A DNA stretch of 64,000 nucleotides from Lepidodermella squamata (lineage: Eukaryota; Animalia; Gastrotricha): positions 5,084,001 through 5,148,000 of the forward strand of contig JBLDXI010000024.1 in the NCBI GenBank assembly GCA_047495785.1. The letters run 5' to 3'. How positions within the stretch are numbered: position 1 is the stretch's first letter; each line of letters starts with the position of its first letter. Shown here in pieces: positions 1 through 64,000 of the stretch. The position numbers were made by a program, and so were the translations under genes. Below the pieces are notes generated by a model that worked only from the letters and a program-made list of their open reading frames with translations, searched no databases and was not told where the DNA came from.

Positions 1-28
1 GTCTCGGGTTCAATCCCCGATGCCTCCA
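1..28 (+). tRNA. tRNA-Ala(CGC), 3' part only (window edge)
   Basis: GTCTCGGGTTCAATCCCCGATGCCTCCA is identical to the 3' end of the copy at 853-924. Confidence 0.85.
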
Positions 29-115
29 GTTGGCAATTTTTTCGCGTAACCTCTCGAAGATTAGTTGCTATATCGGTGAAAGTGACCAGAAATTACGCTA
101 AAAATGTGAAAATAG

Positions 116-199
116 TGTCAGAAGTGGGGTTCGAACCCACGCCAGTAGAAACTGACTGCGACCTGAACGCAGCGCCTTGGACCGCTCGGCCATCCTGAC
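116..199 (-). tRNA. tRNA-Leu(CAG), chimeric form carrying the Leu-CAA 3' end and flank
   Basis: Reverse complement is GTCAGGATGGCCGAGCGGTCCAAGGCGCTGCG-TTCAGGT-CGCAG, long variable arm, GTGGGTTCGAACCCCACTTCTGACA. The same chimeric form is at 1012, 11925, 12821, 13717, 19457, 23698, 24594, 28835. Confidence 0.96.
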
Positions 200-368
200 G
201 AGATGGTGGAATAGATTGCTGATATCCTGCAGACGGCATTTTGCAAAGCTAAGATATCGCAGAGCAAGTACAGCAAACAGCAAAGTCGTATAACTGTTGC
301 CAATATAAAACTAGCCAGCTACGCCGATCGGGGTGTATCGTTTCTTAAACTGCTGAAGAAGCACTCAA

Positions 369-450
369 GTCGCTATGCCCGAGTGGTTAAGGGGTCTGAC
401 TAGAAATCAGATGCGGTCTCCGCGCGTAGGTTCAAATCCTACTGGCGACG
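369..450 (+). tRNA. tRNA-Ser(AGA)
   Basis: Acceptor stem GTCGCTA/TGGCGAC, G73, anticodon arm TCTGA-CTAGAAA-TCAGA, long variable arm, downstream T5. 22 copies, each 253 bp right of a Leu-CAG left end (e.g. 1265, 4601). Confidence 0.97.
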
Positions 451-525
451 ACAGTTATTTTTGCATTATAACGACTGAAACTCAGTTCTGCAGTTAGCCT
501 CCAGAACAGTCCTCGCTTTCATCAG

Positions 526-597
526 GCGTCAGTGGTGTAACGGTCAGCATGGTTGCCTTCCAAGCAGCCGATCCGGGTTCGACTCCCGGCTGACGCA
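526..597 (+). tRNA. tRNA-Gly(TCC)
   Basis: Acceptor GCGTCAG/CTGACGC, anticodon arm GTTGC-CTTCCAA-GCAGC, GGTTCGACTCC B box, T5 at 602-606. 25 copies including three junction variants. Confidence 0.97.
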
Positions 598-676
598 CAC
601 GTTTTTAGCTCACACGTTTGAAAGCAATTGCTAGTGACGAGATTAAAGCTGTCCTTCCCAAAACCAGCGTTCGAGA

Positions 677-748
677 GGTCCCATGGTGTAGCGGTTAGCA
701 CTCTGGACTCTGAATCCAGCGACTCGAGTTCGATTCTCGATGGGACCT
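677..748 (+). tRNA. tRNA-Gln(CTG)
   Basis: Acceptor GGTCCCA/TGGGACC, anticodon arm CTGGA-CTCTGAA-TCCAG, T6 downstream. 25 copies. Confidence 0.97.
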
Positions 749-852
749 TGATACGTTTTTTCAAACAAACTTTCAGCTCACTCACTCTCAGCTGATGGAA
801 ACTTGCGATCGCAATATTTGTTACCATTCAAACCTTTTCTTTCACTAGCCTA

Positions 853-924
853 GGGGGCATAGCTCAGTGGTAGAGCGTCTCATTCGCATTGTGAAGGTCT
901 CGGGTTCAATCCCCGATGCCTCCA
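853..924 (+). tRNA. tRNA-Ala(CGC)
   Basis: Acceptor GGGGGCA/TGCCTCC with G3:U70 and A73 (Ala identity). Anticodon arm TCTCA-TTCGCAT-TGTGA has one U-U mismatch. 25 full copies. Confidence 0.9.
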
Positions 925-1011
925 GTTGGCAATTTATTCGCGTAACCTCTCGAAGATTAGTTGCTATATCGGTGAAAGTGACCAGAAATTACGCTAAAAA
1001 TGTGAAAATAG

Positions 1012-1095
1012 TGTCAGAAGTGGGGTTCGAACCCACGCCAGTAGAAACTGACTGCGACCTGAACGCAGCGCCTTGGACCGCTCGGCCATCCTGAC
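1012..1095 (-). tRNA. tRNA-Leu(CAG), chimeric form
   Basis: Identical to 116-199, offset 896. Confidence 0.95.
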
Positions 1096-1264
1096 GAGAT
1101 GGTGGAATAGATTGCTGATATCCTGCAGACGGCATTTTGCAAAGCTAAGATATCGCAGAGCAAGTACAGCAAACAGCAAAGTCGTATAACTGTTGCCAAT
1201 ATAAAACTAGCCAGCTACGCCGATCGGGGTGTATCGTTTCTTAAACTGCTGAAGAAGCACTCAA

Positions 1265-1346
1265 GTCGCTATGCCCGAGTGGTTAAGGGGTCTGACTAGA
1301 AATCAGATGCGGTCTCCGCGCGTAGGTTCAAATCCTACTGGCGACG
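1265..1346 (+). tRNA. tRNA-Ser(AGA)
   Basis: Identical to 369-450, offset 896. Confidence 0.96.
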
Positions 1347-1421
1347 ACAGTTATTTTTGCATTATAACGACTGAAACTCAGTTCTGCAGTTAGCCTCCAG
1401 AACAGTCCTCGCTTTCATCAG

Positions 1422-1493
1422 GCGTCAGTGGTGTAACGGTCAGCATGGTTGCCTTCCAAGCAGCCGATCCGGGTTCGACTCCCGGCTGACGCA
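1422..1493 (+). tRNA. tRNA-Gly(TCC)
   Basis: Identical to 526-597, offset 896. Confidence 0.96.
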
Positions 1494-1572
1494 CACGTTT
1501 TTAGCTCACACGTTTGAAAGCAATTGCTAGTGACGAGATTAAAGCTGTCCTTCCCAAAACCAGCGTTCGAGA

Positions 1573-1644
1573 GGTCCCATGGTGTAGCGGTTAGCACTCT
1601 GGACTCTGAATCCAGCGACTCGAGTTCGATTCTCGATGGGACCT
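1573..1644 (+). tRNA. tRNA-Gln(CTG)
   Basis: Identical to 677-748, offset 896. Confidence 0.96.
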
Positions 1645-1748
1645 TGATACGTTTTTTCAAACAAACTTTCAGCTCACTCACTCTCAGCTGATGGAAACTT
1701 GCGATCGCAATATTTGTTACCATTCAAACCTTTTCTTTCACTAGCCTA

Positions 1749-1820
1749 GGGGGCATAGCTCAGTGGTAGAGCGTCTCATTCGCATTGTGAAGGTCTCGGG
1801 TTCAATCCCCGATGCCTCCA
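1749..1820 (+). tRNA. tRNA-Ala(CGC)
   Basis: Identical to 853-924, offset 896; followed by an intact T6. Confidence 0.9.
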
Positions 1821-1828
1821 GTTGGCAA

Positions 1829-1834
1829 TTTTTT
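1829..1834 (+). terminator. Pol III oligo-dT terminator of Ala-CGC (representative)
   Basis: T6 lies 8 nt after the discriminator base. Every one of the 20 loci has a T4-T6 run on its own strand within about 20 nt of the 3' end. Confidence 0.8.
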
Positions 1835-1907
1835 CGCGTAACCTCTCGAAGATTAGTTGCTATATCGGTGAAAGTGACCAGAAATTACGCTAAAAATGTG
1901 AAAATAG

Positions 1908-1991
1908 TGTCAGAAGTGGGGTTCGAACCCACGCCCTCTTTCGAGGACCAGATCTTGAGTCTGGCGCCTTAGACCGCTCGGCCATCCTGAC
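1908..1991 (-). tRNA. tRNA-Leu(CAA), intronless
   Basis: Reverse complement is GTCAGGATGGCCGAGCGGTCTAAGGCG-CCAGA-CTCAAGA-TCTGG-TCCTCGAAAGAGGGC-GTGGGTTCGAACCCCACTTCTGACA. 18 copies. Confidence 0.97.
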
Positions 1992-2083
1992 CAGATGTAG
2001 CTACTCTGGGAAATTGTTGTAATCCATCCGAAAATATGAGAAATTTGGCCGTTTAAAGGGCGAGCGCATTGCATTGCCGCATC

Positions 2084-2156
2084 TATCGATAGGCGAAATG
2101 GCTATCGCGTCGGACTTCGGATCCGAAGATTGTGGGTTCGAGTCCCATCAGCGTCG
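2084..2156 (+). pseudogene. tRNA-Arg(TCG) pseudogene; 5' acceptor strand and U8 lost
   Basis: The D arm, anticodon arm TCGGA-CTTCGGA-TCCGA and T arm are present. Positions 1-8 read TATCGATA instead of GGCGCTGT and cannot pair with CAGCGTC. This allele is in 15 of 18 units. Confidence 0.9.
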
Positions 2157-2246
2157 GCTCTATTTTTGCTGGCCTTTTCTTTCGGCTGAGCTGTTATCAT
2201 AGCAACAGAATTATCACTTGTCAAGCTGTCAAGAATAATCACAAGG

Positions 2247-2319
2247 GCCTTCCTAGCTCAGTCGGTAGAGCATGTGACTTTTAATCACAGGGTCGGGGGT
2301 TCGAGTCCCCCGGAGGGCG
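2247..2319 (+). tRNA. tRNA-Lys(TTT)
   Basis: Acceptor GCCTTCC/GGAGGGC, TAGCTCAGTCGGTAGAGC D arm, TGTGA-CTTTTAA-TCACA. 18 copies. Confidence 0.97.
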
Positions 2320-2386
2320 CAATATTTTTACCCAGGGTAACATGTTTATGGCATCGACCGGCTGCTAAGAAGACGAAGATCTCGAA

Positions 2387-2459
2387 GGGGGATTAGCTCA
2401 AATGGTAGAGCGCTCGCTTAGCATGCGAGAGGTAACGGGATCGACGCCCGTATCCTCCA
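2387..2459 (+). tRNA. tRNA-Ala(AGC)
   Basis: GGGGGAT/ATCCTCC with G3:U70, CTCGC-TTAGCAT-GCGAG, and an A54-type T loop (ATCGACG) as in animal Ala-AGC. 18 copies. Confidence 0.97.
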
Positions 2460-2532
2460 TATACTTTTTTCGGCAAGATAAAAAAGGCTGAAATGAGGAG
2501 ACTGCGCTTGCGAAAATAAAGCAGTCAACCGC

Positions 2533-2604
2533 GGCTCAGTAGCTTAGTGGTAGAGCGTCTGCCTAGTAAGATGAAGATCGAGGGTTCGATCCCCCCCTGA
2601 GCCT
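2533..2604 (+). tRNA. tRNA-Thr(AGT), allele with disrupted anticodon stem (possible pseudogene)
   Basis: Acceptor GGCTCAG/CTGAGCC, loop CTAGTAA. Stem TCTGC/GATGA has two adjacent mismatches. Same allele at 5869, 9214, 18583, 20978, 30356, 33691, 37036, 49198. Confidence 0.85.
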
Positions 2605-2694
2605 GGTCTTGACACTTTTTGCAGCATTCGGAGGTCTTCCGTCCCTTTTATATAGCCATTTCATTCAGGATCAAAATTGGAAAGGCTAAAAGTG

Positions 2695-2766
2695 TTCCCT
2701 GACCGGGAATCGAACCCGGGCCGCCGCGGTGAAAGCGCGGAATCCTAACCACTAGACCATCAGGGA
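2695..2766 (-). tRNA. tRNA-Glu(TTC)
   Basis: Reverse complement is TCCCTGATGGTCTAGTGGTTAGGATT-CCGCG-CTTTCAC-CGCGG-CGGCCCGGGTTCGATTCCCGGTCAGGGAA. 18 copies. Confidence 0.97.
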
Positions 2767-2857
2767 GGTGCAAAATCCCTGTTGTATGCGTAAACTGTGA
2801 AGAACTCAAATTATCAACGTCATCGCACCTTCAGCAACTCTGTGCAAAAAATAGAAT

Positions 2858-2929
2858 GGGCCCGTTCGGGAATTGAACCCGAGACCTCTCGCACCCGAAG
2901 CGAGAATCATACCCCTAGACCAACGGGCC
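2858..2929 (-). tRNA. tRNA-Pro(CGG)
   Basis: Reverse complement is GGCCCGTTGGTCTAGGGGTATGATT-CTCGC-TTCGGGT-GCGAG-AGGTCTCGGGTTCAATTCCCGAACGGGCCC. 18 copies. Confidence 0.97.
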
Positions 2930-3009
2930 AACCTGACTTTACCCAATTGGCAACTGGCAACCAAAGACTTTATTAGAACGTCTCCAGCGTTTATGCAAAA
3001 CATGCGATA

Positions 3010-3082
3010 CGCCGAGACCCGGGATCGAACCAGGGACCTTTAGATCTTCAGTCTAACGCTCTCCCAACTGAGCTATCTCGGC
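3010..3082 (-). tRNA. tRNA-Phe(GAA)
   Basis: Reverse complement is GCCGAGATAGCTCAGTTGGGAGAGCG-TTAGA-CTGAAGA-TCTAA-AGGTCCCTGGTTCGATCCCGGGTCTCGGCG. 18 copies, one with an internal deletion. Confidence 0.96.
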
Positions 3083-3170
3083 TGTTATTTACAGCAGTGC
3101 TAAAGTCGAAGCTTAACTTGTAGCTTAGCTAGGGAGCTCAATGCAGACTTTGGCAGCAAATAAAAAACTG

Positions 3171-3187
3171 CGCTCCTGGGTGGGCTC

Positions 3188-3227
<40 letters not shown>

Positions 3228-3244
3228 AATTGCGCCACAGAAGC
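3171..3244 (-). tRNA. tRNA-Asn(GTT)
   Basis: Reverse complement is GCTTCTGTGGCGCAATTGGTTAGCGCG-TTCGG-CTGTTAA-CCGAA-AGGTTGGTGGTTCGAGCCCACCCAGGAGCG. 18 copies. Confidence 0.97.
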
Positions 3245-3427
3245 TGGCTAATCGCAGACTCGGCATCACCACTCAGCAATATGTAGCTTTTAACGCGAGC
3301 GTTGCCATGATCACGTTGTTGCCGTTACAGTTTGGCTGTAGCCGAGGTTAGATCGGCCTTCGCATAGAATATAAACAGAGCTGAACTGTCCTTCATCAAT
3401 GATCCTCAGCCGCTTTAGCTCTGCCAA

Positions 3428-3513
3428 CCCGCGATAGCTCAGCTGGTAGAGCGGAGGACTGTAGATGCAACGCAGCTATCCTTAGGTCGGTGGTTCAAGT
3501 CCGCCTCGCGGGA
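3428..3513 (+). tRNA. tRNA-Tyr(GTA) with 13-nt intron (3465-3477)
   Basis: CCCGCGA/TCGCGGG acceptor with the eukaryotic C1:G72 pair. GAGGACTGTAG[ATGCAACGCAGCT]ATCCTT places the intron at the canonical 37/38 site; spliced length 73 nt. 17 copies. Confidence 0.96.
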
Positions 3514-3590
3514 TTGCATGGTTTTTCACTTTCGTTGGGTAGCAGCTTTTCATTCGTTCGTCAGTAAAAATGCGCTGATAGATGTGCAAA

Positions 3591-3662
3591 GGCCCGTTGG
3601 TCTAGGGGTATGATTCTCGCTTTGGGTGCGAGAGGTCTCGGGTTCAAATCCCGGACGGGCCC
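3591..3662 (+). tRNA. tRNA-Pro(TGG)
   Basis: GGCCCGT/ACGGGCC, CTCGC-TTTGGGT-GCGAG, T5 downstream. 17 copies. Confidence 0.97.
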
Positions 3663-3746
3663 AAGCTTTTTGAGCTAATAGCTGAAGCGGCAGCATTACA
3701 AAAGGTGTTTGCCATAACCTTGAGCGCATGTAATGTTATCACAGCG

Positions 3747-3817
3747 GCATCGGTGGTTCAGTGGTAGAATTCTCGCCTGCCACGCGGGAGGCCCGGGTTC
3801 GATTCCCGGCCGATGCA
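3747..3817 (+). tRNA. tRNA-Gly(GCC)
   Basis: GCATCGG/CCGATGC, CTCGC-CTGCCAC-GCGGG, 71 nt, T6 downstream. 17 copies. Confidence 0.97.
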
Positions 3818-3913
3818 AGCGACCCTGTTTTTTCATATCAGCTTCGATGTGCATCAGGCAAATTATGAGCGCAGCAAAATCAAAAGCACTGACAATTCAA
3901 GACGCTACAGTCA

Positions 3914-3985
3914 TCCTTGGTAGTATAGTGGTTAGTATCCCCGCCTGTCACGCGGGAGACCAGGGTTCGATTCCCTGCCAAGGAG
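3914..3985 (+). tRNA. tRNA-Asp(GTC)
   Basis: TCCTTGG/CCAAGGA, G73, CCCGC-CTGTCAC-GCGGG. 16 full copies plus a 5' fragment at the right window edge. Confidence 0.97.
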
Positions 3986-4055
3986 TCAGCTTTTTTAGTT
4001 GCGGCGCATATATTTCGAGCCAATTTTTTGAGAAAATTGCTAAAAAGTTGATTGC

Positions 4056-4128
4056 CGCCCGATGTGGGGCTCGAACCCACGACCCTGGGATTAAGAGTCC
4101 CATGCTCTACCGACTGAGCTAACCGGGC
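4056..4128 (-). tRNA. tRNA-Lys(CTT)
   Basis: Reverse complement is GCCCGGTTAGCTCAGTCGGTAGAGCA-TGGGA-CTCTTAA-TCCCA-GGGTCGTGGGTTCGAGCCCCACATCGGGCG. 16 copies. Confidence 0.97.
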
Positions 4129-4207
4129 TGAGGCGCTATCAATTGCCTAAGCCGACAATTATGAAGCAGTTGACTGCTGGCGAATGTTGACTGCCATCAA
4201 AAATACT

Positions 4208-4280
4208 CGAGGCTGCCAGGAGTCGAACCTGGAATCTTCTGATCCGTAGTCAGACGCGTTGTCCATTGCGCCACAACCCC
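4208..4280 (-). tRNA. tRNA-Arg(ACG)
   Basis: Reverse complement is GGGGTTGTGGCGCAATGGACAACGCG-TCTGA-CTACGGA-TCAGA-AGATTCCAGGTTCGACTCCTGGCAGCCTCG. 16 copies. Confidence 0.97.
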
Positions 4281-4347
4281 ATTCGGTCGAAAGAAGGCTT
4301 GCAAGCGCTAATTAGCAGGCAGGAATGGGACTGAAGTGAAAAATGCA

Positions 4348-4431
4348 TGTCAGAAGTGGGATTCGAACCCACGCCAGTAGAAACTGACTGCGACCTGAAC
4401 GCAGCGCCTTGGACCGCTCGGCCATCCTGAC
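4348..4431 (-). tRNA. tRNA-Leu(CAG), native form
   Basis: Same body as 116-199 but with T loop TTCGAAT and its own 3' flank (GTGAAAAATGCA on +). Native-flank copies at 7693, 11029, 17062, 22802, 27939, 32171, 35515, 38860, 51022, 54375, 57724, 61069. Confidence 0.97.
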
Positions 4432-6532
4432 GAGATGGTGGAATAGATTGCTGATATCCTGCAGACGGCATTTTGCAAAGCTAAGATATCGCAGAGCAAG
4501 TACAGCAAACAGCAAAGTCGTATAACTGTTGCCAATATAAAACTAGCCAGCTACGCCGATCGGGGTGTATCGTTTCTTAAACTGCTGAAGAAGCACTCAA
4601 GTCGCTATGCCCGAGTGGTTAAGGGGTCTGACTAGAAATCAGATGCGGTCTCCGCGCGTAGGTTCAAATCCTACTGGCGACGACAGTTATTTTTGCATTA
4701 TAACGACTGAAACTCAGTTCTGCAGTTAGCCTCCAGAACAGTCCTCGCTTTCATCAGGCGTCAGTGGTGTAACGGTCAGCATGGTTGCCTTCCAAGCAGC
4801 CGATCCGGGTTCGACTCCCGGCTGACGCACACGTTTTTAGCTCACACGTTTGAAAGCAATTGCTAGTGACGAGATTAAAGCTGTCCTTCCCAAAACCAGC
4901 GTTCGAGAGGTCCCATGGTGTAGCGGTTAGCACTCTGGACTCTGAATCCAGCGACTCGAGTTCGATTCTCGATGGGACCTTGATACGTTTTTTCAAACAA
5001 ACTTTCAGCTCACTCACTCTCAGCTGATGGAAACTTGCGATCGCAATATTTGTTACCATTCAAACCTTTTCTTTCACTAGCCTAGGGGGCATAGCTCAGT
5101 GGTAGAGCGTCTCATTCGCATTGTGAAGGTCTCGGGTTCAATCCCCGATGCCTCCAGTTGGCAATTTTTTCGCGTAACCTCTCGAAGATTAGTTGCTATA
5201 TCGGTGAAAGTGACCAGAAATTACGCTAAAAATGTGAAAATAGTGTCAGAAGTGGGGTTCGAACCCACGCCCTCTTTCGAGGACCAGATCTTGAGTCTGG
5301 CGCCTTAGACCGCTCGGCCATCCTGACCAGATGTAGCTACTCTGGGAAATTGTTGTAATCCATCCGAAAATATGAGAACTTTGGCCGTTTAAAGGGCGAG
5401 CGCATTGCATTGCCGCATCTATCGATAGGCGAAATGGCTATCGCGTCGGACTTCGGATCCGAAGATTGTGGGTTCGAGTCCCATCAGCGTCGGCTCTATT
5501 TTTGCTGGCCTTTTCTTTCGGCTGAGCTGTTATCATAGCAACAGAATTATCACTTGTCAAGCTGTCAAGAATAATCACAAGGGCCTTCCTAGCTCAGTCG
5601 GTAGAGCATGTGACTTTTAATCACAGGGTCGGGGGTTCGAGTCCCCCGGAGGGCGCAATATTTTTACCCAGGGTAACATGTTTATGGCATCGACCGGCTG
5701 CTAAGAAGACGAAGATCTCGAAGGGGGATTAGCTCAAATGGTAGAGCGCTCGCTTAGCATGCGAGAGGTAACGGGATCGACGCCCGTATCCTCCATATAC
5801 TTTTTTCGGCAAGATAAAAAAGGCTGAAATGAGGAGACTGCGCTTGCGAAAATAAAGCAGTCAACCGCGGCTCAGTAGCTTAGTGGTAGAGCGTCTGCCT
5901 AGTAAGATGAAGATCGAGGGTTCGATCCCCCCCTGAGCCTGGTCTTGACACTTTTTGCAGCATTCGGAGGTCTTCCGTCCCTTTTATATAGCCATTTCAT
6001 TCAGGATCAAAATTGGAAAGGCTAAAAGTGTTCCCTGACCGGGAATCGAACCCGGGCCGCCGCGGTGAAAGCGCGGAATCCTAACCACTAGACCATCAGG
6101 GAGGTGCAAAATCCCTGTTGTATGCGTAAACTGTGAAGAACTCAAATTATCAACGTCATCGCACCTTCAGCAACTCTGTGCAAAAAATAGAATGGGCCCG
6201 TTCGGGAATTGAACCCGAGACCTCTCGCACCCGAAGCGAGAATCATACCCCTAGACCAACGGGCCAACCTGACTTTACCCAATTGGCAACTGGCAACCAA
6301 AGACTTTATTAGAACGTCTCCAGCGTTTATGCAAAACATGCGATACGCCGAGACCCGGGATCGAACCAGGGACCTTTAGATCTTCAGTCTAACGCTCTCC
6401 CAACTGAGCTATCTCGGCTGTTATTTACAGCAGTGCTAAAGTCGAAGCTTAACTTGTAGCTTAGCTAGGGAGCTCAATGCAGGCTGCTATGACTTTGGCA
6501 GCAAATAAAAAACTGCGCTCCTGGGTGGGCTC

Positions 6533-6572
<40 letters not shown>

Positions 6573-7692
6573 AATTGCGCCACAGAAGCTGGCTAATCGC
6601 AGACTCGGCATCACCACTCAGCAATATGTAGCTTTTAACGCGAGCGTTGCCATGATCACGTTGTTGCCGTTACAGTTTGGCTGTAGCCGAGGTTAGATCG
6701 GCCTTCGCATAGAATATAAACAGAGCTGAACTGTCCTTCATCAATGATCCTCAGCCGCTTTAGCTCTGCCAACCCGCGATAGCTCAGCTGGTAGAGCGGA
6801 GGACTGTAGATGCAACGCAGCTATCCTTAGGTCGGTGGTTCAAGTCCGCCTCGCGGGATTGCATGGTTTTTCACTTTCGTTGGGTAGCAGCTTTTCATTC
6901 GTTCGTCAGTAAAAATGCGCTGATAGATGTGCAAAGGCCCGTTGGTCTAGGGGTATGATTCTCGCTTTGGGTGCGAGAGGTCTCGGGTTCAAATCCCGGA
7001 CGGGCCCAAGCTTTTTGAGCTAATAGCTGAAGCGGCAGCATTACAAAAGGTGTTTGCCATAACCTTGAGCGCATGTAATGTTATCACAGCGGCATCGGTG
7101 GTTCAGTGGTAGAATTCTCGCCTGCCACGCGGGAGGCCCGGGTTCGATTCCCGGCCGATGCAAGCGACCCTGTTTTTTCATATCAGCTTCGATGTGCATC
7201 AGGCAAATTATGAGCGCAGCAAAATCAAAAGCACTGACAATTCAAGACGCTACAGTCATCCTTGGTAGTATAGTGGTTAGTATCCCCGCCTGTCACGCGG
7301 GAGACCAGGGTTCGATTCCCTGCCAAGGAGTCAGCTTTTTTAGTTGCGGCGCATATATTTCGAGCCAATTTTTTGAGAAAATTGCTAAAAAGTTGATTGC
7401 CGCCCGATGTGGGGCTCGAACCCACGACCCTGGGATTAAGAGTCCCATGCTCTACCGACTGAGCTAACCGGGCTGAGGCGCTATCAATTGCCTAAGCCGA
7501 CAATTATGAAGCAGTTGACTGCTGGCGAATGTTGACTGCCATCAAAAATACTCGAGGCTGCCAGGAGTCGAACCTGGAATCTTCTGATCCGTAGTCAGAC
7601 GCGTTGTCCATTGCGCCACAACCCCATTCGGTCGAAAGAAGGCTTGCAAGCGCTAATTAGCAGGCAGGAATGGGACTGAAGTGAAAAATGCA
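4348..7692. repeat. One canonical 3,345-bp repeat unit (20 tRNA loci)
   Basis: Runs from native Leu-CAG at 4348 to the next native Leu-CAG at 7693 and contains all 20 loci in order. Confidence 0.97.
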
Positions 7693-9868
7693 TGTCAGAA
7701 GTGGGATTCGAACCCACGCCAGTAGAAACTGACTGCGACCTGAACGCAGCGCCTTGGACCGCTCGGCCATCCTGACGAGATGGTGGAATAGATTGCTGAT
7801 ATCCTGCAGACGGCATTTTGCAAAGCTAAGATATCGCAGAGCAAGTACAGCAAACAGCAAAGTCGTATAACTGTTGCCAATATAAAACTAGCCAGCTACG
7901 CCGATCGGGGTGTATCGTTTCTTAAACTGCTGAAGAAGCACTCAAGTCGCTATGCCCGAGTGGTTAAGGGGTCTGACTAGAAATCAGATGCGGTCTCCGC
8001 GCGTAGGTTCAAATCCTACTGGCGACGACAGTTATTTTTGCATTATAACGACTGAAACTCAGTTCTGCAGTTAGCCTCCAGAACAGTCCTCGCTTTCATC
8101 AGGCGTCAGTGGTGTAACGGTCAGCATGGTTGCCTTCCAAGCAGCCGATCCGGGTTCGACTCCCGGCTGACGCACACGTTTTTAGCTCACACGTTTGAAA
8201 GCAATTGCTAGTGACGAGATTAAAGCTGTCCTTCCCAAAACCAGCGTTCGAGAGGTCCCATGGTGTAGCGGTTAGCACTCTGGACTCTGAATCCAGCGAC
8301 TCGAGTTCGATTCTCGATGGGACCTTGATACGTTTTTTCAAACAAACTTTCAGCTCACTCACTCTCAGCTGATGGAAACTTGCGATCGCAATATTTGTTA
8401 CCATTCAAACCTTTTCTTTCACTAGCCTAGGGGGCATAGCTCAGTGGTAGAGCGTCTCATTCGCATTGTGAAGGTCTCGGGTTCAATCCCCGATGCCTCC
8501 AGTTGGCAATTTTTTCGCGTAACCTCTCGAAGATTAGTTGCTATATCGGTGAAAGTGACCAGAAATTACGCTAAAAATGTGAAAATAGTGTCAGAAGTGG
8601 GGTTCGAACCCACGCCCTCTTTCGAGGACCAGATCTTGAGTCTGGCGCCTTAGACCGCTCGGCCATCCTGACCAGATGTAGCTACTCTGGGAAATTGTTG
8701 TAATCCATCCGAAAATATGAGAACTTTGGCCGTTTAAAGGGCGAGCGCATTGCATTGCCGCATCTATCGATAGGCGAAATGGCTATCGCGTCGGACTTCG
8801 GATCCGAAGATTGTGGGTTCGAGTCCCATCAGCGTCGGCTCTATTTTTGCTGGCCTTTTCTTTCGGCTGAGCTGTTATCATAGCAACAGAATTATCACTT
8901 GTCAAGCTGTCAAGAATAATCACAAGGGCCTTCCTAGCTCAGTCGGTAGAGCATGTGACTTTTAATCACAGGGTCGGGGGTTCGAGTCCCCCGGAGGGCG
9001 CAATATTTTTACCCAGGGTAACATGTTTATGGCATCGACCGGCTGCTAAGAAGACGAAGATCTCGAAGGGGGATTAGCTCAAATGGTAGAGCGCTCGCTT
9101 AGCATGCGAGAGGTAACGGGATCGACGCCCGTATCCTCCATATACTTTTTTCGGCAAGATAAAAAAGGCTGAAATGAGGAGACTGCGCTTGCGAAAATAA
9201 AGCAGTCAACCGCGGCTCAGTAGCTTAGTGGTAGAGCGTCTGCCTAGTAAGATGAAGATCGAGGGTTCGATCCCCCCCTGAGCCTGGTCTTGACACTTTT
9301 TGCAGCATTCGGAGGTCTTCCGTCCCTTTTATATAGCCATTTCATTCAGGATCAAAATTGGAAAGGCTAAAAGTGTTCCCTGACCGGGAATCGAACCCGG
9401 GCCGCCGCGGTGAAAGCGCGGAATCCTAACCACTAGACCATCAGGGAGGTGCAAAATCCCTGTTGTATGCGTAAACTGTGAAGAACTCAAATTATCAACG
9501 TCATCGCACCTTCAGCAACTCTGTGCAAAAAATAGAATGGGCCCGTTCGGGAATTGAACCCGAGACCTCTCGCACCCGAAGCGAGAATCATACCCCTAGA
9601 CCAACGGGCCAACCTGACTTTACCCAATTGGCAACTGGCAACCAAAGACTTTATTAGAACGTCTCCAGCGTTTATGCAAAACATGCGATACGCCGAGACC
9701 CGGGATCGAACCAGGGACCTTTAGATCTTCAGTCTAACGCTCTCCCAACTGAGCTATCTCGGCTGTTATTTACAGCAGTGCTAAAGTCGAAGCTTAACTT
9801 GTAGCTTAGCTAGGGAGCTCAATGCAGACTTTGGCAGCAAATAAAAAACTGCGCTCCTGGGTGGGCTC

Positions 9869-9908
<40 letters not shown>

Positions 9909-10594
9909 AATTGCGCCACAGAAGCTGGCTAATCGCAGACTCGGCATCACCACTCAGCAATATGTAGCTTTTAACGCGAGCGTTGCCATGATCACGTTGT
10001 TGCCGTTACAGTTTGGCTGTAGCCGAGGTTAGATCGGCCTTCGCATAGAATATAAACAGAGCTGAACTGTCCTTCATCAATGATCCTCAGCCGCTTTAGC
10101 TCTGCCAACCCGCGATAGCTCAGCTGGTAGAGCGGAGGACTGTAGATGCAACGCAGCTATCCTTAGGTCGGTGGTTCAAGTCCGCCTCGCGGGATTGCAT
10201 GGTTTTTCACTTTCGTTGGGTAGCAGCTTTTCATTCGTTCGTCAGTAAAAATGCGCTGATAGATGTGCAAAGGCCCGTTGGTCTAGGGGTATGATTCTCG
10301 CTTTGGGTGCGAGAGGTCTCGGGTTCAAATCCCGGACGGGCCCAAGCTTTTTGAGCTAATAGCTGAAGCGGCAGCATTACAAAAGGTGTTTGCCATAACC
10401 TTGAGCGCATGTAATGTTATCACAGCGGCATCGGTGGTTCAGTGGTAGAATTCTCGCCTGCCACGCGGGAGGCCCGGGTTCGATTCCCGGCCGATGCAAG
10501 CGACCCTGTTTTTTCATATCAGCTTCGATGTGCATCAGGCAAATTATGAGCGCAGCAAAATCAAAAGCACTGACAATTCAAGACGCTTCAGTCA

Positions 10595-10666
10595 TCCTTG
10601 GTAGTATAGTGGTTAGTATCCCCGCCTGTCACGCGGGAGACCAGGGTTCCATTCCCTGCCAAGGAG
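10595..10666 (+). tRNA. tRNA-Asp(GTC) copy with B-box variant (TTCG to TTCC)
   Basis: GGGTTCCATTCCC; C at 10650 where all other copies have G. Confidence 0.75.
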
Positions 10667-11028
10667 TCAGCTTTTTTAGTTGCGGCGCATAGGTTTCGAG
10701 CCAATTTTTTGAGAAAATTGCTAACAAGTTGATTGCCGCCCGATGTGGGGCTCGAACCCACGACCCTGGGATTAAGAGTCCCATGCTCTACCGACTGAGC
10801 TAACCGGGCTGAGGCGCTATCAATTGCCTAAGCCGACAATTATGAAGCAGTTGACTGCTGGCGAATGTTGACTGCCATCAAAAATACTCGAGGCTGCCAG
10901 GAGTCGAACCTGGAATCTTCTGATCCGTAGTCAGACGCGTTGTCCATTGCGCCACAACCCCATTCGGTCGAAAGAAGGCTTGCAAGCGCTAATTAGCAGG
11001 CAGGAATGGGACTGAAGTGAAAAATGCA

Positions 11029-13716
11029 TGTCAGAAGTGGGATTCGAACCCACGCCAGTAGAAACTGACTGCGACCTGAACGCAGCGCCTTGGACCGCTC
11101 GGCCATCCTGACGAGATGGTGGAATAGATTGCTGATATCCTGCAGACGGCATTTTGCAAAGCTAAGATATCGCAGAGCAAGTACAGCAAACAGCAAAGTC
11201 GTATAACTGTTGCCAATATAAAACTAGCCAGCTACGCCGATCGGGGTGTATCGTTTCTTAAACTGCTGAAGAAGCACTCAAGTCGCTATGCCCGAGTGGT
11301 TAAGGGGTCTGACTAGAAATCAGATGCGGTCTCCGCGCGTAGGTTCAAATCCTACTGGCGACGACAGTTATTTTTGCATTATAACGACTGAAACTCAGTT
11401 CTGCAGTTAGCCTCCAGAACAGTCCTCGCTTTCATCAGGCGTCAGTGGTGTAACGGTCAGCATGGTTGCCTTCCAAGCAGCCGATCCGGGTTCGACTCCC
11501 GGCTGACGCACACGTTTTTAGCTCACACGTTTGAAAGCAATTGCTAGTGACGAGATTAAAGCTGTCCTTCCCAAAACCAGCGTTCGAGAGGTCCCATGGT
11601 GTAGCGGTTAGCACTCTGGACTCTGAATCCAGCGACTCGAGTTCGATTCTCGATGGGACCTTGATACGTTTTTTCAAACAAACTTTCAGCTCACTCACTC
11701 TCAGCTGATGGAAACTTGCGATCGCAATATTTGTTACCATTCAAACCTTTTCTTTCACTAGCCTAGGGGGCATAGCTCAGTGGTAGAGCGTCTCATTCGC
11801 ATTGTGAAGGTCTCGGGTTCAATCCCCGATGCCTCCAGTTGGCAATTTTTTCGCGTAACCTCTCGAAGATTAGTTGCTATATCGGTGAAAGTGACCAGAA
11901 ATTACGCTAAAAATGTGAAAATAGTGTCAGAAGTGGGGTTCGAACCCACGCCAGTAGAAACTGACTGCGACCTGAACGCAGCGCCTTGGACCGCTCGGCC
12001 ATCCTGACGAGATGGTGGAATAGATTGCTGATATCCTGCAGACGGCATTTTGCAAAGCTAAGATATCGCAGAGCAAGTACAGCAAACAGCAAAGTCGTAT
12101 AACTGTTGCCAATATAAAACTAGCCAGCTACGCCGATCGGGGTGTATCGTTTCTTAAACTGCTGAAGAAGCACTCAAGTCGCTATGCCCGAGTGGTTAAG
12201 GGGTCTGACTAGAAATCAGATGCGGTCTCCGCGCGTAGGTTCAAATCCTACTGGCGACGACAGTTATTTTTGCATTATAACGACTGAAACTCAGTTCTGC
12301 AGTTAGCCTCCAGAACAGTCCTCGCTTTCATCAGGCGTCAGTGGTGTAACGGTCAGCATGGTTGCCTTCCAAGCAGCCGATCCGGGTTCGACTCCCGGCT
12401 GACGCACACGTTTTTAGCTCACACGTTTGAAAGCAATTGCTAGTGACGAGATTAAAGCTGTCCTTCCCAAAACCAGCGTTCGAGAGGTCCCATGGTGTAG
12501 CGGTTAGCACTCTGGACTCTGAATCCAGCGACTCGAGTTCGATTCTCGATGGGACCTTGATACGTTTTTTCAAACAAACTTTCAGCTCACTCACTCTCAG
12601 CTGATGGAAACTTGCGATCGCAATATTTGTTACCATTCAAACCTTTTCTTTCACTAGCCTAGGGGGCATAGCTCAGTGGTAGAGCGTCTCATTCGCATTG
12701 TGAAGGTCTCGGGTTCAATCCCCGATGCCTCCAGTTGGCAATTTTTTCGCGTAACCTCTCGAAGATTAGTTGCTATATCGGTGAAAGTGACCAGAAATTA
12801 CGCTAAAAATGTGAAAATAGTGTCAGAAGTGGGGTTCGAACCCACGCCAGTAGAAACTGACTGCGACCTGAACGCAGCGCCTTGGACCGCTCGGCCATCC
12901 TGACGAGATGGTGGAATAGATTGCTGATATCCTGCAGACGGCATTTTGCAAAGCTAAGATATCGCAGAGCAAGTACAGCAAACAGCAAAGTCGTATAACT
13001 GTTGCCAATATAAAACTAGCCAGCTACGCCGATCGGGGTGTATCGTTTCTTAAACTGCTGAAGAAGCACTCAAGTCGCTATGCCCGAGTGGTTAAGGGGT
13101 CTGACTAGAAATCAGATGCGGTCTCCGCGCGTAGGTTCAAATCCTACTGGCGACGACAGTTATTTTTGCATTATAACGACTGAAACTCAGTTCTGCAGTT
13201 AGCCTCCAGAACAGTCCTCGCTTTCATCAGGCGTCAGTGGTGTAACGGTCAGCATGGTTGCCTTCCAAGCAGCCGATCCGGGTTCGACTCCCGGCTGACG
13301 CACACGTTTTTAGCTCACACGTTTGAAAGCAATTGCTAGTGACGAGATTAAAGCTGTCCTTCCCAAAACCAGCGTTCGAGAGGTCCCATGGTGTAGCGGT
13401 TAGCACTCTGGACTCTGAATCCAGCGACTCGAGTTCGATTCTCGATGGGACCTTGATACGTTTTTTCAAACAAACTTTCAGCTCACTCACTCTCAGCTGA
13501 TGGAAACTTGCGATCGCAATATTTGTTACCATTCAAACCTTTTCTTTCACTAGCCTAGGGGGCATAGCTCAGTGGTAGAGCGTCTCATTCGCATTGTGAA
13601 GGTCTCGGGTTCAATCCCCGATGCCTCCAGTTGGCAATTTTTTCGCGTAACCTCTCGAAGATTAGTTGCTATATCGGTGAAAGTGACCAGAAATTACGCT
13701 AAAAATGTGAAAATAG
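11029..13716. repeat. Three tandem 896-bp sub-units
   Basis: Leu-CAG left ends at 11029, 11925, 12821, 13717. Confidence 0.95.
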
Positions 13717-15237
13717 TGTCAGAAGTGGGGTTCGAACCCACGCCAGTAGAAACTGACTGCGACCTGAACGCAGCGCCTTGGACCGCTCGGCCATCCTGAC
13801 GAGATGGTGGAATAGATTGCTGATATCCTGCAGACGGCATTTTGCAAAGCTAAGATATCGCAGAGCAAGTACAGCAAACAGCAAAGTCGTATAACTGTTG
13901 CCAATATAAAACTAGCCAGCTACGCCGATCGGGGTGTATCGTTTCTTAAACTGCTGAAGAAGCACTCAAGTCGCTATGCCCGAGTGGTTAAGGGGTCTGA
14001 CTAGAAATCAGATGCGGTCTCCGCGCGTAGGTTCAAATCCTACTGGCGACGACAGTTATTTTTGCATTATAACGACTGAAACTCAGTTCTGCAGTTAGCC
14101 TCCAGAACAGTCCTCGCTTTCATCAGGCGTCAGTGGTGTAACGGTCAGCATGGTTGCCTTCCAAGCAGCCGATCCGGGTTCGACTCCCGGCTGACGCACA
14201 CGTTTTTAGCTCACACGTTTGAAAGCAATTGCTAGTGACGAGATTAAAGCTGTCCTTCCCAAAACCAGCGTTCGAGAGGTCCCATGGTGTAGCGGTTAGC
14301 ACTCTGGACTCTGAATCCAGCGACTCGAGTTCGATTCTCGATGGGACCTTGATACGTTTTTTCAAACAAACTTTCAGCTCACTCACTCTCAGCTGATGGA
14401 AACTTGCGATCGCAATATTTGTTACCATTCAAACCTTTTCTTTCACTAGCCTAGGGGGCATAGCTCAGTGGTAGAGCGTCTCATTCGCATTGTGAAGGTC
14501 TCGGGTTCAATCCCCGATGCCTCCAGTTGGCAATTTTTTCGCGTAACCTCTCGAAGATTAGTTGCTATATCGGTGAAAGTGACCAGAAATTACGCTAAAA
14601 ATGTGAAAATAGTGTCAGAAGTGGGGTTCGAACCCACGCCCTCTTTCGAGGACCAGATCTTGAGTCTGGCGCCTTAGACCGCTCGGCCATCCTGACCAGA
14701 TGTAGCTACTCTGGGAAATTGTTGTAATCCATCCGAAAATATGAGAACTTTGGCCGTTTAAAGGGCGAGCGCATTGCATTGCCGCATCTATCGATAGGCG
14801 AAATGGCTATCGCGTCGGACTTCGGATCCGAAGATTGTGGGTTCGAGTCCCATCAGCGTCGGCTCTATTTTTGCTGGCCTTTTCTTTCGGCTGAGCTGTT
14901 ATCATAGCAACAGAATTATCACTTGTCAAGCTGTCAAGAATAATCACAAGGGCCTTCCTAGCTCAGTCGGTAGAGCATGTGACTTTTAATCACAGGGTCG
15001 GGGGTTCGAGTCCCCCGGAGGGCGCAATATTTTTACCCAGGGTAACATGTTTATGGCATCGACCGGCTGCTAAGAAGACGAAGATCTCGAAGGGGGATTA
15101 GCTCAAATGGTAGAGCGCTCGCTTAGCATGCGAGAGGTAACGGGATCGACGCCCGTATCCTCCATATACTTTTTTCGGCAAGATAAAAAAGGCTGAAATG
15201 AGGAGACTGCGCTTGCGAAAATAAAGCAGTCAACCGC

Positions 15238-15309
15238 GGCTCAGTAGCTTAGTGGTAGAGCGTCTGCCTAGTAAGCAGAAGATCGAGGGTTCGATCCCCC
15301 CCTGAGCCT
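15238..15309 (+). tRNA. tRNA-Thr(AGT), intact anticodon-stem allele
   Basis: TCTGC-CTAGTAA-GCAGA forms a perfect stem. Same allele at 26115, 40381, 43317, 46255, 52551, 55900, 59245, 62598. Confidence 0.93.
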
Positions 15310-15901
15310 GGTCTTGACACTTTTTGCAGCATTCGGAGGTCTTCCGTCCCTTTTATATAGCCATTTCATTCAGGATCAAAATTGGAAAGGCTAAAAGTGT
15401 TCCCTGACCGGGAATCGAACCCGGGCCGCCGCGGTGAAAGCGCGGAATCCTAACCACTAGACCATCAGGGAGGTGCAAAATCCCTGTTGTATGCGTAAAC
15501 TGTGAAGAACTCAAATTATCAACGTCATCGCACCTTCAGCAACTCTGTGCAAAAAATAGAATGGGCCCGTTCGGGAATTGAACCCGAGACCTCTCGCACC
15601 CGAAGCGAGAATCATACCCCTAGACCAACGGGCCAACCTGACTTTACCCAATTGGCAACTGGCAACCAAAGACTTTATTAGAACGTCTCCAGCGTTTATG
15701 CAAAACATGCGATACGCCGAGACCCGGGATCGAACCAGGGACCTTTAGATCTTCAGTCTAACGCTCTCCCAACTGAGCTATCTCGGCTGTTATTTACAGC
15801 AGTGCTAAAGTCGAAGCTTAACTTGTAGCTTAGCTAGGGAGCTCAATGCAGGCTGCTATGACTTTGGCAGCAAATAAAAAACTGCGCTCCTGGGTGGGCT
15901 C

Positions 15902-15941
<40 letters not shown>

Positions 15942-17061
15942 AATTGCGCCACAGAAGCTGGCTAATCGCAGACTCGGCATCACCACTCAGCAATATGTAG
16001 CTTTTAACGCGAGCGTTGCCATGATCACGTTGTTGCCGTTACAGTTTGGCTGTAGCCGAGGTTAGATCGGCCTTCGCATAGAATATAAACAGAGCTGAAC
16101 TGTCCTTCATCAATGATCCTCAGCCGCTTTAGCTCTGCCAACCCGCGATAGCTCAGCTGGTAGAGCGGAGGACTGTAGATGCAACGCAGCTATCCTTAGG
16201 TCGGTGGTTCAAGTCCGCCTCGCGGGATTGCATGGTTTTTCACTTTCGTTGGGTAGCAGCTTTTCATTCGTTCGTCAGTAAAAATGCGCTGATAGATGTG
16301 CAAAGGCCCGTTGGTCTAGGGGTATGATTCTCGCTTTGGGTGCGAGAGGTCTCGGGTTCAAATCCCGGACGGGCCCAAGCTTTTTGAGCTAATAGCTGAA
16401 GCGGCAGCATTACAAAAGGTGTTTGCCATAACCTTGAGCGCATGTAATGTTATCACAGCGGCATCGGTGGTTCAGTGGTAGAATTCTCGCCTGCCACGCG
16501 GGAGGCCCGGGTTCGATTCCCGGCCGATGCAAGCGACCCTGTTTTTTCATATCAGCTTCGATGTGCATCAGGCAAATTATGAGCGCAGCAAAATCAAAAG
16601 CACTGACAATTCAAGACGCTTCAGTCATCCTTGGTAGTATAGTGGTTAGTATCCCCGCCTGTCACGCGGGAGACCAGGGTTCGATTCCCTGCCAAGGAGT
16701 CAGCTTTTTTAGTTGCGGCGCATAGGTTTCGAGCCAATTTTTTGAGAAAATTGCTAACAAGTTGATTGCCGCCCGATGTGGGGCTCGAACCCACGACCCT
16801 GGGATTAAGAGTCCCATGCTCTACCGACTGAGCTAACCGGGCTGAGGCGCTATCAATTGCCTAAGCCGACAATTATGAAGCAGTTGACTGCTGGCGAATG
16901 TTGACTGCCATCAAAAATACTCGAGGCTGCCAGGAGTCGAACCTGGAATCTTCTGATCCGTAGTCAGACGCGTTGTCCATTGCGCCACAACCCCATTCGG
17001 TCGAAAGAAGGCTTGCAAGCGCTAATTAGCAGGCAGGAATGGGACTGAAGTGAAAAATGCA

Positions 17062-19246
17062 TGTCAGAAGTGGGGTTCGAACCCACGCCAGTAGAAACTG
17101 ACTGCGACCTGAACGCAGCGCCTTGGACCGCTCGGCCATCCTGACGAGATGGTGGAATAGATTGCTGATATCCTGCAGACGGCATTTTGCAAAGCTAAGA
17201 TATCGCAGAGCAAGTACAGCAAACAGCAAAGTCGTATAACTGTTGCCAATATAAAACTAGCCAGCTACGCCGATCGGGGTGTATCGTTTCTTAAACTGCT
17301 GAAGAAGCACTCAAGTCGCTATGCCCGAGTGGTTAAGGGGTCTGACTAGAAATCAGATGCGGTCTCCGCGCGTAGGTTCAAATCCTACTGGCGACGACAG
17401 TTATTTTTGCATTATAACGACTGAAACTCAGTTCTGCAGTTAGCCTCCAGAACAGTCCTCGCTTTCATCAGGCGTCAGTGGTGTAACGGTCAGCATGGTT
17501 GCCTTCCAAGCAGCCGATCCGGGTTCGACTCCCGGCTGACGCACACGTTTTTAGCTCACACGTTTGAAAGCAATTGCTAGTGACGAGATTAAAGCTGTCC
17601 TTCCCAAAACCAGCGTTCGAGAGGTCCCATGGTGTAGCGGTTAGCACTCTGGACTCTGAATCCAGCGACTCGAGTTCGATTCTCGATGGGACCTTGATAC
17701 GTTTTTTCAAACAAACTTTCAGCTCACTCACTCTCAGCTGATGGAAACTTGCGATCGCAATATTTGTTACCATTCAAACCTTTTCTTTCACTAGCCTAGG
17801 GGGCATAGCTCAGTGGTAGAGCGTCTCATTCGCATTGTGAAGGTCTCGGGTTCAATCCCCGATGCCTCCAGTTGGCAATTTATTCGCGTAACCTCTCGAA
17901 GATTAGTTGCTATATCGGTGAAAGTGACCAGAAATTACGCTAAAAATGTGAAAATAGTGTCAGAAGTGGGGTTCGAACCCACGCCCTCTTTCGAGGACCA
18001 GATCTTGAGTCTGGCGCCTTAGACCGCTCGGCCATCCTGACCAGATGTAGCTACTCTGGGAAATTGTTGTAATCCATCCGAAAATATGAGAAATTTGGCC
18101 GTTTAAAGGGCGAGCGCATTGCATTGCCGCATCTATCGATAGGCGAAATGGCTATCGCGTCGGACTTCGGATCCGAAGATTGTGGGTTCGAGTCCCATCA
18201 GCGTCGGCTCTATTTTTGCTGGCCTTTTCTTTCGGCTGAGCTGTTATCATAGCAACAGAATTATCACTTGTCAAGCTGTCAAGAATAATCACAAGGGCCT
18301 TCCTAGCTCAGTCGGTAGAGCATGTGACTTTTAATCACAGGGTCGGGGGTTCGAGTCCCCCGGAGGGCGCAATATTTTTACCCAGGGTAACATGTTTATG
18401 GCATCGACCGGCTGCTAAGAAGACGAAGATCTCGAAGGGGGATTAGCTCAAATGGTAGAGCGCTCGCTTAGCATGCGAGAGGTAACGGGATCGACGCCCG
18501 TATCCTCCATATACTTTTTTCGGCAAGATAAAAAAGGCTGAAATGAGGAGACTGCGCTTGCGAAAATAAAGCAGTCAACCGCGGCTCAGTAGCTTAGTGG
18601 TAGAGCGTCTGCCTAGTAAGATGAAGATCGAGGGTTCGATCCCCCCCTGAGCCTGGTCTTGACACTTTTTGCAGCATTCGGAGGTCTTCCGTCCCTTTTA
18701 TATAGCCATTTCATTCAGGATCAAAATTGGAAAGGCTAAAAGTGTTCCCTGACCGGGAATCGAACCCGGGCCGCCGCGGTGAAAGCGCGGAATCCTAACC
18801 ACTAGACCATCAGGGAGGTGCAAAATCCCTGTTGTATGCGTAAACTGTGAAGAACTCAAATTATCAACGTCATCGCACCTTCAGCAACTCTGTGCAAAAA
18901 ATAGAATGGGCCCGTTCGGGAATTGAACCCGAGACCTCTCGCACCCGAAGCGAGAATCATACCCCTAGACCAACGGGCCAACCTGACTTTACCCAATTGG
19001 CAACTGGCAACCAAAGACTTTATTAGAACGTCTCCAGCGTTTATGCAAAACATGCGATACGCCGAGACCCGGGATCGAACCAGGGACCTTTAGATCTTCA
19101 GTCTAACGCTCTCCCAACTGAGCTATCTCGGCTGTTATTTACAGCAGTGCTAAAGTCGAAGCTTAACTTGTAGCTTAGCTAGGGAGCTCAATGCAGGCTG
19201 CTATGACTTTGGCAGCAAATAAAAAACTGCGCTCCTGGGTGGGCTC

Positions 19247-19286
<40 letters not shown>

Positions 19287-19456
19287 AATTGCGCCACAGA
19301 AGCTGGCTAATCGCAGACTCGGCATCACCACTCAGCAATATGTAGCTTTTAACGCGAGCGTTGCCATGATCACGTTGTTGCCGTTACAGTTTGGCTGTAG
19401 ATTAGTTGCTATATCGGTGAAAGTGACCAGAAATTACGCTAAAAATGTGAAAATAG
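17062..19456. repeat. Truncated 2,395-bp unit lacking Tyr, Pro-TGG, Gly-GCC, Asp, Lys-CTT and Arg-ACG
   Basis: At 19399-19400 the Asn-Tyr spacer (TTTGGCTGTAG) is joined to the Ala-CGC/Leu spacer (ATTAGTTGCTATATC). Confidence 0.93.
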
Positions 19457-21641
19457 TGTCAGAAGTGGGGTTCGAACCCACGCCAGTAGAAACTGACTGC
19501 GACCTGAACGCAGCGCCTTGGACCGCTCGGCCATCCTGACGAGATGGTGGAATAGATTGCTGATATCCTGCAGACGGCATTTTGCAAAGCTAAGATATCG
19601 CAGAGCAAGTACAGCAAACAGCAAAGTCGTATAACTGTTGCCAATATAAAACTAGCCAGCTACGCCGATCGGGGTGTATCGTTTCTTAAACTGCTGAAGA
19701 AGCACTCAAGTCGCTATGCCCGAGTGGTTAAGGGGTCTGACTAGAAATCAGATGCGGTCTCCGCGCGTAGGTTCAAATCCTACTGGCGACGACAGTTATT
19801 TTTGCATTATAACGACTGAAACTCAGTTCTGCAGTTAGCCTCCAGAACAGTCCTCGCTTTCATCAGGCGTCAGTGGTGTAACGGTCAGCATGGTTGCCTT
19901 CCAAGCAGCCGATCCGGGTTCGACTCCCGGCTGACGCACACGTTTTTAGCTCACACGTTTGAAAGCAATTGCTAGTGACGAGATTAAAGCTGTCCTTCCC
20001 AAAACCAGCGTTCGAGAGGTCCCATGGTGTAGCGGTTAGCACTCTGGACTCTGAATCCAGCGACTCGAGTTCGATTCTCGATGGGACCTTGATACGTTTT
20101 TTCAAACAAACTTTCAGCTCACTCACTCTCAGCTGATGGAAACTTGTGATCGCAATATTTGTTACCATTCAAACCTTTTCTTTCACTAGCCTAGGGGGCA
20201 TAGCTCAGTGGTAGAGCGTCTCATTCGCATTGTGAAGGTCTCGGGTTCAATCCCCGATGCCTCCAGTTGGCAATTTTTTCGCGTAACCTCTCGAAGATTA
20301 GTTGCTATATCGGTGAAAGTGACCAGAAATTACGCTAAAAATGTGAAAATAGTGTCAGAAGTGGGGTTCGAACCCACCCCCTCTTTCGAGGACCAGATCT
20401 TGAGTCTGGCGCCTTAGACCGCTCGGCCATCCTGACCAGATGTAGCTACTCTGGGAAATTGTTGTAATCCATCCGAAAATATGAGAAATTTGGCCGTTTA
20501 AAGGGCGAGCGCATTGCATTGCCGCATCTATCGATAGGCGAAATGGCTATCGCGTCGGACTTCGGATCCGAAGATTGTGGGTTCGAGTCCCATCAGCGTC
20601 GGCTCTATTTTTGCTGGCCTTTTCTTTCGGCTGAGCTGTTATCATAGCAACAGAATTATCACTTGTCAAGCTGTCAAGAATAATCACAAGGGCCTTCCTA
20701 GCTCAGTCGGTAGAGCATGTGACTTTTAATCACAGGGTCGGGGGTTCGAGTCCCCCGGAGGGCGCAATATTTTTACCCAGGGTAACATGTTTATGGCATC
20801 GACCGGCTGCTAAGAAGACGAAGATCTCGAAGGGGGATTAGCTCAAATGGTAGAGCGCTCGCTTAGCATGCGAGAGGTAACGGGATCGACGCCCGTATCC
20901 TCCATATACTTTTTTCGGCAAGATAAAAAAGGCTGAAATGAGGAGACTGCGCTTGCGAAAATAAAGCAGTCAACCGCGGCTCAGTAGCTTAGTGGTAGAG
21001 CGTCTGCCTAGTAAGATGAAGATCGAGGGTTCGATCCCCCCCTGAGCCTGGTCTTGACACTTTTTGCAGCATTCGGAGGTCTTCCGTCCCTTTTATATAG
21101 CCATTTCATTCAGGATCAAAATTGGAAAGGCTAAAAGTGTTCCCTGACCGGGAATCGAACCCGGGCCGCCGCGGTGAAAGCGCGGAATCCTAACCACTAG
21201 ACCATCAGGGAGGTGCAAAATCCCTGTTGTATGCGTAAACTGTGAAGAACTCAAATTATCAACGTCATCGCACCTTCAGCAACTCTGTGCAAAAAATAGA
21301 ATGGGCCCGTTCGGGAATTGAACCCGAGACCTCTCGCACCCGAAGCGAGAATCATACCCCTAGACCAACGGGCCAACCTGACTTTACCCAATTGGCAACT
21401 GGCAACCAAAGACTTTATTAGAACGTCTCCAGCGTTTATGCAAAACATGCGATACGCCGAGACCCGGGATCGAACCAGGGACCTTTAGATCTTCAGTCTA
21501 ACGCTCTCCCAACTGAGCTATCTCGGCTGTTATTTACAGCAGTGCTAAAGTCGAAGCTTAACTTGTAGCTTAGCTAGGGAGCTCAATGCAGGCTGCTATG
21601 ACTTTGGCAGCAAATAAAAAACTGCGCTCCTGGGTGGGCTC

Positions 21642-21681
<40 letters not shown>

Positions 21682-22801
21682 AATTGCGCCACAGAAGCTG
21701 GCTAATCGCAGACTCGGCATCACCACTCAGCAATATGTAGCTTTTAACGCGAGCGTTGCCATGATCACGTTGTTGCCGTTACAGTTTGGCTGTAGCCGAG
21801 GTTAGATCGGCCTTCGCATAGAATATAAACAGAGCTGAACTGTCCTTCATCAATGATCCTCAGCCGCTTTAGCTCTGCCAACCCGCGATAGCTCAGCTGG
21901 TAGAGCGGAGGACTGTAGATGCAACGCAGCTATCCTTAGGTCGGTGGTTCAAGTCCGCCTCGCGGGATTGCATGGTTTTTCACTTTCGTTGGGTAGCAGC
22001 TTTTCATTCGTTCGTCAGTAAAAATGCGCTGATAGATGTGCAAAGGCCCGTTGGTCTAGGGGTATGATTCTCGCTTTGGGTGCGAGAGGTCTCGGGTTCA
22101 AATCCCGGACGGGCCCAAGCTTTTTGAGCTAATAGCTGAAGCGGCAGCATTACAAAAGGTGTTTGCCATAACCTTGAGCGCATGTAATGTTATCACAGCG
22201 GCATCGGTGGTTCAGTGGTAGAATTCTCGCCTGCCACGCGGGAGGCCCGGGTTCGATTCCCGGCCGATGCAAGCGACCCTGTTTTTTCATATCAGCTTCG
22301 ATGTGCATCAGGCAAATTATGAGCGCAGCAAAATTAAAAGCACTGACAATTCAAGACGCTTCAGTCATCCTTGGTAGTATAGTGGTTAGTATCCCCGCCT
22401 GTCACGCGGGAGACCAGGGTTCGATTCCCTGCCAAGGAGTCAGCTTTTTTAGTTGCGGCGCATAGGTTTCGAGCCAATTTTTTGAGAAAATTGCTAAAAA
22501 GTTGATTGCCGCCCGATGTGGGGCTCGAACCCACGACCCTGGGATTAAGAGTCCCATGCTCTACCGACTGAGCTAACCGGGCTGAGGCGCTATCAATTGC
22601 CTAAGCCGACAATTATGAAGCAGTTGACTGCTGGCGAATGTTGACTGCCATCAAAAATACTCGAGGCTGCCAGGAGTCGAACCTGGAATCTTCTGATCCG
22701 TAGTCAGACGCGTTGTCCATTGCGCCACAACCCCATTCGGTCGAAAGAAGGCTTGCAAGCGCTAATTAGCAGGCAGGAATGGGACTGAAGTGAAAAATGC
22801 A

Positions 22802-24593
22802 TGTCAGAAGTGGGATTCGAACCCACGCCAGTAGAAACTGACTGCGACCTGAACGCAGCGCCTTGGACCGCTCGGCCATCCTGACGAGATGGTGGAATAG
22901 ATTGCTGATATCCTGCAGACGGCATTTTGCAAAGCTAAGATATCGCAGAGCAAGTACAGCAAACAGCAAAGTCGTATAACTGTTGCCAATATAAAACTAG
23001 CCAGCTACGCCGATCGGGGTGTATCGTTTCTTAAACTGCTGAAGAAGCACTCAAGTCGCTATGCCCGAGTGGTTAAGGGGTCTGACTAGAAATCAGATGC
23101 GGTCTCCGCGCGTAGGTTCAAATCCTACTGGCGACGACAGTTATTTTTGCATTATAACGACTGAAACTCAGTTCTGCAGTTAGCCTCCAGAACAGTCCTC
23201 GCTTTCATCAGGCGTCAGTGGTGTAACGGTCAGCATGGTTGCCTTCCAAGCAGCCGATCCGGGTTCGACTCCCGGCTGACGCACACGTTTTTAGCTCACA
23301 CGTTTGAAAGCAATTGCTAGTGACGAGATTAAAGCTGTCCTTCCCAAAACCAGCGTTCGAGAGGTCCCATGGTGTAGCGGTTAGCACTCTGGACTCTGAA
23401 TCCAGCGACTCGAGTTCGATTCTCGATGGGACCTTGATACGTTTTTTCAAACAAACTTTCAGCTCACTCACTCTCAGCTGATGGAAACTTGCGATCGCAA
23501 TATTTGTTACCATTCAAACCTTTTCTTTCACTAGCCTAGGGGGCATAGCTCAGTGGTAGAGCGTCTCATTCGCATTGTGAAGGTCTCGGGTTCAATCCCC
23601 GATGCCTCCAGTTGGCAATTTTTTCGCGTAACCTCTCGAAGATTAGTTGCTATATCGGTGAAAGTGACCAGAAATTACGCTAAAAATGTGAAAATAGTGT
23701 CAGAAGTGGGGTTCGAACCCACGCCAGTAGAAACTGACTGCGACCTGAACGCAGCGCCTTGGACCGCTCGGCCATCCTGACGAGATGGTGGAATAGATTG
23801 CTGATATCCTGCAGACGGCATTTTGCAAAGCTAAGATATCGCAGAGCAAGTACAGCAAACAGCAAAGTCGTATAACTGTTGCCAATATAAAACTAGCCAG
23901 CTACGCCGATCGGGGTGTATCGTTTCTTAAACTGCTGAAGAAGCACTCAAGTCGCTATGCCCGAGTGGTTAAGGGGTCTGACTAGAAATCAGATGCGGTC
24001 TCCGCGCGTAGGTTCAAATCCTACTGGCGACGACAGTTATTTTTGCATTATAACGACTGAAACTCAGTTCTGCAGTTAGCCTCCAGAACAGTCCTCGCTT
24101 TCATCAGGCGTCAGTGGTGTAACGGTCAGCATGGTTGCCTTCCAAGCAGCCGATCCGGGTTCGACTCCCGGCTGACGCACACGTTTTTAGCTCACACGTT
24201 TGAAAGCAATTGCTAGTGACGAGATTAAAGCTGTCCTTCCCAAAACCAGCGTTCGAGAGGTCCCATGGTGTAGCGGTTAGCACTCTGGACTCTGAATCCA
24301 GCGACTCGAGTTCGATTCTCGATGGGACCTTGATACGTTTTTTCAAACAAACTTTCAGCTCACTCACTCTCAGCTGATGGAAACTTGCGATCGCAATATT
24401 TGTTACCATTCAAACCTTTTCTTTCACTAGCCTAGGGGGCATAGCTCAGTGGTAGAGCGTCTCATTCGCATTGTGAAGGTCTCGGGTTCAATCCCCGATG
24501 CCTCCAGTTGGCAATTTATTCGCGTAACCTCTCGAAGATTAGTTGCTATATCGGTGAAAGTGACCAGAAATTACGCTAAAAATGTGAAAATAG
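22802..24593. repeat. Two tandem 896-bp sub-units
   Basis: Leu-CAG left ends at 22802, 23698, 24594. Confidence 0.95.
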
Positions 24594-26778
24594 TGTCAGA
24601 AGTGGGGTTCGAACCCACGCCAGTAGAAACTGACTGCGACCTGAACGCAGCGCCTTGGACCGCTCGGCCATCCTGACGAGATGGTGGAATAGATTGCTGA
24701 TATCCTGCAGACGGCATTTTGCAAAGCTAAGATATCGCAGAGCAAGTACAGCAAACAGCAAAGTCGTATAACTGTTGCCAATATAAAACTAGCCAGCTAC
24801 GCCGATCGGGGTGTATCGTTTCTTAAACTGCTGAAGAAGCACTCAAGTCGCTATGCCCGAGTGGTTAAGGGGTCTGACTAGAAATCAGATGCGGTCTCCG
24901 CGCGTAGGTTCAAATCCTACTGGCGACGACAGTTATTTTTGCATTATAACGACTGAAACTCAGTTCTGCAGTTAGCCTCCAGAACAGTCCTCGCTTTCAT
25001 CAGGCGTCAGTGGTGTAACGGTCAGCATGGTTGCCTTCCAAGCAGCCGATCCGGGTTCGACTCCCGGCTGACGCACACGTTTTTAGCTCACACGTTTGAA
25101 AGCAATTGCTAGTGACGAGATTAAAGCTGTCCTTCCCAAAACCAGCGTTCGAGAGGTCCCATGGTGTAGCGGTTAGCACTCTGGACTCTGAATCCAGCGA
25201 CTCGAGTTCGATTCTCGATGGGACCTTGATACGTTTTTTCAAACAAACTTTCAGCTCACTCACTCTCAGCTGATGGAAACTTGCGATCGCAATATTTGTT
25301 ACCATTCAAACCTTTTCTTTCACTAGCCTAGGGGGCATAGCTCAGTGGTAGAGCGTCTCATTCGCATTGTGAAGGTCTCGGGTTCAATCCCCGATGCCTC
25401 CAGTTGGCAATTTTTTCGCGTAACCTCTCGAAGATTAGTTGCTATATCGGTGAAAGTGACCAGAAATTACGCTAAAAATGTGAAAATAGTGTCAGAAGTG
25501 GGGTTCGAACCCACGCCCTCTTTCGAGGACCAGATCTTGAGTCTGGCGCCTTAGACCGCTCGGCCATCCTGACCAGATGTAGCTACTCTGGGAAATTGTT
25601 GTAATCCATCCGAAAATATGAGAACTTTGGCCGTTTAAAGGGCGAGCGCATTGCATTGCCGCATCTATCGATAGGCGAAATGGCTATCGCGTCGGACTTC
25701 GGATCCGAAGATTGTGGGTTCGAGTCCCATCAGCGTCGGCTCTATTTTTGCTGGCCTTTTCTTTCGGCTGAGCTGTTATCATAGCAACAGAATTATCACT
25801 TGTCAAGCTGTCAAGAATAATCACAAGGGCCTTCCTAGCTCAGTCGGTAGAGCATGTGACTTTTAATCACAGGGTCGGGGGTTCGAGTCCCCCGGAGGGC
25901 GCAATATTTTTACCCAGGGTAACATGTTTATGGCATCGACCGGCTGCTAAGAAGACGAAGATCTCGAAGGGGGATTAGCTCAAATGGTAGAGCGCTCGCT
26001 TAGCATGCGAGAGGTAACGGGATCGACGCCCGTATCCTCCATATACTTTTTTCGGCAAGATAAAAAAGGCTGAAATGAGGAGACTGCGCTTGCGAAAATA
26101 AAGCAGTCAACCGCGGCTCAGTAGCTTAGTGGTAGAGCGTCTGCCTAGTAAGCAGAAGATCGAGGGTTCGATCCCCCCCTGAGCCTGGTCTTGACACTTT
26201 TTGCAGCATTCGGAGGTCTTCCGTCCCTTTTATATAGCCATTTCATTCAGGATCAAAATTGGAAAGGCTAAAAGTGTTCCCTGACCGGGAATCGAACCCG
26301 GGCCGCCGCGGTGAAAGCGCGGAATCCTAACCACTAGACCATCAGGGAGGTGCAAAATCCCTGTTGTATGCGTAAACTGTGAAGAACTCAAATTATCAAC
26401 GTCATCGCACCTTCAGCAACTCTGTGCAAAAAATAGAATGGGCCCGTTCGGGAATTGAACCCGAGACCTCTCGCACCCGAAGCGAGAATCATACCCCTAG
26501 ACCAACGGGCCAACCTGACTTTACCCAATTGGCAACTGGCAACCAAAGACTTTATTAGAACGTCTCCAGCGTTTATGCAAAACATGCGATACGCCGAGAC
26601 CCGGGATCGAACCAGGGACCTTTAGATCTTCAGTCTAACGCTCTCCCAACTGAGCTATCTCGGCTGTTATTTACAGCAGTGCTAAAGTCGAAGCTTAACT
26701 TGTAGCTTAGCTAGGGAGCTCAATGCAGGCTGCTATGACTTTGGCAGCAAATAAAAAACTGCGCTCCTGGGTGGGCTC

Positions 26779-26818
<40 letters not shown>

Positions 26819-27938
26819 AATTGCGCCACAGAAGCTGGCTAATCGCAGACTCGGCATCACCACTCAGCAATATGTAGCTTTTAACGCGAGCGTTGCCATG
26901 ATCACGTTGTTGCCGTTACAGTTTGGCTGTAGCCGAGGTTAGATCGGCCTTCGCATAGAATATAAACAGAGCTGAACTGTCCTTCATCAATGATCCTCAG
27001 CCGCTTTAGCTCTGCCAACCCGCGATAGCTCAGCTGGTAGAGCGGAGGACTGTAGATGCAACGCAGCTATCCTTAGGTCGGTGGTTCAAGTCCGCCTCGC
27101 GGGATTGCATGGTTTTTCACTTTCGTTGGGTAGCAGCTTTTCATTCGTTCGTCAGTAAAAATGCGCTGATAGATGTGCAAAGGCCCGTTGGTCTAGGGGT
27201 ATGATTCTCGCTTTGGGTGCGAGAGGTCTCGGGTTCAAATCCCGGACGGGCCCAAGCTTTTTGAGCTAATAGCTGAAGCGGCAGCATTACAAAAGGTGTT
27301 TGCCATAACCTTGAGCGCATGTAATGTTATCACAGCGGCATCGGTGGTTCAGTGGTAGAATTCTCGCCTGCCACGCGGGAGGCCCGGGTTCGATTCCCGG
27401 CCGATGCAAGCGACCCTGTTTTTTCATATCAGCTTCGATGTGCATCAGGCAAATTATGAGCGCAGCAAAATTAAAAGCACTGACAATTCAAGACGCTTCA
27501 GTCATCCTTGGTAGTATAGTGGTTAGTATCCCCGCCTGTCACGCGGGAGACCAGGGTTCGATTCCCTGCCAAGGAGTCAGCTTTTTTAGTTGCGGCGCAT
27601 AGGTTTCGAGCCAATTTTTTGAGAAAATTGCTAAAAAGTTGATTGCCGCCCGATGTGGGGCTCGAACCCACGACCCTGGGATTAAGAGTCCCATGCTCTA
27701 CCGACTGAGCTAACCGGGCTGAGGCGCTATCAATTGCCTAAGCCGACAATTATGAAGCAGTTGACTGCTGGCGAATGTTGACTGCCATCAAAAATACTCG
27801 AGGCTGCCAGGAGTCGAACCTGGAATCTTCTGATCCGTAGTCAGACGCGTTGTCCATTGCGCCACAACCCCATTCGGTCGAAAGAAGGCTTGCAAGCGCT
27901 AATTAGCAGGCAGGAATGGGACTGAAGTGAAAAATGCA

Positions 27939-28834
27939 TGTCAGAAGTGGGATTCGAACCCACGCCAGTAGAAACTGACTGCGACCTGAACGCAGCGCCT
28001 TGGACCGCTCGGCCATCCTGACGAGATGGTGGAATAGATTGCTGATATCCTGCAGACGGCATTTTGCAAAGCTAAGATATCGCAGAGCAAGTACAGCAAA
28101 CAGCAAAGTCGTATAACTGTTGCCAATATAAAACTAGCCAGCTACGCCGATCGGGGTGTATCGTTTCTTAAACTGCTGAAGAAGCACTCAAGTCGCTATG
28201 CCCGAGTGGTTAAGGGGTCTGACTAGAAATCAGATGCGGTCTCCGCGCGTAGGTTCAAATCCTACTGGCGACGACAGTTATTTTTGCATTATAACGACTG
28301 AAACTCAGTTCTGCAGTTAGCCTCCAGAACAGTCCTCGCTTTCATCAGGCGTCAGTGGTGTAACGGTCAGCATGGTTGCCTTCCAAGCAGCCGATCCGGG
28401 TTCGACTCCCGGCTGACGCACACGTTTTTAGCTCACACGTTTGAAAGCAATTGCTAGTGACGAGATTAAAGCTGTCCTTCCCAAAACCAGCGTTCGAGAG
28501 GTCCCATGGTGTAGCGGTTAGCACTCTGGACTCTGAATCCAGCGACTCGAGTTCGATTCTCGATGGGACCTTGATACGTTTTTTCAAACAAACTTTCAGC
28601 TCACTCACTCTCAGCTGATGGAAACTTGCGATCGCAATATTTGTTACCATTCAAACCTTTTCTTTCACTAGCCTAGGGGGCATAGCTCAGTGGTAGAGCG
28701 TCTCATTCGCATTGTGAAGGTCTCGGGTTCAATCCCCGATGCCTCCAGTTGGCAATTTATTCGCGTAACCTCTCGAAGATTAGTTGCTATATCGGTGAAA
28801 GTGACCAGAAATTACGCTAAAAATGTGAAAATAG
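27939..28834. repeat. Single 896-bp sub-unit
   Basis: Leu-CAG left ends at 27939 and 28835. Confidence 0.95.
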
Positions 28835-31010
28835 TGTCAGAAGTGGGGTTCGAACCCACGCCAGTAGAAACTGACTGCGACCTGAACGCAGCGCCTTGGA
28901 CCGCTCGGCCATCCTGACGAGATGGTGGAATAGATTGCTGATATCCTGCAGACGGCATTTTGCAAAGCTAAGATATCGCAGAGCAAGTACAGCAAACAGC
29001 AAAGTCGTATAACTGTTGCCAATATAAAACTAGCCAGCTACGCCGATCGGGGTGTATCGTTTCTTAAACTGCTGAAGAAGCACTCAAGTCGCTATGCCCG
29101 AGTGGTTAAGGGGTCTGACTAGAAATCAGATGCGGTCTCCGCGCGTAGGTTCAAATCCTACTGGCGACGACAGTTATTTTTGCATTATAACGACTGAAAC
29201 TCAGTTCTGCAGTTAGCCTCCAGAACAGTCCTCGCTTTCATCAGGCGTCAGTGGTGTAACGGTCAGCATGGTTGCCTTCCAAGCAGCCGATCCGGGTTCG
29301 ACTCCCGGCTGACGCACACGTTTTTAGCTCACACGTTTGAAAGCAATTGCTAGTGACGAGATTAAAGCTGTCCTTCCCAAAACCAGCGTTCGAGAGGTCC
29401 CATGGTGTAGCGGTTAGCACTCTGGACTCTGAATCCAGCGACTCGAGTTCGATTCTCGATGGGACCTTGATACGTTTTTTCAAACAAACTTTCAGCTCAC
29501 TCACTCTCAGCTGATGGAAACTTGCGATCGCAATATTTGTTACCATTCAAACCTTTTCTTTCACTAGCCTAGGGGGCATAGCTCAGTGGTAGAGCGTCTC
29601 ATTCGCATTGTGAAGGTCTCGGGTTCAATCCCCGATGCCTCCAGTTGGCAATTTTTTCGCGTAACCTCTCGAAGATTAGTTGCTATATCGGTGAAAGTGA
29701 CCAGAAATTACGCTAAAAATGTGAAAATAGTGTCAGAAGTGGGGTTCGAACCCACGCCCTCTTTCGAGGACCAGATCTTGAGTCTGGCGCCTTAGACCGC
29801 TCGGCCATCCTGACCAGATGTAGCTACTCTGGGAAATTGTTGTAATCCATCCGAAAATATGAGAACTTTGGCCGTTTAAAGGGCGAGCGCATTGCATTGC
29901 CGCATCTATCGATAGGCGAAATGGCTATCGCGTCGGACTTCGGATCCGAAGATTGTGGGTTCGAGTCCCATCAGCGTCGGCTCTATTTTTGCTGGCCTTT
30001 TCTTTCGGCTGAGCTGTTATCATAGCAACAGAATTATCACTTGTCAAGCTGTCAAGAATAATCACAAGGGCCTTCCTAGCTCAGTCGGTAGAGCATGTGA
30101 CTTTTAATCACAGGGTCGGGGGTTCGAGTCCCCCGGAGGGCGCAATATTTTTACCCAGGGAAACATGTTTATGGCATCGACCGGCTGCTAAGAAGACGAA
30201 GATCTCGAAGGGGGATTAGCTCAAATGGTAGAGCGCTCGCTTAGCATGCGAGAGGTAACGGGATCGACGCCCGTATCCTCCATATACTTTTTTCGGCAAG
30301 ATAAAAAAGGCTGAAATGAGGAGACTGCGCTTGCGAAAATAAAGCAGTCAACCGCGGCTCAGTAGCTTAGTGGTAGAGCGTCTGCCTAGTAAGATGAAGA
30401 TCGAGGGTTCGATCCCCCCCTGAGCCTGGTCTTGACACTTTTTGCAGCATTCGGAGGTCTTCCGTCCCTTTTATATAGCCATTTCATTCAGGATCAAAAT
30501 TGGAAAGGCTAAAAGTGTTCCCTGACCGGGAATCGAACCCGGGCCGCCGCGGTGAAAGCGCGGAATCCTAACCACTAGACCATCAGGGAGGTGCAAAATC
30601 CCTGTTGTATGCGTAAACTGTGAAGAACTCAAATTATCAACGTCATCGCACCTTCAGCAACTCTGTGCAAAAAATAGAATGGGCCCGTTCGGGAATTGAA
30701 CCCGAGACCTCTCGCACCCGAAGCGAGAATCATACCCCTAGACCAACGGGCCAACCTGACTTTACCCAATTGGCAACTGGCAACCAAAGACTTTATTAGA
30801 ACGTCTCCAGCGTTTATGCAAAACATGCGATACGCCGAGACCCGGGATCGAACCAGGGACCTTTAGATCTTCAGTCTAACGCTCTCCCAACTGAGCTATC
30901 TCGGCTGTTATTTACAGCAGTGCTAAAGTCGAAGCTTAACTTGTAGCTTAGCTAGGGAGCTCAATGCAGACTTTGGCAGCAAATAAAAAACTGCGCTCCT
31001 GGGTGGGCTC

Positions 31011-31050
<40 letters not shown>

Positions 31051-34000
31051 AATTGCGCCACAGAAGCTGGCTAATCGCAGACTCGGCATCACCACTCAGC
31101 AATATGTAGCTTTTAACGCGAGCGTTGCCATGATCACGTTGTTGCCGTTACAGTTTGGCTGTAGCCGAGGTTAGATCGGCCTTCGCATAGAATATAAACA
31201 GAGCTGAACTGTCCTTCATCAATGATCCTCAGCCGCTTTAGCTCTGCCAACCCGCGATAGCTCAGCTGGTAGAGCGGAGGACTGTAGATGCAACGCAGCT
31301 ATCCTTAGGTCGGTGGTTCAAGTCCGCCTCGCGGGATTGCATGGTTTTTCACTTTCGTTGGGTAGCAGCTTTTCATTCGTTCGTCAGTAAAAATGCGCTG
31401 ATAGATGTGCAAAGGCCCGTTGGTCTAGGGGTATGATTCTCGCTTTGGGTGCGAGAGGTCTCGGGTTCAAATCCCGGACGGGCCCAAGCTTTTTGAGCTA
31501 ATAGCTGAAGCGGCAGCATTACAAAAGGTGTTTGCCATAACCTTGAGCGCATGTAATGTTATCACAGCGGCATCGGTGGTTCAGTGGTAGAATTCTCGCC
31601 TGCCACGCGGGAGGCCCGGGTTCGATTCCCGGCCGATGCAAGCGACCCTGTTTTTTCATATCAGCTTCGATGTGCATCAGGCAAATTATGAGCGCAGCAA
31701 AATCAAAAGCACTGACAATTCAAGACGCTACAGTCATCCTTGGTAGTATAGTGGTTAGTATCCCCGCCTGTCACGCGGGAGACCAGGGTTCGATTCCCTG
31801 CCAAGGAGTCAGCTTTTTTAGTTGCGGCGCATATATTTCGAGCCAATTTTTTGAGAAAATTGCTAAAAAGTTGATTGCCGCCCGATGTGGGGCTCGAACC
31901 CACGACCCTGGGATTAAGAGTCCCATGCTCTACCGACTGAGCTAACCGGGCTGAGGCGCTATCAATTGCCTAAGCCGACAATTATGAAGCAGTTGACTGC
32001 TGGCGAATGTTGACTGCCATCAAAAATACTCGAGGCTGCCAGGAGTCGAACCTGGAATCTTCTGATCCGTAGTCAGACGCGTTGTCCATTGCGCCACAAC
32101 CCCATTCGGTCGAAAGAAGGCTTGCAAGCGCTAATTAGCAGGCAGGAATGGGACTGAAGTGAAAAATGCATGTCAGAAGTGGGATTCGAACCCACGCCAG
32201 TAGAAACTGACTGCGACCTGAACGCAGCGCCTTGGACCGCTCGGCCATCCTGACGAGATGGTGGAATAGATTGCTGATATCCTGCAGACGGCATTTTGCA
32301 AAGCTAAGATATCGCAGAGCAAGTACAGCAAACAGCAAAGTCGTATAACTGTTGCCAATATAAAACTAGCCAGCTACGCCGATCGGGGTGTATCGTTTCT
32401 TAAACTGCTGAAGAAGCACTCAAGTCGCTATGCCCGAGTGGTTAAGGGGTCTGACTAGAAATCAGATGCGGTCTCCGCGCGTAGGTTCAAATCCTACTGG
32501 CGACGACAGTTATTTTTGCATTATAACGACTGAAACTCAGTTCTGCAGTTAGCCTCCAGAACAGTCCTCGCTTTCATCAGGCGTCAGTGGTGTAACGGTC
32601 AGCATGGTTGCCTTCCAAGCAGCCGATCCGGGTTCGACTCCCGGCTGACGCACACGTTTTTAGCTCACACGTTTGAAAGCAATTGCTAGTGACGAGATTA
32701 AAGCTGTCCTTCCCAAAACCAGCGTTCGAGAGGTCCCATGGTGTAGCGGTTAGCACTCTGGACTCTGAATCCAGCGACTCGAGTTCGATTCTCGATGGGA
32801 CCTTGATACGTTTTTTCAAACAAACTTTCAGCTCACTCACTCTCAGCTGATGGAAACTTGCGATCGCAATATTTGTTACCATTCAAACCTTTTCTTTCAC
32901 TAGCCTAGGGGCATAGCTCAGTGGTAGAGCGTCTCATTCGCATTGTGAAGGTCTCGGGTTCAATCCCCGATGCCTCCAGTTGGCAATTTTTTCGCGTAAC
33001 CTCTCGAAGATTAGTTGCTATATCGGTGAAAGTGACCAGAAATTACGCTAAAAATGTGAAAATAGTGTCAGAAGTGGGGTTCGAACCCACGCCCTCTTTC
33101 GAGGACCAGATCTTGAGTCTGGCGCCTTAGACCGCTCGGCCATCCTGACCAGATGTAGCTACTCTGGGAAATTGTTGTAATCCATCCGAAAATATGAGAA
33201 ATTTGGCCGTTTAAAGGGCGAGCGCATTGCATTGCCGCATCTAACGATAGGCGAAATGGCTATCGCGTCGGCATTCGGATCCGAAGATTGTGGGTTCGAG
33301 TCCCATCAGCGTCGGCTCTATTTTTGCTGGCCTTTTCTTTCGGCTGAGCTGTTATCATAGCAACAGAATTATCACTTGTCAAGCTGTCAAGAATAATCAC
33401 AAGGGCCTTCCTAGCTCAGTCGGTAGAGCATGTGACTTTTAATCACAGGGTCGGGGGTTCGAGTCCCCCGGAGGGCGCAATATTTTTACCCAGGGTAACA
33501 TGTTTATGGCATCGACCGGCTGCTAAGAAGACGAAGATCTCGAAGGGGGATTAGCTCAAATGGTAGAGCGCTCGCTTAGCATGCGAGAGGTAACGGGATC
33601 GACGCCCGTATCCTCCATATACTTTTTTCGGCAAGATAAAAAAGGCTGAAATGAGGAGACTGCGCTTGCGAAAATAAAGCAGTCAACCGCGGCTCAGTAG
33701 CTTAGTGGTAGAGCGTCTGCCTAGTAAGATGAAGATCGAGGGTTCGATCCCCCCCTGAGCCTGGTCTTGACACTTTTTGCAGCATTCGGAGGTCTTCCGT
33801 CCCTTTTATATAGCCATTTCATTCAGGATCAAAATTGGAAAGGCTAAAAGTGTTCCCTGACCGGGAATCGAACCCGGGCCGCCGCGGTGAAAGCGCGGAA
33901 TCCTAACCACTAGACCATCAGGGAGGTGCAAAATCCCTGTTGTATGCGTAAACTGTGAAGAACTCAAATTATCAACGTCATCGCACCTTCAGCAACTCTG

Positions 34001-34354
34001 TGCAAAAAATAGAATGGGCCCGTTCGGGAATTGAACCCGAGACCTCTCGCACCCGAAGCGAGAATCATACCCCTAGACCAACGGGCCAACCTGACTTTAC
34101 CCAATTGGCAACTGGCAACCAAAGACTTTATTAGAACGTCTCCAGCGTTTATGCAAAACATGCGATACGCCGAGACCCGGGATCGAACCAGGGACCTTTA
34201 GATCTTCAGTCTAACGCTCTCCCAACTGAGCTATCTCGGCTGTTATTTACAGCAGTGCTAAAGTCGAAGCTTAACTTGTAGCTTAGCTAGGGAGCTCAAT
34301 GCAGGCTGCTATGACTTTGGCAGCAAATAAAAAACTGCGCTCCTGGGTGGGCTC

Positions 34355-34394
<40 letters not shown>

Positions 34395-37300
34395 AATTGC
34401 GCCACAGAAGCTGGCTAATCGCAGACTCGGCATCACCACTCAGCAATATGTAGCTTTTAACGCGAGCGTTGCCATGATCACGTTGTTGCCGTTACAGTTT
34501 GGCTGTAGCCGAGGTTAGATCGGCCTTCGCATAGAATATAAACAGAGCTGAACTGTCCTTCATCAATGATCCTCAGCCGCTTTAGCTCTGCCAACCCGCG
34601 ATAGCTCAGCTGGTAGAGCGGAGGACTGTAGATGCAACGCAGCTATCCTTAGGTCGGTGGTTCAAGTCCGCCTCGCGGGATTGCATGGTTTTTCACTTTC
34701 GTTGGGTAGCAGCTTTTCATTCGTTCGTCAGTAAAAATGCGCTGATAGATGTGCAAAGGCCCGTTGGTCTAGGGGTATGATTCTCGCTTTGGGTGCGAGA
34801 GGTCTCGGGTTCAAATCCCGGACGGGCCCAAGCTTTTTGAGCTAATAGCTGAAGCGGCAGCATTACAAAAGGTGTTTGCCATAACCTTGAGCGCATGTAA
34901 TGTTATCACAGCGGCATCGGTGGTTCAGTGGTAGAATTCTCGCCTGCCACGCGGGAGGCCCGGGTTCGATTCCCGGCCGATGCAAGCGACCCTGTTTTTT
35001 CATATCAGCTTCGATGTGCATCAGGCAAATTATGAGCGCAGCAAAATCAAAAGCACTGACAATTCAAGACGCTTCAGTCATCCTTGGTAGTATAGTGGTT
35101 AGTATCCCCGCCTGTCACGCGGGAGACCAGGGTTCGATTCCCTGCCAAGGAGTCAGCTTTTTTAGTTGCGGCGCATAGGTTTCGAGCCAATTTTTTGAGA
35201 AAATTGCTAAAAAGTTGATTGCCGCCCGATGTGGGGCTCGAACCCACGACCCTGGGATTAAGAGTCCCATGCTCTACCGACTGAGCTAACCGGGCTGAGG
35301 CGCTATCAATTGCCTAAGCCGACAATTATGAAGCAGTTGACTGCTGGCGAATGTTGACTGCCATCAAAAATACTCGAGGCTGCCAGGAGTCGAACCTGGA
35401 ATCTTCTGATCCGTAGTCAGACGCGTTGTCCATTGCGCCACAACCCCATTCGGTCGAAAGAAGGCTTGCAAGCGCTAATTAGCAGGCAGGAATGGGACTG
35501 AAGTGAAAAATGCATGTCAGAAGTGGGATTCGAACCCACGCCAGTAGAAACTGACTGCGACCTGAACGCAGCGCCTTGGACCGCTCGGCCATCCTGACGA
35601 GATGGTGGAATAGATTGCTGATATCCTGCAGACGGCATTTTGCAAAGCTAAGATATCGCAGAGCAAGTACAGCAAACAGCAAAGTCGTATAACTGTTGCC
35701 AATATAAAACTAGCCAGCTACGCCGATCGGGGTGTATCGTTTCTTAAACTGCTGAAGAAGCACTCAAGTCGCTATGCCCGAGTGGTTAAGGGGTCTGACT
35801 AGAAATCAGATGCGGTCTCCGCGCGTAGGTTCAAATCCTACTGGCGACGACAGTTATTTTTGCATTATAACGACTGAAACTCAGTTCTGCAGTTAGCCTC
35901 CAGAACAGTCCTCGCTTTCATCAGGCGTCAGTGGTGTAACGGTCAGCATGGTTGCCTTCCAAGCAGCCGATCCGGGTTCGACTCCCGGCTGACGCACACG
36001 TTTTTAGCTCACACGTTTGAAAGCAATTGCTAGTGACGAGATTAAAGCTGTCCTTCCCAAAACCAGCGTTCGAGAGGTCCCATGGTGTAGCGGTTAGCAC
36101 TCTGGACTCTGAATCCAGCGACTCGAGTTCGATTCTCGATGGGACCTTGATACGTTTTTTCAAACAAACTTTCAGCTCACTCACTCTCAGCTGATGGAAA
36201 CTTGCGATCGCAATATTTGTTACCATTCAAACCTTTTCTTTCACTAGCCTAGGGGGCATAGCTCAGTGGTAGAGCGTCTCATTCGCATTGTGAAGGTCTC
36301 GGGTTCAATCCCCGATGCCTCCAGTTGGCAATTTTTTCGCGTAACCTCTCGAAGATTAGTTGCTATATCGGTGAAAGTGACCAGAAATTACGCTAAAAAT
36401 GTGAAAATAGTGTCAGAAGTGGGGTTCGAACCCACGCCCTCTTTCGAGGACCAGATCTTGAGTCTGGCGCCTTAGACCGCTCGGCCATCCTGACCAGATG
36501 TAGCTACTCTGGGAAATTGTTGTAATCCATCCGAAAATATGAGAACTTTGGCCGTTTAAAGGGCGAGCGCATTGCATTGCCGCATCTATCGATAGGCGAA
36601 ATGGCTATCGCGTCGGACTTCGGATCCGAAGATTGTGGGTTCGAGTCCCATCAGCGTCGGCTCTATTTTTGCTGGCCTTTTCTTTCGGCTGAGCTGTTAT
36701 CATAGCAACAGAATTATCACTTGTCAAGCTGTCAAGAATAATCACAAGGGCCTTCCTAGCTCAGTCGGTAGAGCATGTGACTTTTAATCACAGGGTCGGG
36801 GGTTCGAGTCCCCCGGAGGGCGCAATATTTTTACCCAGGGTAACATGTTTATGGCATCGACCGGCTGCTAAGAAGACGAAGATCTCGAAGGGGGATTAGC
36901 TCAAATGGTAGAGCGCTCGCTTAGCATGCGAGAGGTAACGGGATCGACGCCCGTATCCTCCATATACTTTTTTCGGCAAGATAAAAAAGGCTGAAATGAG
37001 GAGACTGCGCTTGCGAAAATAAAGCAGTCAACCGCGGCTCAGTAGCTTAGTGGTAGAGCGTCTGCCTAGTAAGATGAAGATCGAGGGTTCGATCCCCCCC
37101 TGAGCCTGGTCTTGACACTTTTTGCAGCATTCGGAGGTCTTCCGTCCCTTTTATATAGCCATTTCATTCAGGATCAAAATTGGAAAGGCTAAAAGTGTTC
37201 CCTGACCGGGAATCGAACCCGGGCCGCCGCGGTGAAAGCGCGGAATCCTAACCACTAGACCATCAGGGAGGTGCAAAATCCCTGTTGTATGCGTAAACTG

Positions 37301-37699
37301 TGAAGAACTCAAATTATCAACGTCATCGCACCTTCAGCAACTCTGTGCAAAAAATAGAATGGGCCCGTTCGGGAATTGAACCCGAGACCTCTCGCACCCG
37401 AAGCGAGAATCATACCCCTAGACCAACGGGCCAACCTGACTTTACCCAATTGGCAACTGGCAACCAAAGACTTTATTAGAACGTCTCCAGCGTTTATGCA
37501 AAACATGCGATACGCCGAGACCCGGGATCGAACCAGGGACCTTTAGATCTTCAGTCTAACGCTCTCCCAACTGAGCTATCTCGGCTGTTATTTACAGCAG
37601 TGCTAAAGTCGAAGCTTAACTTGTAGCTTAGCTAGGGAGCTCAATGCAGGCTGCTATGACTTTGGCAGCAAATAAAAAACTGCGCTCCTGGGTGGGCTC

Positions 37700-37739
<40 letters not shown>

Positions 37740-40700
37740 AATTGCGCCACAGAAGCTGGCTAATCGCAGACTCGGCATCACCACTCAGCAATATGTAGCT
37801 TTTAACGCGAGCGTTGCCATGATCACGTTGTTGCCGTTACAGTTTGGCTGTAGCCGAGGTTAGATCGGCCTTCGCATAGAATATAAACAGAGCTGAACTG
37901 TCCTTCATCAATGATCCTCAGCCGCTTTAGCTCTGCCAACCCGCGATAGCTCAGCTGGTAGAGCGGAGGACTGTAGATGCAACGCAGCTATCCTTAGGTC
38001 GGTGGTTCAAGTCCGCCTCGCGGGATTGCATGGTTTTTCACTTTCGTTGGGTAGCAGCTTTTCATTCGTTCGTCAGTAAAAATGCGCTGATAGATGTGCA
38101 AAGGCCCGTTGGTCTAGGGGTATGATTCTCGCTTTGGGTGCGAGAGGTCTCGGGTTCAAATCCCGGACGGGCCCAAGCTTTTTGAGCTAATAGCTGAAGC
38201 GGCAGCATTACAAAAGGTGTTTGCCATAACCTTGAGCGCATGTAATGTTATCACAGCGGCATCGGTGGTTCAGTGGTAGAATTCTCGCCTGCCACGCGGG
38301 AGGCCCGGGTTCGATTCCCGGCCGATGCAAGCGACCCTGTTTTTTCATATCAGCTTCGATGTGCATCAGGCAAATTATGAGCGCAGCAAAATCAAAAGCA
38401 CTGACAATTCAAGACGCTTCAGTCATCCTTGGTAGTATAGTGGTTAGTATCCCCGCCTGTCACGCGGGAGACCAGGGTTCGATTCCCTGCCAAGGAGTCA
38501 GCTTTTTTAGTTGCGGCGCATAGGTTTCGAGCCAATTTTTTGAGAAAATTGCTAAAAAGTTGATTGCCGCCCGATGTGGGGCTCGAACCCACGACCCTGG
38601 GATTAAGAGTCCCATGCTCTACCGACTGAGCTAACCGGGCTGAGGCGCTATCAATTGCCTAAGCCGACAATTATGAAGCAGTTGACTGCTGGCGAATGTT
38701 GACTGCCATCAAAAATACTCGAGGCTGCCAGGAGTCGAACCTGGAATCTTCTGATCCGTAGTCAGACGCGTTGTCCATTGCGCCACAACCCCATTCGGTC
38801 GAAAGAAGGCTTGCAAGCGCTAATTAGCAGGCAGGAATGGGACTGAAGTGAAAAATGCATGTCAGAAGTGGGATTCGAACCCACGCCAGTAGAAACTGAC
38901 TGCGACCTGAACGCAGCGCCTTGGACCGCTCGGCCATCCTGACGAGATGGTGGAATAGATTGCTGATATCCTGCAGACGGCATTTTGCAAAGCTAAGATA
39001 TCGCAGAGCAAGTACAGCAAACAGCAAAGTCGTATAACTGTTGCCAATATAAAACTAGCCAGCTACGCCGATCGGGGTGTATCGTTTCTTAAACTGCTGA
39101 AGAAGCACTCAAGTCGCTATGCCCGAGTGGTTAAGGGGTCTGACTAGAAATCAGATGCGGTCTCCGCGCGTAGGTTCAAATCCTACTGGCGACGACAGTT
39201 ATTTTTGCATTATAACGACTGAAACTCAGTTCTGCAGTTAGCCTCCAGAACAGTCCTCGCTTTCATCAGGCGTCAGTGGTGTAACGGTCAGCATGGTTGC
39301 CTTCCAAGCAGCCGATCCGGGTTCGACTCCCGGCTGACGCACACGTTTTTAGCTCACACGTTTGAAAGCAATTGCTAGTGACGAGATTAAAGCTGTCCTT
39401 CCCAAAACCAGCGTTCGAGAGGTCCCATGGTGTAGCGGTTAGCACTCTGGACTCTGAATCCAGCGACTCGAGTTCGATTCTCGATGGGACCTTGATACGT
39501 TTTTTCAAACAAACTTTCAGCTCACTCACTCTCAGCTGATGGAAACTTGCGATCGCAATATTTGTTACCATTCAAACCTTTTCTTTCACTAGCCTAGGGG
39601 GCATAGCTCAGTGGTAGAGCGTCTCATTCGCATTGTGAAGGTCTCGGGTTCAATCCCCGATGCCTCCAGTTGGCAATTTTTTCGCGTAACCTCTCGAAGA
39701 TTAGTTGCTATATCGGTGAAAGTGACCAGAAATTACGCTAAAAATGTGAAAATAGTGTCAGAAGTGGGGTTCGAACCCACGCCCTCTTTCGAGGACCAGA
39801 TCTTGAGTCTGGCGCCTTAGACCGCTCGGCCATCCTGACCAGATGTAGCTACTCTGGGAAATTGTTGTAATCCATCCGAAAATATGAGAACTTTGGCCGT
39901 TTAAAGGGCGAGCGCATTGCATTGCCGCATCTATCGATAGGCGAAATGGCTATCGCGTCGGACTTCGGATCCGAAGATTGTGGGTTCGAGTCCCATCAGC
40001 GTCGGCTCTATTTTTGCTGGCCTTTTCTTTCGGCTGAGCTGTTATCATAGCAACAGAATTATCACTTGTCAAGCTGTCAAGAATAATCACAAGGGCCTTC
40101 CTAGCTCAGTCGGTAGAGCATGTGACTTTTAATCACAGGGTCGGGGGTTCGAGTCCCCCGGAGGGCGCAATATTTTTACCCAGGGTAACATGTTTATGGC
40201 ATCGACCGGCTGCTAAGAAGACGAAGATCTCGAAGGGGGATTAGCTCAAATGGTAGAGCGCTCGCTTAGCATGCGAGAGGTAACGGGATCGACGCCCGTA
40301 TCCTCCATATACTTTTTTCGGCAAGATAAAAAAGGCTGAAATGAGGAGACTGCGCTTGCGAAAATAAAGCAGTCAACCGCGGCTCAGTAGCTTAGTGGTA
40401 GAGCGTCTGCCTAGTAAGCAGAAGATCGAGGGTTCGATCCCCCCCTGAGCCTGGTCTTGACACTTTTTGCAGCATTCGGAGGTCTTCCGTCCCTTTTATA
40501 TAGCCATTTCATTCAGGATCAAAATTGGAAAGGCTAAAAGTGTTCCCTGACCGGGAATCGAACCCGGGCCGCCGCGGTGAAAGCGCGGAATCCTAACCAC
40601 TAGACCATCAGGGAGGTGCAAAATCCCTGTTGTATGCGTAAACTGTGAAGAACTCAAATTATCAACGTCATCGCACCTTCAGCAACTCTGTGCAAAAAAT

Positions 40701-40857
40701 AGAATGGGCCCGTTCGGGAATTGAACCCGAGACCTCTCGCACCCGAAGCGAGAATCATACCCCTAGACCAACGGGCCAACCTGACTTTACCCAATTGGCA
40801 ACTGGCAACCAAAGACTTTATTAGAACGTCTCCAGCGTTTATGCAAAACATGCGATA

Positions 40858-40923
40858 CGCCGAGACCCGGGATCGAACCAGGGACCTTTAGATCTTCAGT
40901 CTAACGCTCTCCCAACTCTCGGC
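40858..40923 (-). pseudogene. tRNA-Phe(GAA) pseudogene with 7-nt A-box/D-stem deletion
   Basis: + strand reads CCCAACTCTCGGC instead of CCCAACTGAGCTATCTCGGC, so TAGCTCA (tRNA positions about 8-14) is missing. Confidence 0.88.
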
Positions 40924-41037
40924 TGTTATTTACAGCAGTGCTAAAGTCGAAGCTTAACTTGTAGCTTAGCTAGGGAGCTCAATGCAGGCTGCTATGACTT
41001 TGGCAGCAAATAAAAAACTGCGCTCCTGGGTGGGCTC

Positions 41038-41077
<40 letters not shown>

Positions 41078-42201
41078 AATTGCGCCACAGAAGCTGGCTA
41101 ATCGCAGACTCGGCATCACCACTCAGCAATATGTAGCTTTTAACGCGAGCGTTGCCATGATCACGTTGTTGCCGTTACAGTTTGGCTGTAGCCGAGGTTA
41201 GATCGGCCTTCGCATAGAATATAAACAGAGCTGAACTGTCCTTCATCAATGATCCTCAGCCGCTTTAGCTCTGCCAACCCGCGATAGCTCAGCTGGTAGA
41301 GCGGAGGACTGTAGATGCAACGCAGCTATCCTTAGGTCGGTGGTTCAAGTCCGCCTCGCGGGATTGCATGGTTTTTCACTTTCGTTGGGTAGCAGCTTTT
41401 CATTCGTTCGTCAGTAAAAATGCGCTGATAGATGTGCAAAGGCCCGTTGGTCTAGGGGTATGATTCTCGCTTTGGGTGCGAGAGGTCTCGGGTTCAAATC
41501 CCGGACGGGCCCAAGCTTTTTGAGCTAATAGCTGAAGCGGCAGCATTACAAAAGGTGTTTGCCATAACCTTGAGCGCATGTAATGTTATCACAGCGGCAT
41601 CGGTGGTTCAGTGGTAGAATTCTCGCCTGCCACGCGGGAGGCCCGGGTTCGATTCCCGGCCGATGCAAGCGACCCTGTTTTTTCATATCAGCTTCGATGT
41701 GCATCAGGCAAATTATGAGCGCAGCAAAATCAAAAGCACTGACAATTCAAGACGCTTCAGTCATCCTTGGTAGTATAGTGGTTAGTATCCCCGCCTGTCA
41801 CGCGGGAGACCAGGGTTCGATTCCCTGCCAAGGAGTCAGCTTTTTTAGTTGCGGCGCATAGGTTTCGAGCCAATTTTTTGAGAAAATTGCTAAAAAGTTG
41901 ATTGCCGCCCGATGTGGGGCTCGAACCCACGACCCTGGGATTAAGAGTCCCATGCTCTACCGACTGAGCTAACCGGGCTGAGGCGCTATCAATTGCCTAA
42001 GCCGACAATTATGAAGCAGTTGACTGCTGGCGAATGTTGACTGCCATCAAAAATACTCGAGGCTGCCAGGAGTCGAACCTGGAATCTTCTGATCCGTAGT
42101 CAGACGCGTTGTCCATTGCGCCACAACCCCATTCGGTGGAAAGAAGGCTTGCAAGCGCTAATTAGCAGGCAGGAATGGGACTGAAGTGAAAAATGTCAGT
42201 G

Positions 42202-42273
42202 GTGTCAGTGGTGTAACGGTCAGCATGGTTGCCTTCCAAGCAGCCGATCCGGGTTCGACTCCCGGCTGACGCA
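42202..42273 (+). tRNA. tRNA-Gly(TCC) junction variant (C2 to U)
   Basis: 5' end reads GTGTCAG at a deletion junction that removed Leu-CAG and Ser-AGA; the rest of the gene is unchanged. Confidence 0.85.
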
Positions 42274-43979
42274 CACGTTTTTAGCTCACACGTTTGAAAG
42301 CAATTGCTAGTGACGAGATTAAAGCTGTCCTTCCCAAAACCAGCGTTCGAGAGGTCCCATGGTGTAGCGGTTAGCACTCTGGACTCTGAATCCAGCGACT
42401 CGAGTTCGATTCTCGATGGGACCTTGATACGTTTTTTCAAACAAACTTTCAGCTCACTCACTCTCAGCTGATGGAAACTTGCGATCGCAATATTTGTTAC
42501 CATTCAAACCTTTTCTTTCACTAGCCTAGGGGGCATAGCTCAGTGGTAGAGCGTCTCATTCGCATTGTGAAGGTCTCGGGTTCAATCCCCGATGCCTCCA
42601 GTTGGCAATTTTTTCGCGTAACCTCTCGAAGATTAGTTGCTATATCGGTGAAAGTGACCAGAAATTACGCTAAAAATGTGAAAATAGTGTCAGAAGTGGG
42701 GTTCGAACCCACGCCCTCTTTCGAGGACCAGATCTTGAGTCTGGCGCCTTAGACCGCTCGGCCATCCTGACCAGATGTAGCTACTCTGGGAAATTGTTGT
42801 AATCCATCCGAAAATATGAGAAATTTGGCCGTTTAAAGGGCGAGCGCATTGCATTGCCGCATCTATCGATAGGCGAAATGGCTATCGCGTCGGACTTCGG
42901 ATCCGAAGATTGTGGGTTCGAGTCCCGTCAGCGTCGGCTCTATTTTTGCTGGCCTTTTCGGCTGAGCTGTTATCATAGCAACAGAATTATCACTTGTCAA
43001 GCTGTCAAGCTGTCAAGAATAATCACAAGGGCCTTCCTAGCTCAGTCGGTAGAGCATGTGACTTTTAATCACAGGGTCGGGGGTTCGAGTCCCCCGGAGG
43101 GCGCAATATTTTTACCCAGGGTAACATGTTTATGGCATCGACCGGCTGCTAAGAAGACGAAGATCTCGAAGGGGGATTAGCTCAAATGGTAGAGCGCTCG
43201 CTTAGCATGCGAGAGGTAACGGGATCGACGCCCGTATCCTCCATATACTTTTTTCGGCAAGATAAAAAAGGCTGAAATGAGGAGACTGCGCTTGCGAAAA
43301 TAAAGCAGTCAACCGCGGCTCAGTAGCTTAGTGGTAGAGCGTCTGCCTAGTAAGCAGAAGATCGAGGGTTCGATCCCCCCTGAGCCTGGTCTTGACACTT
43401 TTTGCAGCATTCGGAGGTCTTCCGTCCCTTTTATATAGCCATTTCATTCAGGATCAAAATTGGAAAGGCTAAAAGTGTTCCCTGACCGGGAATCGAACCC
43501 GGGCCGCCGCGGTGAAAGCGCGGAATCCTAACCACTAGACCATCAGGGAGGTGCAAAATCCCTGTTGTATGCGTAAACTGTGAAGAACTCAAATTATCAA
43601 CGTCATCGCACCTTCAGCAACTCTGTGCAAAAAATAGAATGGGCCCGTTCGGGAATTGAACCCGAGACCTCTCGCACCCGAAGCGAGAATCATACCCCTA
43701 GACCAACGGGCCAACCTGACTTTACCCAATTGGCAACTGGCAACCAAAGACTTTATTAGAACGTCTCCAGCGTTTATGCAAAACATGCGATACGCCGAGA
43801 CCCGGGATCGAACCAGGGACCTTTAGATCTTCAGTCTAACGCTCTCCCAACTGAGCTATCTCGGCTGTTATTTACAGCAGTGCTAAAGTCGAAGCTTAAC
43901 TTGTAGCTTAGCTAGGGAGCTCAATGCAGGCTGCTATGACTTTGGCAGCAAATAAAAAACTGCGCTCCTGGGTGGGCTC

Positions 43980-44019
<40 letters not shown>

Positions 44020-45143
44020 AATTGCGCCACAGAAGCTGGCTAATCGCAGACTCGGCATCACCACTCAGCAATATGTAGCTTTTAACGCGAGCGTTGCCAT
44101 GATCACGTTGTTGCCGTTACAGTTTGGCTGTAGCCGAGGTTAGATCGGCCTTCGCATAGAATATAAACAGAGCTGAACTGTCCTTCATCAATGATCCTCA
44201 GCCGCTTTAGCTCTGCCAACCCGCGATAGCTCAGCTGGTAGAGCGGAGGACTGTAGATGCAACGCAGCTATCCTTAGGTCGGTGGTTCAAGTCCGCCTCG
44301 CGGGATTGCATGGTTTTTCACTTTCGTTGGGTAGCAGCTTTTCATTCGTTCGTCAGTAAAAATGCGCTGATAGATGTGCAAAGGCCCGTTGGTCTAGGGG
44401 TATGATTCTCGCTTTGGGTGCGAGAGGTCTCGGGTTCAAATCCCGGACGGGCCCAAGCTTTTTGAGCTAATAGCTGAAGCGGCAGCATTACAAAAGGTGT
44501 TTGCCATAACCTTGAGCGCATGTAATGTTATCACAGCGGCATCGGTGGTTCAGTGGTAGAATTCTCGCCTGCCACGCGGGAGGCCCGGGTTCGATTCCCG
44601 GCCGATGCAAGCGACCCTGTTTTTTCATATCAGCTTCGATGTGCATCAGGCAAATTATGAGCGCAGCAAAATCAAAAGCACTGACAATTCAAGACGCTTC
44701 AGTCATCCTTGGTAGTATAGTGGTTAGTATCCCCGCCTGTCACGCGGGAGACCAGGGTTCGATTCCCTGCCAAGGAGTCAGCTTTTTTAGTTGCGGCGCA
44801 TAGGTTTCGAGCCAATTTTTTGAGAAAATTGCTAAAAAGTTTATTGCCGCCCGATGTGGGGCTCGAACCCACGACCCTGGGATTAAGAGTCCCATGCTCT
44901 ACCGACTGAGCTAACCGGGCTGAGGCGCTATCAATTGCCTAAGCCGACAATTATGAAGCAGTTGACTGCTGGCGAATGTTGACTGCCATCAAAAATACTC
45001 GAGGCTGCCAGGAGTCGAACCTGGAATCTTCTGATCCGTAGTCAGACGCGTTGTCCATTGCGCCACAACCCCATTCGGTGGAAAGAAGGCTTGCAAGCGC
45101 TAATTAGCAGGCAGGAATGGGACTGAAGTGAAAAATGTCAGTG

Positions 45144-45215
45144 GTGTCAGTGGTGTAACGGTCAGCATGGTTGCCTTCCAAGCAGCCGATCCGGGTTCGA
45201 CTCCCGGCTGACGCA
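45144..45215 (+). tRNA. tRNA-Gly(TCC) junction variant (C2 to U)
   Basis: Same junction as at 42202. Confidence 0.85.
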
Positions 45216-45805
45216 CACGTTTTTAGCTCACACGTTTGAAAGCAATTGCTAGTGACGAGATTAAAGCTGTCCTTCCCAAAACCAGCGTTCGAGAGGTCCC
45301 ATGGTGTAGCGGTTAGCACTCTGGACTCTGAATCCAGCGACTCGAGTTCGATTCTCGATGGGACCTTGATACGTTTTTTCAAACAAACTTTCAGCTCACT
45401 CACTCTCAGCTGATGGAAACTTGCGATCGCAATATTTGTTACCATTCAAACCTTTTCTTTCACTAGCCTAGGGGGCATAGCTCAGTGGTAGAGCGTCTCA
45501 TTCGCATTGTGAAGGTCTCGGGTTCAATCCCCGATGCCTCCAGTTGGCAATTTTTTCGCGTAACCTCTCGAAGATTAGTTGCTATATCGGTGAAAGTGAC
45601 CAGAAATTACGCTAAAAATGTGAAAATAGTGTCAGAAGTGGGGTTCGAACCCACGCCCTCTTTCGAGGACCAGATCTTGAGTCTGGCGCCTTAGACCGCT
45701 CGGCCATCCTGACCAGATGTAGCTACTCTGGGAAATTGTTGTAATCCATCCGAAAATATGAGAAATTTGGCCGTTTAAAGGGCGAGCGCATTGCATTGCC
45801 GCATA

Positions 45806-45878
45806 GGCGCTGTGGCGAAATGGCTATCGCGTCGGACTTCGGATCCGAAGATTGTGGGTTCGAGTCCCATCAGCGTCG
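45806..45878 (+). tRNA. tRNA-Arg(TCG), intact
   Basis: GGCGCTG/CAGCGTC acceptor, TG at positions 8-9, GCGA/TCGC D stem, TCG anticodon. Confidence 0.94.
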
Positions 45879-46918
45879 GCTCTATTTTTGCTGGCCTTTT
45901 CTTTCGGCTGAGCTGTTATCATAGCAACAGAATTATCACTTGTCAAGCTGTCAAGAATAATCACAAGGGCCTTCCTAGCTCAGTCGGTAGAGCATGTGAC
46001 TTTTAATCACAGGGTCGGGGGTTCGAGTCCCCCGGAGGGCGCAATATTTTTACCCAGGGTAACATGTTTATGGCATCGACCGGCTGCTAAGAAGACGAAG
46101 ATCTCGAAGGGGGATTAGCTCAAATGGTAGAGCGCTCGCTTAGCATGCGAGAGGTAACGGGATCGACGCCCGTATCCTCCATATACTTTTTTCGGCAAGA
46201 TAAAAAAGGCTGAAATGAGGAGACTGCGCTTGCGAAAATAAAGCAGTCAACCGCGGCTCAGTAGCTTAGTGGTAGAGCGTCTGCCTAGTAAGCAGAAGAT
46301 CGAGGGTTCGATCCCCCCCTGAGCCTGGTCTTGACACTTTTTGCAGCATTCGGAGGTCTTCCGTCCCTTTTATATAGCCATTTCATTCAGGATCAAAATT
46401 GGAAAGGCTAAAAGTGTTCCCTGACCGGGAATCGAACCCGGGCCGCCGCGGTGAAAGCGCGGAATCCTAACCACTAGACCATCAGGGAGGTGCAAAATCC
46501 CTGTTGTATGCGTAAACTGTGAAGAACTCAAATTATCAACGTCATCGCACCTTCAGCAACTCTGTGCAAAAAATAGAATGGGCCCGTTCGGGAATTGAAC
46601 CCGAGACCTCTCGCACCCGAAGCGAGAATCATACCCCTAGACCAACGGGCCAACCTGACTTTACCCAATTGGCAACTGGCAACCAAAGACTTTATTAGAA
46701 CGTCTCCAGCGTTTATGCAAAACATGCGATACGCCGAGACCCGGGATCGAACCAGGGACCTTTAGATCTTCAGTCTAACGCTCTCCCAACTGAGCTATCT
46801 CGGCTGTTATTTACAGCAGTGCTAAAGTCGAAGCTTAACTTGTAGCTTAGCTAGGGAGCTCAATGCAGGCTGCTATGACTTTGGCAGCAAATAAAAAACT
46901 GCGCTCCTGGGTGGGCTC

Positions 46919-46958
<40 letters not shown>

Positions 46959-48082
46959 AATTGCGCCACAGAAGCTGGCTAATCGCAGACTCGGCATCAC
47001 CACTCAGCAATATGTAGCTTTTAACGCGAGCGTTGCCATGATCACGTTGTTGCCGTTACAGTTTGGCTGTAGCCGAGGTTAGATCGGCCTTCGCATAGAA
47101 TATAAACAGAGCTGAACTGTCCTTCATCAATGATCCTCAGCCGCTTTAGCTCTGCCAACCCGCGATAGCTCAGCTGGTAGAGCGGAGGACTGTAGATGCA
47201 ACGCAGCTATCCTTAGGTCGGTGGTTCAAGTCCGCCTCGCGGGATTGCATGGTTTTTCACTTTCGTTGGGTAGCAGCTTTTCATTCGTTCGTCAGTAAAA
47301 ATGCGCTGATAGATGTGCAAAGGCCCGTTGGTCTAGGGGTATGATTCTCGCTTTGGGTGCGAGAGGTCTCGGGTTCAAATCCCGGACGGGCCCAAGCTTT
47401 TTGAGCTAATAGCTGAAGCGGCAGCATTACAAAAGGTGTTTGCCATAACCTTGAGCGCATGTAATGTTATCACAGCGGCATCGGTGGTTCAGTGGTAGAA
47501 TTCTCGCCTGCCACGCGGGAGGCCCGGGTTCGATTCCCGGCCGATGCAAGCGACCCTGTTTTTTCATATCAGCTTCGATGTGCATCAGGCAAATTATGAG
47601 CGCAGCAAAATCAAAAGCACTGACAATTCAAGACGCTTCAGTCATCCTTGGTAGTATAGTGGTTAGTATCCCCGCCTGTCACGCGGGAGACCAGGGTTCG
47701 ATTCCCTGCCAAGGAGTCAGCTTTTTTAGTTGCGGCGCATAGGTTTCGAGCCAATTTTTTGAGAAAATTGCTAAAAAGTTGATTGCCGCCCGATGTGGGG
47801 CTCGAACCCACGACCCTGGGATTAAGAGTCCCATGCTCTACCGACTGAGCTAACCGGGCTGAGGCGCTATCAATTGCCTAAGCCGACAATTATGAAGCAG
47901 TTGACTGCTGGCGAATGTTGACTGCCATCAAAAATACTCGAGGCTGCCAGGAGTCGAACCTGGAATCTTCTGATCCGTAGTCAGACGCGTTGTCCATTGC
48001 GCCACAACCCCATTCGGTGGAAAGAAGGCTTGCAAGCGCTAATTAGCAGGCAGGAATGGGACTGAAGTGAAAAATGTCAGTG

Positions 48083-48154
48083 GTGTCAGTGGTGTAACGG
48101 TCAGCATGGTTGCCTTCCAAGCAGCCGATCCGGGTTCGACTCCCGGCTGACGCA
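48083..48154 (+). tRNA. tRNA-Gly(TCC) junction variant (C2 to U)
   Basis: Same junction as at 42202. Confidence 0.85.
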
Positions 48155-49861
48155 CACGTTTTTAGCTCACACGTTTGAAAGCAATTGCTAGTGACGAGAT
48201 TAAAGCTGTCCTTCCCAAAACCAGCGTTCGAGAGGTCCCATGGTGTAGCGGTTAGCACTCTGGACTCTGAATCCAGCGACTCGAGTTCGATTCTCGATGG
48301 GACCTTGATACGTTTTTTCAAACAAACTTTCAGCTCACTCACTCTCAGCTGATGGAAACTTGCGATCGCAATATTTGTTACCATTCAAACCTTTTCTTTC
48401 ACTAGCCTAGGGGGCATAGCTCAGTGGTAGAGCGTCTCATTCGCATTGTGAAGGTCTCGGGTTCAATCCCCGATGCCTCCAGTTGGCAATTTTTTCGCGT
48501 AACCTCTCGAAGATTAGTTGCTATATCGGTGAAAGTGACCGGAAATTACGCTAAAAATGTGAAAATAGTGTCAGAAGTGGGGTTCGAACCCACGCCCTCT
48601 TTCGAGGACCAGATCTTGAGTCTGGCGCCTTAGACCGCTCGGCCATCCTGACCAGATGTAGCTACTCTGGGAAATTGTTGTAATCCATCCGAAAATATGA
48701 GAACTTTGGCCGTTTAAAGGGCGAGCGCATTGCATTGCCGCATCTATCGATAGGCGAAATGGCTATCGCGTCGGACTTCGGATCCGAAGATTGTGGGTTC
48801 GAGTCCCGTCAGCGTCGGCTCTATTTTTGCTGGCCTTTTCGGCTGAGCTGTTATCATAGCAACAGAATTATCACTTGTCAAGCTGTCAAGCTGTCAAGAA
48901 TAATCACAAGGGCCTTCCTAGCTCAGTCGGTAGAGCATGTGACTTTTAATCACAGGGTCGGGGGTTCGAGTCCCCCGGAGGGCGCAATATTTTTACCCAG
49001 GGTAACATGTTTATGGCATCGACCGGCTGCTAAGAAGACGAAGATCTCGAAGGGGGATTAGCTCAAATGGTAGAGCGCTCGCTTAGCATGCGAGAGGTAA
49101 CGGGATCGACGCCCGTATCCTCCATATACTTTTTTCGGCAAGATAAAAAAGGCTGAAATGAGGAGACTGCGCTTGCGAAAATAAAGCAGTCAACCGCGGC
49201 TCAGTAGCTTAGTGGTAGAGCGTCTGCCTAGTAAGATGAAGATCGAGGGTTCGATCCCCCCCTGAGCCTGGTCTTGACACTTTTTGCAGCATTCGGAGGT
49301 CTTCCGTCCCTTTTATATAGCCATTTCATTCAGGATCAAAATTGGAAAGGCTAAAAGTGTTCCCTGACCGGGAATCGAACCCGGGCCGCCGCGGTGAAAG
49401 CGCGGAATCCTAACCACTAGACCATCAGGGAGGTGCAAAATCCCTGTTGTATGCGTAAACTGTGAAGAACTCAAATTATCAACGTCATCGCACCTTCAGC
49501 AACTCTGTGCAAAAAATAGAATGGGCCCGTTCGGGAATTGAACCCGAGACCTCTCGCACCCGAAGCGAGAATCATACCCCTAGACCAACGGGCCAACCTG
49601 ACTTTACCCAATTGGCAACTGGCAACCAAAGACTTTATTAGAACGTCTCCAGCGTTTATGCAAAACATGCGATACGCCGAGACCCGGGATCGAACCAGGG
49701 ACCTTTAGATCTTCAGTCTAACGCTCTCCCAACTGAGCTATCTCGGCTGTTATTTACAGCAGTGCTAAAGTCGAAGCTTAACTTGTAGCTTAGCTAGGGA
49801 GCTCAATGCAGGCTGCTATGACTTTGGCAGCAAATAAAAAACTGCGCTCCTGGGTGGGCTC

Positions 49862-49901
<40 letters not shown>

Positions 49902-52900
49902 AATTGCGCCACAGAAGCTGGCTAATCGCAGACTCGGCATCACCACTCAGCAATATGTAGCTTTTAACGCGAGCGTTGCCATGATCACGTTGTTGCCGTT
50001 ACAGTTTGGCTGTAGCCGAGGTTAGATCGGCCTTCGCATAGAATATAAACAGAGCTGAACTGTCCTTCATCAATGATCCTCAGCCGCTTTAGCTCTGCCA
50101 ACCCGCGATAGCTCAGCTGGTAGAGCGGAGGACTGTAGATGCAACGCAGCTATCCTTAGGTCGGTGGTTCAAGTCCGCCTCGCGGGATTGCATGGTTTTT
50201 CACTTTCGTTGGGTAGCAGCTTTTCATTCGTTCGTCAGTAAAAATGCGCTGATAGATGTGCAAAGGCCCGTTGGTCTAGGGGTATGATTCTCGCTTTGGG
50301 TGCGAGAGGTCTCGGGTTCAAATCCCGGACGGGCCCAAGCTTTTTGAGCTAATAGCTGAAGCGGCAGCATTACAAAAGGTGTTTGCCATAACCTTGAGCG
50401 CATGTAATGTTATCACAGCGGCATCGGTGGTTCAGTGGTAGAATTCTCGCCTGCCACGCGGGAGGCCCGGGTTCGATTCCCGGCCGATGCAAGCGACCCT
50501 GTTTTTTCATATCAGCTTCGATGTGCATCAGGCAAATTATGAGCGCAGCAAAATCAAAAGCACTGACAATTCAAGACGCTTCAGTCATCCTTGGTAGTAT
50601 AGTGGTTAGTATCCCCGCCTGTCACGCGGGAGACCAGGGTTCGATTCCCTGCCAAGGAGTCAGCTTTTTTAGTTGCGGCGCATAGGTTTCGAGCCAATTT
50701 TTTGAGAAAATTGCTAAAAAGTTGATTGCCGCCCGATGTGGGGCTCGAACCCACGACCCTGGGATTAAGAGTCCCATGCTCTACCGACTGAGCTAACCGG
50801 GCTGAGGCGCTATCAATTGCCTAAGCCGACAATTATGAAGCAGTTGACTGCTGGCGAATGTTGACTGCCATCAAAAATACTCGAGGCTGCCAGGAGTCGA
50901 ACCTGGAATCTTCTGATCCGTAGTCAGACGCGTTGTCCATTGCGCCACAACCCCATTCGGTCGAAAGAAGGCTTGCAAGCGCTAATTAGCAGGCAGGAAT
51001 GGGACTGAAGTGAAAAATGCATGTCAGAAGTGGGATTCGAACCCACGCCAGTAGAAACTGACTGCGACCTGAACGCAGCGCCTTGGACCGCTCGGCCATC
51101 CTGACGAGATGGTGGAATAGATTGCTGATATCCTGCAGACGGCATTTTGCAAAGCTAAGATATCGCAGAGCAAGTACAGCAAACAGCAAAGTCGTATAAC
51201 TGTTGCCAATATAAAACTAGCCAGCTACGCCGATCGGGGTGTATCGTTTCTTAAACTGCTGAAGAAGCACTCAAGTCGCTATGCCCGAGTGGTTAAGGGG
51301 TCTGACTAGAAATCAGATGCGGTCTCCGCGCGTAGGTTCAAATCCTACTGGCGACGACAGTTATTTTTGCATTATAACGACTGAAACTCAGTTCTGCAGT
51401 TAGCCTCCAGAACAGTCCTCGCTTTCATCAGGCGTCAGTGGTGTAACGGTCAGCATGGTTGCCTTCCAAGCAGCCGATCCGGGTTCGACTCCCGGCTGAC
51501 GCACACGTTTTTAGCTCACACGTTTGAAAGCAATTGCTAGTGACGAGATTAAAGCTGTCCTTCCCAAAACCAGCGTTCGAGAGGTCCCATGGTGTAGCGG
51601 TTAGCACTCTGGACTCTGAATCCAGCGACTCGAGTTCGATTCTCGATGGGACCTTGATACGTTTTTTCAAACAAACTTTCAGCTCACTCACTCTCAGCTG
51701 ATGGAAACTTGCGATCGCAATATTTGTTACCATTCAAACCTTTTCTTTCACTAGCCTAGGGGGCATAGCTCAGTGGTAGAGCGTCTCATTCGCATTGTGA
51801 AGGTCTCGGGTTCAATCCCCGATGCCTCCAGTTGGCAATTTTTTCGCGTAACCTCTCGAAGATTAGTTGCTATATCGGTGAAAGTGACCAGAAATTACGC
51901 TAAAAATGTGAAAATAGTGTCAGAAGTGGGGTTCGAACCCACGCCCTCTTTCGAGGACCAGATCTTGAGTCTGGCGCCTTAGACCGCTCGGCCATCCTGA
52001 CCAGATGTAGCTACTCTGGGAAATTGTTGTAATCCATCCGAAAATATGAGAAATTTGGCCGTTTAAAGGGCGAGCGCATTGCATTGCCGCATCTATCGAT
52101 AGGCGAAATGGCTATCGCGTCGGACTTCGGATCCGAAGATTGTGGGTTCGAGTCCCATCAGCGTCGGCTCTATTTTTGCTGGCCTTTTCTTTCGGCTGAG
52201 CTGTTATCATAGCAACAGAATTATCACTTGTCAAGCTGTCAAGCTGTCAAGAATAATCACAAGGGCCTTCCTAGCTCAGTCGGTAGAGCATGTGACTTTT
52301 AATCACAGGGTCGGGGGTTCGAGTCCCCCGGAGGGCGCAATATTTTTACCCAGGGTAACATGTTTATGGCATCGACCGGCTGCTAAGAAGACGAAGATCT
52401 CGAAGGGGGATTAGCTCAAATGGTAGAGCGCTCGCTTAGCATGCGAGAGGTAACGGGATCGACGCCCGTATCCTCCATATACTTTTTTCGGCAAGATAAA
52501 AAAGGCTGAAATGAGGAGACTGCGCTTGCGAAAATAAAGCAGTCAACCGCGGCTCAGTAGCTTAGTGGTAGAGCGTCTGCCTAGTAAGCAGAAGATCGAG
52601 GGTTCGATCCCCCCCTGAGCCTGGTCTTGACACTTTTTGCAGCATTCGGAGGTCTTCCGTCCCTTTTATATAGCCATTTCATTCAGGATCAAAATTGGAA
52701 AGGCTAAAAGTGTTCCCTGACCGGGAATCGAACCCGGGCCGCCGCGGTGAAAGCGCGGAATCCTAACCACTAGACCATCAGGGAGGTGCAAAATCCCTGT
52801 TGTATGCGTAAACTGTGAAGAACTCAAATTATCAACGTCATCGCACCTTCAGCAACTCTGTGCAAAAAATAGAATGGGCCCGTTCGGGAATTGAACCCGA

Positions 52901-53214
52901 GACCTCTCGCACCCGAAGCGAGAATCATACCCCTAGACCAACGGGCCAACCTGACTTTACCCAATTGGCAACTGGCAACCAAAGACTTTATTAGAACGTC
53001 TCCAGCGTTTATGCAAAACATGCGATACGCCGAGACCCGGGATCGAACCAGGGACCTTTAGATCTTCAGTCTAACGCTCTCCCAACTGAGCTATCTCGGC
53101 TGTTATTTACAGCAGTGCTAAAGTCGAAGCTTAACTTGTAGCTTAGCTAGGGAGCTCAATGCAGGCTGCTATGACTTTGGCAGCAAATAAAAAACTGCGC
53201 TCCTGGGTGGGCTC

Positions 53215-53254
<40 letters not shown>

Positions 53255-56200
53255 AATTGCGCCACAGAAGCTGGCTAATCGCAGACTCGGCATCACCACT
53301 CAGCAATATGTAGCTTTTAACGCGAGCGTTGCCATGATCACGTTGTTGCCGTTACAGTTTGGCTGTAGCCGAGGTTAGATCGGCCTTCGCATAGAATATA
53401 AACAGAGCTGAACTGTCCTTCATCAATGATCCTCAGCCGCTTTAGCTCTGCCAACCCGCGATAGCTCAGCTGGTAGAGCGGAGGACTGTAGATGCAACGC
53501 AGCTATCCTTAGGTCGGTGGTTCAAGTCCGCCTCGCGGGATTGCATGGTTTTTCACTTTCGTTGGGTAGCAGCTTTTCATTCGTTCGTCAGTAAAAATGC
53601 GCTGATAGATGTGCAAAGGCCCGTTGGTCTAGGGGTATGATTCTCGCTTTGGGTGCGAGAGGTCTCGGGTTCAAATCCCGGACGGGCCCAAGCTTTTTGA
53701 GCTAATAGCTGAAGCGGCAGCATTACAAAAGGTGTTTGCCATAACCTTGAGCGCATGTAATGTTATCACAGCGGCATCGGTGGTTCAGTGGTAGAATTCT
53801 CGCCTGCCACGCGGGAGGCCCGGGTTCGATTCCCGGCCGATGCAAGCGACCCTGTTTTTTCATATCAGCTTCGATGTGCATCAGGCAAATTATGAGCGCA
53901 GCAAAATCAAAAGCACTGACAATTCAAGACGCTTCAGTCATCCTTGGTAGTATAGTGGTTAGTATCCCCGCCTGTCACGCGGGAGACCAGGGTTCGATTC
54001 CCTGCCAAGGAGTCAGCTTTTTTAGTTGCGGCGCATAGGTTTCGAGCCAATTTTTTGAGAAAATTGCTAAAAAGTTGATTGCCGCCCGATGTGGGGCTCG
54101 AACCCACGACCCTGGGATTAAGAGTCCCATGCTCTACCGACTGAGCTAACCGGGCTGAGGCGCTATCAATTGCCTAAGCCGACAATTATGAAGCAGTTGA
54201 CTGCTGGCGAATGTTGACTGCCATCAAAAATACTCGAGGCTGCCAGGAGTCGAACCTGGAATCTTCTGATCCGTAGTCAGACGCGTTGTCCATTGCGCCA
54301 CAACCCCATTCGGTCGAAAGAAGGCTTGCAAGCGCTAATTAGCAGGCAGGAATGGGACTGAAGTGAAAAATGCATGTCAGAAGTGGGATTCGAACCCACG
54401 CCAGTAGAAACTGACTGCGACCTGAACGCAGCGCCTTGGACCGCTCGGCCATCCTGACGAGATGGTGGAATAGATTGCTGATATCCTGCAGACGGCATTT
54501 TGCAAAGCTAAGATATCGCAGAGCAAGTACAGCAAACAGCAAAGTCGTATAACTGTTGCCAATATAAAACTAGCCAGCTACGCCGATCGGGGTGTATCGT
54601 TTCTTAAACTGCTGAAGAAGCACTCAAGTCGCTATGCCCGAGTGGTTAAGGGGTCTGACTAGAAATCAGATGCGGTCTCCGCGCGTAGGTTCAAATCCTA
54701 CTGGCGACGACAGTTATTTTTGCATTATAACGACTGAAACTCAGTTCTGCAGTTAGCCTCCAGAACAGTCCTCGCTTTCATCAGGCGTCAGTGGTGTAAC
54801 GGTCAGCATGGTTGCCTTCCAAGCAGCCGATCCGGGTTCGACTCCCGGCTGACGCACACGTTTTTAGCTCACACGTTTGAAAGCAATTGCTAGTGACGAG
54901 ATTAAAGCTGTCCTTCCCAAAACCAGCGTTCGAGAGGTCCCATGGTGTAGCGGTTAGCACTCTGGACTCTGAATCCAGCGACTCGAGTTCGATTCTCGAT
55001 GGGACCTTGATACGTTTTTTCAAACAAACTTTCAGCTCACTCACTCTCAGCTGATGGAAACTTGCGATCGCAATATTTGTTACCATTCAAACCTTTTCTT
55101 TCACTAGCCTAGGGGGCATAGCTCAGTGGTAGAGCGTCTCATTCGCATTGTGAAGGTCTCGGGTTCAATCCCCGATGCCTCCAGTTGGCAATTTTTTCGC
55201 GTAACCTCTCGAAGATTAGTTGCTATATCGGTGAAAGTGACCAGAAATTACGCTAAAAATGTGAAAATAGTGTCAGAAGTGGGGTTCGAACCCACGCCCT
55301 CTTTCGAGGACCAGATCTTGAGTCTGGCGCCTTAGACCGCTCGGCCATCCTGACCAGATGTAGCTACTCTGGGAAATTGTTGTAATCCATCCGAAAATAT
55401 GAGAAATTTGGCCGTTTAAAGGGCGAGCGCATTGCATTGCCGCATCTATCGATAGGCGAAATGGCTATCGCGTCGGTCTTCGGATCCGAAGATTGTGGGT
55501 TCGAGTCCCATCAGCGTCGGCTCTATTTTTGCTGGCCTTTTCGGCTGAGCTGTTATCATAGCAACAGAATTATCACTTGTCAAGCTGTCAAGCTGTCAAG
55601 AATAATCACAAGGGCCTTCCTAGCTCAGTCGGTAGAGCATGTGACTTTTAATCACAGGGTCGGGGGTTCGAGTCCCCCGGAGGGCGCAATATTTTTACCC
55701 AGGGTAACATGTTTATGGCATCGACCGGCTGCTAAGAAGACGAAGATCTCGAAGGGGGATTAGCTCAAATGGTAGAGCGCTCGCTTAGCATGCGAGAGGT
55801 AACGGGATCGACGCCCGTATCCTCCATATACTTTTTTCGGCAAGATAAAAAAGGCTGAAATGAGGAGACTGCGCTTGCGAAAATAAAGCAGTCAACCGCG
55901 GCTCAGTAGCTTAGTGGTAGAGCGTCTGCCTAGTAAGCAGAAGATCGAGGGTTCGATCCCCCCCTGAGCCTGGTCTTGACACTTTTTGCAGCATTCGGAG
56001 GTCTTCCGTCCCTTTTATATAGCCATTTCATTCAGGATCAAAATTGGAAAGGCTAAAAGTGTTCCCTGACCGGGAATCGAACCCGGGCCGCCGCGGTGAA
56101 AGCGCGGAATCCTAACCACTAGACCATCAGGGAGGTGCAAAATCCCTGTTGTATGCGTAAACTGTGAAGAACTCAAATTATCAACGTCATCGCACCTTCA

Positions 56201-56563
56201 GCAACTCTGTGCAAAAAATAGAATGGGCCCGTTCGGGAATTGAACCCGAGACCTCTCGCACCCGAAGCGAGAATCATACCCCTAGACCAACGGGCCAACC
56301 TGACTTTACCCAATTGGCAACTGGCAACCAAAGACTTTATTAGAACGTCTCCAGCGTTTATGCAAAACATGCGATACGCCGAGACCCGGGATCGAACCAG
56401 GGACCTTTAGATCTTCAGTCTAACGCTCTCCCAACTGAGCTATCTCGGCTGTTATTTACAGCAGTGCTAAAGTCGAAGCTTAACTTGTAGCTTAGCTAGG
56501 GAGCTCAATGCAGGCTGCTATGACTTTGGCAGCAAATAAAAAACTGCGCTCCTGGGTGGGCTC

Positions 56564-56603
<40 letters not shown>

Positions 56604-58795
56604 AATTGCGCCACAGAAGCTGGCTAATCGCAGACTCGGCATCACCACTCAGCAATATGTAGCTTTTAACGCGAGCGTTGCCATGATCACGTTGTTGCCG
56701 TTACAGTTTGGCTGTAGCCGAGGTTAGATCGGCCTTCGCATAGAATATAAACAGAGCTGAACTGTCCTTCATCAATGATCCTCAGCCGCTTTAGCTCTGC
56801 CAACCCGCGATAGCTCAGCTGGTAGAGCGGAGGACTGTAGATGCAACGCAGCTATCCTTAGGTCGGTGGTTCAAGTCCGCCTCGCGGGATTGCATGGTTT
56901 TTCACTTTCGTTGGGTAGCAGCTTTTCATTCGTTCGTCAGTAAAAATGCGCTGATAGATGTGCAAAGGCCCGTTGGTCTAGGGGTATGATTCTCGCTTTG
57001 GGTGCGAGAGGTCTCGGGTTCAAATCCCGGACGGGCCCAAGCTTTTTGAGCTAATAGCTGAAGCGGCAGCATTACAAAAGGTGTTTGCCATAACCTTGAG
57101 CGCATGTAATGTTATCACAGCGGCATCGGTGGTTCAGTGGTAGAATTCTCGCCTGCCACGCGGGAGGCCCGGGTTCGATTCCCGGCCGATGCAAGCGACC
57201 CTGTTTTTTCATATCAGCTTCGATGTGCATCAGGCAAATTATGAGCGCAGCAAAATCAAAAGCACTGACAATTCAAGACGCTTCAGTCATCCTTGGTAGT
57301 ATAGTGGTTAGTATCCCCGCCTGTCACGCGGGAGACCAGGGTTCGATTCCCTGCCAAGGAGTCAGCTTTTTTAGTTGCGGCGCATAGGTTTCGAGCCAAT
57401 TTTTTGAGAAAATTGCTAAAAAGTTGATTGCCGCCCGATGTGGGGCTCGAACCCACGACCCTGGGATTAAGAGTCCCATGCTCTACCGACTGAGCTAACC
57501 GGGCTGAGGCGCTATCAATTGCCTAAGCCGACAATTATGAAGCAGTTGACTGCTGGCGAATGTTGACTGCCATCAAAAATACTCGAGGCTGCCAGGAGTC
57601 GAACCTGGAATCTTCTGATCCGTAGTCAGACGCGTTGTCCATTGCGCCACAACCCCATTCGGTCGAAAGAAGGCTTGCAAGCGCTAATTAGCAGGCAGGA
57701 ATGGGACTGAAGTGAAAAATGCATGTCAGAAGTGGGATTCGAACCCACGCCAGTAGAAACTGACTGCGACCTGAACGCAGCGCCTTGGACCGCTCGGCCA
57801 TCCTGACGAGATGGTGGAATAGATTGCTGATATCCTGCAGACGGCATTTTGCAAAGCTAAGATATCGCAGAGCAAGTACAGCAAACAGCAAAGTCGTATA
57901 ACTGTTGCCAATATAAAACTAGCCAGCTACGCCGATCGGGGTGTATCGTTTCTTAAACTGCTGAAGAAGCACTCAAGTCGCTATGCCCGAGTGGTTAAGG
58001 GGTCTGACTAGAAATCAGATGCGGTCTCCGCGCGTAGGTTCAAATCCTACTGGCGACGACAGTTATTTTTGCATTATAACGACTGAAACTCAGTTCTGCA
58101 GTTAGCCTCCAGAACAGTCCTCGCTTTCATCAGGCGTCAGTGGTGTAACGGTCAGCATGGTTGCCTTCCAAGCAGCCGATCCGGGTTCGACTCCCGGCTG
58201 ACGCACACGTTTTTAGCTCACACGTTTGAAAGCAATTGCTAGTGACGAGATTAAAGCTGTCCTTCCCAAAACCAGCGTTCGAGAGGTCCCATGGTGTAGC
58301 GGTTAGCACTCTGGACTCTGAATCCAGCGACTCGAGTTCGATTCTCGATGGGACCTTGATACGTTTTTTCAAACAAACTTTCAGCTCACTCACTCTCAGC
58401 TGATGGAAACTTGCGATCGCAATATTTGTTACCATTCAAACCTTTTCTTTCACTAGCCTAGGGGGCATAGCTCAGTGGTAGAGCGTCTCATTCGCATTGT
58501 GAAGGTCTCGGGTTCAATCCCCGATGCCTCCAGTTGGCAATTTTTTCGCGTAACCTCTCGAAGATTAGTTGCTATATCGGTGAAAGTGACCAGAAATTAC
58601 GCTAAAAATGTGAAAATAGTGTCAGAAGTGGGGTTCGAACCCACGCCCTCTTTCGAGGACCAGATCTTGAGTCTGGCGCCTTAGACCGCTCGGCCATCCT
58701 GACCAGATGTAGCTACTCTGGGAAATTGTTGTAATCCATCCGAAAATATGAGAAATTTGGCCGTTTAAAGGGCGAGCGCATTGCATTGCCGCATA

Positions 58796-58868
58796 GGCGC
58801 TGTGGCGAAATGGCTATCGCGTCGGACTTCGGATCCGAAGATTGTGGGTTCGAGTCCCATCAGCGTCG
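58796..58868 (+). tRNA. tRNA-Arg(TCG), intact
   Basis: Same as 45806-45878. Confidence 0.94.
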
Positions 58869-59908
58869 GCTCTATTTTTGCTGGCCTTTTCTTTCGGCTG
58901 AGCTGTTATCATAGCAACAGAATTATCACTTGTCAAGCTGTCAAGAATAATCACAAGGGCCTTCCTAGCTCAGTCGGTAGAGCATGTGACTTTTAATCAC
59001 AGGGTCGGGGGTTCGAGTCCCCCGGAGGGCGCAATATTTTTACCCAGGGTAACATGTTTATGGCATCGACCGGCTGCTAAGAAGACGAAGATCTCGAAGG
59101 GGGATTAGCTCAAATGGTAGAGCGCTCGCTTAGCATGCGAGAGGTAACGGGATCGACGCCCGTATCCTCCATATACTTTTTTCGGCAAGATAAAAAAGGC
59201 TGAAATGAGGAGACTGCGCTTGCGAAAATAAAGCAGTCAACCGCGGCTCAGTAGCTTAGTGGTAGAGCGTCTGCCTAGTAAGCAGAAGATCGAGGGTTCG
59301 ATCCCCCCCTGAGCCTGGTCTTGACACTTTTTGCAGCATTCGGAGGTCTTCCGTCCCTTTTATATAGCCATTTCATTCAGGATCAAAATTGGAAAGGCTA
59401 AAAGTGTTCCCTGACCGGGAATCGAACCCGGGCCGCCGCGGTGAAAGCGCGGAATCCTAACCACTAGACCATCAGGGAGGTGCAAAATCCCTGTTGTATG
59501 CGTAAACTGTGAAGAACTCAAATTATCAACGTCATCGCACCTTCAGCAACTCTGTGCAAAAAATAGAATGGGCCCGTTCGGGAATTGAACCCGAGACCTC
59601 TCGCACCCGAAGCGAGAATCATACCCCTAGACCAACGGGCCAACCTGACTTTACCCAATTGGCAACTGGCAACCAAAGACTTTATTAGAACGTCTCCAGC
59701 GTTTATGCAAAACATGCGATACGCCGAGACCCGGGATCGAACCAGGGACCTTTAGATCTTCAGTCTAACGCTCTCCCAACTGAGCTATCTCGGCTGTTAT
59801 TTACAGCAGTGCTAAAGTCGAAGCTTAACTTGTAGCTTAGCTAGGGAGCTCAATGCAGGCTGCTATGACTTTGGCAGCAAATAAAAAACTGCGCTCCTGG
59901 GTGGGCTC

Positions 59909-59948
<40 letters not shown>

Positions 59949-62148
59949 AATTGCGCCACAGAAGCTGGCTAATCGCAGACTCGGCATCACCACTCAGCAA
60001 TATGTAGCTTTTAACGCGAGCGTTGCCATGATCACGTTGTTGCCGTTACAGTTTGGCTGTAGCCGAGGTTAGATCGGCCTTCGCATAGAATATAAACAGA
60101 GCTGAACTGTCCTTCATCAATGATCCTCAGCCGCTTTAGCTCTGCCAACCCGCGATAGCTCAGCTGGTAGAGCGGAGGACTGTAGATGCAACGCAGCTAT
60201 CCTTAGGTCGGTGGTTCAAGTCCGCCTCGCGGGATTGCATGGTTTTTCACTTTCGTTGGGTAGCAGCTTTTCATTCGTTCGTCAGTAAAAATGCGCTGAT
60301 AGATGTGCAAAGGCCCGTTGGTCTAGGGGTATGATTCTCGCTTTGGGTGCGAGAGGTCTCGGGTTCAAATCCCGGACGGGCCCAAGCTTTTTGAGCTAAT
60401 AGCTGAAGCGGCAGCATTACAAAAGGTGTTTGCCATAACCTTGAGCGCATGTAATGTTATCACAGCGGCATCGGTGGTTCAGTGGTAGAATTCTCGCCTG
60501 CCACGCGGGAGGCCCGGGTTCGATTCCCGGCCGATGCAAGCGACCCTGTTTTTTCATATCAGCTTCGATGTGCATCAGGCAAATTATGAGCGCAGCAAAA
60601 TCAAAAGCACTGACAATTCAAGACGCTTCAGTCATCCTTGGTAGTATAGTGGTTAGTATCCCCGCCTGTCACGCGGGAGACCAGGGTTCGATTCCCTGCC
60701 AAGGAGTCAGCTTTTTTAGTTGCGGCGCATAGGTTTCGAGCCAATTTTTTGAGAAAATTGCTAAAAAGTTGATTGCCGCCCGATGTGGGGCTCGAACCCA
60801 CGACCCTGGGATTAAGAGTCCCATGCTCTACCGACTGAGCTAACCGGGCTGAGGCGCTATCAATTGCCTAAGCCGACAATTATGAAGCAGTTGACTGCTG
60901 GCGAATGTTGACTGCCATCAAAAATACTCGAGGCTGCCAGGAGTCGAACCTGGAATCTTCTGATCCGTAGTCAGACGCGTTGTCCATTGCGCCACAACCC
61001 CATTCGGTCGAAAGAAGGCTTGCAAGCGCTAATTAGCAGGCAGGAATGGGACTGAAGTGAAAAATGCATGTCAGAAGTGGGATTCGAACCCACGCCAGTA
61101 GAAACTGACTGCGACCTGAACGCAGCGCCTTGGACCGCTCGGCCATCCTGACGAGATGGTGGAATAGATTGCTGATATCCTGCAGACGGCATTTTGCAAA
61201 GCTAAGATATCGCAGAGCAAGTACAGCAAACAGCAAAGTCGTATAACTGTTGCCAATATAAAACTAGCCAGCTACGCCGATCGGGGTGTATCGTTTCTTA
61301 AACTGCTGAAGAAGCACTCAAGTCGCTATGCCCGAGTGGTTAAGGGGTCTGACTAGAAATCAGATGCGGTCTCCGCGCGTAGGTTCAAATCCTACTGGCG
61401 ACGACAGTTATTTTTGCATTATAACGACTGAAACTCAGTTCTGCAGTTAGCCTCCAGAACAGTCCTCGCTTTCATCAGGCGTCAGTGGTGTAACGGTCAG
61501 CATGGTTGCCTTCCAAGCAGCCGATCCGGGTTCGACTCCCGGCTGACGCACACGTTTTTAGCTCACACGTTTGAAAGCAATTGCTAGTGACGAGATTAAA
61601 GCTGTCCTTCCCAAAACCAGCGTTCGAGAGGTCCCATGGTGTAGCGGTTAGCACTCTGGACTCTGAATCCAGCGACTCGAGTTCGATTCTCGATGGGACC
61701 TTGATACGTTTTTTCAAACAAACTTTCAGCTCACTCACTCTCAGCTGATGGAAACTTGCGATCGCAATATTTGTTACCATTCAAACCTTTTCTTTCACTA
61801 GCCTAGGGGGCATAGCTCAGTGGTAGAGCGTCTCATTCGCATTGTGAAGGTCTCGGGTTCAATCCCCGATGCCTCCAGTTGGCAATTTTTTCGCGTAACC
61901 TCTCGAAGATTAGTTGCTATATCGGTGAAAGTGACCAGAAATTACGCTAAAAATGTGAAAATAGTGTCAGAAGTGGGGTTCGAACCCACGCCCTCTTTCG
62001 AGGACCAGATCTTGAGTCTGGCGCCTTAGACCGCTCGGCCATCCTGACCAGATGTAGCTACTCTGGGAAATTGTTGTAATCCATCCGAAAATATGAGAAA
62101 TTTGGCCGTTTAAAGGGCGAGCGCATTGCATTGCCGCATCTATCGATA

Positions 62149-62221
62149 GGCGCTGTGGCGAAATGGCTATCGCGTCGGACTTCGGATCCGAAGATTGTGG
62201 GTTCGAGTCCCATCAGCGTCG
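62149..62221 (+). tRNA. tRNA-Arg(TCG), intact, with an 8-nt longer 5' flank
   Basis: GCATCTATCGATA followed by GGCGCTGTGGCGAAATGG, so both 8-nt segments are present. Confidence 0.94.
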
Positions 62222-63261
62222 GCTCTATTTTTGCTGGCCTTTTCTTTCGGCTGAGCTGTTATCATAGCAACAGAATTATCACTTGTCAAGCTGTCAAGAA
62301 TAATCACAAGGGCCTTCCTAGCTCAGTCGGTAGAGCATGTGACTTTTAATCACAGGGTCGGGGGTTCGAGTCCCCCGGAGGGCGCAATATTTTTACCCAG
62401 GGTAACATGTTTATGGCATCGACCGGCTGCTAAGAAGACGAAGATCTCGAAGGGGGATTAGCTCAAATGGTAGAGCGCTCGCTTAGCATGCGAGAGGTAA
62501 CGGGATCGACGCCCGTATCCTCCATATACTTTTTTCGGCAAGATAAAAAAGGCTGAAATGAGGAGACTGCGCTTGCGAAAATAAAGCAGTCAACCGCGGC
62601 TCAGTAGCTTAGTGGTAGAGCGTCTGCCTAGTAAGCAGAAGATCGAGGGTTCGATCCCCCCCTGAGCCTGGTCTTGACACTTTTTGCAGCATTCGGAGGT
62701 CTTCCGTCCCTTTTATATAGCCATTTCATTCAGGATCAAAATTGGAAAGGCTAAAAGTGTTCCCTGACCGGGAATCGAACCCGGGCCGCCGCGGTGAAAG
62801 CGCGGAATCCTAACCACTAGACCATCAGGGAGGTGCAAAATCCCTGTTGTATGCGTAAACTGTGAAGAACTCAAATTATCAACGTCATCGCACCTTCAGC
62901 AACTCTGTGCAAAAAATAGAATGGGCCCGTTCGGGAATTGAACCCGAGACCTCTCGCACCCGAAGCGAGAATCATACCCCTAGACCAACGGGCCAACCTG
63001 ACTTTACCCAATTGGCAACTGGCAACCAAAGACTTTATTAGAACGTCTCCAGCGTTTATGCAAAACATGCGATACGCCGAGACCCGGGATCGAACCAGGG
63101 ACCTTTAGATCTTCAGTCTAACGCTCTCCCAACTGAGCTATCTCGGCTGTTATTTACAGCAGTGCTAAAGTCGAAGCTTAACTTGTAGCTTAGCTAGGGA
63201 GCTCAATGCAGGCTGCTATGACTTTGGCAGCAAATAAAAAACTGCGCTCCTGGGTGGGCTC

Positions 63262-63301
<40 letters not shown>

Positions 63302-64000
63302 AATTGCGCCACAGAAGCTGGCTAATCGCAGACTCGGCATCACCACTCAGCAATATGTAGCTTTTAACGCGAGCGTTGCCATGATCACGTTGTTGCCGTT
63401 ACAGTTTGGCTGTAGCCGAGGTTAGATCGGCCTTCGCATAGAATATAAACAGAGCTGAACTGTCCTTCATCAATGATCCTCAGCCGCTTTAGCTCTGCCA
63501 ACCCGCGATAGCTCAGCTGGTAGAGCGGAGGACTGTAGATGCAACGCAGCTATCCTTAGGTCGGTGGTTCAAGTCCGCCTCGCGGGATTGCATGGTTTTT
63601 CACTTTCGTTGGGTAGCAGCTTTTCATTCGTTCGTCAGTAAAAATGCGCTGATAGATGTGCAAAGGCCCGTTGGTCTAGGGGTATGATTCTCGCTTTGGG
63701 TGCGAGAGGTCTCGGGTTCAAATCCCGGACGGGCCCAAGCTTTTTGAGCTAATAGCTGAAGCGGCAGCATTACAAAAGGTGTTTGCCATAACCTTGAGCG
63801 CATGTAATGTTATCACAGCGGCATCGGTGGTTCAGTGGTAGAATTCTCGCCTGCCACGCGGGAGGCCCGGGTTCGATTCCCGGCCGATGCAAGCGACCCT
63901 GTTTTTTCATATCAGCTTCGATGTGCATCAGGCAAATTATGAGCGCAGCAAAATCAAAAGCACTGACAATTCAAGACGCTTCAGTCATCCTTGGTAGTAT

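What the first reader, a model, noticed from the sequence alone, without database searches (positions are those of the whole stretch)
1..64000. rDNA-like tandem array of a compact, non-redundant 20-anticodon tRNA cassette
Seen: one 3.35-kb unit holds 20 tRNA genes with no anticodon repeated, covering 14 amino acids, and is amplified to about 380 genes in 64 kb with near-identical spacers. No CCA is encoded; A34 anticodons (AGA, AGC, AGT, ACG), a Tyr intron and oligo-T terminators are present, so these are nuclear Pol III genes. Known: the tandem tRNA repeats I know of carry far fewer genes per unit (human 1q23 five-gene unit, Xenopus 3.18-kb eight-gene unit, Entamoeba 1-5 genes with STR spacers, Arabidopsis Ser-Tyr-Tyr). 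Inference: a large share of the tRNA set is packaged as one co-amplified module, which would let total tRNA dosage scale by unit copy number at near-fixed ratios, as rDNA does. This is the best candidate for an undescribed system in this window.
Basis: partly seen in the sequence, partly recalled or inferred. Interest (0 to 1): 0.9.

Follow-up and report, generated by a model that had tools for sequence, protein, structure and literature searches.

The report
Tandem array of 20-tRNA cassette
A small invertebrate (probably the gastrotrich Lepidodermella squamata) repeats a 3.3-kb block of 20 different transfer-RNA genes head to tail like ribosomal DNA; the array is real and unusually gene-rich for an animal, but a fission yeast has a similar one, and the block neither keeps fixed gene ratios nor reads the whole genetic code.

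Summary
Observation confirmed: all 64 kb is a head-to-tail array of a 3,336-3,353-bp unit with 20 nuclear tRNA genes (20 anticodons, 14 amino acids; 380 copies; units 99.2-99.9% identical). All 20 genes have their own oligo-T terminator and lie on both strands, so they are separate Pol III units. The 'fixed-ratio dosage module' reading is only partly supported. Recombination between Leu-CAG and Leu-CAA added seven extra 896-bp five-gene blocks, four units carry deletions, Arg-TCG is dead in 15/18 copies, Thr-AGT has a broken anticodon stem in 9/18, and only 1 of 13 complete units is fully intact. The unit reads 35/61 codons (no Met, Ile, Val, Cys, Trp, His). Mosaic unit haplotypes and the absence of inversions argue against an amplification artefact. 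A metagenome contig from another organism holds a 1,037-bp unit of five different tRNAs plus U5 snRNA, probably also tandem. Prior art exists: Schizosaccharomyces japonicus has 18-tRNA units in 34-46 copies (PMC7619369). The scan has already noted 20-, 27- and 35-gene sibling cassettes elsewhere in this genome. Verdict: new, gene-rich animal variant of known tandem tRNA arrays.

The parts
1..64000 (.). Head-to-tail tRNA-gene array filling the window (380 gene copies; runs off both ends)
57724..61068 (.). The only complete unit with all 20 genes intact (3,345 bp; genes 1,493 bp = 45%)
57724..57807 (-). tRNA-Leu(CAG)
57977..58058 (+). tRNA-Ser(AGA), lineage-typical sequence shared with metagenome contig L001
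58134..58205 (+). tRNA-Gly(TCC)
58285..58356 (+). tRNA-Gln(CTG)
58461..58532 (+). tRNA-Ala(CGC), one T.T mismatch in the anticodon stem, same in nearly all copies
58619..58703 (-). tRNA-Leu(CAA), intronless
58796..58868 (+). tRNA-Arg(TCG), intact allele (also at 45806 and 62149)
58959..59031 (+). tRNA-Lys(TTT)
59099..59171 (+). tRNA-Ala(AGC)
59245..59316 (+). tRNA-Thr(AGT), allele with paired anticodon stem (9 of 18 copies)
59407..59478 (-). tRNA-Glu(TTC)
59570..59641 (-). tRNA-Pro(CGG), 96% identical to Pro(TGG), opposite orientation
59722..59794 (-). tRNA-Phe(GAA)
59892..59965 (-). tRNA-Asn(GTT)
60149..60234 (+). tRNA-Tyr(GTA) with 13-nt intron after position 37
60312..60383 (+). tRNA-Pro(TGG)
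60468..60538 (+). tRNA-Gly(GCC)
60635..60706 (+). tRNA-Asp(GTC)
60777..60849 (-). tRNA-Lys(CTT)
60929..61001 (-). tRNA-Arg(ACG)
11029..13716 (.). Three tandem 896-bp five-gene blocks (Leu-CAG, Ser, Gly-TCC, Gln, Ala-CGC); others at 116-1011, 22802-24593 (two) and 27939-28834
11924..12008 (-). Example of a hybrid Leu gene (CAG body, CAA-type position 71 and trailer); 9 such genes, all with the same crossover
17062..19456 (.). Truncated unit lacking Tyr, Pro-TGG, Gly-GCC, Asp, Lys-CTT and Arg-ACG; junction near 19400
42201..51021 (.). Three adjacent units that lack Leu-CAG and Ser-AGA; the junction leaves Gly-TCC with one acceptor-stem change
5420..5492 (+). Example of the dead Arg-TCG allele: 8-nt deletion of the 5' acceptor strand between two GGCG repeats; 15 of 18 copies
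5869..5940 (+). Example of the Thr-AGT allele with two mismatches in the anticodon stem; 9 of 18 copies

Best explanation
A chromosomal multigene tandem array of 20 independently transcribed Pol III tRNA genes that evolves like rDNA or histone-gene repeats. SHOWN: each gene has its own terminator; genes lie on both strands; spacers are 67-104 bp (169-183 bp at two of three divergent pairs); units are homogenised but mosaic; sub-blocks expand and delete by recombination between similar tRNA genes or microhomologies. INFERRED: an ancestral compact cluster of different tRNA genes was captured as one unit and amplified by unequal crossing-over and gene conversion. The array supplies part of the cell's tRNA, alongside sibling cassettes elsewhere in the genome. 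Selection acts on the total pool rather than on each copy, so dead alleles (Arg-TCG, Thr-AGT) drift to high frequency inside the array and gene ratios are only loosely coupled. The lack of repeated anticodons is probably partly mechanical: a second similar gene in the same orientation makes a recombination target that resolves the unit, as the Leu-CAG/Leu-CAA pair shows.
For: 20/20 terminators against 1/20 on the other strand; Rfam 52-70 bits; 16 of 20 genes invariant or with a single variant copy. 15 distinct haplotypes among 16 units, 21 of 105 informative site pairs fail the four-gamete test, and neighbours are slightly more alike (Mantel rho 0.24, p 0.013). Nine hybrid Leu genes share one crossover. 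No inverted match is longer than 81 bp. Organism B runs hold 25-29% of the unit's 31-mers while 26.8% of 31-mers lie inside genes, as expected if gene bodies are conserved and spacers are not. A 1,037-bp unit of 5 different tRNAs + U5 with a 111-bp terminal repeat occurs in an independent metagenome.
Against: No expression or Pol III occupancy data. Variants inside the array are not significantly depleted from genes (7 gene vs 15 spacer events, p 0.16; shared variants 2 vs 9, p 0.07), and both shared gene variants are damaging. The orientation pattern of similar pairs is not significant (p 0.32). Read depth could not be checked.
Confidence: 0.7

Rival explanations
1. Selected stoichiometric dosage module: the cassette is kept intact so that tRNA supply scales with copy number at fixed ratios.
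For: 20 non-redundant anticodons are unlikely by random assembly (p 0.008 or less); dense packing; sibling 20-, 27- and 35-gene cassettes are reported elsewhere in this genome (not checked by me).
Against: Copy numbers run 16-25 and intact Arg-TCG has 3; only 1 of 13 complete units is intact; 4 units carry deletions; only 35/61 codons; the related unit in L001 shares only Ser-AGA and has a different gene set and order.
Confidence: 0.15
2. Mostly silent array with a structural role (heterochromatin, centromere-like or boundary DNA), or one switched on only in a stage or tissue, as for the S. japonicus centromeric arrays and the Arabidopsis SYY cluster.
For: Dead alleles reach 50-83% of copies; the SYY cluster is silent in most tissues (PMC12308677); S. 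japonicus 18-tRNA units sit in centromeric and centromere-like regions.
Against: Terminators and gene bodies are conserved for all 20 genes; earlier notes place single-copy genes about 24 kb before and 28 kb after the window and say most tRNA genes of this genome lie in such blocks (unverified), which would leave few other sources of tRNA.
Confidence: 0.1
3. Technical expansion: phi29 whole-genome amplification (rolling-circle on a circular copy, or chimeras) or mis-assembly produced a long array from a few units.
For: If the genome is the L. squamata assembly, it came from MDA of one animal with HiFi reads (PMC11660948); I could not check read depth.
Against: Rolling-circle copies would be identical, but 15 of 16 units differ and are recombinant mosaics. 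No inversions, the chimera type usually ascribed to MDA (my knowledge). The paper found no chimeric contigs and 2.25x higher coverage in repeat-rich blocks, which points to collapse rather than expansion. The other organism of the same study holds none of the words (X24). A similar unit exists in an independent metagenome.
Confidence: 0.05

Closest known systems
Schizosaccharomyces japonicus tRNA/5S arrays (PMC7619369)
   Same: Head-to-tail unit with many different tRNA genes: 18 tRNAs (16 amino acids) in 5.6-6.4 kb, 34 and 46 copies; a 15-tRNA unit over 575 kb with a shorter deletion variant.
   Different: Fungus; includes three 5S genes and LTRs; centromeric or subtelomeric; less dense. Here 20 genes in 3.35 kb, no 5S, animal, apparently between single-copy genes.
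Human 1q23.3 tDNA VNTR (PMC4041453)
   Same: Tandem unit of tRNA genes on both strands, copy-number variable (9-43), genes conserved and spacers not.
   Different: Five genes (Gly twice) in 7.3 kb, under 6% of the unit; here 20 genes make up 45%.
Hydractinia and Nematostella ncRNA tandem arrays (PMC11067881, PMC2888827)
   Same: Animal genomes with tRNA genes for all amino acids in evenly spaced, near-identical tandem arrays.
   Different: The passages I read describe spacers of hundreds to thousands of bases and no unit with many different anticodons; I did not read the supplementary tables.
Phytophthora infestans tRNA arrays (PMC9584435)
   Same: Thousands of tRNA genes in tandem arrays grown by unequal crossing-over, confirmed by read depth.
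   Different: Units of one to three genes.
Xenopus laevis 3.18-kb oocyte-type tRNA repeat and Entamoeba tRNA-STR arrays
   Same: Multi-tRNA tandem units (8 genes in Xenopus, 1-5 in Entamoeba; from memory, the Xenopus paper was not held).
   Different: Fewer genes; Entamoeba spacers carry short tandem repeats, not seen in the unit here.
Arabidopsis SYY cluster (PMC12308677)
   Same: Tandem tRNA cluster.
   Different: Two amino acids only; silenced except in root cap cells.
Prokaryotic tRNA array units (PMC4758250, abstract only)
   Same: At least 20 tRNA genes in a dense block.
   Different: Defined as one dense block of genes, in bacteria; here the block is a nuclear Pol III unit repeated head to tail.

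Membership tests
Tandem multi-tRNA gene arrays (tDNA macrosatellites) | Head-to-tail repeat unit containing tRNA genes | tested here: met
Tandem multi-tRNA gene arrays (tDNA macrosatellites) | Units homogenised in genes and spacers (concerted evolution), with recombinant variants | tested here: met
   99.2-99.9% identity; four-gamete failures
Tandem multi-tRNA gene arrays (tDNA macrosatellites) | Several different isoacceptors per unit | tested here: met
   20 anticodons
Tandem multi-tRNA gene arrays (tDNA macrosatellites) | Array length confirmed by read depth or spanning reads; copy-number variation between individuals | not tested
Nuclear Pol III type-2 tRNA genes | Cloverleaf with internal A/B boxes, no encoded CCA, oligo-T terminator | tested here: met
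Nuclear Pol III type-2 tRNA genes | Transcribed and processed in vivo | not testable with these tools
   the holding runs are contigs only and RNA runs hold 0.15 or less of the words
rDNA-type fixed-stoichiometry unit | All components made from one precursor, or at fixed 1:1 copy ratio | tested here: not met
   12 genes on + and 8 on -, one terminator each; copies 16-25, intact Arg-TCG 3
Self-sufficient decoding set | Reads all 61 sense codons | tested here: not met
   35/61 with generous wobble
tRNA-derived SINE or satellite of pseudogenes | One or few tRNA types, decayed bodies, A-rich tails or target-site duplications | tested here: not met
   20 different high-scoring genes, unrelated spacers
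S. japonicus-type centromeric tRNA/5S array | 5S rRNA genes in the unit | tested here: not met
   no 5S in Rfam scan
S. japonicus-type centromeric tRNA/5S array | Centromeric chromatin | not testable with these tools
   needs CENP-A or H3K9me ChIP

The most novel reading that the evidence does not exclude
In this animal lineage (probably chaetonotid gastrotrichs) most tRNA supply comes from a few large multi-anticodon cassettes (20, 27 and 35 genes), each tandemly amplified, so that the cell's tRNA pool is set by the copy numbers of a handful of co-amplified modules and changes in steps by recombination between paralogous tRNA genes. That would be a natural system for testing whether tRNA gene dosage, codon use and translation capacity co-vary.
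Probability: 0.3. Interest if true: 0.7.

Novelty: new variant of a known kind. Interest (0 to 1): 0.5.

Why it matters
It is the gene-richest class of tandem tRNA unit I could find for an animal, in a phylum whose genome paper never mentions tRNA. Because array-specific alleles exist (intact vs dead Arg-TCG, paired vs unpaired Thr-AGT, hybrid Leu-CAG), it allows direct tests of how selection acts on redundant tRNA copies and whether tRNA level follows gene dosage. It also records tRNA-mediated recombination in action: nine identical hybrid Leu genes mark the birth of a sub-array. It does not show a new mechanism: a fungus has the same architecture, and the scan has already flagged sibling cassettes in this genome many times.

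Tried and rejected
I do not take the contig for human: spacers and several genes (Ser-AGA, Thr-AGT) are unlike the human ones as I recall them, and a conserved tRNA probably tripped the filter. Scans of viral contigs and genome contigs with the Ser-AGA pattern found nothing. No paper names the metagenome accession. Polycistronic transcription is rejected (both strands, 20 terminators). Protein coding is rejected: the longest ORF (129 aa, 7078-7467) overlaps three tRNA genes and 13% of shuffles give one as long. No shared upstream motif or TATA box in the 40 bp before the genes. No 5S, snRNA or relic tRNA in the spacers and no spacer-to-spacer similarity. The idea that similar genes are kept in opposite orientation to avoid recombination fits the top pairs (Pro 96%, Lys 82%, Arg 77% all opposite; the same-strand Leu pair did recombine) but is not significant (p 0.32). 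Depletion of variants in genes within the array is not significant. Literature searches for gastrotrich tRNA clusters and for richer animal units found none; the library lacks most subscription papers.
Full report
Observation. The whole window is one tRNA-gene array. ARAGORN finds 364 genes of 20 anticodons, and a census with the 20 genes as queries finds 380 copies, the difference being 15 5'-deleted Arg-TCG genes and one deleted Phe gene. The full unit is 3,336-3,353 bp and matches unit 4348-7692 at 99.2-99.9%, always in the same orientation. Gene order is Leu-CAG(-), Ser-AGA, Gly-TCC, Gln-CTG, Ala-CGC, Leu-CAA(-), Arg-TCG, Lys-TTT, Ala-AGC, Thr-AGT, Glu-TTC(-), Pro-CGG(-), Phe-GAA(-), Asn-GTT(-), Tyr-GTA (13-nt intron), Pro-TGG, Gly-GCC, Asp-GTC, Lys-CTT(-), Arg-ACG(-). 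Rfam gives 52-70 bits for 19 genes and no other RNA family at threshold. Twenty draws from 46 anticodons avoid a repeat with probability 0.008 or less.

Anatomy. Genes fill 45% of the unit. Each of the 20 has a run of four to six T within 25 nt downstream on its own strand, against 1 of 20 on the opposite strand; none encodes CCA. Twelve genes are on + and eight on -. So these are separate nuclear Pol III genes, not one precursor. Spacers are 67-104 bp between tandem and convergent genes and 92-183 bp between divergent genes; this is about the room a terminator plus one or two TFIIIB footprints need (inference from general Pol III knowledge). There is no shared upstream motif, and the one long ORF is chance.

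The array is not uniform. It holds 13 complete units, one cut by the window end, three adjacent units without Leu-CAG and Ser-AGA (42201-51021), one unit missing six genes (17062-19456), and seven extra 896-bp blocks of five genes. The 896-bp block arose by a crossover between the two same-strand Leu genes: nine hybrid genes have a CAG body with the CAA-type position 71 and trailer, all with the same junction. Arg-TCG has lost the 5' acceptor strand (8 nt between two GGCG repeats) in 15 of 18 copies and cannot form the acceptor stem. Thr-AGT has two anticodon-stem mismatches in 9 of 18 copies. Only unit 57724-61068 has all 20 genes intact. Copies per gene run from 16 to 25, and intact Arg-TCG has 3. 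With generous wobble the unit reads 35 of 61 codons and has no Met, Ile, Val, Cys, Trp or His.

How it evolves. Sixteen aligned units give 15 haplotypes; 21 of 105 informative site pairs fail the four-gamete test; neighbours are slightly more alike (rho 0.24, p 0.013). This is the pattern of unequal crossing-over plus gene conversion. Within the array, variants are not significantly depleted from genes (p 0.16; shared variants p 0.07), so selection per copy is weak. Over longer time the genes are conserved: runs of another species (organism B) hold 25-29% of the unit's sampled 31-mers, and 26.8% of 31-mers lie wholly inside genes. That match suggests conserved gene bodies with diverged spacers; it is an inference, because I could not lay the reads.

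Organism and artefact risk. Earlier scan notes suggest the gastrotrich Lepidodermella squamata. The numbers fit: 1,993 windows on 147 pieces against a 122-Mb, 157-contig assembly, a freshwater, biofilm and wastewater spread of partial holders, and a second organism of about 100 Mb in the same study as the best holder, as C. elegans is in that paper. I did not confirm the identity by sequence. That assembly came from multiple displacement amplification of one animal, so an artefact had to be considered. Against it: units are mosaic rather than identical, there is no inverted match over 81 bp, the paper found no chimeric contig and higher, not lower, coverage in repeat-rich blocks, and the study's other organism holds none of the words. 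Earlier notes place ordinary genes about 24 kb before and 28 kb after the window and the array's start about 17.6 kb before it, which would make the array about 82-110 kb; I could not check this.

A relative. A Ser-AGA pattern found one metagenome contig, L001 (JAAUYE010007721.1, 1,148 bp). It has a perfect 111-bp terminal repeat, the usual sign of a collapsed tandem or circular unit of 1,037 bp, carrying Arg-TCT, Thr-TGT, Leu-TAG, Ser-AGA, Pro-AGG and a U5 snRNA gene. Ser-AGA is 91% identical to the window's over 96 nt; spacers are unrelated. The organism is unknown. It suggests that non-redundant multi-gene units are a habit of the wider lineage and that their content turns over, since only one anticodon is shared.

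Mechanism. Most likely (0.7): a compact cluster of different tRNA genes became one repeat unit and was amplified and homogenised like rDNA; it contributes to the tRNA pool together with sibling cassettes; selection works on the pool, so dead alleles drift and ratios are loose. Non-redundancy may be partly mechanical, since a similar gene in the same orientation breaks the unit up, as the Leu pair did; the orientation test for this is not significant. Rivals: a selected fixed-ratio module (0.15), a mostly silent or stage-specific structural array (0.1), an artefact (0.05).

Comparison. S. japonicus has a 5.6-6.4-kb unit with 18 tRNA genes (16 amino acids) and three 5S genes in 34 and 46 copies, and a 15-tRNA unit over 575 kb with a deletion variant (PMC7619369). 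This is the same architecture and removes the claim that known units are much smaller. Human 1q23.3 has five genes per unit, Phytophthora one to three, and Hydractinia and Nematostella have tandem tRNA arrays. I found no animal unit with 20 different anticodons and no mention of tRNA in the L. squamata genome paper. The scan itself has noted 20-gene/19-amino-acid, 27-gene, 35-gene and 8-gene cassettes on other contigs of this genome; the unit here has a different content (14 amino acids) from those as described, and their relation is untested.

Verdict. Real, unusually gene-rich for an animal, mechanistically conventional as far as shown, with expression and copy number untested. New variant of a known kind; interest 0.5.

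Noticed in passing
L001:1-1148 (JAAUYE010007721.1): 1,037-bp unit with five different tRNA genes and a U5 snRNA gene (981-1102, minus strand, 76 bits), 111-bp terminal repeat; organism unknown; Leu-TAG lacks a T4 run within 25 nt and lies 69 bp before Ser-AGA, so these two might be co-transcribed.
   Followed up: partly
window 42190-42273 (also near 45143 and 48082): The deletion that removes Leu-CAG and Ser-AGA comes with a 9-bp duplication that restores G at position 1 of Gly-TCC, leaving one C-to-T change that can pair as G-U.
   Followed up: partly
window 59245-59316: Thr-AGT is 85% identical to the Thr-TGT of L001 and, from memory, unlike the usual animal Thr-AGT type; possible anticodon shift in this lineage.
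   Followed up: no
window 58461-58532: Ala-CGC has a T.T mismatch in the anticodon stem, the same in all copies apart from one 5'-end variant.
   Followed up: no
window 17062-17145: One Leu-CAG gene carries the CAA-type position 71 but a CAG-type trailer: a short gene-conversion tract or a double crossover.
   Followed up: partly
window about 40860-40930: Single Phe-GAA copy with a 7-nt deletion in the D-arm region (unit 38860).
   Followed up: partly
window 45143-48081: The middle one of the three deletion units carries the intact Arg-TCG allele while its two neighbours carry the dead one, so alleles move between units after duplication.
   Followed up: partly
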